This document shows positions 1-64,000 of a stretch of 64,000 nt of DNA, in pieces. Made by a program: the position numbers and the translations under genes. The first letter of the stretch is position 1. Each line of letters starts with the position of its first letter. A model generated the notes under the pieces. It saw only the letters and a list, made by a program, of their open reading frames with translations. It searched no databases and was not told the DNA's origin. The stretch lies in IMG/VR virus record IMGVR_UViG_3300035698_016731, positions 15,775 to 79,774 of that record; one strand, written 5' to 3'. The DNA comes from a virus.

Positions 1-1
1 T

Positions 2-64
2 ATAGATATTGACCTTTCTCCTGAGACATTAGAGAAAGATACTATAATCAATCTGTTGAAATAA
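2..64 (+). CDS. 3' end of an upstream gene (partial)
   Basis: Open frame IDIDLSPETLEKDTIINLLK* ends just before the AAGGA RBS and ATG of dnaE. Confidence 0.5.
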   Translation: MDIDLSPETLEKDTIINLLK

Positions 65-71
65 GGAAAAC

Positions 72-3000
72 ATGAGTAGAGACTTTTGCCACCTACACTT
101 GCATGACGAGTTCTCTATACTGGATGGTCTTGGACATCCCTCAGACTATGCAACGAGAGCTAAAGAACTTGGGCAGAAATACATCGCTCAGACTAATCAT
201 GCGAGTATGGGTGGTCTTTATAGATTCCATATTGCAGTTACTAAAGAGAAAATAAAACCAATTCTTGGACAAGAGTTATATTATGTAGATTCCCTAGAAG
301 ATAAAGGAGCAAGACGGCACCATCTCATTCTTCTAGCTAAGAATCAGAAAGGCATAGAAAGTCTCAACTCTCTTATCACCATAGGTAATGAACCAGAAAA
401 CTATTATCGTAGACCTCGTGTAACTATAGATATGATTTGTAAATACTCTAAGGGTTTAGTCTGTGCTACAGCTTGTGTTGCTGGTCCATTGGGAAAAGAA
501 AATGGAGAAAAGGATTTTAGAAAACTACTTGAGTGTTTTGCTGAAGATTTATATTTAGAGATTCAACCTCATGTTTGGAATGAACAATCTCTCTTAAATC
601 AACAAGCCTATAGATACTGGAAAAAATATGGAAGTAAAGTAATAGCCACTAATGATTGTCATTATGTATTAAAAAAGCATGCTACTTCTCATGAAGTCCT
701 CTTAGCAATACAAAGAAAAGCTAAATGGGGTGACCCAAAACGTTGGAAGTTTGACATCAGAGACCTCTATCTTAAAAGCCGAGAAGAAATGTTAGATGAC
801 TTCCAAAGAATGGAAAACAAATTTAAGACAGATTTACCTAATAAATTCTATATAGAATCCCTAGAAAACACCATGCTAGTGGCGTCATCGTGTCACTTTA
901 AGCTTAAAGACCTGCCTCTTAACCTTCCTAGTGTAAACGACTCGGATTGGACTGATGATGAGCTTTTTAAGAAGAAATGTCTTCAAGGATATAAAAAGAG
1001 ATTTGACTTTAAAAAGGACAGTCCTGAATATTTGAGATATAAGAAAAGATTACAATTTGAAATAAGAACCATTATTGAAGGTGGTTTTAGTAGATATTTT
1101 TTAATAGTTCTGGATTTAGTAGAGTGGGCAAGGCGAGAGGATATAATGGTTGGACCAGGCAGAGGTTCTGTGAGCTCATCCCTAGCCAGTTATTGCTTAG
1201 GAATTTCTGGTATTGACCCAATTCACTACGGACTTATATTCTCTCGCTTCATATCTCCAGACCGAATAGACCTTCCAGATATTGATATTGATTTTGAAGA
1301 TAGGAAAAGAGATAGAGTTGTGACCTATCTTACTGAGAAGTATGGAGAGAAGTGTGTAAGTGGAGTAATTACTTTCGCTAACATGAAGGGCAAGATGGCT
1401 ATTAAAGATGTAGCTAGGGTGTTTGATGTTAGCATAAAGGAAACAAATGATGCAACAAAAATGATAGTTACTCGGAGTACAGGAGATGCAAGAGCAGATT
1501 TCTCCATAGATGATAGCTTTAAAGTATTTGAAGAATGCATAAAATATAAAAAGAAACATCCAGAAGTAATTAAACACGCCACAGTTTTAGAAGGAAATAT
1601 CCGACAAGTCGGTCAACATGCTGCAGGAGTTGTTGTCTCAGGAGATGAGATTGTGCCGAAACGTGCAGCCATTCTTCGAGGTTCTAAGGGTAAGATACTC
1701 TGTTATGATAAAGATGACTTAGATAGAATTGGATTGATGAAGTTAGATATTTTGGGATTAAGAACCTTGAGCATACTTAATGACGTACAACATTTGGTTA
1801 AAGATAGACTTGGAGAAGTTCTGGACTTTGAGAAGATAGATGTAGGAGATGAAGAAGTGTTGAAGATGTTTGGAGAAGGAGACACTATTGGAGTCTTTCA
1901 ATTTGAATCTAAGGGTATGGCTAAACTTTGTAAAAGATTAGCTCCAATAGAAAATTTTGATATGTTAATTGACGCTAATGCTCTCCATAGACCTGGTTGT
2001 ATTAAGTCTGGAACTATGAGCAGATATGAAGATGTAAGACATGGACGCAAAAAACCTGACTATATTATTCCTTATATGAAAAAGATAACTGAACCAACTC
2101 GTGGTATAGTTCTTTATCAAGAGCAAATTATGCAAACTATGGTTTTCCTTGCAGGATTTGGTTGGAAAACTACTGACATGATTAGAAAAGTGGTTAGTAA
2201 AAGTAAGGGAGATGAATTGTTTGGAAAGTTTGAAGAAGAATTTGTAGCGAAGTGTAAAGAAAAAAGAAACATTTCTCCAAAGCTATCCAGAAAACTTTTT
2301 AAAGAGATTCAGACTTTTGGAAGTTATGGATTTAACAAATGTATATGTGGTGATACTAAAGTGTTAAGGGCATCTTGGTACAAAGGAAATAATGCATATT
2401 CTATTAAACATTTGTGGAAAATAGTTAATAATATAGAATATGCGAAAGAAGTCCATGGTCTTTCTTTAAGAAGCAAATTAAGAACTTATGGATATGGTTT
2501 TATATTAAGTCAGCATAAAAATGGAAGAATAAAACCTAATAAAATTATAGATATATATTATAATGGAGAGAAAGAAGTATATGAAATAGAAACTGTTGGA
2601 GGAGATTTTGTAGAAGCTACTTTAGACCATAGATTTTTAACAAGTAAAGGTTGGAAAAAATTAGAAGATATTGAAATAGGAGATAAAGTAGCCTTTATAG
2701 GAGACTATGAAAAATCTAATATCAGATATAACTTTACCAATGGAAATTTTAAGTTAAACTCTAAAAAAGGTAAAGAAGGATTTCAAGAAAAACCTAATGG
2801 GCAGTCTGTTAAATTTCAGAGGATAAGAAAAGATTATCTTAAAAAGTTTGGAAATAAATGTATGGAATGTGGGAAGGAACACAAAAGAATAGAAACTGCT
2901 CACTTAGATGGAAATAGATTAAACAACAAGAAAAGTAATTTAAAAAATCTTTGTCCAAGGTGTCATAAAGTTCATGATTATTCTTTAGGAAGGAAAAAGA

Positions 3001-4643
3001 AATGGGACAAAGGCAGACCTACTATATACAAAAAAGTCAAAAGCATTAACCTTTCTGGAATGAAAGATACTTATGATATAGAAATGGAATCTCCTAATAA
3101 CAACTTTATAGCTAATGGATTTGTTAGCCACAACTCTCATGCTTGTACCTATTCTCTTATAGGATTCTGGTGTATGTATTGTAAAATACATTACCCCACT
3201 ATCTTCTTTAAAGCTGTTATAGAGAATACAAATGCTGATGATAGGTTATGGGAAGCTTTTGAAGGCATGAGACAAATGGACATTAAGACATATATGCCTG
3301 ATGTAAACCATTCTCAAAGGAAAATAGACTTTTATGAAGATGGACTGATGTTGGGATTTGCTTTAATAAAAGGATGTGGAGATAAAGCAACTGAGAATAT
3401 GTTAGGAGAAAGAGAGAAAAATGGACCATTCAAAGATTTTCAAGATTTCCTAAAAAGAGTCAACAGAAGAGTAGTCAATAAGAGAGTAATAGAAGCTATG
3501 GCTTCAGTAGGAGCTTTTAAATGTTGGTATCCTAATCAACGGCAACTTATGGAAAACCTTGAACAAGTCTTAAAGGGAAAGTATGAGTGGAAGAAGGAGT
3601 ATGACTTCTACTCTGAGAAACAAACTCTTATGATTATAAAGAAACTTATTCCATATATTTCTGGAGCTAATAAGATATATTTCTTTGACAGGCTCAGAAG
3701 TATGTTAGGAAGTTTGAAGATAGCTGAAATAAATTTCAAAAGAGCCAATAGGAATTATACAGTTATCGGAGAGCTTACTGAAGTGAAGTATAGTTATGCT
3801 GAAGCTCATAGTGGTAAGAAGATAGGTGGATTTGTAGACCAACAAAATCTCGGAAATGTATATGGGAATCTATATGATGGAGAAGAGTATATAGTTGGCT
3901 GGTTTGATGGAGACATAAAAGCTAAACATAAAGATGAAATAGAAAGTATTAAATCTAATGTTATCTGCAGTAAGTTAGAAAATCTTGCTCATAAAACAAG
4001 AGTAGCTATCCGAGATTATGCTATCGTTGATGGCATTCAAGATATAGATATGATTCAACGATTAAAAAAGATAACTAAGTTTAGAATATTGAGAAGGAAA
4101 ATAAAAAAGAGAGTAGATTGTACAAGTTGTAATAATTGTAAATTGAGAGAGACTTGCACCAACCCAGTTCCCTATTATTGTAGCAGGGATAAATTCTATG
4201 GATTTATAGTAGGAGAAGCACCAGGTAAGAATGAAGATGCAGGAGGAAAACCATTTATTGGAATGGCAGGAAGAGAGTTAAGAAATATGTTCGACAAGTG
4301 TGGAATGAGTGCGAGTGATTTCTTTATAACTAATGCTGTAAAATGTCGTCCACCTAGCAATCGAAAACCTTATAAGAATGAAATAGGAAAGTGTGCAAGG
4401 TTATGGTTAGAAAAGGAAATAAAAACCAACAAGCCAAAGGTAATACTAAGCTTGGGAAATACTCCTTTGTATTTCTTTACAGGAAAGGAGAGTGGTATAC
4501 TTGAGATGAATGCAAAGTATGAATGGAACTATGACTATGAGTGTTTTGTAGTCTATTCAATTCATCCTGCAATGGTGTTGTATAACTCTGAGAACAGAGG
4601 GATGTTGAGAGAAAGTGTAACTTTACTAAGTCAGTTTATATAA
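72..4643 (+). CDS. dnaE: DNA polymerase III alpha subunit (family C) with intein and C-terminal family-4 uracil-DNA glycosylase domain
   Basis: PHP motif HLHLHDEFSILDG, GPGRGS, catalytic PDIDIDF, KLDILGL, YQEQIM, GFNK/SHA split by an intein; C-terminal CxxC...GEAPG...KCRPP...HPA. Confidence 0.96.
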   Translation: MSRDFCHLHLHDEFSILDGLGHPSDYATRAKELGQKYIAQTNHASMGGLYRFHIAVTKEKIKPILGQELYYVDSLEDKGARRHHLILLAKNQKGIESLNSLITIGNEPENYYRRPRVTIDMICKYSKGLVCATACVAGPLGKENGEKDFRKLLECFAEDLYLEIQPHVWNEQSLLNQQAYRYWKKYGSKVIATNDCHYVLKKHATSHEVLLAIQRKAKWGDPKRWKFDIRDLYLKSREEMLDDFQRMENKFKTDLPNKFYIESLENTMLVASSCHFKLKDLPLNLPSVNDSDWTDDELFKKKCLQGYKKRFDFKKDSPEYLRYKKRLQFEIRTIIEGGFSRYFLIVLDLVEWARREDIMVGPGRGSVSSSLASYCLGISGIDPIHYGLIFSRFISPDRIDLPDIDIDFEDRKRDRVVTYLTEKYGEKCVSGVITFANMKGKMAIKDVARVFDVSIKETNDATKMIVTRSTGDARADFSIDDSFKVFEECIKYKKKHPEVIKHATVLEGNIRQVGQHAAGVVVSGDEIVPKRAAILRGSKGKILCYDKDDLDRIGLMKLDILGLRTLSILNDVQHLVKDRLGEVLDFEKIDVGDEEVLKMFGEGDTIGVFQFESKGMAKLCKRLAPIENFDMLIDANALHRPGCIKSGTMSRYEDVRHGRKKPDYIIPYMKKITEPTRGIVLYQEQIMQTMVFLAGFGWKTTDMIRKVVSKSKGDELFGKFEEEFVAKCKEKRNISPKLSRKLFKEIQTFGSYGFNKCICGDTKVLRASWYKGNNAYSIKHLWKIVNNIEYAKEVHGLSLRSKLRTYGYGFILSQHKNGRIKPNKIIDIYYNGEKEVYEIETVGGDFVEATLDHRFLTSKGWKKLEDIEIGDKVAFIGDYEKSNIRYNFTNGNFKLNSKKGKEGFQEKPNGQSVKFQRIRKDYLKKFGNKCMECGKEHKRIETAHLDGNRLNNKKSNLKNLCPRCHKVHDYSLGRKKKWDKGRPTIYKKVKSINLSGMKDTYDIEMESPNNNFIANGFVSHNSHACTYSLIGFWCMYCKIHYPTIFFKAVIENTNADDRLWEAFEGMRQMDIKTYMPDVNHSQRKIDFYEDGLMLGFALIKGCGDKATENMLGEREKNGPFKDFQDFLKRVNRRVVNKRVIEAMASVGAFKCWYPNQRQLMENLEQVLKGKYEWKKEYDFYSEKQTLMIIKKLIPYISGANKIYFFDRLRSMLGSLKIAEINFKRANRNYTVIGELTEVKYSYAEAHSGKKIGGFVDQQNLGNVYGNLYDGEEYIVGWFDGDIKAKHKDEIESIKSNVICSKLENLAHKTRVAIRDYAIVDGIQDIDMIQRLKKITKFRILRRKIKKRVDCTSCNNCKLRETCTNPVPYYCSRDKFYGFIVGEAPGKNEDAGGKPFIGMAGRELRNMFDKCGMSASDFFITNAVKCRPPSNRKPYKNEIGKCARLWLEKEIKTNKPKVILSLGNTPLYFFTGKESGILEMNAKYEWNYDYECFVVYSIHPAMVLYNSENRGMLRESVTLLSQFI
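2340..3134 (+). mobile_element. Intein (265 aa) carrying an HNH endonuclease, inserted in DnaE
   Basis: Starts CICGDT right after YGFNK; block B ATLDHRFLT; ends NFIANGFVSHN followed by Ser of SHA; internal CMECG...AHLDGNRLNN...NLKNLCPRCH. Confidence 0.93.
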
Positions 4644-4659
4644 AAAAGGGGGTGAATGA

Positions 4660-4857
4660 ATGAGAGTATTTGTAATCTTTGAATTTCTAATAGTTATTGG
4701 TCTACTGTGGTTATCAGCTAACATAGTTCAATATGCTTGGTTCAAAGAGTTGAGAAGTGGGAGATTCTTCTGCTTATCAAACAAGTGGATAAGGGAAGAT
4801 GATGAACGACTAGAACAAAAAATCAAAGACAAAAAGAGGAGAAAAAAAGATGAATAA
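4660..4857 (+). CDS. Small membrane protein
   Basis: Hydrophobic N-terminus, GGGGGTG RBS, overlaps next gene. Confidence 0.65.
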   Translation: MRVFVIFEFLIVIGLLWLSANIVQYAWFKELRSGRFFCLSNKWIREDDERLEQKIKDKKRRKKDE

Positions 4858-5845
4858 AGGATTTATATTTGCACTTGCTGGAGTTATTGTATTGTTCTTT
4901 TTACTTTTCACTTTCGGCTGGGTTAATATTGACCCAACAGAAGTTGGTGTAGAAGTTAATAAGATAATGGGAAAGGTTGACCCTGAACCTCTCGGAGTTG
5001 GTTATCATTTCTTTAATAGATTCAAAACTGATGTTGAAGTCTATAAGGTAGCCTCTCGTGCATTTCCTGGTGATGTAGACAAGAGTGAAGAGGAAGAAAA
5101 ATATACTCTTGAACTTAAAACTAATGATGGACAAAGAGTATCAGTAGACCTTACTATAATTTATGCCCTTAAATCTAAAGAAGTACCTGTACTTCATGCT
5201 AAAGTAGGAAGGAATTTTGAAGATGAAATACTTCTGCCTCAAGTTCGCAGTGAAGCAAGATTAGCCATAGGTTCTTACTCTGCAGAGGAAATCTATCAAG
5301 GTAAGGTTCGAGATGAAATACAGCAAGGTATTAAAGCTAAACTTATTGCAGCTTTAACATCTCACCCAGCTTTCATCGTTCAAAGTGCTTTAATGAGAGA
5401 TTTCCAATTTAGTCCAGCTTTTGAGAAAGCTATTGAGTCTAAGAAACTTGCTGCTCAGCAGGTTGAGATAAACAAGAATAGAGCATTAGCTCAGGAAGAA
5501 GAAGCAAAAAGAGTAGAAGCTATAGCAAGAGGAAAGAAACTACAAGCTATTCAAAATGCAACAGGTGTTGCTGAGTCAGTCAAAATTAATGCTGATGCAG
5601 AAAGATATGCATTAGAACAAAAAGCTATTGGTAGTTTAGCTATCTACAAAGCTGATGCAGAAGGAAAGAGACTTCAGGCTGAGGCTCTTGGTGGTGGACA
5701 CAATGTAGTAGCTCTCAAGTTTGCTTCTACTTTACCTAGAAACTTGAAGATTATTGCTGTTCCAGTAGGGAAAGACTCTACAAGTATCATGGACTTAAAT
5801 GGAGTATTCAAAGGCATGTTCACTAGTCCAAAAATAGGTGAATAA
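4850..5845 (+). CDS. SPFH/band 7 (prohibitin-like) membrane protein
   Basis: N-terminal TM, GVEVNK, LGVGYHFFN, TNDGQRVSVDLTIIY, FSPAFEKAIESK, AEA-type coiled coil. Confidence 0.9.
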   Translation: MNKGFIFALAGVIVLFFLLFTFGWVNIDPTEVGVEVNKIMGKVDPEPLGVGYHFFNRFKTDVEVYKVASRAFPGDVDKSEEEEKYTLELKTNDGQRVSVDLTIIYALKSKEVPVLHAKVGRNFEDEILLPQVRSEARLAIGSYSAEEIYQGKVRDEIQQGIKAKLIAALTSHPAFIVQSALMRDFQFSPAFEKAIESKKLAAQQVEINKNRALAQEEEAKRVEAIARGKKLQAIQNATGVAESVKINADAERYALEQKAIGSLAIYKADAEGKRLQAEALGGGHNVVALKFASTLPRNLKIIAVPVGKDSTSIMDLNGVFKGMFTSPKIGE

Positions 5846-5846
5846 G

Positions 5847-6122
5847 ATGAAGAAAGGTTTTACTTTGATAGAAATCATAATTATAATTATGGTAATGGTA
5901 ATACTTGTTGCAGTTGCTATTCCTAAATTTGCAGAATTACGCAAGAGAGCTGAACAGACAGAGAAGAAGAGAAGAAAAGCTGAACGATGGGGCAACTCCT
6001 TATCTGATAAGGTGTCTGATATTACTATGGAGTATGACAATTCAACTAATCAAATAAAATTCACTGTTCACAAAGTGGATGGAAGCAGAAGTAGAGGGTA
6101 TCTATATGTTCATGATGAATAA
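5847..6122 (+). CDS. Type IV pilin/pseudopilin-like protein 1 (class III signal peptide)
   Basis: MKKG|FTLIE + hydrophobic helix + AIPKF; ATG 5847 follows AGGTG RBS. Confidence 0.85.
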   Translation: MKKGFTLIEIIIIIMVMVILVAVAIPKFAELRKRAEQTEKKRRKAERWGNSLSDKVSDITMEYDNSTNQIKFTVHKVDGSRSRGYLYVHDE

Positions 6123-6423
6123 AAGGAAAACTGGTTTTACTTTAGTTGAAGTAATGATAGTTATAGCTATATTAGGTTTACTTGTTGCTATTGTAGCACC
6201 TGCTATTATGAAGGCTAAAGAAAAGACTGAGAACCACATTAATTATGATAAGAGAATAGAAAGATTCTCAAAAAGGTATGGGTATGAGATGGGAGATGTG
6301 AGAATCTTTCTTGAAACTTACGATTTTACCAACAAGGACTTTATGGAATCAGGTGTATTAAGAGGACAGTTTGAGAGATGGTGTGATGGAGAAGAAACTC
6401 AATTTCTCAAAAGAAGAGATTAA
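6112..6423 (+). CDS. Type IV pilin/pseudopilin-like protein 2
   Basis: NKRKTG|FTLVEVMIVIAILGLLVAIVAP; likely start 6112 or 6115 rather than 6079. Confidence 0.88.
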   Translation: MMNKRKTGFTLVEVMIVIAILGLLVAIVAPAIMKAKEKTENHINYDKRIERFSKRYGYEMGDVRIFLETYDFTNKDFMESGVLRGQFERWCDGEETQFLKRRD

Positions 6424-6440
6424 CCAAAAAGGAGGGTACC

Positions 6441-6728
6441 ATGGAAGATGAAGTAAAAAAAGAAGAAGTCCAAAAAGAAGGAGCTTTTATTGTTTCTCTA
6501 AAAAGGAACAACAAGAAGATTCGGTATATCCGATTCATTAGAAACCAAAATCTTGTAATAACTTGCTTAGACCACATTAAACATCTATGGGATTTTGTAT
6601 ACAAAGGACAGATTATTCATTGTTCCAATGAGAAAGTTTTTATCAAGGGAATAGCTAACATACTAAAGATAGATAAAGTGTATGTTAGTAGGTCAATAGT
6701 CCAAGATATTAAAGAAGAAAAAATTTAA
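6441..6728 (+). CDS. Hypothetical protein
   Basis: AGGAGG RBS, ATG, co-oriented. Confidence 0.7.
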   Translation: MEDEVKKEEVQKEGAFIVSLKRNNKKIRYIRFIRNQNLVITCLDHIKHLWDFVYKGQIIHCSNEKVFIKGIANILKIDKVYVSRSIVQDIKEEKI

Positions 6729-6763
6729 TATTTCTTAGGACTTTTCAGGTGTTTTTCTTTAAT

Positions 6764-6773
6764 ATATAATAAA
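6764..6773 (+). promoter_or_regulatory. Putative promoter element ATATAATAAA
   Basis: Intergenic, directly before an AAGGAG RBS; same core occurs at 15097 and 60547. Confidence 0.45.
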
Positions 6774-6784
6774 GGAGATAAATA

Positions 6785-7294
6785 GTGAACATAACTAACA
6801 TCGCAAGACGCATTAAGAAGCTAATTCTCAGCATGGACATCAGCAGAGAAGAGTATGATATTATTAAGGTTGCAAGTATTGACGAAAGAGCATTGAATGA
6901 AGCTTGTATACACCATCCTCGCTTGTATGCTTTTTGGGCTACGATTTTCCGTATCTCTGAAAGTAATATGAACAAGGCTGAGTTTGAGCTTGATAAGTAT
7001 AAAGCTGAACTCGACAGTAAAATTAGAAAGAAATGGGAAGGTGAGAAGTTTACAGAAACCAGTATTAAGAATGAAGTATTGAGAGATAAAGGCTACCAAG
7101 AATTGCAATTAGAATTACTGGACAAGCAAGAATCACGAGGGATTTTTAAAGCTTTTGTTTCCTCTTTGGAACAGAGAAAGGATATGCTCTTTACTCTGGC
7201 TGCAACAGAGAGAAAAGAAATGGAGACAAAGATTGAGCTACAGTCTAAAGCTGTACAAGAGTATTACAAGAACAAAAAAACCAAAACCAAATAA
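6785..7294 (+). CDS. UvsY-like recombination mediator
   Basis: Helical IDERALNEAC..HP..YAFW...KFTETSIK...LEQRKDML pattern; sits before SSB and RecA. Confidence 0.6.
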   Translation: MNITNIARRIKKLILSMDISREEYDIIKVASIDERALNEACIHHPRLYAFWATIFRISESNMNKAEFELDKYKAELDSKIRKKWEGEKFTETSIKNEVLRDKGYQELQLELLDKQESRGIFKAFVSSLEQRKDMLFTLAATERKEMETKIELQSKAVQEYYKNKKTKTK

Positions 7295-7306
7295 GGAGGG
7301 TGTTGT

Positions 7307-8194
7307 ATGGGCAAATTGAGCAGAGATGCAATTAAAAAGCGTTCAAAAGAACGGCATGGTGGGGGAGAGTTCTGGAAACCAAAAGATGGGAAGAACTTTG
7401 TAAGGCTTCTTCCCCCTGCTGGTGAGTTAGAAGAACCATGGAAGGAAGTTTATATCCACTATGATGTAGGAGAAGAAAGTACATCTACTGTATGTCCTTT
7501 TAAGAACTACAAGAAACGTTGTCCTATCTGTTCTGAAGTTAGGAAGCTGTGGAAGGGTGATGATGATGAAAGAGCACTAGCTTCTCGAAGAGGAGCTAAA
7601 CGTCAATATTTCACTCCTATGATTGACCTTACTAACGAAGATGCTGGAATACAAGTTTGGCGTCACGGAGTTAGTGTAGTTAATCAGTTACTTGATTTAT
7701 TTGATGATGATGATGATGAGGATAGAGTAGTTGACTTTACTAGCATTAAGAATGGCAATAAAGTAATAGTAGTGCGCCATCAGAAAGCTAAGAACACTGA
7801 ATTTATCGACTACAATATTCGCCTTGGCAAATCTCATGTAGTAGAAGATTGGAAGAAGCTAAAAGAAGAAATGCCTGAATTAGATAAGTATGGCATCAGT
7901 CTTAGCTTTGAAGAAATTGAGGCTTTGATTAATGGAGACAAAACTTCTTCTGCTCCTCCTCCTGCTGATGATGATGGAGAAGATGATGATGAGGTAAAAA
8001 GAAAACCTGTTGAGGAAGAGGATGATGATGATGATGACCCACCTTCAAGTAAGAAAAGACGTGATGATGATGATGACAATGAAGGTCTTGATGAAGAAGG
8101 TAAGGATGAGGAGTTAGATAAGGAAGATGATGATGGAGATGATGATGACCCACCAAGAAAGTCTTCATCTAAAGTAAAAAGGAGAAAAAGATAA
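7307..8194 (+). CDS. T4 gp32-like single-stranded DNA-binding protein
   Basis: FWKPKDGKNFVRLLP, His plus CP...CPIC Zn motif, long Asp/Glu-rich tail. Confidence 0.8.
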   Translation: MGKLSRDAIKKRSKERHGGGEFWKPKDGKNFVRLLPPAGELEEPWKEVYIHYDVGEESTSTVCPFKNYKKRCPICSEVRKLWKGDDDERALASRRGAKRQYFTPMIDLTNEDAGIQVWRHGVSVVNQLLDLFDDDDDEDRVVDFTSIKNGNKVIVVRHQKAKNTEFIDYNIRLGKSHVVEDWKKLKEEMPELDKYGISLSFEEIEALINGDKTSSAPPPADDDGEDDDEVKRKPVEEEDDDDDDPPSSKKRRDDDDDNEGLDEEGKDEELDKEDDDGDDDDPPRKSSSKVKRRKR

Positions 8195-8197
8195 ATA

Positions 8198-9166
8198 ATG
8201 GACAGAAAACCTGTAAAGAAAAGAAATTCTGAGATTGACAAAAAGATTAAGGATTTAGCAAATGCTTTAAAGAAGGACAATGTCTTCACAGGAGACAACA
8301 TAGAAGCAACCGAGTTCGTCAGCTCAGGGATTCTGTCCATAGATTATGTTCTAGGTGGTCGTGGAGTGCCGAAGGGTAGGATTATTGAACTTTTCGGCAC
8401 ACCATCCTCTGGAAAGACAACTCTTGTTCTCCAGCTTATACGAAACTTTCAAAAGGTTGGACTCACTTGTGCTTTCTTGGATGTTGAACATGCTCTAGCT
8501 CCAGAGTGGGCAGAGTTAATAGGTGTAGATTTAAGAAACCTTTTATTCTCTGAACCAGAAAATGGAGAAGATACTTTCGACCTCATAAAGAAATTAGTGA
8601 AAGGTGGTGTAGATTTAGTAGTTGTTGACTCCGTTGCAGCTCTAGTTCCAAGAGATGAACTTGAACAAGAAGCAGGGAAAAGAAATATTGCAACACAAGC
8701 TCGTCTCATGTCTCAAGAGTTAAAGAAGCTGAGCTCTTATATTGCTAAAACTGATACCACAGTAATCTTCTTGAACCAAACTCGCAGTAAGGTAGGTATT
8801 ATGTTTGGGAATCCTGAAGACACTCCTGGTGGGTCTGCCCTTAAATTTTATTCCTCTATTCGTTTACGAATGAGTGTGAAGGGAAAATTAAAGAAAAGCA
8901 ATGGAGAGATTGTTGGAGTAACTTCTAAAGCTAACTGTGTTAAAAGTAAAGTCTTTATTCCATTCAAGTGTGCTGTTATAGATATATATTATACCAGAGG
9001 TATAAGCAAAGAGAGTGGAATATGGGAATTGGCTTTAGAAGGAGATGTTATCGAGAAAACAAATAAAGCAGGAACTTATAGATTTGGAGAAATCGAGTTC
9101 AGGAAGAAAGACTTTATAGAACAAATTCTAAAGAGCAAAGAATTCAAAAAGGAGCTATTCGGATGA
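8198..9166 (+). CDS. recA: RecA recombinase
   Basis: PKGRIIELFGTPSSGKTT, DVEHAL, VVVDSVAAL, QARLMSQ, FGNPEDTPGGSALKFYSS. Confidence 0.97.
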   Translation: MDRKPVKKRNSEIDKKIKDLANALKKDNVFTGDNIEATEFVSSGILSIDYVLGGRGVPKGRIIELFGTPSSGKTTLVLQLIRNFQKVGLTCAFLDVEHALAPEWAELIGVDLRNLLFSEPENGEDTFDLIKKLVKGGVDLVVVDSVAALVPRDELEQEAGKRNIATQARLMSQELKKLSSYIAKTDTTVIFLNQTRSKVGIMFGNPEDTPGGSALKFYSSIRLRMSVKGKLKKSNGEIVGVTSKANCVKSKVFIPFKCAVIDIYYTRGISKESGIWELALEGDVIEKTNKAGTYRFGEIEFRKKDFIEQILKSKEFKKELFG

Positions 9167-9471
9167 TTGATTTCAATATAACAAAGTTAGTAGGAAAGAC
9201 AATTGCAGTTAAATATAAAAATCGTTGTAAAAACTGCTACAATGGAAAATTAGAAGCTAAACAAGTCATAGATATTTCAGTAAACCAAAAAATGATTTTA
9301 CTTGCTGGTGAGAGGGGTAGGTGTACGGAATGGATAGAAGTTACAGTTTTTAATGATAATTATGAAATAGTAGATGTAACCAAAGGTCAAGTTCAGTCTA
9401 TAGAAGATGTAATCACTGATGATGGCGATGATGATGATGACGCTGTTGTTGATGAGGTAGTATTAAAATGA
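9163..9471 (+). CDS. Hypothetical protein
   Basis: ATGA overlaps at both ends. Confidence 0.7.
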   Translation: MIDFNITKLVGKTIAVKYKNRCKNCYNGKLEAKQVIDISVNQKMILLAGERGRCTEWIEVTVFNDNYEIVDVTKGQVQSIEDVITDDGDDDDDAVVDEVVLK

Positions 9472-10493
9472 GATTCATTCATTGTGCAGATTTACATTTT
9501 TCTAATAGTTTTCCATACTCTCGTATGAATCCTGAGAGTAGTCTCAACAAAAGATTTGAGTCTCAAATATTTCTTTTTGAAGAAATGTGTGACTATGCCT
9601 TACAACATAAAATTCAATATATCCTTATCGCAGGAGATATATTCCATACCAACAATCCTTCTTCTAAAGTCCGAGCAGAAGTTGCTTTACGATTTGCTTG
9701 GTATTCAAAAGAAATTGAGTTTATAATATGTGCTGGAAATCACGATACCTGTGGACAATGGTATAGCCTTCAAGATATTGCTTATATGAATAATAGAAAT
9801 TTTTATTTCTATTGGAAAGCTGATACTTATGGACTACAAGAAGGAACAATTCAAGTATTACCATGGGGATATAAACTAGAAGATATTACCTCTTTTAAGA
9901 AAAGCAAATTTTCAAGAATCCTCTTAGCTCACTGTGAAATAAGAGGAGCTAAAATGGACAATGGATATATCTGTGAAGACGGATTTGAAGTTGAAGATTT
10001 AAAGAAATTGGGATTCGATTATATAGCTCTTGGACACTTTCACACTTATCAGAAGATAAGCAAGAGCATAAGATACTCTGGCTCAATGTATCCTAGAGAT
10101 TTTAAAGAGATGGGAAGTGAAAAGTATTTTCTTGATGTAAATATTGAAGAAGAACAGAGTCCTTCAGTAACTAGAATAATATCTTGTGAAGATAAATTTA
10201 AAATCTTAAATATCGAAGATGATATAAAAGATGTGGAGAAACAAATTGTGAGACTTATTATAAATCATGATTATGAAGGCTCAGTTTCTGAGATAGTTCG
10301 CAAGCTTTATCAAGCTGGTGCTGACTATGTAGACAAGTCTTTTATTCGCAAAAAGTTTGAAGGAAAAGTCAGCCGAGATGTTATCTTAAATACATCTTTA
10401 GAAAAAACAATTAAAAAGTTCCTTAAAATTAATAAAATAAAAGACAAGGCTATAGAACAAGAAGCCATAGACATCTTGAAGGAGATGGAATGA
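9468..10493 (+). CDS. sbcD: SbcD/Mre11-like nuclease
   Basis: ADLH, AGDIFH, GNHD, LLAH, YIALGHFH, YSGS. Confidence 0.93.
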   Translation: MRFIHCADLHFSNSFPYSRMNPESSLNKRFESQIFLFEEMCDYALQHKIQYILIAGDIFHTNNPSSKVRAEVALRFAWYSKEIEFIICAGNHDTCGQWYSLQDIAYMNNRNFYFYWKADTYGLQEGTIQVLPWGYKLEDITSFKKSKFSRILLAHCEIRGAKMDNGYICEDGFEVEDLKKLGFDYIALGHFHTYQKISKSIRYSGSMYPRDFKEMGSEKYFLDVNIEEEQSPSVTRIISCEDKFKILNIEDDIKDVEKQIVRLIINHDYEGSVSEIVRKLYQAGADYVDKSFIRKKFEGKVSRDVILNTSLEKTIKKFLKINKIKDKAIEQEAIDILKEME

Positions 10494-12616
10494 AACTTTT
10501 AAAATTAAAAATTGAGAATTTGTTTTCTTTTGAAAGTGCTGAAGTAGATTTTAGTCAGTTCAAATCAGGCATAATTCTTATAGAAGGAATCAACAATGAC
10601 AATCCTTCCTCTAGTAATGGAGCAGGAAAGAGTTCTATTTTTGAAGCTATAAATTGGCTATTATTTGATAATACCATAAAGGGAGACACTAAAGACACTG
10701 TTATCAAATTAGGACATAAATCGGGAAGTGGCTATCTGAAGTTCCAAGTAAATGAAGACATCATTGAAATAACTAAATTCAGAGGAGCTAAGAACAAACT
10801 TCAAATAGCTGTTAATGGCGAAGAGGTTTCTAAGAAAAATCAGACTGAAGCAATCTCATGGATAAACCAATTGTTGGACATTAATTTTGATATATTCCGA
10901 AACAGTATAGTTCTAGGACAAGGAGACAAAAGCAAGTTCCTCTATGGAGCAGATAAAGCACGGAAAGACCTTGTAGGAGGTATACTTGGATTTGATGTTT
11001 TAGATAGAGCTTTGAAGTTTGTGCGAACAAATAAAACTGCTGTAGCAAAAGAATCTTATGTTGCATTTAGTGAAAAGATAAAATTTGCTGAAGAGAAGAT
11101 AGATGAAAGAGAAAATCTACAAAAGTTAGAAGATGAATTAAAAGTTACCAAATATAGAATTGGAAAGACTCAGAAAGGTCTTGACTCCATTGAAAAAGAA
11201 ATAGAAGAGCAACTAGGCTTTCAAGAAGATGATACCAAATTAGAAAATTTCCAACTTGTAATTAAATATAACAAAAATGAATTAAAAGAGTTAACTATTG
11301 AATACAATGATGAAAGGTTTGAAACTAGAAGACAAGCTGACAAAATAGAGAATGAGATAAAAGAAAAAGCTTCATGGGTAACAAATCTGAAAACTCTTAA
11401 AAAACAATTTGAAGCATTTAGAGAAAAACAAGACACAGCAGAAGAACAACTTAATCACTATCGAGCTTTACATGAAGTCAATAAATCTAATCAAAAAAAT
11501 CGTGATGTGGAGATTCAAGCTATTAATAAAAAGATTCAAGACCTTTCTTCTGGAGAGTTAGTAAAGTGTCCTTATTGCAAGCAGGATATTGATGAAAGAT
11601 GTTTAGACAATCTTAAACAAGATATTTCTACTGAACGAATAAAATTAAAAAAATTGAAAGAAAAAGAAGAAGACATAAAAATAAAATGTTTTAAATTCCT
11701 TCAACAAGTTAGTGACAACCACAACAAAGTTCAAGAGATAGAAGAGAAAAAAGAACTCTTTTATTGGAGAAGTAAAAAAGAGTTGATTCTTGATAGTCTT
11801 AAAGAAAAGTTAAAAAAAGGAACAGTTGGGTTCGACAAAGACCGAAAAGTTATTGGAGTTGAAATTGCAAGATTAAATAAAGAAATAGAAAAAATTGGAA
11901 AGATAGATTATAATTTCAAACACCATCAAGGACTTCTTGAAAAACAAACTGTGCGAAAAGAGTCCATGGACAGCCTTAAAGAAGCTCAAAAGAATTTAGA
12001 AATCAATATTACGATAGTCAATGACTATACAAGGAATTTAGAAACACTTTATAAAGAGTCTCAAGAAGCAAAAGAAGAATATAAGAAAGCTCAAATTCTG
12101 GAAGCTATCTTTGGACAACAAGGTATCAGAGTCAATATGTTAATCAATATAATACCTTTCATAGAGCATAGAGTAAATAGTTACTTATCAAATCTTGATA
12201 TGAGCAATTATGAAATAAAATTAGAGCTAAAAGATGACAAGTTTAATATAGACATCCTTGATGATGACTTCAGTAGACCTATCAGCACTTACTCTGGAGG
12301 AGAAAAGAAGTTGTTCAATGTATTGTTCAATCTAGCTCTAGGAGAGATAGTAGCAGATAGAAATATGGGATTTGATTTCTTAGTCTTAGATGAGATAACT
12401 GATACTCTTGATGAGTTACACAGTGAAAGAGTGATAGACTTACTTATGAATATAGCTGATAAGAATAAGAAGCAACTATTTTTAATAACTCATCGTACAG
12501 ATACTAAAGACTTGTTAGAGAGCTATGGAGTACAAAAGATTGTAGTCGAGAAAAAAGAAGGGAAAAGCCGTATAAAAAGGGTAATTGCAGGCTCTAGGAG
12601 TGTGTCTACGAGATGA
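10490..12616 (+). CDS. sbcC: SbcC/Rad50-like SMC ATPase
   Basis: Walker A NGAGKS, coiled coil with CPYC zinc hook, SGGE signature, Walker B LVLDE, ITH. Confidence 0.93.
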   Translation: MKLLKLKIENLFSFESAEVDFSQFKSGIILIEGINNDNPSSSNGAGKSSIFEAINWLLFDNTIKGDTKDTVIKLGHKSGSGYLKFQVNEDIIEITKFRGAKNKLQIAVNGEEVSKKNQTEAISWINQLLDINFDIFRNSIVLGQGDKSKFLYGADKARKDLVGGILGFDVLDRALKFVRTNKTAVAKESYVAFSEKIKFAEEKIDERENLQKLEDELKVTKYRIGKTQKGLDSIEKEIEEQLGFQEDDTKLENFQLVIKYNKNELKELTIEYNDERFETRRQADKIENEIKEKASWVTNLKTLKKQFEAFREKQDTAEEQLNHYRALHEVNKSNQKNRDVEIQAINKKIQDLSSGELVKCPYCKQDIDERCLDNLKQDISTERIKLKKLKEKEEDIKIKCFKFLQQVSDNHNKVQEIEEKKELFYWRSKKELILDSLKEKLKKGTVGFDKDRKVIGVEIARLNKEIEKIGKIDYNFKHHQGLLEKQTVRKESMDSLKEAQKNLEINITIVNDYTRNLETLYKESQEAKEEYKKAQILEAIFGQQGIRVNMLINIIPFIEHRVNSYLSNLDMSNYEIKLELKDDKFNIDILDDDFSRPISTYSGGEKKLFNVLFNLALGEIVADRNMGFDFLVLDEITDTLDELHSERVIDLLMNIADKNKKQLFLITHRTDTKDLLESYGVQKIVVEKKEGKSRIKRVIAGSRSVSTR

Positions 12617-13143
12617 AAAGAGTTAAGAGAGTAGAAAGGAAAGGGAATAAAAAGAATGTTTTTATAGGGATTGATAATGGAGTATCTGGAAGCATGTTCA
12701 TTATAACTCCTACTGAGTATATTTATAGGATAACTCCTGTAAAGAAATGTCTCAACTATACAAAAAAGAAAGCTTGGATAAACAGAGTAGACCATGACCA
12801 TCTACAATTATATTTTAATAATTTAGTAGAAACTTATGACCAACAAGATATGATTTGTGTTATAGAAAGACCTATGGTAAACCCAGGCAGATTCAAAGCT
12901 ACTATTTCAGCAATACGTTGTTTAGAAAGCACACTGATTGTTTTAGAGTTCTGTTGTATTCCTTATGAGTATCTGGATAGTAGAGAATGGCAAAAGGAAA
13001 TGTTACCTAGTGGTCTGAAAGGAGATGAATTAAAAAAGGCAAGTCTCTCTGTAGCAAAGAGACTCTTTCCATCATTTAGTCCAAAGAAAGATGGAGACAG
13101 TATACTAATGGGTGAATATGCGAGAAGAAAATATGGAGGATAA
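12613..13143 (+). CDS. RuvC-like Holliday junction resolvase
   Basis: FIGIDNGVSG, VIERP, WQK, DGDSILM. Confidence 0.8.
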   Translation: MKRVKRVERKGNKKNVFIGIDNGVSGSMFIITPTEYIYRITPVKKCLNYTKKKAWINRVDHDHLQLYFNNLVETYDQQDMICVIERPMVNPGRFKATISAIRCLESTLIVLEFCCIPYEYLDSREWQKEMLPSGLKGDELKKASLSVAKRLFPSFSPKKDGDSILMGEYARRKYGG

Positions 13144-13429
13144 AGTGAACAAAGAGTCAAACAGCAAAATATTAAAGACACTAAAACGTATTGAGAAAAG
13201 ATTAGAATTTCTTTTCAAAGAAAACAAAATTGAAGAAAAGTATTGTATGGCTGTTGAAGCAGAAGAAAAAGAAATACACAAGAAAAGACTGGATATGGCA
13301 AAGAGAAATGCTAAAGATATAGCTCTCGTCAAAGCTGCAAAGGAATACTATAGAAACAATAAAGCTATTCCAAAAGATGGTCTTGTCCTATTCTTTATGA
13401 ACAAAAAACCTTATTGGGTTATAATATGA
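13133..13429 (+). CDS. Hypothetical protein
   Basis: ORF in operon; start 13133 chosen from overlap with the upstream gene. Confidence 0.6.
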   Translation: MEDKVNKESNSKILKTLKRIEKRLEFLFKENKIEEKYCMAVEAEEKEIHKKRLDMAKRNAKDIALVKAAKEYYRNNKAIPKDGLVLFFMNKKPYWVII

Positions 13430-13572
13430 ACACTTATTGGATAATATATTCAATCCTTTTCTTTCTGTTTTTTATTGTATGGGCTATGGCAACAGCTAAT
13501 TGGTTAAGGAATATCTATTCAGCTATTAGAGGAAAGAAAATTGAACCACTTTTTAGAAATTGGAGAAACTAA
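13426..13572 (+). CDS. Small membrane protein (48 aa, not in ORF track)
   Basis: MNTYWIIYSILFFLFFIVWAMATANWLRNIYS...; ATGA overlap upstream and TAATG overlap downstream. Confidence 0.65.
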   Translation: MNTYWIIYSILFFLFFIVWAMATANWLRNIYSAIRGKKIEPLFRNWRN

Positions 13573-13778
13573 TGGAAAGACAAGACTTAACAGATGAAAT
13601 GGTAAACCACAATCGAGCTGGTCAAGGTGAAGGTGGAGAAGTTGTAAAGGTTAAATGTAAAATGTGTAATAGAACTTTTGAGTGTGCAAAGCATAGCCAA
13701 AGTTGTGAAATAAGAATTTGTTCTAAGTGTTTTAGAAAGATGAAAAAAGAAAAAAATCCTGTAGAAGAGGTTAGGTAA
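13572..13778 (+). CDS. Small Cys-rich (zinc-finger) protein
   Basis: CKMC...CSKC; coupled start. Confidence 0.65.
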   Translation: MERQDLTDEMVNHNRAGQGEGGEVVKVKCKMCNRTFECAKHSQSCEIRICSKCFRKMKKEKNPVEEVR

Positions 13779-14077
13779 TGCTTTATCAATATACAAGACA
13801 ATGTGAAGTGTGTGGTGGAGAGATGATATCCATGAGAGAGATATTTAGAAAGACTCTAAAATCCACTTGCTCTAAATGCCATCATATGGAAGAGTTTCAC
13901 ATTATATTCCTTTGTAATCATTGTAAGATAGGAAAGCTTGTCCACAAAGGAACTCTCCATGGAGTGTTTGGAGGAGTAGAAAAAACTGTTTACAATTACC
14001 ACTGTGATACTTGTGAAGATGATAGAACTTATGATGACAAATTAGATGAATATATGATGGGATATGATATAGATTAA
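13778..14077 (+). CDS. Multi-CxxC zinc-ribbon protein
   Basis: CEVC, CSKC, CNHC, CDTC. Confidence 0.7.
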   Translation: MLYQYTRQCEVCGGEMISMREIFRKTLKSTCSKCHHMEEFHIIFLCNHCKIGKLVHKGTLHGVFGGVEKTVYNYHCDTCEDDRTYDDKLDEYMMGYDID

Positions 14078-14082
14078 TCTTA

Positions 14083-14268
14083 ATGGAGGCAAAAGAAATG
14101 GATGAGAAAACTATAATTGGAGCAATGACTGTTAATCCAGAAGATGGAGAGCCTGGTGGGGAAATAACAAAATGTATTAAGAGGTTTGTTGAAATGGCAC
14201 AAGGAAGAATATTCTTTCCTGAAAAAGATGTAGACTACTATCAAATAAAAATAAAATATAAAAAATAA
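14083..14268 (+). CDS. Hypothetical protein
   Basis: ORF; GGAGG upstream of the second Met. Confidence 0.55.
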   Translation: MEAKEMDEKTIIGAMTVNPEDGEPGGEITKCIKRFVEMAQGRIFFPEKDVDYYQIKIKYKK

Positions 14269-14292
14269 TCTTAACAAATGAAGGAGGTAGAA

Positions 14293-14424
14293 ATGGCTTT
14301 ATATAAATGTCAATGTCTGAAATGTTCACATACTGTGACTTCAGAAAAACACTGTGTTGATATTAAATGTTCAGTGTGTGGTGGTGAGATGCGCAGAGCA
14401 GAAAGACCTGGTGCTGGACGATAA
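14293..14424 (+). CDS. Small zinc-ribbon protein (43 aa, not in ORF track)
   Basis: AAGGAGGT RBS; MALYKCQCLKCSHTVTSEKHCVDIKCSVCGGEMRRAERPGAGR. Confidence 0.75.
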   Translation: MALYKCQCLKCSHTVTSEKHCVDIKCSVCGGEMRRAERPGAGR

Positions 14425-14456
14425 TAACCCGATAACGAATGAAGGAGGTGAATAAG

Positions 14457-14831
14457 ATGGATTGGCTAAAAGAAATACTTGAGACTTTCTTAGCTCCAAC
14501 TCTTGGTACAGTTATAGTTTATATTATAGCTAAAGTTGGTGGGGCAGTAGTTGCTTTTATTAAAGCTCAAATAGGCAATATCAACAATGCTGCTATACAG
14601 AGCTTTGTTAGAGTTGCTGCTGGTGAAGTAGTTCTCTATATTCAACAGAAGTATGCAGAGCTTTCTAATACTGAAAAGTTCGATTTAGCTGTTGAGAAAT
14701 TAGAAACTAAGATTGATAACTTTACTGAAAGCATTAAGCTTGGTAGAGAAATCGTTAGCAAGGAAGATGTAGAAGTAGCAATTGAAGCAGCAATTAAGTC
14801 CTTAAAAGACAACTGGTCAAAAAACCTTTAA
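14457..14831 (+). CDS. Holin-like protein (LL-H type)
   Basis: Single N-terminal TM, V.YIQQ.Y...EKFDLA...V.IEAAIK pattern; GGAGGTG RBS. Confidence 0.65.
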   Translation: MDWLKEILETFLAPTLGTVIVYIIAKVGGAVVAFIKAQIGNINNAAIQSFVRVAAGEVVLYIQQKYAELSNTEKFDLAVEKLETKIDNFTESIKLGREIVSKEDVEVAIEAAIKSLKDNWSKNL

Positions 14832-14832
14832 T

Positions 14833-15078
14833 CTGGCGTATAGGGAAGAAGTTAGTTTGGTTTTTTAACAAGGTGGAGTTTGGATATGGAAATATGCCGT
14901 TTTATACGCCAGCCGATAGGGAATTCTATAAATGGCACGCTTGGAGTGACCAGCTCAAAGAAGATAGAAAAATATTCTGGTTCAAATTCAAACACAGATT
15001 TTAACGGCATATGGGACATTAAATGCATTCAATAGCCTTACTGGATGAGGTAGTCTGGTAGTCCTATATGTCGTTAAA
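14833..15078 (+). ncRNA. Candidate structured non-coding RNA or regulatory leader
   Basis: Two long stems: 14833-14844/14900-14911 and 15000-15017/15061-15078, with G-U-type mismatches on the + transcript. Confidence 0.35.
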
Positions 15079-15096
15079 TTTTAAACTTATGAAAGG

Positions 15097-15114
15097 ATAT
15101 AATAAAATATAACA
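15097..15114 (+). promoter_or_regulatory. Putative late-promoter motif ATATAATAAAATATAACA
   Basis: Identical 18-mer precedes the protease gene on the - strand. Confidence 0.55.
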
Positions 15115-15116
15115 AT

Positions 15117-15767
15117 ATGAGAAAAGACTTTCCAAAAATCATATATAAAGAAGATTTAGAGTACACTGAATCTACAGGCTTCTATAAATTTAGAGGTCAC
15201 AAGATTTGTGGCTATTTGAAAAATAAAGTAACTAAAGAAATTTGCAAAGGTGTACCCATGGCTAATGGGAGATGTAGATTTCATGGAGGAAGTAAGATAA
15301 AAGGATTCAGTAAAAGCCAACTTAAAACAGAAAACAATCTTACTCCAGAAGATATAGAAGGTGATAAAGTACATCTTGGTGAGTCTTTCAGAAGGAGATA
15401 TGAAATATATTTAAAGAATCCTGATATATATGACATGAATCAAGAGATTGCTAAAGTCATAGTTCTTAGTGACATGTTGATAGAAAAATTAGATGATAAC
15501 AACCTCGAACATCTTTCAGGTAAAATCGGAGAGCTTATAAAGATTACAGCAGGAGTTAAAGAAAAGTATCATAAAATAAAACAAGGTTATATCGATATTG
15601 TTGCTGTAAAAATTATCATCATGCAACTTCATCAAATAATAACTGAGTATATGAATACTACTCGCCTTCTTATAACTGACCCAACAAATATTAGAAAACT
15701 TGAGAGTCTAAAAGAAATCACTATCAAGAAAATATCAGACATCAAACTACCTGTTATAAAAGAATGA
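15117..15767 (+). CDS. Terminase small subunit (HGGxSTG-type N-terminus)
   Basis: ICG...CKGVPMANGRCRFHGG; overlaps terminase large subunit. Confidence 0.75.
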   Translation: MRKDFPKIIYKEDLEYTESTGFYKFRGHKICGYLKNKVTKEICKGVPMANGRCRFHGGSKIKGFSKSQLKTENNLTPEDIEGDKVHLGESFRRRYEIYLKNPDIYDMNQEIAKVIVLSDMLIEKLDDNNLEHLSGKIGELIKITAGVKEKYHKIKQGYIDIVAVKIIIMQLHQIITEYMNTTRLLITDPTNIRKLESLKEITIKKISDIKLPVIKE

Positions 15768-17419
15768 GCCGAAAAGAAATATTTACTATTGGAGACATAC
15801 TTGGAGATAAAGTATTTGCTGATGAAAATCTTTCTTCTCTTGAAAAAGGCACTCAGTTTATAGGTCAGGAAATAGCTCAAAAACTTAAAGAGACTACTGA
15901 CAGCAGGAAGAGAGATAAAATCCATGATGGTATTATAAGAGGTTGGAAAAGACCTCGCCAGCTTCAATTCTTCCTTCGCCAACTTGACCTCACTATTCCA
16001 TATAAAGTAAACTGCAACAAAGGACATTGCTCTCCTTTCCGATTTCTAAGTGATGTTGTAATCTATAGAGTTCCTAAAGCTATTGCTTGGGCTAACAGAA
16101 CTGGAGGAAAGAGTTACATTGCTGGACTTATAAACTGGCTCAATGGAAACCACTATCCTCTATTTGATGGAAAGATATTGGGAGGCTCTGCTGACCAAGC
16201 TTTAAAATCATACGAAGCTATGGCAGATTTTTGGGGAAGGTCTATTGGACTATCTGAAAAGATGTTAGTAGGTGGAGAATATAGAGCTAAGTTTACTAAA
16301 TGGCTTCATGGTGCTATAGTGTCTATTCTTACAGCTTCTAAAAAATCAGTCCGTGGTCCACATCCTAATATCCTTACTTTGGATGAAGCTGATGAAATTC
16401 TTTGGGAGCTAGTTCAGATTGCTCTATCCCAACCTATGACTAAAAACCATATCCCTGCTCAACTTATTGTACTTTCTACTTACCATGCAGTGGGAGGTAC
16501 AATGGCTAGACTGTTAGGAGATATTGATGAAGAATATGATGATGAAGAAACTATGGAGGTCATGGAGAACCTAAAAAAAGACCATAGGTTTATAACTTAT
16601 GCTTGGTGCTTTTGGGAAGTAATGGAAAGTTGTAGGGATTATAATTGTAGCACTTGTCCTCTTACTCCATGGTGCCCTGGTACTCATATGAAGGAAGCTG
16701 TTGGATATTATAAGATTTCTGACTTAACTATGAAACTTTCCACTATCAGCATAGACAATCTAAGAGTTGAATGGTTTTGTGATAAGCCCAGTAGAAAAGG
16801 ACTTGTATATGATGTTTGGGATAGCACAATAAATACTATTATGTGCCCTTACAATCCTGAACTAAAAGTTGAGTTAAGTATAGACTTTGGATATAGTGAT
16901 GGATATTATAGTGTTGGTGTATGGCAAAATGTTATGGATTATGATTATCAAGGAAGGAAAATAAATGGATATGTAAGAGTTGATGAAATATATCTTATGG
17001 AACTCAGCACTCCTGAAATAATTAGCCGAGTTAAAAACCGACCTTGGGCAAATAGTGATAATAAAATAAAAGCTACAAGAGGGGTTGCTGATAGTAGTAG
17101 ACCTGACTCCATAAAAGAATGGAAAAAAGCTGGATTCCAAATCAAAGCTGTAAAGAAGAAATTGATGACTATTAATGAAGGTATAGAATTAGTCAAAGGA
17201 AAAATTAGACCAGTAAAAGGTCAACCCACTTGCTATTGCCACAAAGGCTGTCGAGGATTCTTGAAAGAGATTAACTCTGGTTATCGCTGGCCAAAAGAAA
17301 GTATCATGCGAGATGATAGAGAACCCTTAGATAAAGACAACCATGCTATGGATGAGACAAGATACTTCTTTATGTGGAAAGGAAAGAAGACGATAATGTC
17401 AGGGGGAGCTATAGTCTAG
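15764..17419 (+). CDS. terL: Terminase large subunit
   Basis: Walker A NRTGGKS, Walker B LTLDEAD, coupling motif LST, nuclease SIDFG...ADSSRP...DKDNHAMDETRY. Confidence 0.9.
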   Translation: MSRKEIFTIGDILGDKVFADENLSSLEKGTQFIGQEIAQKLKETTDSRKRDKIHDGIIRGWKRPRQLQFFLRQLDLTIPYKVNCNKGHCSPFRFLSDVVIYRVPKAIAWANRTGGKSYIAGLINWLNGNHYPLFDGKILGGSADQALKSYEAMADFWGRSIGLSEKMLVGGEYRAKFTKWLHGAIVSILTASKKSVRGPHPNILTLDEADEILWELVQIALSQPMTKNHIPAQLIVLSTYHAVGGTMARLLGDIDEEYDDEETMEVMENLKKDHRFITYAWCFWEVMESCRDYNCSTCPLTPWCPGTHMKEAVGYYKISDLTMKLSTISIDNLRVEWFCDKPSRKGLVYDVWDSTINTIMCPYNPELKVELSIDFGYSDGYYSVGVWQNVMDYDYQGRKINGYVRVDEIYLMELSTPEIISRVKNRPWANSDNKIKATRGVADSSRPDSIKEWKKAGFQIKAVKKKLMTINEGIELVKGKIRPVKGQPTCYCHKGCRGFLKEINSGYRWPKESIMRDDREPLDKDNHAMDETRYFFMWKGKKTIMSGGAIV

Positions 17420-17501
17420 TCCTAGTACTAAAAAGGTAAGAAAGTTCGTGCTCCATGTGAGGAGGTGGCTTCATTTATCTATTATTACCCTATATTAACC
17501 T

Positions 17502-17900
17502 TTAAGTCCACTGTGGGACATCTGTTATCTTATCGATAGTAATTAATTCCAAAGTTCCCTTGTATCCATTATCAACCCAATGCCATTCAGATAAACTCAT
17601 ACCACTCATAATTCTTACAGAGAATACTGAATTAGGATAGGTTTCTGGATAGGGATAAAAGTTAAATGCATCATGAGTGTTTACTATAGCTCTTAATATT
17701 TCATACTGAGCAATTGTACAGATACTATTCTCCCAAATCAAATTAGCTACCATTCTAAAACCTTTGTGATAGATTCTTAATCCTCCATTAGCTAATTCAT
17801 GTTCTCTTTTTAACTCTTCAAATATGACTCTCACTGCTGGAGGATAATTATTAAAACTATAATCAAAAGTATCTTCTTTTTGAAATCTTGGACTTTCCAT
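17502..17900 (-). CDS. Probable distal tail (Dit-like) protein
   Basis: Size and pattern (HELANGGLRI...L.W...F.FYP...YKGTLEL) typical of siphophage Dit; last gene of tail operon. Confidence 0.45.
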   Translation of the reverse strand: MESPRFQKEDTFDYSFNNYPPAVRVIFEELKREHELANGGLRIYHKGFRMVANLIWENSICTIAQYEILRAIVNTHDAFNFYPYPETYPNSVFSVRIMSGMSLSEWHWVDNGYKGTLELITIDKITDVPQWT

Positions 17901-17911
17901 TTTATCTCACC

Positions 17912-18550
17912 TCACATTAATTTATGTATAGACCAGCTAGAATATCTACCATTAGCATGGCCATATATAGTATCACTATTTTGATTGTTTATATATTTCA
18001 TATAAAGAATATCTCCAGCTTTTAAATCTTGAACAGAAATATTCTTGTTACCTTGAATATTTCCACTATCGAAATCATGTCTGCTATATTGTTTAATTGT
18101 TCCATTAACATATAAATCTAAATAAACATAATCTCCAGCAGTGAGAGCCAAATGAGCATTACATATAGATAAATACTTTCCATCTTTTTTTGGAACAAAA
18201 GAATGTGTTACTAGTGAATATTCATTTTGTGTATCCCAATCTACTGTATCCCATTCTATTATTGTACTTATAGCAGATGAGACCGCAAAACTACTAGTTA
18301 AATAAACTTTTACACTGCTCTGCTTTGGCATACTTATTATACCATTAGCATCAACCTTGAAAGATTCTCCACTCTTACTACTAAAACTAGCAAAGCTCCA
18401 TACTCCCTGAGAAGAGCAAACATACAGTCTTTGAGTATCATAAGCAAAGTAAGCATCTCCACGACTTGGAGTAGCAGGAAGCTTACTATCTACACCATAT
18501 ATGAATGGTTGATGTAAATCCATTCCATTAAAATTTCTATGTTCAGTCAT
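17912..18550 (-). CDS. Short fibre/receptor-binding protein with C1q-like head
   Basis: LPATPSRGDAYFAYDTQRLYVC shaft motif; WDTVDWDTQNEY...FVPKKDGKY...LKAGD C1q/TNF pattern. Confidence 0.7.
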   Translation of the reverse strand: MTEHRNFNGMDLHQPFIYGVDSKLPATPSRGDAYFAYDTQRLYVCSSQGVWSFASFSSKSGESFKVDANGIISMPKQSSVKVYLTSSFAVSSAISTIIEWDTVDWDTQNEYSLVTHSFVPKKDGKYLSICNAHLALTAGDYVYLDLYVNGTIKQYSRHDFDSGNIQGNKNISVQDLKAGDILYMKYINNQNSDTIYGHANGRYSSWSIHKLM

Positions 18551-18992
18551 TTAACTTCACCCTTAATACAGTTATTAAATTTCTCAATACTTTTAAAGTC
18601 TTAACAAATAAATCCTGTGCACCAGCTATATTGGTTACATGGTTTTCAACATAAGCTGTTATTTCACCATTATCCATTTCAAGCAAAGCCTTTAAAAGTT
18701 TTAAATCAGTAAGAGCATTTTCTATATCAGTTGGTACAGGTATGAAAGTGAGTGCTGCTGTCCATACAGCTTCTTCATCAGCAATCTCTTCTTCTCCACT
18801 AAATCTCAACCTCATCATTCCTATTACAGTATCTTCTCCTTCCACTGGTGATTGAAAAGCTACTGCTATGATTCTTGGCTCTACTAATCTTATAGCATCA
18901 ATCATTTGATTAAGTTTTAATGCTTGTGCTTTTGTAGTAATCACCACTTTGAATAAAATACGATTGTCTCCTTCTATTTTTGTAGGCATCAT
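18543..18992 (-). CDS. Hypothetical tail-associated protein
   Basis: Coupled ORF within fibre operon. Confidence 0.65.
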   Translation of the reverse strand: MMPTKIEGDNRILFKVVITTKAQALKLNQMIDAIRLVEPRIIAVAFQSPVEGEDTVIGMMRLRFSGEEEIADEEAVWTAALTFIPVPTDIENALTDLKLLKALLEMDNGEITAYVENHVTNIAGAQDLFVKTLKVLRNLITVLRVKLND

Positions 18993-19426
18993 TTCCTCCT
19001 TCTATTCTCTATCGCATGGCAACATCTACATAGAGAAATAAGATTATCTAGATTTAAATTATGTTTGTTAAAATCTTTATGGTGAATATCTAATTTTCTC
19101 TCTTCTTGAAGACACCCACAATGTTGACATTTATATTCATCTCTTTTACGAATTAATTCTCTTAATTCATTATTAAACTGAAAAGGGTAACCAGAACGAT
19201 TTACTCCACCGTGCCAATTAGGGTGCTTATCTCCTTTCTTCAAAGAAGTTGCAGTTGCTATTCGACCATTTGTCTTATGACCAACTATATTCTGATACTT
19301 TTCCTTTTGTCTTTTCAACCAACTTTCTCGATTATCATTATAGTATTCTGTGAAATATTCCTTGCGTCTTTTTGCACATTCCTTTGCCTTTATACCCCAA
19401 GAACCACATGCATAAGGACTCATCAT
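18989..19426 (-). CDS. HNH homing endonuclease
   Basis: HPNWHGG, IRKRDEYKCQHCG, LDIHHKDFNKHN...NLISLCRCCH. Confidence 0.88.
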   Translation of the reverse strand: MMSPYACGSWGIKAKECAKRRKEYFTEYYNDNRESWLKRQKEKYQNIVGHKTNGRIATATSLKKGDKHPNWHGGVNRSGYPFQFNNELRELIRKRDEYKCQHCGCLQEERKLDIHHKDFNKHNLNLDNLISLCRCCHAIENRRRK

Positions 19427-21162
19427 TTAACCTCCTTAATTAATATACACCCTTCTGCTAATGTACAGTTACTACTTCCTGTATCCCATTCTGCTTTTAT
19501 AGGAATAGTTCCCTTTCCTCCAAACACTAGAGCATGTAAACGGATAGGCTGATAACCACTATCCATAAACAAACCTTCTAATTCATTGTATTCTTGATTA
19601 TTTATTTCCAAATGAATATCAGTAGCTGCAACAGGAAGTATAGATGAATTTAATTGTACATATATAGGATAGCTTCCCTGTGTAAAGTATGTTAAAGTTC
19701 CATCAATAGTTGTATCTGCTGCAGTTGAAGCAGTAACAGCAGGAAGATGTAGGACTACACTTCTTGGAGCCATCCAATCTAATTCTTCTATATCAAATGT
19801 ACTCAATCCAGCCAAGTTGGCTATGCTTGCTCCTGTTCCACTATTATAAATAGCACTCGCTTCTCCAGAACTTATCTGCCTATTCCAAATTGTAAAATCA
19901 TCTATCTGCCCTCCCATAGCAAAAGCATAAGAAGTAACAATAGCACCAGAATAGTATTTAAAATAATCAATCTCAGAAGTACAAAACCAAGTTGTACTTT
20001 CATTTCCAAAACTCACAAGGTCAGCACCTGGGTCTTGACTATTTACTGTACCACTTAAAACTTTCTTTCCATTAATATAAAAATCCCAAGCTGTTCCACT
20101 TACTTCTATCTTATATACTCTCATTACATCATAAGTATCTATCCAATAAGTTTTTGTACTGGCTCCATGAAATAGTTGAATACAATGACGATAAAACTTT
20201 ATACGGACTACCCTATCATTAGTATCATCATCAATACGAACAGTAAAGATTCCATTACTATCATATACTCCTGCTTCTTCAGTAAGTCTCATACGCCATT
20301 CAGCAGTAAAACCTGTAGCAAAATTCACTGTAGGAACTATTTCATAATAAGCACTATATTGAGAAGCAGTTTCTGATGAAGTATTGATTACTAATAGTCC
20401 ATCTTTTATTGTACTAAATTCACTTTCTACTCCATTAGTTTTACCTGTAGTAAAAGACCAACTATTCTCAGTAGGTAATTCTGTACCATCTTCTGATTTA
20501 GTCCAATTAAATTCATTCTTTCCACAACCTACCATAGAGTAAGCATCTATATGATTAGGAGGAGTCTTGATGGTTTGCTTTATTAATTTAGTTCCTTCTT
20601 GGCTTCCATCAAAAAGCAATTCCAATCTATCACTTCCATCTCCCTTACATCTCCATTTAGCAACAACATGGTGCCAGTCTGTATCAGCACTTCGGTCTGT
20701 GCTCCCTGTTACCTTAAATTCTGTACCTTCAGTATCTATCATATAAATTTCTAAATAACCCAATGAAGTAAGATGTGCTTTTAATCCCCAAATAGTTTCA
20801 AATATTACTCCACTTTTACTTGCCTTCCTAAACCAGAAACTTATACTTCCTTCCTCATGACAATTTCTATTCTTCATTGATAAAAGAAGAAAAGTATCAT
20901 CATCAGAAAAATCTCCAGAATAACTATCAAACATTTTATTAGTACTATTCAAATCAGAAACAACAAAAGAATCATTACCTGATAGACTGTAGTTTGTTTC
21001 AAAACCATGGTCTATCATTCTACTATAATCTTCAAAATTTTCATACAGCAGCATACCTCTTCTTAAAAAGGACTGTAGGTCATTGTCAGCCATATTTTGA
21101 TATAGCTGATGAGTCATTAATTTTCCATTTGACCAAGTATCTGTAAGGTCTGTATAGCTCAT
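19423..21162 (-). CDS. LamG/concanavalin-domain tail fibre paralog C
   Basis: EGSISFWF, WHHVVAKW, IDDFTIWNRQIS...IYNSG; N-terminus YTDLTDTW shared with paralogs. Confidence 0.8.
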   Translation of the reverse strand: MSYTDLTDTWSNGKLMTHQLYQNMADNDLQSFLRRGMLLYENFEDYSRMIDHGFETNYSLSGNDSFVVSDLNSTNKMFDSYSGDFSDDDTFLLLSMKNRNCHEEGSISFWFRKASKSGVIFETIWGLKAHLTSLGYLEIYMIDTEGTEFKVTGSTDRSADTDWHHVVAKWRCKGDGSDRLELLFDGSQEGTKLIKQTIKTPPNHIDAYSMVGCGKNEFNWTKSEDGTELPTENSWSFTTGKTNGVESEFSTIKDGLLVINTSSETASQYSAYYEIVPTVNFATGFTAEWRMRLTEEAGVYDSNGIFTVRIDDDTNDRVVRIKFYRHCIQLFHGASTKTYWIDTYDVMRVYKIEVSGTAWDFYINGKKVLSGTVNSQDPGADLVSFGNESTTWFCTSEIDYFKYYSGAIVTSYAFAMGGQIDDFTIWNRQISSGEASAIYNSGTGASIANLAGLSTFDIEELDWMAPRSVVLHLPAVTASTAADTTIDGTLTYFTQGSYPIYVQLNSSILPVAATDIHLEINNQEYNELEGLFMDSGYQPIRLHALVFGGKGTIPIKAEWDTGSSNCTLAEGCILIKEVK

Positions 21163-22937
21163 TCTAATTCCTCTCCAATTATATGAAAATAATTAACTGC
21201 ATTATAAGTTTTAGCAGCATTTTTAACTTGCATTTGTATAGCTATTGTACTAGCAACAGAAGAGCTAACAGCCATAGGTAACTGTGTATTTGCATAATTA
21301 GTATCTTCATGCCAAGAGATAGAAGGGAATTGACCTACACCATCTTCCATTCCTACATCTAACATTCCATAAAAAGTATCTTGTCCATCAATTGACTCAC
21401 AAGATTGTGAACTGTAGTATATCATAGGATTTCTTGGTTGAATATTGTAAACTAGATTTGCAGTTATATTTTGATAAGTAGCTGATAGACTAAATGTACC
21501 TCTTTCATCTCTAATTTTCCCGAATATCTTCATACCTTTATGATTAAGTTTTTGAACCTCTAATGAACTAAGGTCACAGTAATCAGAAATAGCATATCCC
21601 AAACCATTATTATATATTGAATCGAACTCATTGTCATCTAACTGTCTATCCCAAAGAGCAAGGTCATCCATTTGACCTCCAAAACCTGAAGTACCATTTA
21701 TATCAGGAACATTTAATAAATCATCTTGATAACCAACTTTTACATAATCCCATTCAGAGAAAGATTCCCTATTTGCTGCAACATCATCATCTCCAAAACC
21801 AAATATAGTTCCACCATCAATGTTTCCAGCTGTTATATCAATACTTCCAGACATTATTCCATCTATGTATAGAACAACATTTGTTTCACCATAAACTACT
21901 ATCCTATAAGTGTGCCATTGGTAAGTATCAATAGAAGTAGACTTATAAGTGTCAGCTCCTATGGTTACTCCTTGAGGATAAATCCAAAGTCTAACATAAT
22001 AAGGAGTATCACTATCTTCCATCCACATTACACATTGAGTATTTGCACCTCCAGTCATATCATAATCTATCAATCTCATCCTCGCTTCCATCCAAACAGT
22101 TGCTGCACTAAAATCTATATTAGCATCACTTTCATAATAATAAGCAATAGCAGCAGAAGCCATAGTTTTTATTTTCAACACACCATCCTCAACCCCACTA
22201 CGAAGATTCTCATCTCCTCCTGTAAAAGTCCCACTATCTGCTGAAGGAAGGGCTGTCATCTCCCAAGTTTCTATATCATTATCAGCTGTATCATTTCTAT
22301 CACAACCAATCAACATGGTACTTCTATCAGAGCCTGTTACAAAAATAGTTTTGCTAGTAAGAGCAGTTCCTACTTCCTCCCCATCAATAAACAAATGCAT
22401 CTCATCACTTCCATCTCCCTTACATCTCCACTTAGCTCCAATATGTTTCCATTCAGATTTTGAGTCCACAATGTTATCGCTTATAATAGTATTAGTAACA
22501 CCACTAGTGTCTGTAATATTAAATCTTAAATAACCACCATTATCTATTTTAATTTGAGCACCCCAGTATGGTCTCCAAAGGCTCTTTCCTTTCAACCCAG
22601 CTCTAAACCAAAAACTAATACTTCCCTCTTCAGCATTATCCTTTAAATCCATTTTATATAAAAGGGTATCAGCACTACCCATATTCAAAGCATTAGTTCC
22701 AAACTTTACATTATCACTTTGAACTGCTGGTGCTAACAATTCTAAAACTCCATCATTATTCCAATCCAACTCTGCTCCATTATCACACATGTTAACAAAG
22801 TTCTCAAAGTTCTCATAGAATATCAATCCTTTATCTAAATGAAGAAGTGAGTCATTTACAGCATGAGCATGCATATATTGCCATCTTACTATGCTCTTAT
22901 ATTCCCACACTTCAGTTAAGTCCATATAGTTAGACAT
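21159..22937 (-). CDS. LamG/concanavalin-domain tail fibre paralog B
   Basis: EGSISFWF, WKHIGAKWRCKGDGSD, MDDLALWDRQL...IYNNG. Confidence 0.8.
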   Translation of the reverse strand: MSNYMDLTEVWEYKSIVRWQYMHAHAVNDSLLHLDKGLIFYENFENFVNMCDNGAELDWNNDGVLELLAPAVQSDNVKFGTNALNMGSADTLLYKMDLKDNAEEGSISFWFRAGLKGKSLWRPYWGAQIKIDNGGYLRFNITDTSGVTNTIISDNIVDSKSEWKHIGAKWRCKGDGSDEMHLFIDGEEVGTALTSKTIFVTGSDRSTMLIGCDRNDTADNDIETWEMTALPSADSGTFTGGDENLRSGVEDGVLKIKTMASAAIAYYYESDANIDFSAATVWMEARMRLIDYDMTGGANTQCVMWMEDSDTPYYVRLWIYPQGVTIGADTYKSTSIDTYQWHTYRIVVYGETNVVLYIDGIMSGSIDITAGNIDGGTIFGFGDDDVAANRESFSEWDYVKVGYQDDLLNVPDINGTSGFGGQMDDLALWDRQLDDNEFDSIYNNGLGYAISDYCDLSSLEVQKLNHKGMKIFGKIRDERGTFSLSATYQNITANLVYNIQPRNPMIYYSSQSCESIDGQDTFYGMLDVGMEDGVGQFPSISWHEDTNYANTQLPMAVSSSVASTIAIQMQVKNAAKTYNAVNYFHIIGEELE

Positions 22938-25777
22938 TATTTCTTCTCCATTATTACCATAGTTCTACCTATTGTATCTCCAGTAATTGTATTACTAGCA
23001 ACTTTCCATCTTTCCAAAGCCAACATAGCTCCGTAGTCTCCCATATTTATTCCCATATTAGAAATTGGTACATAATTTCCTGTAGCAAGAACTACATCAT
23101 GCACCCAACTTTCTGAAAATGTAGAACCTGTATCCAGCACTCTCATATTTAATTTACCTAATCCAAAAACTCCAGAACCTGCTGCATTCATATCCCAAGC
23201 ATCACTATAGAAACCAATCCATGGAGCACTTCCTTTCATATAATACAAACTCATTTCAGGAACATTAACATAACTAGTATCAGTTTCTGTAGGGCTTATA
23301 GTACTACCAGTAGCCATATGACATTGTGCTGGGTGGTGATTGAGTTCTTTTAATTCCTTTCTTCCTATGTATGAAAGTTCTTTGATGCTTTTTCCTGTCC
23401 CACTGTTGTAAATCAATTCTATTTCATTTACACTTATCTGCCTACCCCAAATTGCTAAATCATCTATCAAGCCTAAACAAGTATCACCAATAGGAACATC
23501 AGTTGAATCTAATATATATTTAAAATACTCCCACTTAGTTTCAGAATCCTTCCCTGATGTACTATCTGAATCTCCAAATTGAACTAAATCTGCTCCTGCA
23601 TCACCACCATTTACTGTACCAGTCATTCTCATTACACCATCTACATAAAATAAATATGTTGTTGCAGTTACTGTAACTCGGTAAGTGTGATAGTCTAATC
23701 TTGGATTCATATAGATATGTTTATGAATGTCACCACTTATCCTAATCCTATGATTGTAGAATTTTATATCTAAACTTTCACTTTGTGTACCATCTCTAAA
23801 GTATACCTGACAAACATCATAGTTACCTCCACTACTTTCTGCATTAACAACTTTCAATTTCCATTCAGCAGTAAAACCTGCATCAAAATCAACATCAGGA
23901 GCTATGTCATAATAGGCATCTCCTACAGCAGCATTGTCTCCAGCATAGAGTTCATCAATATATATAGTATTCGCCGCATCAGCATTAGTTATCTCTATCT
24001 GTATCTTTTCTATATCATCAAGGTCAGAGGCACTCTCCCCACTAATGTCCCAAGTTTCAGTTTGCCAAGTATCAGCTACTAATATATTGGGAGTGTCTTC
24101 TATCCAATTTCCTCCAACATCATAAAGACGAACATTAAAGTGACTTCCTATCCTTGAACCTCTAACTTGATATTTTATCTGTGTTTGTTTAGAAATATCT
24201 ATTGTTGAATCAAGAGTCCTTGTTAGAGTATCATCTAAGGAGTCAGTAATAGCAGCAACTACTTTCATACAATATGTACCTTCTTGAGCTTCCCCAGCAT
24301 TTGAAAAAGCAAGTAGATTAGTTTGAGGCAAATCTAACTCACTTCCATTTCCACTATTATATATAGCAACTACATCGTCAGAAGTCAAAACACTATCATA
24401 CAATCTCAAGTCATCCAACTTTCCATCAAAATAAGTACTTCCACTTCTTCCTATATAAATAGTAAAACATTGCTGAATGGGAGCAGTATCTGTCCAAGTA
24501 TCTACACTCGCACCGTCTTCATATATTTCATAATCTCCATCTACATTTCTTGTTATAGCATAATGAGTCCAAGTTGTACTTATATCTCCACAAGCATAAT
24601 CATTATTAAATTGACCAGGTACAGAAACTCTTAATAGGTTTGCATGAAATGTAATCTCAAATAGGTCATCATAGTAAAATATTACAGGTCTATTAGCTAC
24701 ATTGTCATCTCTATATACCCAAAAACTCCAAGTAAAAACAGTACTTGGTATAGTTATTGGAACAAAAGCTGATGCATATTCTCTTCCTGAATACACTGGT
24801 CCATCAGTATATCCATCAACATAAAATATCTTTACTGTACCACCATTAGTAGTCCTATTTGCTCCACCACGTACATCAAGAACACCACTACTGATATTTA
24901 TTCCATCTGCTGTGTAGCATTTTAAAAGGATACCACCACCTGCACCTTCTCCTGATGCTCCACTACTACCACCTTTATTAGCTGTCTTTGTACAGTATTC
25001 TCCTCCACCTCCAGTAAGACATGGACCAGGATTACAGCCATAACCTCCTACTGCTCCTGCTCCTGATTGAACACTAGCATGACTTGCTCCTCCTATTCCA
25101 GCACCTTGACCATAACGGCAAATTGCTCCATTACCAGCATTGCCATTTCCTCCATATCTTCCTCTACAATAAATTCCACCAGTAATAGTAATAGAAGTAG
25201 AAGCATAAAGCTTTACCCAAGCAGCACCATCTCCACCTCCTGCTCCACCAGCACCTCCACCTGCAGAGTAGTTGTTATTAGGACAACATCCACCATAGGA
25301 AGGTGAACGAATTTCTCCACCAGCACCTCCACCACCACCTCCACCTCCTGAACCCATTACTAAAGATTCATCAGTAGAAGAGTCTCCATTAGCACCAGAA
25401 CTTTTATATCCACCATTGGCTCCACCTGAAGCACTACCTCCCAAACAACAACTAGCTGCTCCTCCACCACCTCCACCACCAGGATAAGAACCAGAACCTG
25501 TTGCTCCACCTGTACCATTACTTGGAGTGTCTCCACCAGCTGAACCAGCACCACCATTACCACCATTATATCCTCTACCATCTCCAATAATAGTTCCAAT
25601 GATATTAATAACATCAGCTTCTATCTGAAGCCAACCAGTAACAGAAGAAACATACTCAGCAACATAAAGTATCTTACCACTATTAATAGTAAGAGTACCT
25701 ATATTGTAATGTCTGTCACTCCAAGTGGTATTTGCACTTATAGTAACATTTGCACCTGCATGGTCAGTTGCTGCCAT
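22937..25777 (-). CDS. Polyglycine/Cys-rich adhesin domain fused to the C-terminal half of LamG fibre paralog A
   Basis: Gly runs (GSGGGGGGGG) in the first ~340 aa; then FTWSFWVY...LDDLRLYDSVL, GFTAEWK, IDDLAIWGRQIS...IYNSG. Confidence 0.8.
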   Translation of the reverse strand: MAATDHAGANVTISANTTWSDRHYNIGTLTINSGKILYVAEYVSSVTGWLQIEADVINIIGTIIGDGRGYNGGNGGAGSAGGDTPSNGTGGATGSGSYPGGGGGGGAASCCLGGSASGGANGGYKSSGANGDSSTDESLVMGSGGGGGGGGAGGEIRSPSYGGCCPNNNYSAGGGAGGAGGGDGAAWVKLYASTSITITGGIYCRGRYGGNGNAGNGAICRYGQGAGIGGASHASVQSGAGAVGGYGCNPGPCLTGGGGEYCTKTANKGGSSGASGEGAGGGILLKCYTADGINISSGVLDVRGGANRTTNGGTVKIFYVDGYTDGPVYSGREYASAFVPITIPSTVFTWSFWVYRDDNVANRPVIFYYDDLFEITFHANLLRVSVPGQFNNDYACGDISTTWTHYAITRNVDGDYEIYEDGASVDTWTDTAPIQQCFTIYIGRSGSTYFDGKLDDLRLYDSVLTSDDVVAIYNSGNGSELDLPQTNLLAFSNAGEAQEGTYCMKVVAAITDSLDDTLTRTLDSTIDISKQTQIKYQVRGSRIGSHFNVRLYDVGGNWIEDTPNILVADTWQTETWDISGESASDLDDIEKIQIEITNADAANTIYIDELYAGDNAAVGDAYYDIAPDVDFDAGFTAEWKLKVVNAESSGGNYDVCQVYFRDGTQSESLDIKFYNHRIRISGDIHKHIYMNPRLDYHTYRVTVTATTYLFYVDGVMRMTGTVNGGDAGADLVQFGDSDSTSGKDSETKWEYFKYILDSTDVPIGDTCLGLIDDLAIWGRQISVNEIELIYNSGTGKSIKELSYIGRKELKELNHHPAQCHMATGSTISPTETDTSYVNVPEMSLYYMKGSAPWIGFYSDAWDMNAAGSGVFGLGKLNMRVLDTGSTFSESWVHDVVLATGNYVPISNMGINMGDYGAMLALERWKVASNTITGDTIGRTMVIMEKK

Positions 25778-26027
25778 CTTTTATCACCCTATTGTAAGAA
25801 ATTATTTTCCCTTCTAAGTCTTTAACAAAAGGAGGATAATATACTGGAGCAGAGGCTTTGCTTTTAGCCATATCCAGAATCATATCTATTACCCTATCTT
25901 TTGTTGCTACCTTTCCTAAATTAATATATTCATTACTTAAAAGCTTATCATTTGCAAATATATCAAAATTAGCTACTATTCCATTTTCATCTGCACTAAA
26001 TTTATTAATTTTAACAGATACAGTCAT
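25764..26027 (-). CDS. Hypothetical protein (inserted cassette)
   Basis: GAGGTG RBS, coupled to neighbours. Confidence 0.65.
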   Translation of the reverse strand: MTVSVKINKFSADENGIVANFDIFANDKLLSNEYINLGKVATKDRVIDMILDMAKSKASAPVYYPPFVKDLEGKIISYNRVIKDGSN

Positions 26028-26251
26028 ACTATCACCTCGATATTTTTAATCCAATTAAGTTCCATTTGTATAATCTTCCTTATATAATTAATCATCTGAG
26101 TTACATTCACAGGACAACAATGACTTATCCTATTTAATACCAAAACAATATTATCTTCAACTATCTCTTTCAATTGAATGAGAAAACCTTCTCCCATTAA
26201 TTCACTTTCTAAATAAGCTAAAACTTTTCTCACTTCTTTTTCTTTATCCAT
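26024..26251 (-). CDS. NifU C-terminal-domain-like small protein
   Basis: L..EG..IQL..I....V.LVL...SHCCP...INYIRK.I......IKNIEV resembles the NifU-C pattern. Confidence 0.45.
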   Translation of the reverse strand: MDKEKEVRKVLAYLESELMGEGFLIQLKEIVEDNIVLVLNRISHCCPVNVTQMINYIRKIIQMELNWIKNIEVIV

Positions 26252-27984
26252 TATACAGTTCCGCCAATCAGATAATCATTGCTACCTGAATTAAACTCTA
26301 TACAATAATCTCCAGTATGTCCTGTTTCTTGGTCTCTGTTGTTGTCAAAAGTTAAATCTATATTTCCTTTTAAATCGGATTCTGTAGTAGCATTATCTCC
26401 TTCAAAAGTCCAATGAGCATAAGGTGAAGTAGTCATAGCATCACTACCTATATAGGTAACTTGAGCAGAAGCATCAGAAGCATACTCGAAATTATCCAAA
26501 GTAACATAAGCAGTTGTTGTGTCTATAGTTAATATACCATTAGCTATTGAAACAAATTGAGTTTCCTGACTTCCTTGATAAGTCCAATTTCCAGCAGAAG
26601 GAAGAGCACTCATATCTTCATCTTCACCCCATACTGGGTCATTCCTTCCACTTCCTACTATAGCATAGCTATCAAAACAACCTCCTGCAATTTGAACAGT
26701 ACCACCACTCATTGCTGTTCCACTAGCACTACCATCAATGTATAATTTTAAACTATCTGAAGCATCACCTAAATTTCTCCAAAGGACAATAATATGATGC
26801 CATGCCTCATCACAAATATCAACTGTGCTGTCTGTTATTGCACCGACACCACCAAATCCACCAGAAGGTAGAGACTCTGTAAGACCTACATCAATATAGC
26901 CTGTAGCATCAACTTCTATCTTTAATCCCCAATAAGCTTCATAGAGGGTTGTAGACTTTTTAGGATTTTTAATCCAGAAACTAATACTTCCTTCTTTGTG
27001 ATGTTCACGAAGGCGAGTTGATAAAAGCATATCTCCATCATCATGGAAGCTAATTGCCTTTTGACCAAACTTTGCTGCCTTATCAAAATGTAATAGTAAA
27101 TTAGTATCACTGTCAGTAGTGTGAACTGCTGTTGGAGTAGTAATAGTATCATCTCCACTTCCACCTGTGGCATTTGGTGCTGCTGTGAATATATTACTCA
27201 TTATGATTCTAACTTCTTCCATATTTCCATTGAAAAATATATCATCATCACCACGTTGTCCTAACCAGAGCCTCCCAACAAATATATCTTCAGTAGCATC
27301 ACTTACATAAGCCACCTGTGCTCCATCAAGATATAATCCCCACTCCACAGTTGGACCACCTGAAGTAACTTTACAAAGAGCAACATGATGCCAATCTGTA
27401 TCAGCTATCTCAGTACCCCAACCTGAATCAATAGTTCCTGCCCCACCATTATATGAAGCTAAGAATCTTAAACCACTTCCGTGTTGGTGATAAAGTTGCC
27501 AATAATTAGTTACATCTTCATATTGTTCAATAAGTACTTCTGTTCCTACATGGTCACCCATCTTTACCCAAAGGTCAATTGTCCAATCAACTGTATCATC
27601 ATTCAATAAAGCCCAAAGAGGGGAATCAGCAAAGTAAATAGCATCAGCTTGGCCATTAAATTCTGCACTTCCATTTCCCCACTTATAATTTACAGCATCA
27701 ACTTTTACATGATAAGAAACAATTGCTTCTTCATGGTTACTACTATAGTCCGTAACATCAAGGTTCATTATCTGGTCATATTCTACATCAGGAGTCTCAC
27801 TATCATTACTAGGATTAGGGTGATAGCCATAATCTATCATCTTTCTATAACTTTCAAAATTACAATAGGATTCTAATTGATTAAGAATATATTGACTCGC
27901 ATCATTGTCTGCCATATTTTGCAACAATGTAGTTGTAATGAGAGTTCTATGTTCCCAACTATCTGTCAAATCTGTATAAGCCAT
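26251..27984 (-). CDS. N-terminal half of LamG tail fibre paralog A
   Basis: MAYTDLTDSW...QNMADND; WTIDLWVK, WHHVAL, TNLLLHFD, EGSISFWI; stops inside a LamG domain. Confidence 0.8.
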   Translation of the reverse strand: MAYTDLTDSWEHRTLITTTLLQNMADNDASQYILNQLESYCNFESYRKMIDYGYHPNPSNDSETPDVEYDQIMNLDVTDYSSNHEEAIVSYHVKVDAVNYKWGNGSAEFNGQADAIYFADSPLWALLNDDTVDWTIDLWVKMGDHVGTEVLIEQYEDVTNYWQLYHQHGSGLRFLASYNGGAGTIDSGWGTEIADTDWHHVALCKVTSGGPTVEWGLYLDGAQVAYVSDATEDIFVGRLWLGQRGDDDIFFNGNMEEVRIIMSNIFTAAPNATGGSGDDTITTPTAVHTTDSDTNLLLHFDKAAKFGQKAISFHDDGDMLLSTRLREHHKEGSISFWIKNPKKSTTLYEAYWGLKIEVDATGYIDVGLTESLPSGGFGGVGAITDSTVDICDEAWHHIIVLWRNLGDASDSLKLYIDGSASGTAMSGGTVQIAGGCFDSYAIVGSGRNDPVWGEDEDMSALPSAGNWTYQGSQETQFVSIANGILTIDTTTAYVTLDNFEYASDASAQVTYIGSDAMTTSPYAHWTFEGDNATTESDLKGNIDLTFDNNRDQETGHTGDYCIEFNSGSNDYLIGGTV

Positions 27985-28009
27985 TTATTTAATTCCTACT
28001 TTGGTGATG

Positions 28010-28345
28010 TTACTCAATAACCACATCTCCCAATTTCTTTAAATTAGGAAATTCTATAACAAAATGTATACAACTCTTACAAACCTTATTATTAAAAAAT
28101 GTCTCAAAACCATTTGGACATTTATCTCCACTTTGTTTTAGGTAGCAAGTCTCTGCTTTTGTTAGCTGAGCTCGACTTACTCCTGTACCATCAAAAAATT
28201 TACTATCATAGTTACGGCATGATTTACAGCTCGTATCAACTTTAGTTTTTTTCATAGGACATTGACTCAATCCTACTTTACAATTCTCTATAAGTATTCC
28301 TTTTACTTCAGTTACTTTTCTTCCAAACATAAACGGCATATCCAA
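28010..28345 (-). CDS. Cys-rich protein with two C-x(5-8)-C-x(8-11)-CKSC units
   Basis: 8 Cys, CKSC twice; AGGAG RBS. Confidence 0.65.
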   Translation of the reverse strand: MDMPFMFGRKVTEVKGILIENCKVGLSQCPMKKTKVDTSCKSCRNYDSKFFDGTGVSRAQLTKAETCYLKQSGDKCPNGFETFFNNKVCKSCIHFVIEFPNLKKLGDVVIE

Positions 28346-28361
28346 TCTCCTTTTTTAATCA

Positions 28362-29675
28362 TTAATATGCATAGTACATAGGTGCTACTGAGGCTGCTGG
28401 TGCAGCACAGTATGCAAATTCTTTATTTGCTGTACTGGCAGCTGCAAAAGTATCACTCTGTGGACTCAAGTCATCTCCCTCATCTACACTACTTCCCAAG
28501 AAAGCCCAAGTATAGCCTCCTATGTCAGTTGTCTTTTCCAATTCTAGTTGAGTTTCATGCTGGGACATATCCATGACTACCCGATTTATTCTACAATATT
28601 CAGAACTCAAACCAGCAATGCTAGAAATTACAATTACAACTTGTCCTATATCTATATCAGGCAACCAATGAGCATCTACATGTATATTTGGTATGTCATC
28701 TCTTGTTCCAAACTTGGTTATAATTTTATCCCCTATGTCTTTTGCTTGAGCATACTTCTGGACATAAGGATTGTTTATTATTATGTAGCGACCTGCTTCT
28801 TGAGTATCTGTATTGTCTATTGGATAGAAACTATCTCCACTATAATGAACTCTTACTTTATTAACTAACATAGTAAAGTCAGTAATGTAAGTAACATCTT
28901 TCGTATATGATTCTAAGTTAAGTTCATCTCCTTCCCCAGCGAAGACAGGAATAAACTCTTCTAAATTTATAACTCCAAACCTATCTTCCCAAATTCTTGT
29001 ATTTGAGCTTTCAGCTAAATATGCAATAGCTGAACTTATTGTCATATCACTAAATACAATATCTCTATAAAAGATAGAAAGGTCTTGTATACTGTATTCT
29101 GCAGCAGTCAACCCTGCAACCTCTTTCAATAGATATTCTACAATATCATTGAACTTCCAATCTCCCATAAAAGTAAGTGGGTCTGCAACTCCATCATCAT
29201 CAGGCTCTCCCACTCTTTTCTCTAATGCCTTCTTACTCTTTCCCCTGCCATATAGCTGAGCCATTCCACTGTCATCCTTCAACTCGACCTTCTCTAATAG
29301 GACTACAGCCTGTGGAGTTACTTCTATGTTGTCATCATCTATATAGAACCCTGCATAGATGGAAATTTCTGCATCATAGTAGTCTTTTCCATAAAACAGA
29401 CTTGTAGGCTCTTCAGGAGAAAAATATCCAGTATTATTACTAACCATTACTGTCGAGTCACCACTTCTAATTTGAGATACCTGTCCAGGTTGATTTGGAC
29501 TACCTCTATCTATACTAGAGATGTTGGTTACATAGTCTGTTATATCTATAGCATCTTCATCACCAATAGCTATAGTAACATATTTATATGGACGACTGTT
29601 GGAAGATGCTCTTTCTGCTATAAAATCAGAGCTTACAGTATTATTTATAGTAATATCAGCCACGGCTACTTGCAC
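28362..29675 (-). CDS. Tail tip/baseplate hub (Tal-like) protein
   Basis: Follows TMP; DITDYV, AIAYLAE...IWEDRFG, VNKVRV, NPYVQ, LPDIDIGQVV. Confidence 0.7.
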   Translation of the reverse strand: MQVAVADITINNTVSSDFIAERASSNSRPYKYVTIAIGDEDAIDITDYVTNISSIDRGSPNQPGQVSQIRSGDSTVMVSNNTGYFSPEEPTSLFYGKDYYDAEISIYAGFYIDDDNIEVTPQAVVLLEKVELKDDSGMAQLYGRGKSKKALEKRVGEPDDDGVADPLTFMGDWKFNDIVEYLLKEVAGLTAAEYSIQDLSIFYRDIVFSDMTISSAIAYLAESSNTRIWEDRFGVINLEEFIPVFAGEGDELNLESYTKDVTYITDFTMLVNKVRVHYSGDSFYPIDNTDTQEAGRYIIINNPYVQKYAQAKDIGDKIITKFGTRDDIPNIHVDAHWLPDIDIGQVVIVISSIAGLSSEYCRINRVVMDMSQHETQLELEKTTDIGGYTWAFLGSSVDEGDDLSPQSDTFAAASTANKEFAYCAAPAASVAPMYYAY

Positions 29676-32600
29676 TCCTCATCAATCTGGTTTGTCTTTC
29701 GATTGCTGTTTTAATTGGACCACGTACCAACTTATCCATATCATCAACACCATATATCGGAGCATGGTTATGAATATTTATTACTATACCTCCAGATATT
29801 GGGTCACCTCCACCTCCACCAACACTAGGGGTAGGCATAATTCCTGGTCCACCACCAACAGTCCTTGATGGACTAATTCTTATAGGAGGAATTGGGTCAT
29901 GAGAACCTTTTCCATGAGTAAGAACCTCTCTAAATATATCAGGAACTTTTCTTAATGGTAATATAGCTTCATTTCCATGAAGAATAGTAGGCATACCACC
30001 AGGCATAGGCTTTATAAATCCACCTCTACTCATTCCATAACCTACTGGATATCCACCAACTACCTCATTTCCAGCCCAATCTGGAGCTTCTGATGATGAT
30101 GGCGAAGAATATGTTCCAGGAGCAACTTGACCAGAAAGCTCAGCCATTGCCATTTCAGGACTTATTTGCTTTGTTCTAATCATAGAACCATAAGCATCAC
30201 CAGTTCCTCTATCTATTCCAAAGTTTTCCATTAACCAAAGTGCCCAATCTTCTCCACTACCCCAACCATCAGCATCTTCCCCTACATATTTTTCTATTTG
30301 GTCTTTCCAAAGAAATTTATCTGGGTCTTTATTCTGAAATGCTCCACCAACAAGGCTTCCAAGCAAATTACCAATAGCTGCACCAATTGGACCAAAAGTG
30401 CTTCCTATATAAGTTCCAATTAGTCCACCAATACCTTTTTCGGGTGAACCAGTTACTATATCCATAATACTTAATAAATAAGGTAAAGCTGTTACTGCTT
30501 TACCCATTAAACCTTTTGCTCCAGTTGCAGCTCCTGCTCCTTTTGCTCCTGCTGCAACTCCAGTTCCTGGTGTTCCTGCATAGTGTAGACCCATATATTC
30601 TGATAACTGTGCTCCAGTTACTCCTGTTGTTCCCATCATATCAGTCATTCCAGGGAAAAATCCTGATATTGCTGGAGCTGAAAGTGAGACTCCATAAGAA
30701 GTAGTTGGACCAGTACCCATTCCAAAGAAATTTTTCATACCTGCAACAAATCCTGTATCTTTAACATTCAAAGCATCTCCACCTGCAGCAGCACCAGCCA
30801 GAGTATATCCTGCATTAGCCGATGTAGCAACACCTTCAGCCTGAAACCATTTCATAGGATTCAGAGCACTAAGGCTAAAACCTGTACCTCCTAATAGACT
30901 GCTTAAAAATTCAGTAAAGAACCAATTGGTTACCATTTCAGCAACCATGTCTAAGAAAGAAGCCAGTATTGAATCCCAAAGAGAATCTAAGAAACTTCCA
31001 AAAGTCATACTATCTTGCATCATAGCTAAGATACCTGATTTGAAAGTGCCTTTCATGCTTGTAGCCATTTCTTCCCACATGTCTTTATAACTAAGAGTAG
31101 ATTCATACAACTTATCCCAAAAATGGTATGCTGTGCCTTTTAAATCATAAAACATTAAAATCCAAGCATTTTTCATTCGAGTAAGAATTGGTCCAGTTTT
31201 TGTATTATACTTCTCAATCATTTGCAACATCTCTTCATAATGTGCTTTTGCCTTTTCTTGAGCTATTTTTAACTCTTTCATCTTTTTTTCTAATTCTTTT
31301 TTTCTAAGAATATCAGATTCAGATAATTGCTTCTTTTCAGCAGTTTGTTTCTTTTCAAGATGCTTTACAAATTTATCATATTCTTTTTCAAGTAAATCTA
31401 CTTTATCTTGAAAATGTTTATAGTCCCATGCTGCTTGTACAATTAGAGCTTTCTTTTTCACAAGTAGCTCTTCACTATTCATGCTTTTTAAATCTTTAAG
31501 ATACTGAGCTAATTTCTTTTTTTTGTCTTCAAAAAACTCATCTTGTGTTTTGGAAATATTATTATATGCATCAGCAGCTTCCTTTTGCCAATCTTTAGTT
31601 TCCTCAGTTAAATGTTCATATCCTTCACTTGCATTCCAAAGAGCCAGAGTTAGCTTATCATAACCAGGAATAATCAGCCTGAGTCCTACCTCATGCTCCA
31701 CCATAAATTCAAAAGCCTTAAAGAATAAATCAGAAAGCCATTGGAAAAAATCATTAAACTTAGCTTTCCAACCTGCTATTGAAGTATATATATAAGCTCC
31801 TAATACATCCAGACTAGATATTCCTACATCTTTAAAATAGACAAAAGTCAAACCAGCATCAACTAAATCTTGTTTCAATACTTCTAAACTAAAGGAAAGA
31901 ACTGCAAAAGTGAGTTTACCTTGTAAAAACAAACTCATCGTAACCCAAGTCATTTTCAATATCACATCAATACCTGTTTTCATAATATCTATCATGAATT
32001 GTGCAAATTCTGCTACTTCATGTCTATTACTTTTTATATATTCAATAGCTGCTTTTAGACCAGTTTGCATATCTAAGAAAAACTTTTGAAGTTCTGGCTT
32101 GAAAGATTCAAATATTTCTATTTTAAGCTCTGTGAAAAGATTCTTGACTACTTTTGCATACCCATCAGTAGTGTTCATGATTTCACGGAACATCCTATCT
32201 GCTTCACCAACAGAGTCTGTTAATATTTCTACATATTCTTGTATAGAGTCTATGCCTAATCGCTGTCTTTCAATAACAGATGCCATTCCAGCACCACCTC
32301 TAACTCCAAATAATCCTATGGCATCTGTTGCATCCATAGTTGAAATAGCAAGTCTGGCAACGATTTCTGAAAAGGTTTTAGTTTGAGGATTTATTTCATT
32401 AAAATTTACTTTAAGGTCTTTGAGGATTTTAACCTGTCTACCACCAGCACCATTCATCTTTTCCCATTCACTTATACTGGCTTTTTGTATTTCAGTAAGT
32501 CCAGACATGCTTCCTTTTACTTGAGCACCAACTCTTAACAATGCACTCATACTCATTCTAAGCTGAGTACCTACTCTACTTCCAGTAAGTCCTAAGTCAG

Positions 32601-33285
32601 CAAATCGGGCAACTGCTGCAGTAGCTTCTTCCAAACTCCATCCAAGTGAGGAAGCAATTGGACCAGCATAACGCATAGCATCAGCTAAGTTCTCCATACT
32701 TAAAAGAGATGTAGTAATAGCCAAAGAAAAAATATCAGCAACACGGCTAGTATCTTTAGTAGTCCTTCCAAACTGCTTCATAGTTGCAGCAACCATTTCA
32801 GTAGTCCTACTCATATCAGCCATAGTAATACCAGCTAACCTCACACTGGCTGCTGTTGCATCCATAATGTCTTTAGCCTGATAACCAGCACGAGCAAAAG
32901 ACAACATAGCATTACCAATTTTGTCAGCAGAGTACTTACTTGTTCTAGCTAATTCAAGAGCTTTCTTTGAAAGCTGGTCTTGAACCATCATCATTTCATG
33001 ACCAACTTTTCCTGTGATAACAGCAGTTTGTTTCATGGTACTTTCAAACTGCATTCCAACTTGTGCTGAACTAACTAGCAATTTTCCCATAGCTAATGTG
33101 GTAGCACCAATGGCTGCAGTTGCATACAGACCAAATTGATTTAAGGCTGAACGTATTTTACCAGTCTCTTTTTCAACTCCAGCAAATGATTTTTCAAGAG
33201 TCTTGGTAGCCATTACAGCATGAGACACATCACCCTTGATTAAAATATAGGCTGTCGCCATAGGATTGTTGCCACCGAAAGCCAA
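29656..33285 (-). CDS. Tail tape measure protein (TP901-type)
   Basis: FESTMKQ, LARTSKYSA, AMRYAGPIA..LGWSLEE, GLTGSRVGTQLR; TTG start after AAGGAG. Confidence 0.93.
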   Translation of the reverse strand: MAFGGNNPMATAYILIKGDVSHAVMATKTLEKSFAGVEKETGKIRSALNQFGLYATAAIGATTLAMGKLLVSSAQVGMQFESTMKQTAVITGKVGHEMMMVQDQLSKKALELARTSKYSADKIGNAMLSFARAGYQAKDIMDATAASVRLAGITMADMSRTTEMVAATMKQFGRTTKDTSRVADIFSLAITTSLLSMENLADAMRYAGPIASSLGWSLEEATAAVARFADLGLTGSRVGTQLRMSMSALLRVGAQVKGSMSGLTEIQKASISEWEKMNGAGGRQVKILKDLKVNFNEINPQTKTFSEIVARLAISTMDATDAIGLFGVRGGAGMASVIERQRLGIDSIQEYVEILTDSVGEADRMFREIMNTTDGYAKVVKNLFTELKIEIFESFKPELQKFFLDMQTGLKAAIEYIKSNRHEVAEFAQFMIDIMKTGIDVILKMTWVTMSLFLQGKLTFAVLSFSLEVLKQDLVDAGLTFVYFKDVGISSLDVLGAYIYTSIAGWKAKFNDFFQWLSDLFFKAFEFMVEHEVGLRLIIPGYDKLTLALWNASEGYEHLTEETKDWQKEAADAYNNISKTQDEFFEDKKKKLAQYLKDLKSMNSEELLVKKKALIVQAAWDYKHFQDKVDLLEKEYDKFVKHLEKKQTAEKKQLSESDILRKKELEKKMKELKIAQEKAKAHYEEMLQMIEKYNTKTGPILTRMKNAWILMFYDLKGTAYHFWDKLYESTLSYKDMWEEMATSMKGTFKSGILAMMQDSMTFGSFLDSLWDSILASFLDMVAEMVTNWFFTEFLSSLLGGTGFSLSALNPMKWFQAEGVATSANAGYTLAGAAAGGDALNVKDTGFVAGMKNFFGMGTGPTTSYGVSLSAPAISGFFPGMTDMMGTTGVTGAQLSEYMGLHYAGTPGTGVAAGAKGAGAATGAKGLMGKAVTALPYLLSIMDIVTGSPEKGIGGLIGTYIGSTFGPIGAAIGNLLGSLVGGAFQNKDPDKFLWKDQIEKYVGEDADGWGSGEDWALWLMENFGIDRGTGDAYGSMIRTKQISPEMAMAELSGQVAPGTYSSPSSSEAPDWAGNEVVGGYPVGYGMSRGGFIKPMPGGMPTILHGNEAILPLRKVPDIFREVLTHGKGSHDPIPPIRISPSRTVGGGPGIMPTPSVGGGGGDPISGGIVINIHNHAPIYGVDDMDKLVRGPIKTAIERQTRLMRSASSRG

Positions 33286-33301
33286 TTTAATTTCTCCTTA
33301 T

Positions 33302-33661
33302 TTATATGGACATCTTTTTCTTTTTGTTCTTAAAATAATCTTTAAAAAACTCAGGACTGCGATTTGAAGCTACGATACCTTTTTTGTCTTCTTTCCAATC
33401 AAAGTCTTTAGATTCACCAATGTCAACTTCTATGTGTGGTTGAGCTAAAGCACTTTTAACTCCTGCTTCAAGTTTGTTATAGAAATTGCTAAAAGCTCTT
33501 TTATCACCAATAGCTGAGACTCTAATTAAATTAGACATCATCTTCATCTCTTCAAACCTCTTTCTTGTAAGTGAAGCTGAGAACTCGATAATCTGCGTAA
33601 GAGTTAATCTTCTAATCTCTTCCAATCCCAATCCCATCTCACAAGAGAGATGTACTACCAT
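33302..33661 (-). CDS. Tail assembly chaperone, frameshift extension (gpGT-like)
   Basis: Open in the -1 frame from the slippery site; GLEEIRRLTLTQI. Confidence 0.8.
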   Translation of the reverse strand: MVVHLSCEMGLGLEEIRRLTLTQIIEFSASLTRKRFEEMKMMSNLIRVSAIGDKRAFSNFYNKLEAGVKSALAQPHIEVDIGESKDFDWKEDKKGIVASNRSPEFFKDYFKNKKKKMSI

Positions 33662-33681
33662 ATCAGCTATAGTCTGTAATC

Positions 33682-34140
33682 CTAGTTTTCTTGCTTGGGC
33701 AGGGTTGACTTGCCTAGCTTTTCCAGTCTCCCCCTGATTTCCAAAAAAAGTTTTGCTGCTTCAATAAGCTCAACTTCATTTATTTCAAGCCATTTGTCCA
33801 CTATCTTCAGAAAATCAACTAAGGGCATTCCTTTCATTTCTTCTTCTCCAAGACTTGAACAAACTGCGATAATCTGTCTCATAACAGCTATGTCTTCTCT
33901 TCTTATCATATTAAATACAGGAGCACCAGGCTGGAAAACTAATATAAATTTTATAATTGTAGCAGTAGCAATCTCCAGAGACTCAACACTTATTCTCCAA
34001 ATCTGAACTACTCTTTTCCCTACAACAAGAGATGTCTTGGTGTTAAGGATTTCTGCAGTAGGTGAAGGCTTACTGTCCTCAGGGATAGCTTCAACTATGT
34101 CTTCAGTTTTTTTCTTTTCTTCCACTTTATCTTCCTCCAA
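33682..34140 (-). CDS. Tail assembly chaperone (gpG-like)
   Basis: Between tail tube and TMP; contains slippery site. Confidence 0.75.
   Translation of the reverse strand: MEEDKVEEKKKTEDIVEAIPEDSKPSPTAEILNTKTSLVVGKRVVQIWRISVESLEIATATIIKFILVFQPGAPVFNMIRREDIAVMRQIIAVCSSLGEEEMKGMPLVDFLKIVDKWLEINEVELIEAAKLFLEIRGRLEKLGKSTLPKQEN
33742..33748 (-). promoter_or_regulatory. Programmed -1 ribosomal frameshift site T TTT TTG
   Basis: CTT TTT TTG in frame; the -1 frame has no stop until 33302. Confidence 0.8.
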
Positions 34141-34176
34141 TAAATTGTTAATTATATTTAAAATTCAATCTTTATA

Positions 34177-34515
34177 TTACGATATTCTGCTGTTAATCAA
34201 ATCCTTGAGGTCATTCATTTTTTGAGTGAACTCTTTGGGTGAGACGAGTGCTCTGTCATTGTAGTAAGCCATAATCAAAGGTCTGAAGGGCAACATGCCT
34301 CTATTAACTAGATAAAACAAACACTGACCGATTTTATTTCTATCCTTTGATTGTGAAATACGTCTTACTGACTCCATAGTAATTTTTGGATTTACAATTT
34401 CTATAGTTCCATCATTCTTTACCAGAGCAATCTCGTCACACCATAAAAAAGCAGTTATACGGATGTCCGTATGCTGTATCTTTTCTTCTCTTTTAGTTTC
34501 AATCTCGTTTCCCAT
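34177..34515 (-). CDS. DUF5659-like protein
   Basis: TDIRITAFL...YYNDRALVSPKEF...LKDLI pattern. Confidence 0.5.
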   Translation of the reverse strand: MGNEIETKREEKIQHTDIRITAFLWCDEIALVKNDGTIEIVNPKITMESVRRISQSKDRNKIGQCLFYLVNRGMLPFRPLIMAYYNDRALVSPKEFTQKMNDLKDLINSRIS

Positions 34516-34541
34516 TCTTAATCTCCTTTTCTTAGGTTATA

Positions 34542-35045
34542 TTAACCTTTTGTATTAGTTAGTTCCCTATAACCAAAACGGTTTCCATTACTGTCATCTT
34601 TTAAACATTTAAAAGAAGCAGGCACGGATGTCACTTCACCTCTACCAAGAGTAATCTGACCAGCTTCCATCGAACACGCTCTGAAGATATACCAAACCTG
34701 ATAGGTAAGGCTGTCACCAGTAGGAGCTGCTGCATTTATTGTGAGTGTGTGCTCATTAGCTCCATCTTCTGTTCCAAGAGCAAGGAAAGTTCCACCAATA
34801 AGTAGTGAACCCTCCTGGTCCCAGACAGTTTTTAAGTTGTTCATAGTCAATTCTGAGAAAGCTGTTTCTATTGTCATAGTCTCATTGGTAAGGAAAGTCT
34901 TAATTGTTCCTTTGACTTGTTCCACAACTGCATCATTGTAGTCTCTCTCAATGCGAATCGTAGTGGGTTCAGTCGTGTAGCCAATATCTACACCATCGAT
35001 TTTGAATTCAGCATTTGCTGACAATATAAAATTTCTGTCACCCAT
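34542..35045 (-). CDS. Major tail tube protein
   Basis: DIGYT, IETAFSELTMNNL, IFRA, VPASFKCL; position. Confidence 0.8.
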   Translation of the reverse strand: MGDRNFILSANAEFKIDGVDIGYTTEPTTIRIERDYNDAVVEQVKGTIKTFLTNETMTIETAFSELTMNNLKTVWDQEGSLLIGGTFLALGTEDGANEHTLTINAAAPTGDSLTYQVWYIFRACSMEAGQITLGRGEVTSVPASFKCLKDDSNGNRFGYRELTNTKG

Positions 35046-35062
35046 TAGGAGTCCTCCTTATT

Positions 35063-35557
35063 TCAAGACTTAAAATACCAATCCATTACTACTACCACGT
35101 CAGTTCTCCATACATCAATCTCATCCTCTAATCTTGTATTTAATCTACTTAGCACTATTGCATTATTAATTTGTACCTGACTATCACTTAGGTCTGGTCC
35201 AACAAGAGTGCCTGGTTGAAAGATACGTTGAATGCGACCTGCAATCACATCACAATATATCCTATCTCTTATTTCCTCTGTTTTAAAAGTAATAAAATCT
35301 CCTCTTCCTACAATTATAGCAAAATTAATTATAGTTTGTCGATATTCATCAATTCTATCCACTACACTCACTGTATTCTCATCCCAGAAACAAACACAAG
35401 GGTACTTAGCCATCATATCTGGTGTTCCTGAAAATATTCGATAATTACTTGATGAATGGTCCATCAAAGCAACCAAATCACTATCAGCAATTAAAAAATT
35501 ATAAATTGCAAGCATTAAGTATCGCAAATCTTTTGTGCTTTCAGCTGCTGTGCTCAT
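35063..35557 (-). CDS. Tail terminator/completion protein
   Basis: AIYNFLIAD..L..L, YPCV.F; position. Confidence 0.7.
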   Translation of the reverse strand: MSTAAESTKDLRYLMLAIYNFLIADSDLVALMDHSSSNYRIFSGTPDMMAKYPCVCFWDENTVSVVDRIDEYRQTIINFAIIVGRGDFITFKTEEIRDRIYCDVIAGRIQRIFQPGTLVGPDLSDSQVQINNAIVLSRLNTRLEDEIDVWRTDVVVVMDWYFKS

Positions 35558-36168
35558 AATTTTTTGTACCTCTTCATTATAGGCTTAAATGTCGAATTGT
35601 AATAACGACTTTTCAAAACATCCATAACTTGGTCAAGTAGATGTTTCAACACATTTCCCCATTCCTGTTGTGCAGTTGGAAGGAGATATGGTCTTGGAGG
35701 CATGCCTGCAACTTGTTTTGCAAAATACCATAAGCCACCACTTTTCCAAGCAAGTATTCTTTTTTTTACAGGTTTTATGTAACGCATTTTTGGACCATAG
35801 ATACCTGTTCCTTTTTCAAAATAAATACCATAACTTACCTTATTACCAAAATATATTTCCACATTAGTAAACTGAGCTTTTTTAACAACAGATTCAATAC
35901 CTTTTACAAGATTCCCTGTTCTCTTAGATTTTATTGTCCTTTTATATCCTGTTATTAATTTCCTCAACCTTATTTTAGCATTCTTCACTAAAATCTCATC
36001 ACAGGCTCTTTTCATCATCTTTACCCAATCTAATTTTACTCGGTTCTGGATAAATTTCAAATCATCAGCAATCTGGTCAAAGTTTGTATAGACTACAAAA
36101 GTATCTCCACCTGGTCCAAGTTCAGTCTTCTGTTTTGCTAAATCACCAGTTATTGTAATATCACTCAT
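35554..36168 (-). CDS. HK97 gp10-like tail completion protein
   Basis: RTGNL, YGIYFEKGTG, GMPPRPYLLP. Confidence 0.8.
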   Translation of the reverse strand: MSDITITGDLAKQKTELGPGGDTFVVYTNFDQIADDLKFIQNRVKLDWVKMMKRACDEILVKNAKIRLRKLITGYKRTIKSKRTGNLVKGIESVVKKAQFTNVEIYFGNKVSYGIYFEKGTGIYGPKMRYIKPVKKRILAWKSGGLWYFAKQVAGMPPRPYLLPTAQQEWGNVLKHLLDQVMDVLKSRYYNSTFKPIMKRYKKL

Positions 36169-36524
36169 TATATTTTCTCAGCTATCATTAGAAGATGACT
36201 ATATCTTCCAACATTGTCTTTCTTTGCTTCTACTTTTACAATTTCATAATTCTCTAGTTCATTGCTAGGAGTTCGAAATTGAAGAGTCATCCCTTCTTTT
36301 ATATCAGCATCATACTCTCCAGTAACAAACCAAGAGTTTGTTCTATCCAATCCTGCTGAAGTAACTTCTAAGAAACGATATATCTCAGTAGTTCCCATAG
36401 TTTTACGACATCTATAATTTCTCTTGATAATGTTTTCAAGTTTTTTCAAGCCACCATAGCCATCAGGAACATTCTCCTGAATCATAAGCACTTTAGCTAT
36501 GTCAGATAATCCACTAGTAAGCAT
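36168..36524 (-). CDS. Head closure (stopper) protein
   Basis: DGYGG, DIKEG, YEIVKV; position. Confidence 0.7.
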   Translation of the reverse strand: MLTSGLSDIAKVLMIQENVPDGYGGLKKLENIIKRNYRCRKTMGTTEIYRFLEVTSAGLDRTNSWFVTGEYDADIKEGMTLQFRTPSNELENYEIVKVEAKKDNVGRYSHLLMIAEKI

Positions 36525-37198
36525 TAAACAGCTCCCATGTCTATAACTTTTACACAGTAAGGTTTTAACAGCAAATCTATTTCAGGATAACCAGTAAGAA
36601 TAGGAATGCTCTTTCCATAATTTTTGCTAATCCCTTTTCCAGTTTCATACTCATAATCTGTCCAACGTTCATGTTGCACCATTCGACTTTTCAAATATCC
36701 TGGTTTCAGAATATCTCTTACCAGCAAAACACAGGCTTTCTTTATCGAAACAGGAACTGAGCTATGTCCAAAAGATGCTGTAATTCTGAAATTTTGCTGT
36801 CCTAGTGTCCACACACCTCTACTCAATACAGCTCTTCTCACCGAACTCCAATATTCAGCTATCTCTATTCGATGTGGGTCACTATCTGGTATAAAATAAT
36901 CTGTACTAGTAAGAGTAGTTCCATCACCCCAATCATCTTCCAAATCATCTCTCTCAACTATTGAAGTAATTGATTGAATTGGTAAACTTACATAAGGATA
37001 CAACCACATCATACTACTACCAGTTCCAGAAACATCAAGAACCTTTGCTACACTGTCATTAAAATTATTTTTTGTTTTATCCTCTATAATATCTTCCACA
37101 TCTGCAATTATAGCTGTAATATCTGATGTTTGAAAGTTATCTGGAATTTGAAAAGTCCTTCCAATCCCTTCTATATCATCTCGGTCACAGTAAGCCAT
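36524..37198 (-). CDS. Head-tail adaptor protein
   Basis: MAYC..DDI, FG...VPVSIKKAC, EIDLLLKPY. Confidence 0.8.
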   Translation of the reverse strand: MAYCDRDDIEGIGRTFQIPDNFQTSDITAIIADVEDIIEDKTKNNFNDSVAKVLDVSGTGSSMMWLYPYVSLPIQSITSIVERDDLEDDWGDGTTLTSTDYFIPDSDPHRIEIAEYWSSVRRAVLSRGVWTLGQQNFRITASFGHSSVPVSIKKACVLLVRDILKPGYLKSRMVQHERWTDYEYETGKGISKNYGKSIPILTGYPEIDLLLKPYCVKVIDMGAV

Positions 37199-37259
37199 GT
37201 ACTACTCCTCTTTTATCATTCAATCTTATATTTTATTTTTCATGACTGTCGTTTTAGTT

Positions 37260-37577
37260 TTATATATCTATAAAAGCAACGATTTCTCTAATATTCTTAT
37301 TATAGTCCTTATAATTATTCATATGGCCAACATGAAAGTGGCAGTCACCACATAAAGCTACTAAGTTATACATATCTAAGGTTAGAGTAGGGTTTATGTG
37401 ACGAGGGATTATATGGTGTACTTCTATATCCTTCTTATATCCACAAATCCTGCACCACTTTCCAAATCTCTTTAGAAATATTCCACGAGTCTTTTGCCAA
37501 CGATAATTTAATGTAGCATTATCTGGAGCAAGAATATTAAGAACATGTCGTTCAATAGTTTTAGTAATAGGAATCAT
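37260..37577 (-). CDS. Small HNH endonuclease
   Basis: CRICG, EVHHIIP, NLVALCGDCH. Confidence 0.88.
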   Translation of the reverse strand: MIPITKTIERHVLNILAPDNATLNYRWQKTRGIFLKRFGKWCRICGYKKDIEVHHIIPRHINPTLTLDMYNLVALCGDCHFHVGHMNNYKDYNKNIREIVAFIDI

Positions 37578-38611
37578 ATCCAGTCTCCTCTTATTCCCAA
37601 TTTGTCATTAAAGTCAGGATACCAAGTCTTAGGAGTCTTGTTATTATAAAGCTCTAATCTCTCTTTAGTCCATTCTTGTGCTCCTTGTTTCTTTGCCCAT
37701 TCAGCCATAATCTCTATGCCCTTATCAAGTCCAATACTTTCCTTATAGCCTAAAAACTTTTCAGATTTCTTATAAGAACAATAAGCATACTTCACCTCAC
37801 AAGGTCTATCAGGCAGATACTCTATCTTCCATCCCTTTACTCCCATAGCCTTGATAACTTTTTCAGCTAAAACATTTACAGTTATATCAACTTTTCCTCC
37901 AATATTGATAGTCTCTCCATTAACCTTATCAGACAAACATTTAACATAACAGCCCAAGCTATCTTCAACATAACTGAAAGCTCTCTTCTGATTTCCATCT
38001 CCATAGATATAAATAGGTTCATTTCTCATAATCCTATTCATAAATATTGCAATTACATTTCTAAACTTATCTCTCAAACATTGATTCTTTCCAAAAACAT
38101 TGTGAGGTCTAATAATTGTATAATTAAAATCATGAACTTCAGAAAGTATCTCAGTATTCTGTTCCATGGCTGCTTTAGATACAGCATACACATCATCAGG
38201 CTCTCTTCTCATATCCTCTGAGAATGGAGGAACTTGACTGCCATATACAGCCATACTGCTAAACAAAACCACCTTCTTCAGCTTCTTAGTCTTGATAGCA
38301 GATATCAATACATTCATATAAGCATTAAGATTATCTTCAGTCATTTGTAGAGGAGAAAACTGTGAAGCTCCTTCTCTGGCTGTAGCAGCAAGATGGAATA
38401 TAACTTCAGGTTCAACATAACGAATATAACTTCCAACTTCTTTCTGTCTTTTAAGTTCAACTCTATTAAATTTTTGTTTATATAAATCAATATTCTCCTC
38501 ATTTCCACCACTCATATTATCAGCACCAAACACTTCGTGTCCATCATCACATAACTTGTGAGCCACATGACTTCCCATGAAGCCTGCTGAACCTGTAACA
38601 AGAATCTTCAT
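37574..38611 (-). CDS. NAD-dependent nucleotide-sugar epimerase/dehydratase
   Basis: VTGSAGFMGS, HLAA, SSMAVYG, YAVSK, RPHNVFG, YGDGNQKRAF. Confidence 0.93.
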   Translation of the reverse strand: MKILVTGSAGFMGSHVAHKLCDDGHEVFGADNMSGGNEENIDLYKQKFNRVELKRQKEVGSYIRYVEPEVIFHLAATAREGASQFSPLQMTEDNLNAYMNVLISAIKTKKLKKVVLFSSMAVYGSQVPPFSEDMRREPDDVYAVSKAAMEQNTEILSEVHDFNYTIIRPHNVFGKNQCLRDKFRNVIAIFMNRIMRNEPIYIYGDGNQKRAFSYVEDSLGCYVKCLSDKVNGETINIGGKVDITVNVLAEKVIKAMGVKGWKIEYLPDRPCEVKYAYCSYKKSEKFLGYKESIGLDKGIEIMAEWAKKQGAQEWTKERLELYNNKTPKTWYPDFNDKLGIRGDWI

Positions 38612-38619
38612 ATCGCCTC

Positions 38620-38781
38620 CTATTGGATATCTTCTTGGCGAGGCAATGAGCTTTCACCCTTGTCCTCAATAACTTTTTCGCACTCATCACAGAGTTCTTT
38701 GTCTTCATCTCCAAAAGAAGCATAGAAAATCTCACCACAAGATTTACAATTCTTTTCATATCTAACTACCATTGAACACAT
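38620..38781 (-). CDS. Small zinc-finger protein (53 aa, not in ORF track)
   Basis: GGAGGT RBS; MCSMVVRYEKNCKSCGEIF...LCDECEK... Confidence 0.65.
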   Translation of the reverse strand: MCSMVVRYEKNCKSCGEIFYASFGDEDKELCDECEKVIEDKGESSLPRQEDIQ

Positions 38782-38792
38782 TAAATACCTCC

Positions 38793-39860
38793 TTATTTTC
38801 CCTTCTTAATGATGTTAATCATTTTCTCTAATCTATGTTTTATAGTATGATTGCTGACAGTATAATCATATACCATCTTTGCTTTAAATTTCGTTTCTTC
38901 TTCATGATGTAAAGAGTGATACACTAAAGCCTTTATTTGCTCATAATCAAGGTCGAAGAGATGTGGCAACTTATGAGTATAGTAATGATTATAGTAATAT
39001 ACAGAATGTAATGGAAATAATTCTTCAAGAGTAGGAACATAGTTTGTAATAAGCAATCTATTACAAGCAGCAAGTTCAAAATTGTGGAAGCTTGTATCAT
39101 AATGTCCTGTACGATTAAAGGTTATTCTCCCCTTTTGTATAATTTTTGCATAATCCTTACCAAAGTGATTGCCCTTATAAATACGAACATCAAAATCTTT
39201 CGACAATCTATAAAGTAATTCACCTCTTTCTTGGTATTCATATTCAGACATAAACTTATCAGATTTACTGTTCAAGTCATCTGGAAACTTAGACATAAAT
39301 CTAAATCCATCTTTATCAACTCTATCGTGATAAATATACTTCTTATTAATTCCTGGCTCTCCAACAAAAGCAATATCACATTCAGGTTTAACATCCATGT
39401 CATAAATTCTATCATTTTCATAACCACAAGGAAGCCAAATTGGAGACATACCTCGAATCTGAAAGTGGCAGTTATAATACTTAAAAGAAAGAAATACAAA
39501 ATCAAAATGTCCATCAAATATTAAATCCCTAAAAGGTCTTCCACCCCTGTGAATATCAAATACCCAACAAGCACTTTTAATACCATTAGGACAATTACCT
39601 TTAAACCAGAATCCAGGTTCTAGTTGAAGTATTAAATCAAAATCTCTTCCTGCTTTACCAAGAATTTCATCATAGGTATATGTTTCTGGAAATGATTTTC
39701 GAGGTAGAAGTGGTATATCTGCAGTATCATATGGTCCACATGTGGTAACAGTATGCCCCATTTTTCTAAATTCTGCAATAGCAACTTGAGAAGCACACCA
39801 GTTTACTTTCTCTCCAGTGCATGCTAAAATTTTCATTTTTATCCTCCCCATCCTATACAT
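38793..39860 (-). CDS. CgeB-like (GT-B) glycosyltransferase
   Basis: WLPCGY, CDIAFVG, ITFNR...NFELAAC..LLITN, HTIKHRL; start probably 39836. Confidence 0.8.
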   Translation of the reverse strand: MYRMGRIKMKILACTGEKVNWCASQVAIAEFRKMGHTVTTCGPYDTADIPLLPRKSFPETYTYDEILGKAGRDFDLILQLEPGFWFKGNCPNGIKSACWVFDIHRGGRPFRDLIFDGHFDFVFLSFKYYNCHFQIRGMSPIWLPCGYENDRIYDMDVKPECDIAFVGEPGINKKYIYHDRVDKDGFRFMSKFPDDLNSKSDKFMSEYEYQERGELLYRLSKDFDVRIYKGNHFGKDYAKIIQKGRITFNRTGHYDTSFHNFELAACNRLLITNYVPTLEELFPLHSVYYYNHYYTHKLPHLFDLDYEQIKALVYHSLHHEEETKFKAKMVYDYTVSNHTIKHRLEKMINIIKKGK

Positions 39861-41089
39861 TCTCTAAGCAGAACTCTACATCTTTCTTCATACGTTTGCT
39901 TCGTGTCTCGTATCCAGTTGTAAGCAGCGTTCTGTATCCTCTCCATATCCTTTGGCTGAGATATAAGTTTCATTATTTTATTTACAATAATGTCATAATC
40001 CAAATCAAAGTTAATATTGAAAGGATGATAGAACTTGTTATATTCTACATGAGTAACACCAGGTTCACCAAGTATTTCTCTTTGACCTACGAAAATGTGG
40101 TCAGTAAATAAAAGTCTTCCACAAGACATAGCTTCTGTTGTTCTCATATTTACATCAAAATTTATAGAACTGTTTATTACAATCTTTCCCTTACAAAGCA
40201 TTTCAGAATATTGAGGAGGATTGATATTTCCTTGAAGCACTTTGAATTTCTTACCTAACAATTTAGAAAACTTCAATCGACAGAACATTTCAGCTCTATG
40301 ATGATACTCTCCAAATCTGTGGTCTTGAGGACACCCTACTTGGAACAATGGATATTCAGGCTCTTCTCTTACTACTTGTCCATATTTGGTTTTGTGAATT
40401 ACTTTAGACCATTTATAATCCATTTCAAAATCATCATGCTGTGGACACCCTTTAAGAATCTCTATCCCTGCTGCTCCCATAAAAACAATATCATACTTCT
40501 CATAATCTTGAGTTTCAGGGTATCGTTTATGGATGTCTGGGTCTGCTGCTGTAGGACTCCAAATTACTTTCTTTGGAGGATTGTAGATGACTTTCTTATC
40601 CCACATATTTATTACATGAGTTGTTTCAAATACTTCTTTATGATACAAATTGGCTATAGAAAGAAAATCCATTTTCCCCATTGCCATTGTCCACATGGTA
40701 TTTCTTGGGCAACGATGAGTATCAATTGTATGATAACAAACAGGAATATCTGGTTTCCAACCATCATCTCCAACAATAGGATATAAATTCGGTTCACTAA
40801 ATACCAACAAATCAAAATTCGTATCATAGCCTTTGCTCCGAATAATATCAAACAGCTCTGTATAAGTATAAAGTTCTGGGTGCTTTTTATAAGGAAGCTC
40901 TACATCATGAGTAAATCTTGTTCCATGCTTCCTTTGTAAATCCCAACTCAATCCATCAGTACCTTCTGGACCAATACTTACAACATTTTCCCTACCCAAA
41001 ACTTTACGGAAATTTCTCAGATAGTGCATACCAGTAGTTGGGGGACTATGTAGTACACCAAATAAGATATAAGGTTTTCCATTTTTCAT
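39839..41089 (-). CDS. CgeB-like (GT-B) glycosyltransferase
   Basis: PTAADPDIH, YDIVFMG, KIVINSS..FDVNMRTTEAMSCG, TYEERC. Confidence 0.85.
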   Translation of the reverse strand: MKNGKPYILFGVLHSPPTTGMHYLRNFRKVLGRENVVSIGPEGTDGLSWDLQRKHGTRFTHDVELPYKKHPELYTYTELFDIIRSKGYDTNFDLLVFSEPNLYPIVGDDGWKPDIPVCYHTIDTHRCPRNTMWTMAMGKMDFLSIANLYHKEVFETTHVINMWDKKVIYNPPKKVIWSPTAADPDIHKRYPETQDYEKYDIVFMGAAGIEILKGCPQHDDFEMDYKWSKVIHKTKYGQVVREEPEYPLFQVGCPQDHRFGEYHHRAEMFCRLKFSKLLGKKFKVLQGNINPPQYSEMLCKGKIVINSSINFDVNMRTTEAMSCGRLLFTDHIFVGQREILGEPGVTHVEYNKFYHPFNINFDLDYDIIVNKIMKLISQPKDMERIQNAAYNWIRDTKQTYEERCRVLLRECIGWGG

Positions 41090-42120
41090 ATGTCATACTC
41101 TCCTTTTAAGATTTCTGTCCAATTTATTGAATTATCAGTTTCGTAAGGTACATTGCCTCCTTTATAAATTATATCATAAAGTCTACTACAAAAAACAGAT
41201 ACATCCTCTCCATTCTTGTGCATAGTTTGAATATCTATCAGTCTACGATACATACTTGCCCCTCTCCATGTTTCTATAACTTTGCTCCTACCTGGAAAAA
41301 CTAAATTTGGGAAAGTAAAAGGTTTTGGTTCTCTTTTTTCAAAGACTTTAAACTTCGCTTTATCAACTGAAAAAAGTCCAATAGATTCCAAATTTCTAAG
41401 ATAATAATACAATCCTTGCCAAATATTATTTTTCTTCAAATGAAGTGGGTCATGTCCATCCATATCATCAAAGAATGTATCCAAAAAAATACGACTGCCT
41501 TCTTTTAAATGTTCAGCAAAATGTTTTGCTACTTCTATTGGCTCCCAACAATGTTCCAATACTTGACTACAGATAATGTAATCATAAGTTTCTGTTAAAT
41601 CTTTTTCGGTTACTATATCAACAAACTTGACTCCTATTTCATATTTCTTGCAGATATACTGAAAATACTTAAAAGTAGGAGTAGGAAGGTCAGCAAAAGT
41701 AACATCATCATATCCTGCAAAGTATAAAGCCATAGCATTTGCACTATGCCCAAATCCATAGTCAATTATCTTAGCTTTTTTATTATTCTTCAATAAATGA
41801 AGTCCAAGAAATACAGATAGATTCTGTTTCTGTTCTAATAAAGATTTAGCATGGTTAAAAAAACCTTTATTATATAATCTGTTCTGTAACATCCATCCCA
41901 TATCAGCATACATGGATTTGACTTGTTCTTGAGTAGAGGGAGCTATTTTATCATATACTTTCCTATGAACATCCGTACTTACACTTTTCATATCATCATT
42001 ATATTTTTCGGTTAAATCTTTTAAAGACTCCCCAAAAAACTCCTCAAAGTCTTTACTAAGGTCACTTGGTATTCTTTTCAATATTTCATCTGCTCTGTTC
42101 ATAATAATAGCTCCCTCCAT
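41086..42120 (-). CDS. Class I SAM-dependent methyltransferase
   Basis: IIDYGFG, YDYIICSQVLEH, LKEG. Confidence 0.85.
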   Translation of the reverse strand: MEGAIIMNRADEILKRIPSDLSKDFEEFFGESLKDLTEKYNDDMKSVSTDVHRKVYDKIAPSTQEQVKSMYADMGWMLQNRLYNKGFFNHAKSLLEQKQNLSVFLGLHLLKNNKKAKIIDYGFGHSANAMALYFAGYDDVTFADLPTPTFKYFQYICKKYEIGVKFVDIVTEKDLTETYDYIICSQVLEHCWEPIEVAKHFAEHLKEGSRIFLDTFFDDMDGHDPLHLKKNNIWQGLYYYLRNLESIGLFSVDKAKFKVFEKREPKPFTFPNLVFPGRSKVIETWRGASMYRRLIDIQTMHKNGEDVSVFCSRLYDIIYKGGNVPYETDNSINWTEILKGEYDI

Positions 42121-42129
42121 TAAATTAAA

Positions 42130-42540
42130 TTATTTCATTCCCCACTTAATCTTTCTCCAAATAAACTCATTCCAAATATAGATAACATGCTTAATACCTA
42201 TATAAGTGAGAGTAATAGCTGTCATTTGTTTTCCACTTCCTGTAATCAAATAAGTTATTAGTCCAAGAATTATATTTCCACAAAGAGTTTCATAAGTAAA
42301 CATTTTACAAATAGACAATCTTAATGGACTTATTATTCTCTTATCTGAAAGATACCATAACCATATTCTTTCATGAAAGTAAAACACTACTAAGAATACA
42401 CCATGATGAATAAAAGTTATCAATCCAGTTTGTACCCAATGGTGTGTATAAGCAAAAGTTACAGCTCCTAATATAATAACACCAACAATTCGCCATATAA
42501 AACTCTTCAATGCACTTCTAGTTTTTATTTCAGTTTCCAT
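42130..42540 (-). CDS. DUF2061-like membrane protein (two repeats)
   Basis: RSALKSFIWR...YFHERIW and SICKMFTYE...YIWNEFIW; start 42540 after GGAGG. Confidence 0.7.
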   Translation of the reverse strand: METEIKTRSALKSFIWRIVGVIILGAVTFAYTHHWVQTGLITFIHHGVFLVVFYFHERIWLWYLSDKRIISPLRLSICKMFTYETLCGNIILGLITYLITGSGKQMTAITLTYIGIKHVIYIWNEFIWRKIKWGMK

Positions 42541-42680
42541 TTTAATCCTCCAGTTACTTCTACAATTTCCCATCCATTATGTGGGTCACTATCTGCTGAT
42601 AGACTAAACTCACTCGGTTTTGTAGTTACACAACCATTAAGTGCTATGAGAACTACCATCATCATAAACAACCTTTTCAT
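42525..42680 (-). CDS. Small lipoprotein (51 aa, not in ORF track)
   Basis: MKRLFMMMVVLIALNG|CVTTKP...VEVTGGLKWKLK; lipobox LNGC. Confidence 0.6.
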   Translation of the reverse strand: MKRLFMMMVVLIALNGCVTTKPSEFSLSADSDPHNGWEIVEVTGGLKWKLK

Positions 42681-43098
42681 CTTTCCCTTCCTTTATCTTG
42701 TTCTTTATATCAGTTGAACTTTGATAAGGATAATATGGAAGTACAATCACTTTTCCTCCCCATGTTGAAACAACTTTTCTCATATTATCAATATCTTTTT
42801 CCTTATGGCTTTCAGATTCCATAAGAATATCAGGTTTGATATTGATAATATTTTCATATGGAGAGTATTCATTTTGAGGAATTGCTACGTCAACATATCT
42901 AATAGCCTCTGCTATTTGTAGCCGTTCTTCAAAAGAAATAATTGGTTTTGGTTTCTTTTCCATACAAGCCTCATCCGTCAATACACCAACAACTAACTGC
43001 CCTCCTTCACCAGCTAATGCTTTAGAATTTTTCATCATTAATAAATGTCCTTTATGAACAACATCCAATACATAATAACTATAGACTATTTTACTCAT
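42637..43098 (-). CDS. Cytidylyltransferase (HIGH family)
   Basis: DVVHKGH, VVGVLTDE, FEER, IKPD, SSTDIK. Confidence 0.88.
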   Translation of the reverse strand: MSKIVYSYYVLDVVHKGHLLMMKNSKALAGEGGQLVVGVLTDEACMEKKPKPIISFEERLQIAEAIRYVDVAIPQNEYSPYENIINIKPDILMESESHKEKDIDNMRKVVSTWGGKVIVLPYYPYQSSTDIKNKIKEGKDEKVVYDDGSSHST

Positions 43099-43379
43099 GT
43101 TTTCACCTCATCCTCACCATAAAATCTTAATTCACTTCTCCTATTATCTTTAGGTACACCTGCTAAACTTCTATCAATTTTTATAGTTACAATAACTTTA
43201 TCAAGTTTAGGACAATCATTTTCTATATAATGGCGAAGTAAATCCATTATTTTATTGTTTAATTTTGCAGTATGTTTTATAATAATGGCTTCATTATCTA
43301 TACCACATCTTCTAAAATGACCATGTGCATAACACTTATCACAACTTTCACATATATTATTCATTTTACACCTTCCCAA
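43095..43379 (-). CDS. Cys-containing hypothetical protein
   Basis: CESCDKC...C...CP. Confidence 0.6.
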   Translation of the reverse strand: MGRCKMNNICESCDKCYAHGHFRRCGIDNEAIIIKHTAKLNNKIMDLLRHYIENDCPKLDKVIVTIKIDRSLAGVPKDNRRSELRFYGEDEVKT

Positions 43380-44148
43380 TTAAATAAATCATTCTCTTTT
43401 TATCATAGGTACAAGCACTTTCTTCATAATCTCCATAACAATCTATAGTTTTTAATCCTGCTTTATCAATCATAAGTTCCATTTCACTCTTACTTACATA
43501 TCTTACTTCATTCTTTCTTATGGTTACTGTTTCTATATTATCTGTCTGTTTATCTTTTATAATATAAACGTAAGTAAGGTAATTAATCTGTGTATCAAAA
43601 TTTGTTACAATCTTTTTATATCTATCTACTTTATATCCATTAATAATCTTATCTTTATAGTCTTCCACTAATACATCTTTATACTTTACAAGGTCTTCAT
43701 ATTTCTGACGAAAGCAATCTATTATCATTATACCATCATCAGCTAACCAGTTTCTTGCTCTTCGTAAAAATAACTGCTGTTCGTACAAAGAAGTAAAATG
43801 ATAGAACACATCAAAAGCTAAAATAATAAGTTTAAAAGGTTCTATACCAATTACTGGAGAAAAGTTTGTTCCATTACAAACATGAGCATGACACACACCT
43901 CCAACATCAGGTTGGTATTCAGATATTTTTCTTTTTAATTTCTTTATCATTTCTCCTGAAACATCTACAGCCACAACTTCATGTCCTTCATTTAGTAAAG
44001 GCAGAGTAACCCTTCCAGTACCACAGCCCATATCTAATATAGGACTTCGAGCATGTTTCAGATAAAGAGCAATATCACCTTTCTTACTATCACTCTCTCC
44101 CATATCCTTATCATAAACATTTGCAAAGTCATCGTAGTATGCTTTCAT
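43366..44148 (-). CDS. Class I SAM-dependent methyltransferase
   Basis: ILDMGCGTGR, AVDVS..M, AGL.....YGDY; start 44148 by ATGA coupling. Confidence 0.9.
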   Translation of the reverse strand: MKAYYDDFANVYDKDMGESDSKKGDIALYLKHARSPILDMGCGTGRVTLPLLNEGHEVVAVDVSGEMIKKLKRKISEYQPDVGGVCHAHVCNGTNFSPVIGIEPFKLIILAFDVFYHFTSLYEQQLFLRRARNWLADDGIMIIDCFRQKYEDLVKYKDVLVEDYKDKIINGYKVDRYKKIVTNFDTQINYLTYVYIIKDKQTDNIETVTIRKNEVRYVSKSEMELMIDKAGLKTIDCYGDYEESACTYDKKRMIYLIGKV

Positions 44149-45089
44149 TCTTTTATCTCCTCTCTTAACCAGAAATCCCAAGGTCTAAATTTTCCAATAT
44201 CTTTTATTCCTGCTTCCTTACATTTATCACAAAGCCAATATCCTCTTTTCCAAACTTCGGTACATTTTGCATATTCTTCTTTATCAGGAGTAGTACTGAA
44301 ACCCTTTTCACCCTTTCCACATCCAAGACATAACTTCCAACCTTCATTCAATGCCCACCTAGTACCTTTTAAATTATTTACAGGAGAACACATTTGGTCT
44401 TGATTTCCTGTTGCCCCAAAATGATAGACAGCAGACTGGAAACCTTGCTTACATTCAAATCCTTCTAATGGAGGTAAATTCCCGCCAAACTTCTCTGTCC
44501 CATAAGTCTGTCTAGCCTCAAGTTGCCTTTCATGTCCCCACCCATGAGTACAATGAAAAGTATAACCATAGTATTTAAAAAAGTTTTCTCTGTGATGTAC
44601 TAATGGATATCCTATTTGCCAATGGTCAGGTTGATGTTTATGTTCTTCTATTAGTTTCAAAACTTCTTCTTCTTTAAAAGTTTCAAGTTTTCCAAATTCA
44701 TAGACATATTCATGACCTGTATTACATTCATATCGAAACAGATTTCCAAAACAAGCTGGGTGCATAAAGTCCATTATTGCTTTATCCCAATTTGGACCAA
44801 ACCATACGTCATCATTACAGATACTTACATATTCTCCATGTGCTTTCCATGCTCCATAATCACAACACAAATCATATTGTCCAAATGCTGTTGGATAATA
44901 ACTAAAAATATCTCCTTTTACTAATCTATCATCTAAAACTTTTATAGTCTGCCAACTAGGAAAATCACTTACAATTATCAACTCGTTGTCGTAATACGAA
45001 TTCTTTTCCAAACTAGCTAAACAAAGTTCTAACCATTCACTTGCCCATCTAGTTACAATTATAACACTAAGATTTGATTTTGGTTTCAT
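44145..45089 (-). CDS. GT2 glycosyltransferase with C-terminal Cys motif
   Basis: LSVIIVT, LELCLASL, ICNDDV, VYHFG; CLGC...CDKC. Confidence 0.85.
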   Translation of the reverse strand: MKPKSNLSVIIVTRWASEWLELCLASLEKNSYYDNELIIVSDFPSWQTIKVLDDRLVKGDIFSYYPTAFGQYDLCCDYGAWKAHGEYVSICNDDVWFGPNWDKAIMDFMHPACFGNLFRYECNTGHEYVYEFGKLETFKEEEVLKLIEEHKHQPDHWQIGYPLVHHRENFFKYYGYTFHCTHGWGHERQLEARQTYGTEKFGGNLPPLEGFECKQGFQSAVYHFGATGNQDQMCSPVNNLKGTRWALNEGWKLCLGCGKGEKGFSTTPDKEEYAKCTEVWKRGYWLCDKCKEAGIKDIGKFRPWDFWLREEIKE

Positions 45090-45939
45090 ATCTCTCCTTC
45101 ATCCAATTGATAGTCAATACTAATCCTTGTTTAAGATTAACTGTCTGTTCCAAACCTAATCTACTTTTCGCTGTATCATTATCAAGTTTCTTTATTCCAA
45201 CTGTCAAAGGCTCTGTTTCCTTCATCTCTACAAGAGCATTAGCTTGAGGCAAACATCCTGCTATATTTGTAAACACTTCCCAATTCTCACTTTCCTCATC
45301 TCCTGTAACATTGTAAGTATCTATACAAACTTCCTCATTTGCTGCATTAGCAAAAGCCTTAATTGCATCATCTATATACAACCATGTCCTTTTGTGATTC
45401 TTGTATAGAGTGAACTCTTCTTCCTTTAAGCATTTATAAATCAATGTAGGAATCAGTCCTCTATACTGACTATACTCTTCTTTTCCATACAAGCCACTCG
45501 GTCTTATAATTATAGTCTCAGTTCCTTTTCTTTCCATGGAGTTTCTTACCATGTGTTCTCCAACATATTTACTCATAGCATAATCATTATAGAGTCTTCC
45601 ACCTTCTCCTAATGCCTCAGAAGATGAAAAGTAAATCATTTTGAACTTTATCTTCTCTTGCAACATTATCATATTCTTAGTGCCAATAGCATTCACTTCC
45701 CAAAGATTCTTATATCTGTCTTCACCTCTGTGTCTACCATAAATAGCAGCAAGATGGTATACAACATCGAACCAATTATTATGAAACACTTTCTGTAGTT
45801 GAAAGAAGTCTGATATATCACACTCTATGTCTGCTGTATCTTTTACATCAAGACTGTATACATCATGTCCTCTGTCTTTTAATTCTTTTACTAATTCTTT
45901 TCCTACATTCCCTTCTCCGCCAGTAACTAATATTTTCAT
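45067..45939 (-). CDS. NAD-dependent nucleotide-sugar epimerase/dehydratase
   Basis: VTGGEGNVG, YHLAA, SSSE, YAMSK. Confidence 0.9.
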   Translation of the reverse strand: MKILVTGGEGNVGKELVKELKDRGHDVYSLDVKDTADIECDISDFFQLQKVFHNNWFDVVYHLAAIYGRHRGEDRYKNLWEVNAIGTKNMIMLQEKIKFKMIYFSSSEALGEGGRLYNDYAMSKYVGEHMVRNSMERKGTETIIIRPSGLYGKEEYSQYRGLIPTLIYKCLKEEEFTLYKNHKRTWLYIDDAIKAFANAANEEVCIDTYNVTGDEESENWEVFTNIAGCLPQANALVEMKETEPLTVGIKKLDNDTAKSRLGLEQTVNLKQGLVLTINWMKERYETKIKS

Positions 45940-46472
45940 TTGAATCTCCTTTTTTCTCTTAAAGGATATATAGTCATACTTTTACTAATATCAAAAGAAA
46001 GTGTTTCTTCTGGCAAACTACTATTCATTTTAAGTTTAGTATAAAAGTAATTATCTTTAGTACAAGCCTTTACTGCCTTATTTTCAGAATCAAAAATCCC
46101 TTGAACTTCCCAAATAGTATCTGGGAATACTCCTTTTTCATATTTACCAACTAGATATACATAATCTTTTTCATATTCAGGACTTGGTTCTTCGTTTTCC
46201 CAATAGCCTTGTTCTTCTAAAAACTTATCTAATTCAGTTTTAGAAAAAATCTTTCCATTAAATTGAAAATGCTGTTCCTCATCTCTTAACTTTTTCATAT
46301 ATTTTTCCTTTCTTTTAGGTATAATCTGGTCATTAGTTACACGAAGTGTTTTCATTGTTTCTGGACTAACAATGCCTCCTTGGTGTAATATAGGTTCTTT
46401 TGCCCCTAATTCATTTAAAAAGACTTCTGGATTCTTATCCATTCCATGACAAATATATTTTTTCTGTTTCAT
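45936..46472 (-). CDS. Hypothetical protein
   Basis: Coupled ORF. Confidence 0.65.
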   Translation of the reverse strand: MKQKKYICHGMDKNPEVFLNELGAKEPILHQGGIVSPETMKTLRVTNDQIIPKRKEKYMKKLRDEEQHFQFNGKIFSKTELDKFLEEQGYWENEEPSPEYEKDYVYLVGKYEKGVFPDTIWEVQGIFDSENKAVKACTKDNYFYTKLKMNSSLPEETLSFDISKSMTIYPLREKRRFK

Positions 46473-47032
46473 AATTTATCTATTGCCTCCATCCATATTT
46501 CAGCCATGGCTTTATATCCCATATTATCAAAGTGAACTTTATCTATTCTATATTTATTCAATGGAGTCATATCTACAAAAGCTACCTCATAATTATAAAG
46601 AAACTTTTTTATTATTTCATTATACTGGTCAACATACCATTGAGAACCAATAGGATAGTCAAATAAACCTGTTCCCTTTATACTAGGCAATGTAGCCAGA
46701 ATAACTCTTTTCTTAAACAATATACACAACTGAATAAGCTCTTTAAGATTCTTTCTGAATATAGGAACTGGCACCCTTTCCTTTGCATCATTAGTACCTA
46801 TCATCAGAAGAACCAAGGCACTCTCAGGATAGCTCTTCAATGTTTTATATGCTCGATTAAGAAGGTCTGAACTGGTTTGTCGAACTATCCCTTCATTTAC
46901 TACAACAAAAAACTTTTTCTTATGCTTCTCATTTAACATTTGTTGTAGTTCAAGAGGATAACCTCTTCTATACTCATCTCTTGCTCCTGATGTTAATGAA
47001 TCTCCTAATCCAATAATTAAATCCCAAATCAT
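46469..47032 (-). CDS. SGNH/GDSL esterase or O-acyltransferase
   Basis: GDSLT, NEG, GTND, DKVH. Confidence 0.9.
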   Translation of the reverse strand: MIWDLIIGLGDSLTSGARDEYRRGYPLELQQMLNEKHKKKFFVVVNEGIVRQTSSDLLNRAYKTLKSYPESALVLLMIGTNDAKERVPVPIFRKNLKELIQLCILFKKRVILATLPSIKGTGLFDYPIGSQWYVDQYNEIIKKFLYNYEVAFVDMTPLNKYRIDKVHFDNMGYKAMAEIWMEAIDKL

Positions 47033-49014
47033 ATTTTTACTCCTTTAACTACCACAAATTTCATATCAAACCAAACATCTCCATACGGATGACCACTTCT
47101 AACATCTGCTTCTTCACAAAAGTTTACAACTCTCTTATATTCAAGAGATGAATTGTGATAACATCTTTTAAAAGCTCTTTCTTCATATATATCAAACAAT
47201 TTTAAACTCTGTAAAGATACATGAGGAACTACAATTTCCTTAATCTCAGGAGTTGCAAATCCTATTGCTTGTAAAAGTTGGAGTATTTTTCCTTTAGAAT
47301 AAACATGCTGTTTTAAAGTATAATCAGCACCTGAAACACTTTCCCAATCTTCAAACAAGCTATCTGAAAAAGGTATCTCATTACAGAAGATAAAACTTCC
47401 TCCTTCTTTCAATACTCTATGTACTTCTTTTAAAGAGTCTAATACAGTTTCTTTAAATTCTAAATAATCAATTACTTCTCTCATGATTACAGCATCAAAT
47501 TCTTCATTAGGAAATTTTATCCTAGTTACATCCCCAGTTCTAATGTCAATCTCTTTATCTTTAACTTGAAGTAACATAGATGGAGATACATCAATACCAT
47601 AAAACTTCTTATCTGTTAATTGTCCTTTTAAATATTTACTTACTATTCCAGTCCCACAACCTGCATCTAATATTCTTTTTCCTTTTTTTGCAAAATCAGA
47701 AATAGTTTGTAATACATTTTTATCTGAAACAGGGCTCATCTTGTCATAAACTTCAGCTCTCTTTGCCCAATCATCTATCCCTACTTCATCAAAAACACCT
47801 TTAACATATTCTAAATTTTTATAATTCAAATATCTAAACTGAAGCTCTTTTTTACTTATAATTCCATCAACAGGAAACTTCTTTAACTCTTTATATATCT
47901 CTTTAACTATGTCATCTCTCTCTTTCGACAAGTTAATTTTCTCTTCTGGGTCATGGAATATATTATAAAGCATAGTAGTTGTACCTCTGTCAACTTCTGA
48001 CAGAAGTATTAACTTCCATCCATCTTGTCTAATAAGAGTAAAGATTCTTGTTGTCCCTGCCCTATCAATATAAACATCACGGAAAATAGAAGCATCATAT
48101 TCTTTTATTGATTCATCCAAATAATTTCGCCAGCTCTTTCCATCAATAGGAGTCTCCAATGGTTTGTCCAAAAAATCTAACAATGTAGGCATAATATCTA
48201 TGTATGGTGTAACCATTTCAATTCGTTTTGGTTTCAATTTTGGGTGATACAATATACAAGGAACATTAACAGATTGATTAAATCTCACTTCAGTGTGCTT
48301 AACAGTAGGTTCAATTATGTTCCCATCCTCATTCAGTGGGTCTATACCTGTTATATATTCACCATGGTCAGCTGTCAACAGTACAATTGTATTGTTTAAA
48401 AGATTAAGCTCTTCTAATTTATTATACAACAGCTCTACAGTTTCACCCACTGCATTAATATCATCTAAATAATGATTCCAAACTTTCTCGTGTTCTCCCT
48501 TTCTTAAAAAGTTTACCCATGGTTCTCCATCTATATGTCTATTTCTAGTTGCCCAATGATGGGTGAAAAGAAAAAAGTCATTCTTTTGATTCTCTTCAAT
48601 CCACGTAAGAATACTTGACATATCTAAAGGTCTATGATAAAGAGCTGATATTCCTTCATTTAATTTCAAATTAAACTGTTCATATTCTTCAACAGTTAAA
48701 GATTCTCCCATAGGAGGTTCTGTTGTAAATAAAAGCATGTTATGAGAAGGTTTCAAATAATCTAATAACATTTTCTTTTCACCAAGATTCCAAGGCTTCA
48801 ATCCAATCTTATGGTTAAATGGATGAAGTCCTGTAAACATACTTCCTAAAGCTCTATATGTATCAGGAACAGAAGTCATCATATGGTCAAAGATAATTCC
48901 TTTATTATAGAACTTCTCATATCCTTTTGATACTCCTTTTTCATTATAGCATTTAAGAGCATCTTTTCTCAATCCATCAAATGTCAATATTATAAGATTC
49001 ATTTTTCTCTCCAC
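47029..49014 (-). CDS. Alkaline-phosphatase-superfamily (sulfatase-fold) domain fused to a SAM methyltransferase
   Basis: DGLRKD, T...SMFTG, TADHGE, DIMPTLL, DPEEKINL; then ILDAGCGTG...HRVLKEGG. Confidence 0.85.
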   Translation of the reverse strand: MERKMNLIILTFDGLRKDALKCYNEKGVSKGYEKFYNKGIIFDHMMTSVPDTYRALGSMFTGLHPFNHKIGLKPWNLGEKKMLLDYLKPSHNMLLFTTEPPMGESLTVEEYEQFNLKLNEGISALYHRPLDMSSILTWIEENQKNDFFLFTHHWATRNRHIDGEPWVNFLRKGEHEKVWNHYLDDINAVGETVELLYNKLEELNLLNNTIVLLTADHGEYITGIDPLNEDGNIIEPTVKHTEVRFNQSVNVPCILYHPKLKPKRIEMVTPYIDIMPTLLDFLDKPLETPIDGKSWRNYLDESIKEYDASIFRDVYIDRAGTTRIFTLIRQDGWKLILLSEVDRGTTTMLYNIFHDPEEKINLSKERDDIVKEIYKELKKFPVDGIISKKELQFRYLNYKNLEYVKGVFDEVGIDDWAKRAEVYDKMSPVSDKNVLQTISDFAKKGKRILDAGCGTGIVSKYLKGQLTDKKFYGIDVSPSMLLQVKDKEIDIRTGDVTRIKFPNEEFDAVIMREVIDYLEFKETVLDSLKEVHRVLKEGGSFIFCNEIPFSDSLFEDWESVSGADYTLKQHVYSKGKILQLLQAIGFATPEIKEIVVPHVSLQSLKLFDIYEERAFKRCYHNSSLEYKRVVNFCEEADVRSGHPYGDVWFDMKFVVVKGVKI

Positions 49015-49799
49015 AAGTCTAATATCATCTTATCTTCAAGTAAAAAATTAGCTTCAGTACAAAGATAACCACAAACAGCACACTTAGCTATATTTTTTGA
49101 CTTAGGAAAATTTGTAAAATCATCTAATGTTACATCAGACCTACAAATAGGACAAGCAAGCAAACTTTTTACCACTTCAGCTCTTTCTTTAGTGCCACAT
49201 TCTGGAAGTTTAATTACAGGTTCTGCTTTAAGAGGATAGTCTCCATTTTTCCTTATGATTATATCAATATCAAAATTATTAAGCCTAGTATCAAAAGTAA
49301 GTAATTCTCCTCCACCTTTCTGACAAACTATATCTGCTATTTCTTTAAATTCTGGTTTAGTATGTTCACTAGGTGCTCTAGCTCCAAGTTCTGTAACCCT
49401 TGCTTCATGAACATGAAACTCAAGAATAGGAACAATAATTACTATCAACCCTCCTGGTTTCAGTATTCGCAACCATTCTCTTAATGCATATTCAGCATTA
49501 AGCATATGTTCCAATGAATGACTACTGAAAACAAGTCCTACACTATTACTTTTAATAGGCACTCTTTCTCCCATAGCAAAGAAATCTAAATTCCATCTTT
49601 CAGAATGTGTTCCTGAACTCATTACAGTTCTTCTGCAACTAACATTTAAACTATTTTGCTCCCATTCTCCTTGTGGACCACCAACATTAATATTGATACC
49701 ACGAACAGGATAAATTGCAGTTACTATGCGTTTCTGTATCTCCTTTTGAATAGCAGTACAAGTATGCCGATTAACATTATTAAATCTCGGAATTGTCAT
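48999..49799 (-). CDS. Methyltransferase-like protein with Trm112-like zinc finger
   Basis: SSHSLEH...EWLRILKPGG; LACPIC...CAVC. Confidence 0.8.
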   Translation of the reverse strand: MTIPRFNNVNRHTCTAIQKEIQKRIVTAIYPVRGININVGGPQGEWEQNSLNVSCRRTVMSSGTHSERWNLDFFAMGERVPIKSNSVGLVFSSHSLEHMLNAEYALREWLRILKPGGLIVIIVPILEFHVHEARVTELGARAPSEHTKPEFKEIADIVCQKGGGELLTFDTRLNNFDIDIIIRKNGDYPLKAEPVIKLPECGTKERAEVVKSLLACPICRSDVTLDDFTNFPKSKNIAKCAVCGYLCTEANFLLEDKMILDLWREK

Positions 49800-49816
49800 A
49801 ATAAAACCTCCTAATA

Positions 49817-50137
49817 TTATTCAATAGAGTTTAGTGGACTACCTTCAGGAAACTTTACCTTTCCTGGTTTTCTACGCATAAGTGGGCAGTTTTCAGGCTT
49901 CCCTAAAGCAACAGGGCAAGTAACATGCTGGTCTTCTATATAAGCACACAATGGTGCCCCTGATGATTTGGCAACAGTTCTTTGAGAACATTCATAAAGA
50001 CCATTCCATTCTTCTGTTTGTGCTTTTTTAATTCTAACATTATCTTCATATAGATAATAAGCACCACAACCTTTTCCATCTAATCTTATATAACATTTTT
50101 TGCCATTTTTTAAAAAGGTATTACATTGGTCTCTCAT
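49817..50137 (-). CDS. Cys-rich hypothetical protein
   Basis: 7 Cys; coupled ORF. Confidence 0.6.
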   Translation of the reverse strand: MRDQCNTFLKNGKKCYIRLDGKGCGAYYLYEDNVRIKKAQTEEWNGLYECSQRTVAKSSGAPLCAYIEDQHVTCPVALGKPENCPLMRRKPGKVKFPEGSPLNSIE

Positions 50138-51189
50138 AGCTCTCTCCTTAATATATTTACTATTCTTTCACTTGCTTTTCCATCCCACATGGAAGGAATA
50201 GTTCTGTGAATGGTTCTATTTATATAGAATCTAACATCACTTTCTAGTTGAGATATAGTAGTCAAATGATTAGTTCCAGATGATATTGTTATATTCCGTT
50301 CTGTATTAGGTCTCAAAGTCAAACAAGGCACACCTAAATATGTAGTCTCTTCCTGTACTCCACCACTATCTGTTATTACTAAACTTGCATTTCTTTGTGC
50401 CCCAATAAAATCTAAATATCCAAGTGGCTTTTCAAAATAAATATCTGACTCGAATGGTTTAAACTCTTCAAATTTCTTTTTTGTTCTTGGGTGAAGGGGG
50501 AAAATAACATGGTAAAATTTAGTTATATCATTTAAGACATTCAATATCCTTTTTAATCTTACTGGATTATCAACATTATAAGGTCTATGCAAAGTTACAA
50601 GGATATATCTACCACCCCATTTATTCATTTCTCTAACTTTAGGAAGCACTTTTATAAGAGAATCAATCATTGTATTTCCAACAAAAGAAATACCTTTTGT
50701 AATTCCTTCTTTTTTTAAATTGCTTTCAGCTTCTCTACAATGGGTAAAAAGAAAATCAGAAATAGAATCAGTAAGCCTTCTATTTATCTCTTCAGGCATA
50801 CTATCATCATAGCTTCTCAATCCAGCTTCTACATGAGCAATCTGTATACCTTTCTTCTTAGCAACTAATGCACAAGCTAAAGTACTATTAACATCTCCAA
50901 CCACTATTACTAAATCAGGATTAAATTTATCTATAAATAATTCAAATCTCTCCATAACTTTTGCAGTTTGATAAGCATGAGTTGCACTTCCTACTCCCAA
51001 AGTTGCATATACATCAGGCAAACCCAGCTCTTTAAAAAAATCATCACCCATATTTTTATCATAATGCTGACCTGTGTGAATAAAAACATATTCAAATTCA
51101 TCTGGATACTTTTTTAGTTCCGACATAATTGGAGCAATTTTCATATAGTTAGGTCTTGCTCCTACAACTAGCATTATCTTCTTTTTCAT
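50134..51189 (-). CDS. wecB: UDP-N-acetylglucosamine 2-epimerase (non-hydrolysing)
   Basis: GARPNYMK, HTGQHYD, VGDVNST, HVEAGLRS, PEEINR, TDSGGVQEE. Confidence 0.96.
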   Translation of the reverse strand: MKKKIMLVVGARPNYMKIAPIMSELKKYPDEFEYVFIHTGQHYDKNMGDDFFKELGLPDVYATLGVGSATHAYQTAKVMERFELFIDKFNPDLVIVVGDVNSTLACALVAKKKGIQIAHVEAGLRSYDDSMPEEINRRLTDSISDFLFTHCREAESNLKKEGITKGISFVGNTMIDSLIKVLPKVREMNKWGGRYILVTLHRPYNVDNPVRLKRILNVLNDITKFYHVIFPLHPRTKKKFEEFKPFESDIYFEKPLGYLDFIGAQRNASLVITDSGGVQEETTYLGVPCLTLRPNTERNITISSGTNHLTTISQLESDVRFYINRTIHRTIPSMWDGKASERIVNILRREL

Positions 51190-51335
51190 TCCTTTTCCTC
51201 TTCTGTCCGTCTATCTAATACTACTTCTCCATGAAAACACTTTGCCCAGACTAACTGACCTTTTCTATTGTGTTGCTCAAATTCATGCAGCAGAAGCTTC
51301 TTATCAAAAACTTCTTTTCCACAGCTACAGTACAT
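51186..51335 (-). CDS. Small protein (49 aa, not in ORF track)
   Basis: MYCSCGKEV...KCFHG...; fills the gap and overlaps wecB by ATGA. Confidence 0.6.
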   Translation of the reverse strand: MYCSCGKEVFDKKLLLHEFEQHNRKGQLVWAKCFHGEVVLDRRTEEEKE

Positions 51336-51337
51336 TA

Positions 51338-52273
51338 TCACTTTGTTTCTAGCTCCTCTCTTTCTTTCAAATTACTATCTAAGTATTTAATTTGTATGTA
51401 TTTTTCTTTCTTTTTCTTTTCTTCATAATATTTGTCCATTACATTTCTTTCATCTCCACCATAGTATTCTATAAACTTTTTACGACTTTCTAACAATAAT
51501 AAATCACATCTCAACTCAGGATTGTTAGTGAAAGTATTTCCTAAACAATGATACAAATAAGGAGTCCTTAACATAAAATTTCTTTTTCCCATCATCATCA
51601 TTTCATAAGCGAAAGTAAAATCTTCATACAAGCTCTTTAACCATTCGGGAAATCCTATACTACCATCCTTGTACTTTATCTTCTCCCATTCGCTTTTCCT
51701 AAACATAAAACAACACCCAACAGGACAAGCACATCTTCCAGGAGGTCTATCACATACTTTTGAAGAAAGAGCTATGTCAACTTCTTCTGTAGGAATTTGA
51801 ATTTTTCTACCATGAGGGCTTCTAGGCTTTAACCAACCATTTAATCGGAAAAAACCTTCCATCTCTTCTCTCTTACAAAAAAATGTAGGAAAACCTACCA
51901 TTCCTGCTTCTGGATTATTTTGCATAAAGTAAAGACCAGATTTAAGCCAGTTCTTAGTTACTAATATATCATCATTCAACATAACTACTATATCTGATTG
52001 TGCAGCTTCAACTATGTCATTCCAGCTTCTTGTTATGCCTTCATTGTAAGCATGCTGAATAATGGTGAAATTATTTTGCCCTTCATATTTCTTATAAATC
52101 TCATAAGCATTATCTCTGTGTTCTTTGAATCGACTTCCATCATCACAGAAAAGAACTTCAAAATCAATATCCTTACTAGACATCTCCATTATAGACCTTA
52201 TGCAATGTTCCACCCTATACAAACCATTATATGAAATGACCCCTATACTAATATCCATTTTATATGTCCTCAA
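51338..52273 (-). CDS. GT2 glycosyltransferase
   Basis: CDDGS, NEGITRSWN, MLNDDILV, YEDF. Confidence 0.9.
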   Translation of the reverse strand: MRTYKMDISIGVISYNGLYRVEHCIRSIMEMSSKDIDFEVLFCDDGSRFKEHRDNAYEIYKKYEGQNNFTIIQHAYNEGITRSWNDIVEAAQSDIVVMLNDDILVTKNWLKSGLYFMQNNPEAGMVGFPTFFCKREEMEGFFRLNGWLKPRSPHGRKIQIPTEEVDIALSSKVCDRPPGRCACPVGCCFMFRKSEWEKIKYKDGSIGFPEWLKSLYEDFTFAYEMMMMGKRNFMLRTPYLYHCLGNTFTNNPELRCDLLLLESRKKFIEYYGGDERNVMDKYYEEKKKKEKYIQIKYLDSNLKEREELETK

Positions 52274-53288
52274 GTTTTATTCGGTTTTCTTTTAAAAGTT
52301 CAAAATATCTCTTTTCACCTGCACTAGCTTTAACATCATTCCAAGTTTCACCATATTCTTTTACCACCCAATCTGTTCCCTCTTCTTCTGAAAAATCTAA
52401 CCATTTTATAAGTTTAGGGGGGATAACTCTCATGAATCTATAATGAGGGTTATTAACATCAGTTTGAAGTATATCTCCTTTCCACTTTTTTATGTAATTA
52501 GTTCTACTTTCAGACATTGTTTCAGCAGCTTTAAGTTCAGGATTATTAGCAAAAGTATGTCCCCATATATGATAAATATGAGGATAAGGCAATGAATAAC
52601 TAGGCATACCTCTTGCTGCACACATAGTTCCCATATCTATTTCCTCATAAAAACTTTTAAACTTGAGTTCATCAAATCCACCAAAAGCATTAAGAGTCGA
52701 ATATTTTACAGCAAAACACATACCTGCTGGAGCCATTACTCTACCTGGTGAACCATCAGTTTTTTCCTGATAATTATGAGCAATACATTCTTGAAGTTTT
52801 CTTGTATTTGGATTGATAGTCTGAATCAGTACAACATCTTGTTCTTCTATTATGCTTTTAACCATTGTGGGTCTTATGTAATAAGCAGGCAAGGAACAAG
52901 CTCCACAATGAGGATTATGTTTTAAAAAAAATATCAAAGAATTAAGCCAATTCTTAGTTACCAAAATATCATTATTCAACATAACAACATATTTACTTTT
53001 TATATGTTTCCAAATATGATTCCAAGTAGAAGCTATTCCTTGATTGTGCATATGCTCTATGAGAAATATATTCTTATGCCAAGCTTGATGCTGTTCCACT
53101 ATATATCTTAAACTGAGTTTGAATTCTTCTTTACTTCCATCATCACATATAACGATAGCAACATTTTCTAAATCATAATTGGTATAATATCGAATAGTCT
53201 TTAATAATCCATCAACACATTGAAAATCATTATAGGTACTGATTCCTATTACTACTTCATAACTTATTTTTGCGTTATTTTCAATCAT
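52260..53288 (-). CDS. GT2 glycosyltransferase (paralog of neighbour)
   Basis: CDDGS, NQGIASTWN, MLNNDILV, GGFDE, FYEEID. Confidence 0.9.
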   Translation of the reverse strand: MIENNAKISYEVVIGISTYNDFQCVDGLLKTIRYYTNYDLENVAIVICDDGSKEEFKLSLRYIVEQHQAWHKNIFLIEHMHNQGIASTWNHIWKHIKSKYVVMLNNDILVTKNWLNSLIFFLKHNPHCGACSLPAYYIRPTMVKSIIEEQDVVLIQTINPNTRKLQECIAHNYQEKTDGSPGRVMAPAGMCFAVKYSTLNAFGGFDELKFKSFYEEIDMGTMCAARGMPSYSLPYPHIYHIWGHTFANNPELKAAETMSESRTNYIKKWKGDILQTDVNNPHYRFMRVIPPKLIKWLDFSEEEGTDWVVKEYGETWNDVKASAGEKRYFELLKENRIKLEDI

Positions 53289-53297
53289 ATTTTCTCC

Positions 53298-56200
53298 TTA
53301 TAGCAAATTCAAATATAGTTCATTGTGAAGTTGAGATATTTTTTCAGGAGGATAACTTCTTACATACTCCATAGACTTTTTAACTAGCTTATCTGACTCT
53401 TTTTTATCTCCAATAAGATTGTTAGATATTTCAGCTAATGCTCTTGAGTCTAGCATAGGAAACTGCTTAGTTATAGGGAAGATGTCCTCGAACATAGGAC
53501 TGTGGCTGACAACACAAGGTCTGCCACATGACAACCCAGTACGAGCTGCAGCTGAGGCACTATAATACCCTTTAATCGTATAAGCATAAGCTATTATATT
53601 AGCACACTGTAATTTCTCCATTACTTTATCCATAGTCAAATATTGGTCAAATATCTTAACTTTACTTTTAATCTTCAAATTCTTAATGAGGTATCTTATA
53701 TGTTGGTAACATTCATGTTTAACATCTCCAGCTCCTATAATCCAAATCTCTGTATTATTTCCCATATAAGCTAAAGATTTAACAAGACAATCATATCCTT
53801 TATGCTGTTGGAAAAAACCATGGCTTGCAACAATCTTCTTATCCAGAGGTATGTTCAATTTCTTTCGAGCTGTTTCTATATCTACATTATCATATTGCAA
53901 ACAGGGAAGAGGAATACAACCAATACTCCTATTCCCTGTTGCTTCTCTTGCTTTCACTGCTGCTGCAGAATTACAAACCAATTCTTTATCCACTAAAGCA
54001 TTTACTGTTTTGTGAAAGCCAACATCTATATAATAAGTATGATATGTTATTACCACTCTTATTCCCATCTCTTTTAAAGTTTTTATAAAGCGAATAAAAT
54101 TATTGGTATCTTGATAGAAAGAAAATTCGTGATGAATATGAATTACATTAGTTCCATACTTTTTTATGTCATCTAGTAATCGTTGATAGTCCTTAAAGTC
54201 TCTTGACCAAACTCGCCTAACTAAATCAGTATTATCCTTTCCATATATCTTTCCATCAGTTGGAGCATATATTTTTATGTCTTCATAATCCTTTAGTCCA
54301 TCTATGTAATATTTTGTATTCTCAGCTATACCACATTTTTCACTCCAACTTACAACAACACCCAATCTCAATTTTTCTTTCTTCAGTACTGGCTTCTTAT
54401 CAAAAATCCTTTTAGTCCTGTCCATTAAAGCAGGAATAGAGAAATTCTCAAGAGCATAGTCTCTTGCTGGTTGGAGGAGTTTATGGTATACTGCATTCTT
54501 GTAATCGAGAACCTCTTTAGCAAGACTGTTAAAATCATCAAGTTTAAAATAATTAACATGCTCCTTATAATTCTCTTTTAATATAGGCAAATCACTACAA
54601 AAAACAGGAATCTTCACTAACATTGCTTCAAAAGGAGTCATTCCAAAACCTTCAAATTTACTAGGAACAATCATCATCTTTGAAGCTTTTATAAGTTTAA
54701 ATTTATCTTCATCATTAATATTCTCAAAAGTACTTACTTCCAAATTGGAAAATCTATACTTAGACTTAATATGACTAGCTCTATATCCCACTAAAGCAAC
54801 TCTACATTTCTCGAATATCTTGGACAAGCTTTCTAAAAGAAACAAATGGTTTTTATAATCTTTAACCATACTAATATAAATAACATCATAATCCTTTTTA
54901 GCCATCTTTCCCAGCAGAACAATCTTATCTCCAACAATATTATTACAAGCAGGTTCAATAGGAATAATAACTTTATCTTCAAAAAGCTTATCCCATTCTT
55001 TCATCTTCTTAACTCCCAACTCAGACAAAGTTACAACTATATCACTCTCAAGGAGACTTTGTTTACAAGCTGTCCAAAATCCTTCCTTACTGTCATCACC
55101 TTTCCGATACTCCCTAATATAGTTAGGAGTCTCATATATAAAATTAACTACTTTTCCAAATCCAGTATTTTTCTTATACTCCACAGCAGTTATACAAGTA
55201 TTATAAGGCTCACCAACTATGTAATCAAATTTTTGGTCATATCGGGAAATGTCCATTGATGGGTCAATTATTATATTGAATTTACCTTTAAATTCTTTGT
55301 AGTTAAAATCATCAAAGAAGACTGGCATCTTATTAGTCAAAACCCAAACAGTAAATCCTCTCTCAGCTAAAGCCTTCATAGTCATCCAACCATGATATCT
55401 TCCACCACTATATACAACTTCAGTTTCTGTTATATATAGAACATTAGTTGTCCTTTTATCAAGAACAATGTTGTATCGGTCTTGATAGTATTCTCCTTTG
55501 TAATTAGATACAACTTTAACTTCTAAATCAGGAATTTCTTTTTTTACATTAATCACAGCTTGTGGTTTATTTGTTTGTAGATTGACAATTCCAAATCTCT
55601 GGACAGCTTCTATAACATCATTTACTTTTATAGACCTCATGCAAAGAGGAACAATCTTCCTATTAGGACACCCAGACAACTTTAAAATAAAACAAGGAGA
55701 ACTAGGACACCCTTGAACTGATACTGGAAAATGATTCTTATAATAACTAACTACAGACTCAGGCTTAGTATTCCCCCACAAACCTATAGTAGTTTTCTCC
55801 AAAAGTCCAGCTATGTGAACCATTCCAGTATCAGTAGTCACCACAGCTTTAGCTTTCTTTACCAGACTTACAACTCTATCCAAATATAGTCCAACAGCTG
55901 AATATACATTCCTATCTTTCCTATCTATATAGAAATCATACTCACTTCCTGTAATAACTACATTTATATCACTAAATTGAGTAAGTTCATAAGCTAATCG
56001 TTCCCATTTTTCATTTTGCCATTTCCGAAGAGGACTAGAACCTCCTGTATGAAGAATGATAAAGTCTTTTATTCCCCTAACTCCTAACCAATCATCAATT
56101 TCTTTATCAAACTGAGTTTTAATTTTCGGTAATTGAATTGGCAAACCTTTAAATTTTACACCTTTGTGGCGAGTAACAAGCATATCTCTATACAAATCAT

Positions 56201-56702
56201 AATAGTCAGTACTTGTTCTTTTGGAATTATTCTCTATAGTGTCTATAAAATCCAGTATAGCATCATAATTATATAAAACTTCAAACTTGCGACTGTCTTG
56301 ATAAGGAACAAGACCATCTATGGAAGGAAAAAGTCGAAACAGAGGAAATTGCCAGTTCTGACAAGCCACACTTACTCTAACACTAGGCTCTACACTTTTC
56401 AGCAACTCAACAATACTAACTGTTCCAATAATATCTCCCAAACCACCATTCCTTTTCAGAAGTATTCTTTTGTCTTTTAAATCTTCAGGAAGAGTGGTTC
56501 GGGATTCTTTGTGATTGGGAATCACAGAAGGAGACTTAAAAATTTCAGGTAAATCATCCCAACTTTTAAAGCACATAAAATACCCAAGCTGATTAAGATG
56601 AGTTATTACATCATCATCATTAATCTCTATAGGTACATTCTTATAATAATCCAAACCTTTATAGGTATAAGATGGATACCTTGTAAGAACTAAAACAGAC
56701 AT
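53298..56702 (-). CDS. Multidomain glycosyltransferase: short N-terminal module + GT9 (heptosyltransferase-like) + GT4 + GT4
   Basis: RNGGLGD...RKW...TDTGMVHIAG (GT9); SGGRYH...PSKFEGFGMTPFEA (GT4); CGIAENT...HGFFQQHKG (GT4). Confidence 0.9.
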   Translation of the reverse strand: MSVLVLTRYPSYTYKGLDYYKNVPIEINDDDVITHLNQLGYFMCFKSWDDLPEIFKSPSVIPNHKESRTTLPEDLKDKRILLKRNGGLGDIIGTVSIVELLKSVEPSVRVSVACQNWQFPLFRLFPSIDGLVPYQDSRKFEVLYNYDAILDFIDTIENNSKRTSTDYYDLYRDMLVTRHKGVKFKGLPIQLPKIKTQFDKEIDDWLGVRGIKDFIILHTGGSSPLRKWQNEKWERLAYELTQFSDINVVITGSEYDFYIDRKDRNVYSAVGLYLDRVVSLVKKAKAVVTTDTGMVHIAGLLEKTTIGLWGNTKPESVVSYYKNHFPVSVQGCPSSPCFILKLSGCPNRKIVPLCMRSIKVNDVIEAVQRFGIVNLQTNKPQAVINVKKEIPDLEVKVVSNYKGEYYQDRYNIVLDKRTTNVLYITETEVVYSGGRYHGWMTMKALAERGFTVWVLTNKMPVFFDDFNYKEFKGKFNIIIDPSMDISRYDQKFDYIVGEPYNTCITAVEYKKNTGFGKVVNFIYETPNYIREYRKGDDSKEGFWTACKQSLLESDIVVTLSELGVKKMKEWDKLFEDKVIIPIEPACNNIVGDKIVLLGKMAKKDYDVIYISMVKDYKNHLFLLESLSKIFEKCRVALVGYRASHIKSKYRFSNLEVSTFENINDEDKFKLIKASKMMIVPSKFEGFGMTPFEAMLVKIPVFCSDLPILKENYKEHVNYFKLDDFNSLAKEVLDYKNAVYHKLLQPARDYALENFSIPALMDRTKRIFDKKPVLKKEKLRLGVVVSWSEKCGIAENTKYYIDGLKDYEDIKIYAPTDGKIYGKDNTDLVRRVWSRDFKDYQRLLDDIKKYGTNVIHIHHEFSFYQDTNNFIRFIKTLKEMGIRVVITYHTYYIDVGFHKTVNALVDKELVCNSAAAVKAREATGNRSIGCIPLPCLQYDNVDIETARKKLNIPLDKKIVASHGFFQQHKGYDCLVKSLAYMGNNTEIWIIGAGDVKHECYQHIRYLIKNLKIKSKVKIFDQYLTMDKVMEKLQCANIIAYAYTIKGYYSASAAARTGLSCGRPCVVSHSPMFEDIFPITKQFPMLDSRALAEISNNLIGDKKESDKLVKKSMEYVRSYPPEKISQLHNELYLNLL

Positions 56703-56705
56703 ACA

Positions 56706-57407
56706 TCACTTTCTCCCAACTTTTTTCTTACGTTTTACACGCTTAGGAGTAGTTGGAGCAGGTTTCCTTATCAGTTTCATTTCTTCTTCTGGCTCTTCTT
56801 TTGCTACATCAAGAGTTTCTTCTTTTGCTTCTTCTACTGGACTAGCATCAGGAGGAGAGACTTTCTTTCCTGATGGAGCCGAAAGTCCTTCTTTGTTGAT
56901 AATCATAGTACAAGCTTCAGGCATAGCACACTTTAGAATTCTACTTAGATTCAAAGCATTATTAGCTAAACGGATTGCATCCTTTCCCTCAACACCAAGA
57001 ATCTCAAAAGCCTGACGGGCAGAATCAAATCCTACTCCATCAAAGTCTATATCAGTTTTCCCTAATTCTTCTTCCTCATGTACTCCATCATCATCAAGGA
57101 TAAGAGTCTTTTTAGGTTCAGCCTTTTTCTTTTTAAGTTCCTCAGCTTGCATACGCATTTGTTTATATTTTTCTTCTTTTTTGGCAGGAGTATCTGCTTT
57201 GTCAGCAGCATTTTCTTCAGCTTTCTGGATTTCTTCAGGAATCTCTTTGCCTGGGTCAGCTCTATAAAAGAAATAGCCAAGACCAAGTAAGTATCTTTCT
57301 ACATCAGGGGGAAGGTTATAAACAGGTTTGCCAGTTACAAATTCAATTTGGTTAAACTTATCCTTATAAGTATAACTATCATGTTTACTACTTAATTCAA
57401 GTCCCAT
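56706..57407 (-). CDS. Post-capsid protein with YqbF-like N-terminus and charged low-complexity tail (putative capsid-associated)
   Basis: SYTYK...F..G.P...YL..LGYF; position after the capsid/HNH genes. Confidence 0.55.
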   Translation of the reverse strand: MGLELSSKHDSYTYKDKFNQIEFVTGKPVYNLPPDVERYLLGLGYFFYRADPGKEIPEEIQKAEENAADKADTPAKKEEKYKQMRMQAEELKKKKAEPKKTLILDDDGVHEEEELGKTDIDFDGVGFDSARQAFEILGVEGKDAIRLANNALNLSRILKCAMPEACTMIINKEGLSAPSGKKVSPPDASPVEEAKEETLDVAKEEPEEEMKLIRKPAPTTPKRVKRKKKVGRK

Positions 57408-57452
57408 ACGACACCTCCAATTTAAGTTAATCTCAATCCGTTTTACAATATA

Positions 57453-57986
57453 CTATTTAACTACTTTATATTCTATTTTCATTTGATAGTGTTTTATCCA
57501 GTCACCTCTTTCAAAGTTCGTTATAGAATGACAACTAACACACAAAGATATAAGGTTAGTTGGAGTATTATTTTTCTTATTATAATCTATGTGATGAATA
57601 TCTAAACCTTTACCATTCTCTATTTCAGAACAACCACAACTCTGGCACTGAAATCCATCTCTTTTTCTAATTTTCCATTTTAATGTCTCATTAAACTCTT
57701 TACCATATTTTTCAAAAGACACACCACCTTGCCAAAGAGGATTCTTTTTTCCAATCCATCTTTTCCTGAGATGTTCTCTGTACTCTGGAGTAGTAGTTTG
57801 AGTCTTTGGTTTTCCAACTTTCTGTGATGCCATATTTAGAACTCTTGAATCAGTTTCTTTGGTAAGACCTTTATTCCAAGCAGGGTGACCTTTGAGAGTT
57901 TTGCTGATTTTATCTTTAGTAGTTTGGGAAGGACTTTTTCCAAGTTTGGCTAATCTCATTTTTTCTCTTGTAGCTTTTCTAATCAT
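57453..57986 (-). CDS. NUMOD3-HNH homing endonuclease
   Basis: TREKMRLAKLGK, TKDKISKTLKG, WNKGLTKE; RDGFQCQSCG...IHHIDYNKKNN...NLISLCVSCH. Confidence 0.9.
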   Translation of the reverse strand: MIRKATREKMRLAKLGKSPSQTTKDKISKTLKGHPAWNKGLTKETDSRVLNMASQKVGKPKTQTTTPEYREHLRKRWIGKKNPLWQGGVSFEKYGKEFNETLKWKIRKRDGFQCQSCGCSEIENGKGLDIHHIDYNKKNNTPTNLISLCVSCHSITNFERGDWIKHYQMKIEYKVVK

Positions 57987-58005
57987 ATCAATCTCTCAAT
58001 TCAGT

Positions 58006-58037
58006 TATAGAGAGGAAGTTTTCACTCCCTCTCTACA
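58006..58037 (-). terminator. 14-bp GAAA-tetraloop hairpin downstream of the major capsid gene
   Basis: TGTAGAGAGGGAGT-GAAA-ACTTCCTCTCTATA; no U tract follows. Confidence 0.6.
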
Positions 58038-58048
58038 GTTATTACAAA

Positions 58049-59050
58049 CTACCCAGTATATGCGGTAGAAGCGTCACACGACAAACTTCTTGCTTTAGCT
58101 ATCATATCCTGTTCAACAATCTGGAAATCAGCACACATATAGATAGTGACTTCTGTAAGTCCTTTTCTTGGACGGAAGTCAAAATAGAATTTTATATTTC
58201 TCTGTATAAAGAGAATAAAATTCTTAGGGTCAGCCAGAAGAATAAAAGTACCATCAGTCTGAGCTGTACCTATTGTGAGGTCTTCAGGAATAAATGGCCA
58301 CTGAACAATAGGAATACCAAAAGGTGCAAGTGTTACATCCTGTGTCCACCCTTTATCTCCACCAGCAGTAGCACGAGCTGCAAAAGTATACTGCATATCT
58401 TCTACTACATTAACACCACCAATGAATTTGTATCTTGATTTGTAGTCACCTTTCTTCCATTTATTAGGAAGAGCTGCCATAAGGTCTTTGTACATAAGCA
58501 GACTTACACCAAGACCATTAACATCAAGTATATTCGGACAAAGTTGAGTCTGAATATGAATTCCATCAAATGAACGCAGAAGATTCTGCTGAGCATTTGC
58601 ACTACCAAGGCTGTCATCACCCTCGATTACAAGCTGAGCAAGGTCATTAGAGATAGCAGAACTGAACATTCTAACCATCGTATTCTTAAAGCCTTTCTTT
58701 TCAATAGAATCACTGTCAGCCTGAATTGTTAGGTCGAAACAAGCAACTAACTGTACAGTATCATACTCTACATTAGTTACAGTTGGAGAAGAAGTGGTTG
58801 TTTCAGTTCCACCTTCAGAATCCTGTCTGCGAAGAACATTACCTGAGAGGATAATCTTATCGATTTCTCCTTTAGGATGGTCAACTGCACGGTGAGTTAT
58901 GTCCTGAAGAACTTTCTGGTATTCAATTGTAAGGTCGATGAACTTGTTGTTCTGAACCCTGTTTAAATAACCATCTCCAAGAGTAGTGGTAGTTGTTGCA
59001 GCTTTCTTCCTCAGCTCCTCTTTTTGAGTTTTTAATATTTCAATAGTCAT
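58049..59050 (-). CDS. Major capsid protein (HK97 fold, XkdG/YqbE-like)
   Basis: GYLNRVQNNKFID, EIDKI, DSIEKKGF, DLAQLVIEGD, ALPNKW, ADPKNF; follows protease. Confidence 0.9.
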   Translation of the reverse strand: MTIEILKTQKEELRKKAATTTTTLGDGYLNRVQNNKFIDLTIEYQKVLQDITHRAVDHPKGEIDKIILSGNVLRRQDSEGGTETTTSSPTVTNVEYDTVQLVACFDLTIQADSDSIEKKGFKNTMVRMFSSAISNDLAQLVIEGDDSLGSANAQQNLLRSFDGIHIQTQLCPNILDVNGLGVSLLMYKDLMAALPNKWKKGDYKSRYKFIGGVNVVEDMQYTFAARATAGGDKGWTQDVTLAPFGIPIVQWPFIPEDLTIGTAQTDGTFILLADPKNFILFIQRNIKFYFDFRPRKGLTEVTIYMCADFQIVEQDMIAKARSLSCDASTAYTG

Positions 59051-59059
59051 AATTTCTCC

Positions 59060-60529
59060 TTATATTAAGTTGCCACTTCCATCAGGAAGTACATCTTCAA
59101 ATACATCATCAAGAGACATTTCTTTAACATCTCCTACATCTTCCTGGTCAATGTCTTTAAGACTTTTTGAAGTAAGAACAGTGTCCTGAGCTTTCTTCAA
59201 TTCACTAGTAAGAAGTTTAACACTCTTAGTAAGTTCATCAGTAATATGAGATTCCATACCACTCTTACCTTCGAGAACCTTACCAAGCTTTTCAGCTAAA
59301 ACACTTAGTAAATCATCACTCTTCTCTTCTTTCTTCTCTTCCTTTTTCTCTTCTTTATCTTCTTTCTTATCATCAATCTTTTGTTTTGCAAGCTCTTTAA
59401 CTAAGGCTTCAAGAGCAGAAAATCTCTCACTAAGAGTTTTTATGTCATCAGATTTCTCATCTGCTTTTTCATCTTTTTCCTCTTTCTTCTCTTCCTTGAC
59501 TTCCTCTTTCTTTTCTTTCTTCTCTTCCATTACTTCGAGTTTCAAGGAAACATCTTCACCTTCTTCAAGGAGGGAGATGGAGAATTTCTGTTCATTATCT
59601 TTGATAGCCAGCAAGCTTTCTTTATGAGCATCAAACTCTTCAGTAGAGAGCTTCTCAATAAAGCCTTTATATGCATCCTCTTCAGATATTACAACTACAC
59701 ACTTTGAATCCTTGAGGATTTCTGTTATCTCACTATACCTATCCACGTTTGCATCCTCCTTTTTAACTTTTAGTCCAAATAAACCTTTAATAACTTTCGG
59801 TACTCTGTTCAATTTTTCATCTTTCAATTCTAAATCTTTTTTATCAATTTTTGTATCAGCCTTCTTTCTTGCTGATTCTAAATCACTATTCTCAGAGAAC
59901 AGAGACTTAGCTATGCTAAAAATAGCTCGTTCATTTGCAGGAATCTGAACTACGCTAATTTCAACCAAATCAATTGCATCTATCTTCTCAAACTTAACAT
60001 CTTTTCCTTCAACTTGGGTTGTCTCTTCAGTAAAGCGAACTCTACCTTGCCAACTAAATGCATTAAGCTGTCCATCTTTTATCATATCCCAAACTTCAGG
60101 AACTGTTATGTGAATCTTCGCCCACAATCCAACATCACCATCACTAAGAGTTAAAGACTGAGCTTTTGCTTCTGTAATAACTCCCAACATTGGTTGCTTT
60201 TCATCTCTAGTATCAACAACTATAAAATCACTATTAACTTCCTTAACTTGTGCTACTGTTAGAAAGACTGTCTTGCCGATAGGTATTTCATTTTCATTCT
60301 CATCTCTCCATGGACCATGATTGTACCACACTTGAGGATTTTGCATATAGGTTTCTATGTTAAAAGCTTCTGGAGGAATTACATCTCTATCTCGTTTACT
60401 TGTTTCCATTGAGACAAAGCCTTCTATCATCTGTTTCTGTTTTCCTTTCCTATAGATGCTATTAAAACCCATAGAAAATTTAAAATCTTTAGAAAACTGT
60501 TTACTTCCATCCATGTTTTTATCCTCCAA
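59060..60529 (-). CDS. HK97-type prohead protease fused to a Lys/Glu-rich scaffold
   Basis: IEGFVS...DRDVI, YNH, PIGK, LNAFS, LVEISVVQIPAN. Confidence 0.9.
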   Translation of the reverse strand: MEDKNMDGSKQFSKDFKFSMGFNSIYRKGKQKQMIEGFVSMETSKRDRDVIPPEAFNIETYMQNPQVWYNHGPWRDENENEIPIGKTVFLTVAQVKEVNSDFIVVDTRDEKQPMLGVITEAKAQSLTLSDGDVGLWAKIHITVPEVWDMIKDGQLNAFSWQGRVRFTEETTQVEGKDVKFEKIDAIDLVEISVVQIPANERAIFSIAKSLFSENSDLESARKKADTKIDKKDLELKDEKLNRVPKVIKGLFGLKVKKEDANVDRYSEITEILKDSKCVVVISEEDAYKGFIEKLSTEEFDAHKESLLAIKDNEQKFSISLLEEGEDVSLKLEVMEEKKEKKEEVKEEKKEEKDEKADEKSDDIKTLSERFSALEALVKELAKQKIDDKKEDKEEKKEEKKEEKSDDLLSVLAEKLGKVLEGKSGMESHITDELTKSVKLLTSELKKAQDTVLTSKSLKDIDQEDVGDVKEMSLDDVFEDVLPDGSGNLI

Positions 60530-60547
60530 TGTTATATTTTATTATAT
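60530..60547 (-). promoter_or_regulatory. Putative late-promoter motif ATATAATAAAATATAACA
   Basis: Identical to 15097-15114; fills the portal-protease gap. Confidence 0.55.
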
Positions 60548-60549
60548 AA

Positions 60550-62208
60550 TCACGGTGATTTAAAATATTTATCTAATAATTTCTTAAATGTTTTAAACAT
60601 CTTTTCTTCTTCAGCTTTAGGTTTCTTTTTAGGTTTAGGTTTGTTGAACCCAGCATCTGCTGCTCCTTGGTCAGTCTTTCCTCCATCAGTTGGGGTATCT
60701 CCACCCATACCTCCCATACTATCTCCTGCACTTTCAAAGGCATCTACAAACACTATCTCATTAGCCAATTTCAAGAAAGCTCTACTTCCACCCTCAATTG
60801 GAGGATAGCCAAGTTCTCTTCTAACTTCATTAACAGTCATAGCTCCTCTATCCAAATAAGCCTTGTGTTGTTCCATTAACTCTTCATAATCTCTAATGTC
60901 TAATTCATTATAGCGAACTTGAATAAGGTCATAATTTAATCCTTGCCAACCAAATATCTTTCCCCAAAACTGGTCTTCCATCTTCTTTTGGAGAGGTATT
61001 ACAACCCTGTTCTTGTAGTTCTCAGCCTGACTCAATCCTGAGCCACTACCTAGATTGGCAGTATTTATAATACCAACCTGAGCAGGAGTAACTCCATGAG
61101 CTATGAGAATATCTTCACGGCAAACTTTCTTAGTGTCTTGAAAACTTCCCTCTTTAGTTTCAGCAGAAAGCTTCTCGAAATGTATAGACACTCCCTCTGG
61201 AGTACTAAGAACAAGAGTTGTATGAGGCTTTCCTTTTATTTCCTTTTTAAAGTAATGTCGTATAAGCTGGATTACTTTATTATCTACCTCGTCAGCACCC
61301 TCTATCACCACAGCATACTGTGGGACAGCATGATTTTCGAAGAATTTAGATAGATAGTTGTCTATTCCTGCAATGTTGGTGACAGATATCATACTAGCTA
61401 TTACATCAGGAATCCCATATGGACCACCATAGCTATTCTGATGCTTTATAATAAGTAACTCATTAGCTGATTTTGATATAGATACTTTCTTTGGCTCTTT
61501 AGTACCATCTGACTCAATAGACCTAATTGCAACAAGTCTTCTTTCTTGTTCTGATTCTTTTTTATTGAATAAAAACTTCTCACCAAAGCTTACAAATCTT
61601 ATAGCTTTATTTCCTCTAACTTGAAGTATATATCCATCAGTAGTCCATCTCAACTCTTTAGCTGGAACTGGAACAAGGTCAGAAATCTCTCCACTAATCT
61701 TTCTCAATACTTCTACTGCACCCCAACCTATGCTTTCTTCATCTTTCACAACTGCATCAACTAAAGCCTTACTTCCCTGTGCTCCATTAGCATTTTCCAT
61801 AAACATGCGAGCATTCTCTTGCTGAGAAAGAAACTTTTTGTCTTCTAATCGAGTATCATCTTTTGCATCCAATCGGTCAAAATTCTTTGGCTCTATGACA
61901 TAACCCTTAGAAGTAGTATCTTCAGCTTTAATAACACAACAGCGATAATGCACTGAGCTTAAAAGATAAGCTGATTCCAAAAGGTCTACATCTATAGGAG
62001 GTTCAATGAGATTGTTATTCATACCATAAGTATTTCCAATATTCTGTTGTTCAAGAGGACTTATAGTTTTAGAATTTGGGTCTGTACTCTTTGGTCTCCT
62101 GCCTTTTGCTGTTAGGTTATTCCGAAGGTTTGCGATAGCTCGGTCATACTGGTCAGCACTAATTATCCTATCATTATCTAAAATATATGCTTTTGTCATT
62201 CTTTTCAT
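60550..62208 (-). CDS. Portal protein (PBSX/XkdE-like)
   Basis: YGIPDVI, FFENHAVP, EGSF, AHGVTP, GAMTVNEVRRELGYPPIEGG. Confidence 0.92.
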   Translation of the reverse strand: MKRMTKAYILDNDRIISADQYDRAIANLRNNLTAKGRRPKSTDPNSKTISPLEQQNIGNTYGMNNNLIEPPIDVDLLESAYLLSSVHYRCCVIKAEDTTSKGYVIEPKNFDRLDAKDDTRLEDKKFLSQQENARMFMENANGAQGSKALVDAVVKDEESIGWGAVEVLRKISGEISDLVPVPAKELRWTTDGYILQVRGNKAIRFVSFGEKFLFNKKESEQERRLVAIRSIESDGTKEPKKVSISKSANELLIIKHQNSYGGPYGIPDVIASMISVTNIAGIDNYLSKFFENHAVPQYAVVIEGADEVDNKVIQLIRHYFKKEIKGKPHTTLVLSTPEGVSIHFEKLSAETKEGSFQDTKKVCREDILIAHGVTPAQVGIINTANLGSGSGLSQAENYKNRVVIPLQKKMEDQFWGKIFGWQGLNYDLIQVRYNELDIRDYEELMEQHKAYLDRGAMTVNEVRRELGYPPIEGGSRAFLKLANEIVFVDAFESAGDSMGGMGGDTPTDGGKTDQGAADAGFNKPKPKKKPKAEEEKMFKTFKKLLDKYFKSP

Positions 62209-62219
62209 TAAATCATCTC

Positions 62220-62537
62220 CTAAACTATTATACTGTCTTTAACTATAAAACGAGCTTGTGCTACTAACACATCGTCAACAAACACTCCATACCAGTAATC
62301 ACCAGTGCTAGCAAAATCTGTACTTAGCAAAGCAACTTCAAACTCTCCTGCATCTTCATCAGTGAGAGTAGCTGTTTTCTCTATCTCATAACTTGTTGCA
62401 TCATTGAGAGAGCTTGTGACTTTAAATTTTACAGTAGTGTCTGAAAGGTCATAACCTTTATTTGTGTCTGGGTCAATTAACAACAACTTTATTGTTTCTG
62501 CATTTTCTCGATAAACTCTTATTTCAGTACAATCCAT
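62220..62537 (-). CDS. BppU/Ig-like small virion protein
   Basis: YDLSDTTVKF...AGEFEVAL...GDYWY. Confidence 0.55.
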   Translation of the reverse strand: MDCTEIRVYRENAETIKLLLIDPDTNKGYDLSDTTVKFKVTSSLNDATSYEIEKTATLTDEDAGEFEVALLSTDFASTGDYWYGVFVDDVLVAQARFIVKDSIIV

Positions 62538-62539
62538 TT

Positions 62540-62923
62540 TTAACCTCTTCTTACTTTAAGTGCTAGACGTTCTTTAATATGTAATTTATACCTTTTATTT
62601 CTCATCTTTAATACAGCATCAGTAACTTGAACTCTTGTAACTGTTGATTCAGCATTATAATAAAAACGAGTAGTGAAAGATTGACTAAATCCACTAATCA
62701 TTTCTAAAGTCCAAATAACATTATAAACCTGAGCTGAAGAATAAAGAGCATCTTCCAATTCCACATAGTAAATACCAGTACTCTCTTTAATTGGAGTAGG
62801 ACTTTCCATAGTAGTATCACTTAAATCCTTAACCACTGCACTTATTGAATCTGCATCTTGGAGTGTGAAAGTGTCTCCTATCAATTGCCCTAATCTTTCC
62901 AAATATACTCTACTACTTGCCAT
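62540..62923 (-). CDS. Ig-like hypothetical virion protein
   Basis: STGIYYV...YNVIW beta pattern. Confidence 0.5.
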   Translation of the reverse strand: MASSRVYLERLGQLIGDTFTLQDADSISAVVKDLSDTTMESPTPIKESTGIYYVELEDALYSSAQVYNVIWTLEMISGFSQSFTTRFYYNAESTVTRVQVTDAVLKMRNKRYKLHIKERLALKVRRG

Positions 62924-62927
62924 TCAA

Positions 62928-63902
62928 TTAACGTCCAGGTAAAATTATTGTTGGTTTTCCTCTCCAAAGTTCATATGTATCTGCTGCTGAAGGAGTAACT
63001 ACCCAATCAGGATAAACAGTAAAAGTTCCACTAGTTGTTACAAAGTCAATTACTTCTTTAACTTCATCATCTGCACTACCACTTGTCATTATAATATAAT
63101 ATCCTATAAAGAAATCATTTCCATAAGCACTAAAAGCAGCATCAATAATAGTTGTACTACTAGCACTATCTACTGTATAACCATCTCCAAACATCAACCC
63201 TACTTCAGATAATCCACCTATCCTCTTTCCTGCAGTATCAGCTGTTGTATGTCCTGTTATATCTTCATCAAATATGGAATCAATACCTGCTGCAGAAAGT
63301 GAGAATCCAGTCTTAGTAGTCAAAGTAGTAACTGTACCAACAGTACTCCCATCTAAGTCTATTGTAGTATTATCTTCATCTAACTCAACCAGCTTCAATA
63401 CTGTAGTATTAGTTAATCCTACTGTAGTTGTAGGATTGCTTATATCTGCCCAATTTATCCCTATGTTGTCCGAAGCTACAAGAGTGCTTGTACCTACTCC
63501 AATGTTTTGGTAGGAAACAATTTCTCCTTGATGGTCACCGTATGTTGCATTGGAATTATCAACAACGAAGAGATACTGGTCTGCCCCTGTTTCACCTGCT
63601 GGCGGGTCAAATGAGTAATAATAAAAGCCGTTGGTTGAGTCTTCAGAGAGATTTGTAGTTTTGCTCGTCCATCCACTTGCTTTAAAGGCATTGTCATTAA
63701 AGTCGAACCAATATTCATCACTCACCCTCATTGTTGATAAAGTTACTGTTTGTCCACTTACATGGTCTCCACTGGCGTCTGCTATATAATAGATGACCAT
63801 ATGATTGTCTTGAATATCTCTTACTATATCTGAATAACAGAAAGTTGTGCCTAACAGTATAAATACACATATACCAAGTATAAAATATTTTAGTTTCTTC
63901 AT
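62928..63902 (-). CDS. Signal-peptide-bearing Thr/Asp-rich virion-like protein
   Basis: MKKLKYFILGICVFILLGTTFCYS; C-terminal NDFFIG..I.MTSG...VIDF...FTV...PSAADTY. Confidence 0.6.
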   Translation of the reverse strand: MKKLKYFILGICVFILLGTTFCYSDIVRDIQDNHMVIYYIADASGDHVSGQTVTLSTMRVSDEYWFDFNDNAFKASGWTSKTTNLSEDSTNGFYYYSFDPPAGETGADQYLFVVDNSNATYGDHQGEIVSYQNIGVGTSTLVASDNIGINWADISNPTTTVGLTNTTVLKLVELDEDNTTIDLDGSTVGTVTTLTTKTGFSLSAAGIDSIFDEDITGHTTADTAGKRIGGLSEVGLMFGDGYTVDSASSTTIIDAAFSAYGNDFFIGYYIIMTSGSADDEVKEVIDFVTTSGTFTVYPDWVVTPSAADTYELWRGKPTIILPGR

Positions 63903-64000
63903 AATATTATAAACCTTTTGATTATCGCCCTTATTTCAGCATCAGCTATATAATTTGTTAAAAGAGCTACGGCTTCTTGACACACTTCAATCTCTTTCTT
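63899..64000 (-). CDS. 3' end of an upstream gene (partial)
   Basis: Open frame KEIEVCQEAVALLTNYIADAEIRAIIKRFIIL* overlapping the next ATG. Confidence 0.5.
   Translation of the reverse strand, partial: KKEIEVCQEAVALLTNYIADAEIRAIIKRFIIL

Follow-up and report, generated by a model that had tools for sequence, protein, structure and literature searches.

The stretch of DNA analysed here (the window, 64 000 nucleotides) belongs to a 79.8 kb IMG/VR contig of an uncultured tailed phage from salt-lake metagenomes, and the sequence is identical in contigs from four salt-lake runs dated 2017–2019. Between the DnaE polymerase gene and the gp32/RecA genes, i.e. in the replication and recombination block, lie four genes on the + strand: one for a small single-pass membrane protein of 65 residues (4660–4857; an ORF with a Shine–Dalgarno run), one for an SPFH/Band-7 protein of 331 residues (4850–5845; PF01145 and phrog_200) and two for pilin-like proteins, A (91 residues; 5847–6122, best start ATG at 5847) and B (105 residues; 6106–6423, best start ATG at 6106), both recognized by PF07963 and TIGR02532. 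All four have a Shine–Dalgarno-like purine run 7–12 bases ahead of the start, and neighbouring genes overlap or abut, with spacings of −8, +1 and −17 bases. No terminator-like site was found on the + strand within 4300–7400; together with the gene overlaps, this makes the layout compatible with a single transcript. A 95-residue ORF begins 17 bases after B on the same strand (6441–6728), with no terminator-like site in between, and the next promoter-like site lies downstream of it (6742–6770). It matches no family among the Pfam and PHROG profiles and could be the final gene of that transcript; its membership of the module is uncertain.

A preliminary description of this DNA had placed two ORFs of ∼90–105 residues with class III signal peptides behind an SPFH gene and a small transmembrane gene, and had reported that a pilus ATPase, platform protein and peptidase are absent from the window. 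The gene order and coordinates given above agree with this, as do the motifs and profile scores given below, and the absence extends to the whole 79.8 kb contig, which has no match to Peptidase_A24, T2SSE or T2SSF. A search confined to prepilin peptidase found none in the related viral contigs, including a 100% complete phage of 215 kb, so A and B would have to rely on the peptidase of the host. A nucleotide search found no related isolated phage and a defence-system search with PADLOC gave nothing meaningful.

Small membrane proteins in a phage can also be holin- or spanin-like parts of a lysis module. A matches an Rz-like spanin PHROG weakly (E of 0.068) and resembles an inner-membrane spanin in topology, but the genes are placed among those for replication and recombination rather than near an endolysin, there is no lipoprotein partner and a prepilin motif is not a spanin feature. 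A lysis function is therefore extremely improbable, and we rejected it on the position of the genes and the missing partners.

Prepilin signals and heads of the pilin-like proteins

The leader of A reads MKKG↓FTLIE (the arrow marks the predicted cleavage site), with Gly−1, Phe+1, Glu+5 and Pro+22, counted from Phe+1. B has a basic leader of ten residues ending in KRKTG↓FTLVE, with Gly−1, Phe+1, Glu+5, Gly+14 and Pro+22. In the superfamily, the hydrophobic N-terminal segment of α1 spans ∼20 residues and has a helix-breaking proline at +22, which A and B share; Gly+14 is a feature of this segment in type IVa pilins. B scores 36.7 bits with PF07963 (cut-off 21.2) and 30.4 bits with TIGR02532 (cut-off 16.3). 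A scores 17.4 bits with TIGR02532, which is above the cut-off, and 20.3 bits with PF07963 as the trimmed protein, which is just below it; the PF07963 score rises to 26 in a six-frame search. A and B are the only PF07963 matches in the entire 79.8 kb record (E of 8.5e-11 and 8.5e-7), so their occurrence is not due to chance. When phmmer was run against proteins of solved structure, mature residue 1 of PilA, PilE, GspG and Geopilin fell on residue 5 of A and residue 11 of B, exactly at the predicted cleavage site. By N-terminal signal, α1 helix and profile score, A and B can be placed on sequence grounds in the type IV pilin/pseudopilin superfamily.

The likeness to any pilin is confined to the first ∼35 residues. 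None of the named pilin equivalogs (PilA, GspG/H/I, ComGC/D/E/F and Ppd) gives a full-length NCBIfam score above its cut-off, and the matches span the first 35–50 residues only (for example, 37.7 against a cut-off of 88.85 for GspG and 29.3 against 75 for ComGC). Among solved structures, the Geobacter-type PilA-N (Geopilin domain 1), a very short pilin that is mostly α1 helix, scores highest with A and second highest with B. It is a pilin of cells, encoded in a pilus gene cluster and partnered by PilA-C, and the likeness of A and B to it is limited to the N-terminal helix.

In the globular αβ head of pilins, the C-terminal half of α1 packs against a roughly four-stranded antiparallel sheet. 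The single-sequence AlphaFold2 model of A (pLDDT 86.9) has a helix at residues 7–55 and strands at 56–64, 69–76 and 81–87, so that A is predicted to be a long α1 helix carrying a tiny three-stranded sheet; fold searches with this model (Foldseek and VIA-align) returned only generic long-helix or small-sheet matches. The model of B (pLDDT 71) has a helix at residues 13–58 and two short helices, with no sheet. Both heads are far smaller than the pilin reading frames of Omnitrophota genomes, which span 117–240 residues.

The C-termini had been described as very small and unrelated. They are not both orphans: the tail of A has no relative in a word-indexed search of 5.8 billion proteins, but that of B belongs to an uncatalogued family of at least 57 representative proteins and is also present in the pilin-like gene of the 215 kb phage. 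Most relatives carry an ordinary N-terminal transmembrane anchor in place of the prepilin type; among the members examined, a prepilin start occurs only in B, the L007 protein, P0126 and P0131. The sequence of another member, P0125, starts inside the helix. A profile of the B domain gave no match in five Omnitrophota genomes. IMG/VR contigs yielded no relatives of A or B, GenBank phages yielded none of B or of the family member P0128, and two further IMG/VR scans with alignments of B-domain relatives added nothing new. In the searches with A, B and the B-domain profile, the closest homologues were not intact host pilins; had they been, and within host loci, this would by the preliminary description have counted against a decoy role.

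As most B-domain relatives have an ordinary anchor, the pilin start may be an interchangeable anchor or export signal and not the active part. A and B would then be small effectors on the outer face of the membrane that act with the SPFH protein and leave pili uninvolved, for example by modulating a host membrane protease or membrane integrity as partners or clients of SPFH. This is possible but, taken over both proteins, somewhat unlikely: a plain anchor has no need for Gly−1, Phe+1, Glu+5 and Pro+22, yet these are kept in every pilin-like gene while all else varies, and a charged glutamate within a membrane helix carries a cost that would be hard to explain if the residue had no use. The predicted helix-plus-sheet lollipop of A also resembles minimal pilins. 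For B taken alone, an equally simple reading is a function at the outer surface of the cytoplasmic membrane that does not involve pili.

The SPFH gene, its small partner and the probable host

The SPFH protein scores 87.1 bits with PF01145 (cut-off 23.6; E of 1.9e-24) and matches phrog_200 with an E of 3.5e-34. It is prohibitin-like, with one N-terminal transmembrane helix that is visible in the sequence as a hydrophobic stretch, and its nearest solved structures are prohibitins (E of 1e-4). It is 60–68% identical to genes of 48 species genomes, mostly Candidatus Omnitrophota, and in a tree it is nested among these Omnitrophota-dominated homologues. Judged by this placement, the phage gene is a host-derived auxiliary gene, and the probable host is Candidatus Omnitrophota, an assignment that rests on one gene. 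Of five Omnitrophota genomes with an SPFH homologue, four have Peptidase_A24 and all have PF07963 proteins, 9–18 in each.

In the small protein encoded ahead of SPFH, the helix opens with an invariant Phe-x-x-x-Glu and the tail is rich in Lys and Arg. All five related viral contigs encode a homologue immediately upstream of SPFH, as do 37 of the 133 fetched loci, and in some bacterial homologues the SPFH protein itself begins with a comparable additional helix. Judged by these homologues, the small partner is a detached N-terminal piece, the first helix, of the host SPFH scaffold, and with SPFH it makes up a copy, in two pieces, of a Candidatus Omnitrophota core gene. No Pfam family, NfeD included, matches the small partner above its cut-off. 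We also considered the small partner as a leaderless pilin-like helix, in view of its Phe-x-x-x-Glu and of the L141 version, in which the motif reads Phe-Thr-Leu-Phe-Glu, but did not adopt this reading, as the predicted topology is opposite to that of a pilin.

The arrangement resembles the prohibitin, HflK/C and stomatin–NfeD scaffolds in having an N-terminally anchored SPFH domain with a small membrane partner encoded just upstream in an overlapping frame. It differs from HflK/HflC in having a single SPFH gene and not a paralogous pair, and from stomatin–NfeD in that the 65-residue partner lacks an NfeD domain, is too small to hold one and corresponds to the first helix of the host protein, split off as a separate gene.

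Linkage of SPFH and pilin-like genes in other phages

The link between SPFH and pilin-like genes noted in the preliminary description is real and recurrent. Four related viral records of 12–215 kb each have a single PF07963 match, which lies ∼1.2 kb or less from the SPFH gene, upstream of it in one record and downstream in three. Counting distinct loci flanked by 1.5 kb or more on either side, a pilin-like gene adjoins SPFH in 6 of 15 phage-type loci and in none of 45 host-type loci; the hypergeometric probability of ∼1e-4 is an upper bound on the significance owing to kinship among the loci. The pilin-like genes share the N-terminal signal and helix, and their heads vary (a sheet, a helical domain, a UBA_4 domain or none). 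One locus (L005) has an in-frame fusion of the pilin-like start with the small SPFH partner.

Some of these observations suit a reading of the prepilin start as a simple anchor. The linkage is always to SPFH genes and never to pilus genes, the UBA_4 and helical heads are not pilin-like, and the L005 fusion of the pilin-like and partner helices would fit a two-helix hairpin under the positive-inside rule.

The closest relative (L003, with an SPFH protein 85% identical) keeps only a 39-residue hybrid, which looks like the product of recombination between A and B together with an 8-base deletion. A sister of another locus (L032) has no pilin-like gene. The pilin-like genes are therefore dispensable. 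It could be asked whether A and B are decaying or neutral accessory genes of a variable region that have no current function. The patchy presence, the truncated hybrid and the orphan tail of A are what this would produce; against it stand the intact frames with their Shine–Dalgarno runs and overlapping stops and starts, the motif kept across very divergent genes, the identity of the sequence across the salt-lake runs and years, and the same pairing with an unrelated SPFH in Aeromonas phages. We regard decay as very improbable.

In Aeromonas phages 44RR2.8t and 25, a pilin-like gene of 72–75 residues directly follows an SPFH gene; the order recurs in AhFM11, where a gene of 152 residues stands behind one of SPFH size. 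The Aeromonas pilin-like gene is conserved in 38 records, and the pair is kept in two genera of Straboviridae. In Table 3 of PMC1524935 the pair is listed only by its Pfam hits, SPFH for ORF098c and the N-terminal methylation motif for ORF097c. As at our locus, the SPFH gene of these T4-like phages is followed directly by a short gene with a prepilin start (72 residues, MKG↓FTLIE). The SPFH proteins are, however, of different subfamilies, with no BLASTP similarity between them (E of 0.096); the small gene upstream of the Aeromonas SPFH encodes a soluble protein and not a membrane partner; and the Aeromonas phages have one pilin-like gene, the tail of which contains cysteine. The Aeromonas pair offers a culturable test system.

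The in-frame fusion at L005 suggests an SPFH cage that holds prepilin-type helices. SPFH and mini-pilin would on this view constitute a distinct phage module for membrane takeover that has arisen at least twice, once with the Omnitrophota-type prohibitin-like SPFH described here and once with the unrelated SPFH of the Aeromonas T4-like phages. Such a cage might capture or wall off the host prepilin peptidase or the pilus platform, or might shield decoys from membrane proteases; no counterpart of such a mechanism has been described. As a full account of the module we consider this unlikely.

A proposed role at the host envelope

The explanation that we tentatively prefer, at a little short of an even chance, is that the four genes form an early-region envelope module of an Omnitrophota phage, in which a host-derived SPFH scaffold accompanies two phage-specific mini-pilins that enter the type IV filament pathway of the host. 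The mini-pilins would insert in the cytoplasmic membrane, the N-terminus facing the cytoplasm and the head facing outwards, and the host prepilin peptidase would cleave them after Gly−1. With an intact α1 helix (Phe1, Glu5 and Pro22), they could then enter type IV pili or the pseudopilus of type II secretion, where the tiny non-native head would take the place of the normal pilin head and either alter what the filament displays or disturb its assembly. The SPFH scaffold would sit in the same membrane patch, probably organizing or stabilizing the small helix proteins. It is from sequence that we infer processing by the peptidase, entry into the filament and an effect on pili. The preliminary description, which read A and B as decoy pilins that would jam or cap pili, is supported in part, and a decoy or pilus-tampering role for A and B is plausible.

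Phages commonly use type IV pili as receptors, and cells depend on them for motility, adhesion and DNA uptake; in tiny epibiotic bacteria such as Omnitrophota they probably serve contact with other cells. A change in the ratio of minor to major pilins alters pilus dynamics (PMC13249403). Swarming, which depends on type IV pili, is unchanged in Pseudomonas aeruginosa lacking all nine of its SPFH genes (PMC13086221), so that no cellular connection of SPFH proteins with pili is known.

The earlier view that known phage pilus inhibitors are mostly not pilin mimics is out of date. P-FimU, from F10-like Pseudomonas prophages, is incorporated into the pilus and blocks the adsorption of tip-binding phages (Sztanko et al., Cell Rep 2026, PMC12952977), and the same work describes truncated PilA-like proteins of ∼60 residues in six virulent Pseudomonas phages. 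Like A and B, these are phage proteins with a type IV pilin start that need the host machinery; their action, shown or proposed, is to keep other phages out by way of the host pilus, and some of the PilA-like proteins are little more than the N-terminal helix. By comparison with their description, A and B (91 and 105 residues) retain small heads. P-FimU is a copy of a host minor pilin from end to end and has a demonstrated function, whereas A and B share only the first ∼35 residues with pilins and carry unrelated mini-heads, the tails of which have no relatives among host pilins. A and B also differ in lying in a lytic-type replication block as a tandem pair, in being coupled to SPFH, which the paper does not mention (PMC12952977), and in their probable host phylum.

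A replacement of the P-FimU kind would place the mini-pilins at the tip or in the shaft of working pili, where they would mask the receptor of competing phages while pilus function is kept. This mechanism has been shown for the prophage protein and proposed for the PilA-like proteins of virulent phages (PMC12952977), and heads that are highly variable among related phages are expected under competition of phage against phage. We nevertheless think it decidedly unlikely for A and B: the full-length match of P-FimU to a host pilin has no counterpart here, the heads are far below the size of the Omnitrophota pilins and the linkage to SPFH would be left unexplained.

Phage pilin mimics are thus already published. 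The mimic described here has been pared down to a signal, a helix and an exchangeable mini-head and is coupled to a membrane scaffold, the tie being genetic linkage in two unrelated phage groups and one gene fusion. To our knowledge, P-FimU is the only phage pilin mimic to have been tested experimentally, and we know of few functions established for bacterial SPFH proteins. If the pair works together, it would provide a concrete client for SPFH proteins and a new viral way of rewiring the cell surface. The finding also gives a first clue to the host, and an auxiliary gene, for phages of Omnitrophota.

The four-gene block and its prepilin starts

The window spans bases 15,775-79,774 of a linear viral contig from IMG/VR, 79,774 bases long (completeness estimate 71%). 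The contig belongs to a tailed phage and has portal, head protease, capsid protein, tape measure and terminase genes. The + strand carries a replication and recombination block (DnaE polymerase, gp32-like SSB, RecA, Mre11 and Rad50), in which DnaE and gp32 flank a compact run of four genes, also on the + strand. The first codes for a 65-aa membrane protein with one transmembrane pass (4660-4857) and the second for an SPFH/Band-7 protein (4850-5845; PF01145, E 1.9e-24; phrog_200); the other two are pilin-like genes with prepilin starts, A (5847-6122) and B (6106-6423). The junctions are -8, +1 and -17 bases, a purine-rich ribosome-binding run precedes each gene and no + strand terminator-like site was found in 4300-7400. 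The DnaE-type polymerase (72-4643) contains an intein-like insert, in which an HNH-like motif occurs, and ends in a C-terminal extension resembling uracil-DNA glycosylase. Beginning 17 bases past B is a 95-aa ORF (6441-6728) without a family match, the C-terminal half of which looks helix-turn-helix-like by eye.

A starts with MKKG/FTLIE and B with ...KRKTG/FTLVE (the slash marks the predicted cleavage site); Glu+5 and Pro+22 are present in both and Gly+14 in B, numbering from Phe+1. B scores 36.7 bits on PF07963 and 30.4 bits on TIGR02532, above both cut-offs. A exceeds the TIGR02532 cut-off (17.4 versus 16.3) and scores 20.3 on PF07963 as the trimmed protein and 26 in a six-frame search; the two are the sole PF07963 matches on the contig. 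Mature residue 1 of the solved pilins aligned here (Geopilin PilA-N, Thermus PilA5, PilA, PilE and GspG) coincides with both predicted cleavage sites. Neither protein reached a named pilin equivalog, the likeness stopping after ~35-50 residues. Judged by these profile scores and alignments, the pilin-like starts are genuine, and the canonical prepilin starts of the preliminary description are borne out. So is its remark that pilus machinery is missing from the window: no prepilin peptidase, assembly ATPase or platform protein was found on the contig, nor any prepilin peptidase in five related viral records, including a 100% complete 215-kb phage. A 37-base stretch at the start of the pilin helix (6134-6170) recurs with different flanks in other salt-lake contigs, one of which encodes Ser rather than Gly before the Phe. 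The N-terminal coding sequence is thus nearly the same in further pilin-type genes of the community.

The heads of A and B

The single-sequence model of A is of good confidence (pLDDT 86.9) and has the form of a minimal lollipop, an antiparallel sheet of three strands coming after a single long helix (7-55); that of B has a long helix and two short helices (pLDDT 71). The C-termini had been described as unrelated. This holds for the tail of A, for which a word-indexed protein search gave no relatives, but not for that of B, which can be aligned with the pilin-like gene product of the 215-kb phage and the domain of which (6223-6420), used as a profile, retrieved 57 representative proteins of 92-163 residues with the consensus GYDxxDVxVF...DFxxSxxLRxQYExFxxG. 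The domain has no match in Pfam or PHROGs and was absent from the five Omnitrophota genomes, the GenBank phages and IMG/VR as searched. By sequence, it is an uncatalogued family of small membrane proteins with ~57 representatives (P0125-P0180). In most of the 57 the N-terminal part is an ordinary transmembrane helix, and in many the C-terminal tail is hydrophobic and Gly/Ala/Met-rich; among the members examined, a prepilin start occurs only in B, a protein of the related locus L007, P0126 and P0131 (the P0125 sequence begins inside the helix). The ordinary anchors support the main rival to an action on pili, in which the prepilin start would be an interchangeable anchor for small effectors working with the SPFH scaffold, an explanation that we consider the less likely of the two.

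The SPFH scaffold and its linkage to pilin-like genes

There are very many SPFH homologues with 60-70% identity. Among species-representative genomes they occur in 48, mostly Candidatus Omnitrophota MAGs, some labelled Planctomycetes; the contigs reach 401 kb and have ordinary bacterial genes around SPFH, and a quick maximum-likelihood tree nests the phage copies among the bacterial ones. On the evidence of the SPFH gene, and of that gene only, Candidatus Omnitrophota is the probable host, with moderate confidence. Peptidase_A24 is present in four of five SPFH-bearing Omnitrophota genomes, and each of the five has 9-18 PF07963 proteins, mostly in frames of 117-240 residues; the G+C content is 30-38% in the phage versus 41-49% at bacterial SPFH loci. 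In each of the five related viral contigs, and in 37 of 133 fetched loci, the 65-aa partner directly precedes SPFH. Several bacterial homologues are longer (380-400 residues) because the protein begins with a similar helix fused to it; the phage thus has the host scaffold as a copy in two pieces. All six phage copies of the partner have an invariant Phe-x-x-x-Glu at the helix start, the Glu of which is missing in the bacterial fused forms inspected; the version at L141:2503-2736 (Met-Arg-Ile-Phe-Thr-Leu-Phe-Glu) resembles a leaderless pilin start.

A single PF07963 match, within ~1.2 kb of SPFH, is present in each of four related viral records (12, 26, 107 and 215 kb); a fifth has none. The linked genes vary among related loci. 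In L003 a 39-aa mini-gene (5009-5128) immediately follows SPFH, and downstream of SPFH lie a 97-aa pilin-like gene in L006, a 118-aa B-type gene in L007 and a 108-aa gene with a UBA_4 domain in L032. In the product of this last (L032:4291-4617) a prepilin start is combined with a UBA-like domain (PF14555, E 2.2e-11), an odd choice for the outside of the cytoplasmic membrane. At L005 (3597-3956) the pilin-like start lies upstream, and its reading frame continues without a stop into that of the small SPFH partner, whose own ribosome-binding run and ATG are still present. As read from the sequence, this is a natural fusion of prepilin-type and SPFH-partner helices, and it too supports an interchangeable anchor.

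When the count is limited to loci flanked on each side by 1.5 kb or more, with duplicates removed, a pilin-like gene is present at 6 of 15 phage-type loci (those with a separate small partner gene) versus none of 45 host-type loci. The linked loci occupy at least two, and probably four, places on the SPFH tree, and sister loci differ in the presence of the gene; its gain and loss are thus recent. The mini-gene of L003, the closest relative, is the only prepilin-type gene there; it aligns to the upstream junction of A and the helix-coding part of B, then has an 8-base deletion, and looks like a recombined, shortened remnant. L004 has lost the pilin-like gene wholly. The A and B region is without differences in contigs of four salt-lake runs dated 2017-2019, which speaks against decay in this phage. 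In other SPFH-bearing phages the pilin-like gene is missing or elsewhere in the genome; the pairing is thus frequent, not obligatory.

Possible action on host filaments

Common to all of the pilin-like genes are the prepilin signal and the α1 helix with its Glu, the part that would meet the peptidase, the platform and the filament core. Since this is the part that is kept, the sequences favour entry of A and B into the host type IV filament pathway. A phage-encoded pilin can be built into pili and block other phages, and truncated PilA-like genes have been reported in virulent phages (PMC12952977); pilin stoichiometry alone alters pilus dynamics (PMC13249403). Taken with the kept signal and helix, these reports lead us to suggest, tentatively, tampering with pili or pseudopili for superinfection exclusion, in which the filaments may be jammed, capped or merely re-decorated. 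Deletion of all nine SPFH genes of Pseudomonas aeruginosa left one pilus-dependent form of motility unaffected (PMC13086221), so there is no cellular precedent tying SPFH to pili.

Phage pilin mimics are a known kind. New features are the probable Omnitrophota host and the scaffold derived from it in two pieces, the tandem arrangement of two pilin-like genes whose mini-heads differ, the uncatalogued family to which the domain of B belongs, the pilin-like start fused in frame to the SPFH partner and the contrast between phage-type and host-type loci. In the searchable literature we found the SPFH/pilin-like linkage only in a 2006 paper, which gives the Aeromonas pair as Pfam hits in a table (PMC1524935).

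The SPFH and pilin synteny for which a search had been proposed recurs in related viral records and in Aeromonas T4-like phages. Phages 44RR2.8t and 25 have a 72-75-aa gene (MKG/FTLIE) directly 3' of the SPFH gene, and phage 31 carries a 72-aa gene identical to that of 44RR2.8t. The layout recurs in AhFM11, where an SPFH-sized gene precedes a 152-aa one. In 44RR2.8t (L012:9998-11472) and phage 25 (L013) three conserved genes next to tk code for a soluble protein of 87 aa, an SPFH 'lipoprotein' and the pilin-like protein of 72-75 aa; the gene of an integral membrane protein comes next. The Aeromonas SPFH protein has no BLASTP similarity to the one here, and the pairing in these phages is independent of it. 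The Aeromonas phages offer a culturable system in which the SPFH/pilin-like pair can be tested.

Follow-up and report, generated by a model that had tools for sequence, protein, structure and literature searches.

Between the major capsid protein (MCP) and head-tail adaptor genes of the 64,000-nucleotide viral sequence analysed here (the window; positions 15,775 to 79,774 of the 79.8-kb, about 71% complete IMG/VR record IMGVR_UViG_3300035698_016731) lies a 19.8-kb glycan locus, which we consider, with somewhat better than even confidence, to be a cytoplasmic, late-expressed phage system that glycosylates the virion on a putative acceptor. We infer virion glycosylation from the position of the locus, the co-orientation of its genes and the lack of both export machinery and a DNA-hydroxymethylation route. 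The original prediction of a cytoplasmic pathway building a virion glycan is partly supported: its enzyme inventory, enzyme solubility and head-operon position stand, and synteny and a shared YqbF-like domain strengthen the link to head morphogenesis; for the acceptor we have a candidate only.

Exactly 20 co-oriented minus-strand ORFs are listed from 57407 down to 37574 (Table 1), mostly with overlaps of 4-37 nt or gaps of <20 nt (the largest being 148 and 181 nt), which agrees with the tight coupling of about 20 genes proposed earlier. PHROG assignments place head genes on both sides, as expected for a locus inside the head-morphogenesis operon: portal, protease/scaffold and MCP upstream, and adaptor, Neck1 and tape measure downstream, all on the structural arm and opposite the replication arm. 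The locus would account for about 18-25% of a tailed-phage genome of ~80-110 kb (about one quarter of the recovered genome), and 'complex for a phage' is a fair description among tailed phages of such size. We infer late expression; a promoter/terminator scan gave signals at chance level only. The operon position is circumstantial support for a virion target. As an addition to the first reading, HNH endonuclease genes flank the locus on both edges, the one at the MCP boundary having no counterpart in relatives L002-L005 and the one at the adaptor boundary being missing from L003-L005.

Pfam recovered, gene for gene, every enzyme class that had been named: eight glycosyltransferase (GT) domains (a GT9 and two GT4 in one protein, three GT2 and two Glyco_trans_1_2, previously termed CgeB-like), WecB, two NAD epimerases (SDRs), four methyltransferase domains, a cytidylyltransferase, a sulfatase-fold domain and an SGNH enzyme. 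The lack of a visible flippase, Wzy and undecaprenyl-phosphate transferase, noted earlier, was borne out, with no Pfam match in the locus to Wzx/Wzy, polyprenyl-phosphate transferase or ABC transporter families, as was the lack of membrane anchors on the GTs, none of which contains a membrane segment by Kyte-Doolittle scan. A single small predicted membrane protein, of the DUF2061 family, is nevertheless encoded in the locus.

Table 1. Features of the glycan locus and its flanks (window coordinates).
Feature	Position	Strand	Basis and remarks
MCP, 333 aa, XkdG/HK97-type	58049..59050	-	phrog_1623, 185 bits
HNH homing endonuclease, MCP/locus boundary	57453..57986	-	22 HNH PHROGs
Post-capsid protein, 233 aa: YqbF-like domain at the N-terminus, then a charged linker and a basic C-terminus	56706..57407	-	domain profile, AF2
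Core enzyme, 1134 aa: YqbF-like N-domain (residues 1-54), GT9, two GT4	53298..56702	-	PF01075, PF00534, PF13439
GT2, 342 aa, conserved core	52260..53288	-	PF00535 57 bits; orthologues L002-L005, L139
GT2, 311 aa	51338..52273	-	PF00535 62 bits
WecB, non-hydrolysing UDP-GlcNAc 2-epimerase (to UDP-ManNAc)	50134..51189	-	PF02350 318 bits; TIGR00236 295.7 bits (cut-off 210)
106-aa protein	49817..50137	-	no family match
Class-I SAM methyltransferase, 266 aa, conserved core	48999..49799	-	PF08241; homologues in nearly all related cassettes
Alkaline-phosphatase-superfamily ('sulfatase-fold') domain (N-terminal half) and class-I methyltransferase (C-terminal half), 661 aa, soluble	47029..49014	-	PF00884, PF01663, PF08241
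SGNH/GDSL hydrolase-fold enzyme, 187 aa; O-acyl esterase or transferase class	46469..47032	-	PF13472 67.7 bits
178-aa protein	45936..46472	-	no Pfam, PHROG or NCBIfam match
NAD-dependent SDR sugar-nucleotide epimerase/reductase, 290 aa	45067..45939	-	PF01370 129 bits, RmlD_sub_bind
GT2, 314 aa	44145..45089	-	PF00535 35.6 bits
Class-I SAM methyltransferase, 271 aa	43366..44181	-	PF13649, PF08242, PF08241
94-aa protein	43095..43379	-	no family match
Small nucleotidyltransferase, 153 aa, TagD/RfaE-domain-II/Fom1-CyTase class	42637..43098	-	PF01467
DUF2061 small predicted membrane protein, 147 aa, ~four hydrophobic helices	42130..42573	-	PF09834, hydropathy scan
Class-I SAM methyltransferase, 344 aa	41086..42120	-	PF13489; homologues L005, L009, L019, L045
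Glyco_trans_1_2 GT, 416 aa	39839..41089	-	PF13524 36.9 bits
Glyco_trans_1_2 GT, 355 aa	38793..39860	-	PF13524 41.6 bits
NAD-dependent SDR epimerase/dehydratase, 345 aa, conserved last cassette gene	37574..38611	-	PF01370 155.7 bits
HNH endonuclease, 105 aa, locus/adaptor boundary	37260..37577	-	HNH PHROGs
Head-tail adaptor, first gene past locus	36524..37198	-	phrog_442; orthologues directly after cassette in L003, L004, L005, L138

Comparative data provide real support for a link between the locus and head morphogenesis: the suggested synteny survey of MCP-adaptor GT clusters found the first enzyme fixed beside the MCP throughout a clade and recurring beside a second MCP family. In all viral contigs with downstream DNA whose MCP shares at least 34% identity with ours (the window, L002, L003, L004, L134, L135, L005, L138 and L139), the MCP gene is followed by a GT9-GT4(-GT4) gene, either directly or after one small post-capsid gene. 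The extent of the locus ranges from this single enzyme gene in L138, where it lies alone between the MCP gene (plus a 113-aa ORF) and the adaptor, to the 19.8 kb seen here, and the tailoring gene content varies between related cassettes. No post-MCP GT is present in five relatives with MCPs 22-27% identical (L140, L141, L142, Vibrio phage VH2_2019 and Streptomyces phage Enygma). In the phrog_3990 MCP family a homologous GT4-GT4(-GT2) cassette follows the MCP gene in at least ten distinct contigs, ending in an SDR related to that encoded by the last gene of our locus (identity 51% in L019 and 41-55% in the other loci of this lineage, lineage B). Within our own MCP clade the identity of this SDR is 65% in L003/L004 and 50% in L005.

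The core enzyme scores 49 bits against PF01075, above the GT9 cut-off, and 83 bits against PF00534 in two stretches. Its six full-length homologues among 5.8 billion proteins are found solely on viral-type contigs, the loci examined containing capsid genes, and tblastn gave no match to the fusion in the records of cultured phages, among them mycobacteriophages. The GT9 family is known chiefly for making the LPS core, and the GT9 domain here is nearer WaaC/WaaF than the protein heptosyltransferase TibC: the best PDB matches of its model were 3TOV, WaaF and WaaC, then TibC, and sequence profiles matched WaaC and WaaF but not TibC. The LPS-core enzymes WaaC and WaaF share the fold class, as do TibC/AAH, which heptosylate autotransporter proteins; here, however, one protein combines the GT9 with two GT4 domains and a YqbF-like domain. 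A conserved four-Cys cluster follows the GT9 domain, in a Cys-rich stretch modelled with low confidence; it may loosely recall the iron-binding Cys motif of TibC.

This resemblance to LPS heptosyltransferases is one of several features that would suit remodelling of the host envelope, whereby the locus would alter or build a surface glycan (LPS core, capsule or teichoic-acid-like polymer) during infection, with lipid carriers and exporters supplied by the host; this might, for instance, serve to block superinfection or aid release. The WecB product UDP-ManNAc is a typical envelope-glycan precursor, the nucleotidyltransferase resembles RfaE domain II and TagD, the locus includes the small DUF2061 membrane protein, and no capsid gene adjoins the related cassette of L045 in the 6.4 kb examined upstream of it; the GT9 affinity, the DUF2061 protein and the L045 cassette are points against a virion target. 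We nevertheless regard envelope remodelling as unlikely: the locus has no initiating transferase, flippase, polymerase, ligase or exporter and its GTs are all soluble, while the core enzyme is fixed by the capsid gene in two capsid families, where it can stand alone, has full-length homologues only on viral-type contigs and has a domain in common with a head-module protein. The late-operon position also fits superinfection exclusion poorly.

The domain in question, of ~50 residues, lies at the N-terminus of both the core enzyme and the post-capsid protein and is present on all full-length core-enzyme homologues. The post-capsid protein itself has no Pfam or PHROG match and has orthologues in L002, L003, L004, L134 and L135; a domain profile from which the L003 and L004 proteins were left out recovers them at E ~1e-11. 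By eye, the sequence pattern also occurs in post-MCP proteins of GT-less relatives, and the L002 homologue (11410-11865) of the 106-aa ORF carries the domain at its N-terminus. The AF2 model (pLDDT 91) is matched best, according to two aligners, by B. subtilis YqbF (skin prophage; PDB 2HJQ, PF14553; Foldseek probability 0.87; VIA Z 6.2, rmsd 2.4 Å over 48 residues), in which the domain is likewise N-terminal, with no sequence-level match to PF14553 or 2HJQ. The gene for YqbF, like that for the post-capsid protein, comes directly after one for an XkdG-type capsid protein. By itself the match ties the domain to head modules and gives no functional explanation; given its basic tail, the post-capsid protein could bind DNA instead.

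The common domain could equally mediate binding between the core enzyme and the post-capsid protein, as might be the case if the acceptor were a soluble metabolite, a host protein or, transiently, the post-capsid/scaffold protein, the mature particle being glycan-free. Such a scheme is suited by the finding that the Corndog modification enzymes are not found in purified virions (PMC4351075), from which it follows that the enzymes themselves need not be structural. A structural product accords better with the size of the locus and with its clade-wide fixation by the capsid gene, and genes to regulate or export a metabolite are lacking. The variable tailoring content among relatives resembles surface-glycan diversification; a non-virion acceptor is, in our view, rather improbable.

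On the virion, the MCP C-terminus is a candidate glycan acceptor, and only a candidate. The MCP, matched at 26% identity by annotated MCPs of Streptomyces and Vibrio phages and with homologues that carry PF05065, ends in a Ser/Thr/Tyr-rich stretch (...SCDASTAYTG), and its last 10 residues contain on average 4.3 Ser/Thr/Tyr in the cassette-bearing clade versus 0.8 in the five cassette-less relatives. This argument is limited to one lineage, because the C-terminal Ser-Tyr-x-x-Pro motif of the phrog_3990 lineage is also present in its cassette-less relatives.

Judging by domain classes, a methylated, acylated and phospho-substituted glycan, as proposed originally, is plausible. The two adjoining GT2 enzymes that follow the core enzyme are paralogues (29% identity), and the 416-aa Glyco_trans_1_2 enzyme has no sequence match in the PDB. 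In the sulfatase-fold domain Thr51 aligns with the nucleophile and the DHG metal site is present, with no C/S-x-P-x-R sulfatase motif. The nucleotidyltransferase, which would activate a small phosph(on)ate or sugar-1-phosphate, scores 75.8 bits for RfaE domain II and 61.7 bits for TagD, both under cut-off (top PDB match 5X3D, 62 bits). Every NCBIfam equivalog scores under its cut-off for the 290-aa SDR, and Atlas matches of the 178-aa protein are solely viral hypothetical proteins with scores <0.8.

For virion glycosylation, we propose that the core enzyme would be expressed from the late operon along with the capsid protein and be brought to a head component by its YqbF-like domain. There it may start a glycan and extend it with nucleotide sugars of host or phage origin, the MCP tail being the best candidate acceptor. 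Lengthening or branching of the chain would fall to the GT2 and Glyco_trans_1_2 enzymes, UDP-ManNAc and an epimerised or deoxy sugar may come from WecB and the two SDRs, and the four methyltransferase domains and the SGNH enzyme would tailor the product. The cytidylyltransferase, with the Thr-type alkaline-phosphatase-fold enzyme, may add or trim a phospho-substituent.

Phage GT sets of LPS/teichoic-acid origin are also known to modify DNA: 5hmC receives mono- to tri-saccharides, heptose among them, through virus-encoded pathways, one such cluster combines a cytidylyltransferase with heptose, and some adjoin structural genes, as here (bioRxiv 10.1101/2023.12.21.572611). While these parallels and the very basic C-terminus of the post-capsid protein would suit glycosylation of hydroxymethylated phage-genome bases before or during packaging, we consider it very improbable, as those clusters are defined by C5-MT/5mYOX or ThyS adjacency (bioRxiv 10.1101/2023.12.21.572611) and the 79.8-kb record (~71% complete) contains no C5-cytosine methyltransferase, TET/JBP dioxygenase or ThyA-type hydroxymethylase (ThyX is its sole thymidylate-synthase-type gene), the locus lies on the structural rather than the replication arm and is far larger, its eight GT domains and four methyltransferases far exceed the reported DNA glycans, and its methyltransferases match generic class-I SAM families rather than those of DNA methylases.

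Giant viruses such as the chlorovirus PBCV-1 and Mimivirus, which are eukaryotic viruses with unrelated capsids, decorate their particles by virus-encoded, cytoplasmic, host-independent glycosylation that combines nucleotide-sugar synthesis, several GTs and tailoring enzymes. Here a tailed phage would devote to a comparable system the genome share given above. The PBCV-1 capsid protein glycans and the Mimivirus fibril glycan gene clusters are the subject of two reviews (PMC9614988, PMC5408694). Among phages, virion glycosylation in mycobacteriophages Che8, Corndog and relatives (Freeman et al. 2023, cited in PMC12619734) is reported in the latter paper to place glycans at capsid and tail-tube C-termini, which parallels the Ser/Thr/Tyr-rich capsid tail in our clade. 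The Corndog head operon encodes an O-methyltransferase, two GTs and a GlcNAc-transferase (gp35-gp38 cassette; PMC4351075). Compared to the 2-4 genes there, the present putative system has 20 genes and eight GT domains with its own nucleotide-sugar and phospho-substituent enzymes, is built around a GT9-GT4-GT4 fusion with a YqbF-like N-domain, follows the MCP gene instead of preceding the protease gene, and belongs to a low-GC virus of a bacterium other than an actinobacterium. If our reading is true, the locus would represent an unusually large form of phage-encoded virion glycosylation compared with Che8 and Corndog.

The 20 reading frames of the glycan locus are joined mostly by small overlaps between genes (ORF listing), and a scan of the locus for promoters and terminators gave results at chance level. 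The original prediction had placed a glycosyltransferase (GT) cluster between the genes for the major capsid protein (MCP) and the head–tail adaptor, with no membrane anchor on its GTs. We located eight GT domains and four methyltransferase domains in exactly this interval using ORFs, Pfam and PHROGs, recovered every listed enzyme class with Pfam and NCBIfam, and, by hydropathy scan, predict no membrane segment in any of the GTs.

Features of the window: position in nucleotides, strand, and basis or remark
DnaE-type DNA polymerase III alpha	72-4643	+	1523 aa
Neck1, Ig-domain tail protein, tape measure protein	downstream of adaptor	-	PHROGs
Head–tail adaptor	36524-37198	-	phrog_442
Second HNH gene	37260-37577	-	between locus and adaptor gene
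20 ORFs of glycan locus	57407 down to 37574	-	ORF listing
DUF2061 protein	42130-42573	-	within locus
106-aa ORF	49817-50137	-	within locus
Fusion enzyme (1134 aa)	53298-56702	-	YqbF-like/GT9/GT4/GT4
Post-capsid protein (233 aa)	56706-57407	-	first locus gene
HNH endonuclease gene	57453-57986	-	between MCP gene and locus
MCP	58049-59050	-	phrog_1623; 26% identity to annotated Streptomyces and Vibrio phage capsid proteins
Protease/scaffold	59060-60529	-	PHROGs; after portal
Portal	60550-62208	-	PHROGs; first in head region by transcription order

The record, a linear IMG/VR sequence of 79.8 kb with an estimated completeness of 71%, carries a plus-strand arm for replication and recombination, which encodes a DnaB-like helicase, a Toprim primase, a dUTPase/NT5C protein, ThyX, RtcB, an intein-bearing DnaE-type polymerase with a UDG domain, a gp32-like protein, RecA and Mre11/Rad50-like proteins. 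In the virion arm, which starts at approximately 17.5 kb and takes up the remainder of the window, all genes lie on the minus strand; GC content is 30–38% across the window, with no shift in composition at the glycan locus. The polymerase accommodates in a single reading frame both the intein (PF14890, residues ~817–1021) and a C-terminal uracil-DNA-glycosylase-superfamily domain (residues 1378–1508). In the part of the contig outside the window (L014), ThyX is unusually long (337 aa; 6275-7288) and RtcB RNA ligase (10189-11370) scores 376 bits; RtcB often counteracts host defences that cleave tRNA. The bacterial-type DnaE, DnaB, DnaG-like primase and RecA point to a bacterial host. WecB was of no use for a narrower call, its relatives at 45–55% identity being scattered across many phyla, and blastn with the head region found no match among GenBank phages. 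One related 18-kb viral contig (Ga0164310_10000697, our L004/L016, with proteins P0003 and P0028) is deposited at NCBI within a ‘Thermoproteota archaeon’ MAG; because relatives encode bacterial-type DnaE, DnaB and RecA, this placement is probably a binning error.

Several locus enzymes could be assigned more closely. WecB reaches equivalog level (TIGR00236, 295.7 bits vs a cut-off of 210.15) and, since it scores 79 bits against the NeuC model with its cut-off of 236, is therefore not of the hydrolysing type. The predicted ‘sulfatase-fold enzyme’ kept its fold, as it aligns with sulfatases, but lacks the formylglycine sulfatase motif C/S-x-P-x-R: the nucleophile position in this half of the 661-aa protein reads P-D-T-Y-R-A-L, with Thr51 replacing the formylglycine Cys/Ser, and all sulfatase equivalogs in NCBIfam fall far under cut-off. 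On account of Thr51 and the missing motif, we assign this half, on sequence grounds, to the soluble phospho-ester enzymes of the alkaline-phosphatase superfamily, here fused to a methyltransferase. The 153-aa nucleotidyltransferase has RfaE domain II and TagD as its top NCBIfam models, both under cut-off, and its best PDB score is to 5X3D, deposited as phosphoenolpyruvate phosphomutase, which we take to be the cytidylyltransferase domain of Fom1; judged by these matches, it belongs to the class activating small phosph(on)ates or sugar-1-phosphates. Among the locus proteins, the DUF2061 protein alone is a predicted membrane protein, in which two tandem repeats of two hydrophobic helices make up approximately four helices; the smaller cassettes of relatives do without it, and we found no functional literature on DUF2061. 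An Atlas search with the 178-aa protein gave nothing informative.

The fusion enzyme sits at the centre of a conserved arrangement. Full-length GT9-GT4-GT4 homologues are rare, with only six among 5.8 billion proteins, at 29–44% identity. The window's closest relative comes from its own source sample, 3300035698. Four related viral contigs (L002–L005), with MCPs 88% down to 36% identical to that of the window, share the order MCP, post-capsid protein (missing in L005), fusion enzyme, GT2, variable genes (including a methyltransferase of the 266-aa type), an SDR of the 345-aa type, adaptor and neck/tail genes. A capsid-centred search added L134, L135, L138 and L139; in the 65-kb contig L138, a 1001-aa GT9+GT4 protein is the sole enzyme between the MCP gene (followed by a 113-aa ORF) and the adaptor gene. 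The series at this one genomic position thus runs from a single fused enzyme (L138) through cassettes of approximately 8 kb to the 19.8 kb of the window. Because all contigs that have an MCP at least 34% identical and downstream DNA carry the fusion enzyme directly after the capsid gene, while five relatives at 22–27% MCP identity (L140, L141, L142, Vibrio phage VH2_2019 and Streptomyces phage Enygma) have no GT between capsid and neck genes, the locus is, on this comparison of gene content, an ancestral, fixed trait of the window’s capsid clade that expanded from approximately 3 kb to 19.8 kb. Such a graded series among relatives amounts to a natural experiment on the growth of a glycan pathway.

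Two HNH genes lie exactly at the two edges of the locus in the window. We considered them as borders of a mobile island and rejected this, as L002–L005 have the cassette without either gene; HNH homologues (46–48% identical) sit inside the cassettes of L009 and L159. The two genes look like later, independent homing-endonuclease insertions.

Homologues of the enzyme’s two GT4 domains also occur in contigs with a capsid of a different PHROG family, phrog_3990 (lineage B, which includes L006, from a 175-kb contig, L008, L009, L018, L019, L151, L154, L156, L157 and L159). Here the MCP is followed by a protein of ~130–160 aa and by a fusion of either the GT4-GT4 or the GT4-GT4-GT2 type; next come a GT2, a methyltransferase or both, then variable genes, and last an SDR 41–55% identical to that of the window. 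Since L018 (7287-10505) and L019 (7245-10454) carry a GT4-GT4-GT2 triple fusion of ~1070 aa as their post-capsid enzyme, the fusion of several GTs into one chain has arisen more than once at this position. A related cassette in L045 has no capsid gene in 6.4 kb of upstream DNA; its GT (6408-8978) is split by an intein that contains a LAGLIDADG endonuclease (PF14528, PF14890, Hint_2), and a GT gene is an unusual place for an intein.

The first catalytic domain of the fusion enzyme is, by profile and predicted fold, a genuine GT9. It matches PF01075 with 49.1 bits vs a cut-off of 22, and its AF2 model (pLDDT 75) has 3TOV, 1PSW, 2GT1 and 4RAP as top Foldseek matches (E 5e-12 to 2e-9), the structural order being 3TOV, WaaF, WaaC and then TibC (rank 11–12 by fold). 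The sequence profile of the domain matches WaaC, WaaF and 3TOV and does not match TibC, so a TibC-type protein heptosyltransferase is without sequence support, TibC being one of several GT9 fold matches. A four-Cys cluster after the domain is conserved in the homologue alignment and modelled at low confidence by AF2. As for ADP-heptose supply, the locus has an RfaE-domain-II-like nucleotidyltransferase that scores under cut-off, and the GmhA, kinase and phosphatase families had no match in the proteins scanned (locus and replication arm).

What sets the enzyme apart is its N-terminus, where a module of ~50 residues is shared with the start of the post-capsid protein. A profile built without the post-capsid proteins of L003 and L004 finds both at E ~1e-11. 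The module is present on all full-length enzyme homologues in the alignment. The profile also picks up the enzyme of L139 (E 0.004); in that of L138, a comparable pattern is visible by eye only. The module is rare: there are 14 matches among 1.84 billion representative proteins, all of them N-terminal, on fusion enzymes or short proteins. AF2 models it as beta-beta-beta-alpha-beta (pLDDT 91), and in searches of the whole PDB two independent aligners rank the N-terminal domain of B. subtilis YqbF (2HJQ) first (Foldseek, probability 0.87, E 0.28; VIA, Z 6.2, rmsd 2.4 Å over 48 residues, with the runner-up at Z 5.1). The module had no sequence match to YqbF (PF14553); the likeness fails at that level and stands as a top structural match. 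We found no such domain in the lineage-B enzymes.

The module moves between genes of the locus: in L002 (11410-11865) it is fused to a homologue of the window’s 106-aa ORF, which itself is without it. By eye, the same pattern appears in post-capsid proteins of the GT-less relatives, at the C-terminus in Enygma gp50, L141 and L142 and at the N-terminus in the VH2 phage. In our reading, the module is ancient and belongs to the gene found next after XkdG-type capsid genes, and the glycosyltransferase gained a copy. As the enzyme and the post-capsid protein have the same module, we infer that they share a binding partner, probably a head component.

The capsid protein offers a candidate acceptor. 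The clade’s MCPs end in ...R-[SG]-x-S-[AC]-D-[AST]-[ST]-[ST]-x-Y-x-G; all 12 aligned sequences have the Tyr. The last 10 residues hold on average 4.3 Ser/Thr/Tyr in the cassette-bearing clade vs 0.8 in the five GT-less relatives, a contrast of one clade against its outgroup; the GT-less MCPs end a few residues beyond the last conserved strand. In lineage B, cassette-less relatives too keep a Ser-Tyr-x-x-Pro tail motif, and the contrast is not repeated there. For mycobacteriophages, PMC12619734 places the glycans on the C-terminal ends of capsid and tail-tube subunits. We regard the Ser/Thr/Tyr-rich tail as a weak candidate for the acceptor. A Thr/Ser-rich patch at MCP residues ~79–89 (E-G-G-T-E-T-T-T-S-S-P, with E79, T86 and P89 invariant in the clade) is a possible second glycan site.

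We lean towards the view that the product of the locus ends on a virion protein. A fuller account, which we put forward tentatively and hold with less than even confidence, is that a three-domain GT, fixed in the head module of an uncultured tailed-phage clade, would dock on the capsid via a YqbF-like domain borrowed from the adjacent post-capsid gene and O-glycosylate the C-terminal tail of the capsid protein; tailoring genes would be exchanged around this core enzyme among phages of the clade, and here 20 genes would yield a methylated, ManNAc-containing, phospho-substituted heteroglycan.

The locus enzymes could instead remodel the host envelope, as GT9, WecB, the TagD/RfaE-like nucleotidyltransferase and the DUF2061 protein would suggest. 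We consider this unlikely, since lipid-carrier and export functions are lacking: by Pfam, none of the 20 proteins is an initiating polyprenyl-phosphate transferase, flippase or polymerase, in agreement with the original prediction, nor is any an ABC exporter, and Pfam and hydropathy give the set neither the make-up of a Wzx/Wzy- or ABC-dependent polysaccharide locus nor that of a Gtr-type O-antigen system. Envelope remodelling also leaves unexplained why, with capsids of two families, the core enzyme keeps a fixed place next to the MCP gene. We consider it quite improbable that the acceptor is transient or lies outside the virion. That the GTs modify phage DNA bases is very improbable: while phage GT clusters derived from LPS-type enzymes can decorate 5hmC with as many as three sugars, heptose among them, and may adjoin structural genes (bioRxiv 10.1101/2023.12.21.572611), the defining partners of DNA glycosylation – a C5-methyltransferase, a TET/JBP dioxygenase and a ThyA-type enzyme – were not found in the 79.8-kb record (PF00145, PF12851 and PF00303 absent at E <= 1, the record being ~71% complete), the locus methyltransferases match generic class-I families, and the locus is far larger than DNA sugar-hypermodification systems.

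For glycosylation of the virion, the nearest known system by position and content is that of the mycobacteriophages. As in the Che8/Corndog type, where phage-encoded GTs, alone or with a methyltransferase, are found near virion structural genes, the GTs and methyltransferases of the window adjoin its head genes. In Corndog, the stretch from the portal to the protease gene holds an O-methyltransferase, two GTs and a GlcNAc-transferase, and the authors of that study suspected that the capsid is modified (PMC4351075). The fusion enzyme, the one GT compared, shows no homology to the mycobacteriophage GTs: tblastn against 50,697 phage records returned a single weak match, to an uncultured phage of 595 kb, and no mycobacteriophage or other cultured phage was matched. 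The window’s locus is 5–10 times larger than a Corndog-type system, produces part of its precursors itself and features a distinctive, putatively docked fusion enzyme; it stands out by its size, by the graded series that its relatives form and by the YqbF-like domain.

To our knowledge, the only phages shown to glycosylate their virions with enzymes of their own are a few mycobacteriophages, which use two to four genes for it. If our reading is correct, no self-glycosylation system known from tailed phages would be more elaborate than this locus, which would cost a fifth to a quarter of the genome; sugar-coating of phage particles would reach well beyond actinobacteriophages and could equal the complexity seen in giant viruses, to which it would form a parallel. 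The shared YqbF-like domain suggests, in a form specific enough to test, how a soluble enzyme locates the assembling capsid, and would open a first functional approach to a domain found repeatedly downstream of capsid genes. Glycosyltransferases in viromes are usually classed as host-modifying ‘auxiliary’ genes, an interpretation that virion glycans would affect, and such glycans would bear on phage stability, on receptor and mucus binding, and on immune recognition in therapy.
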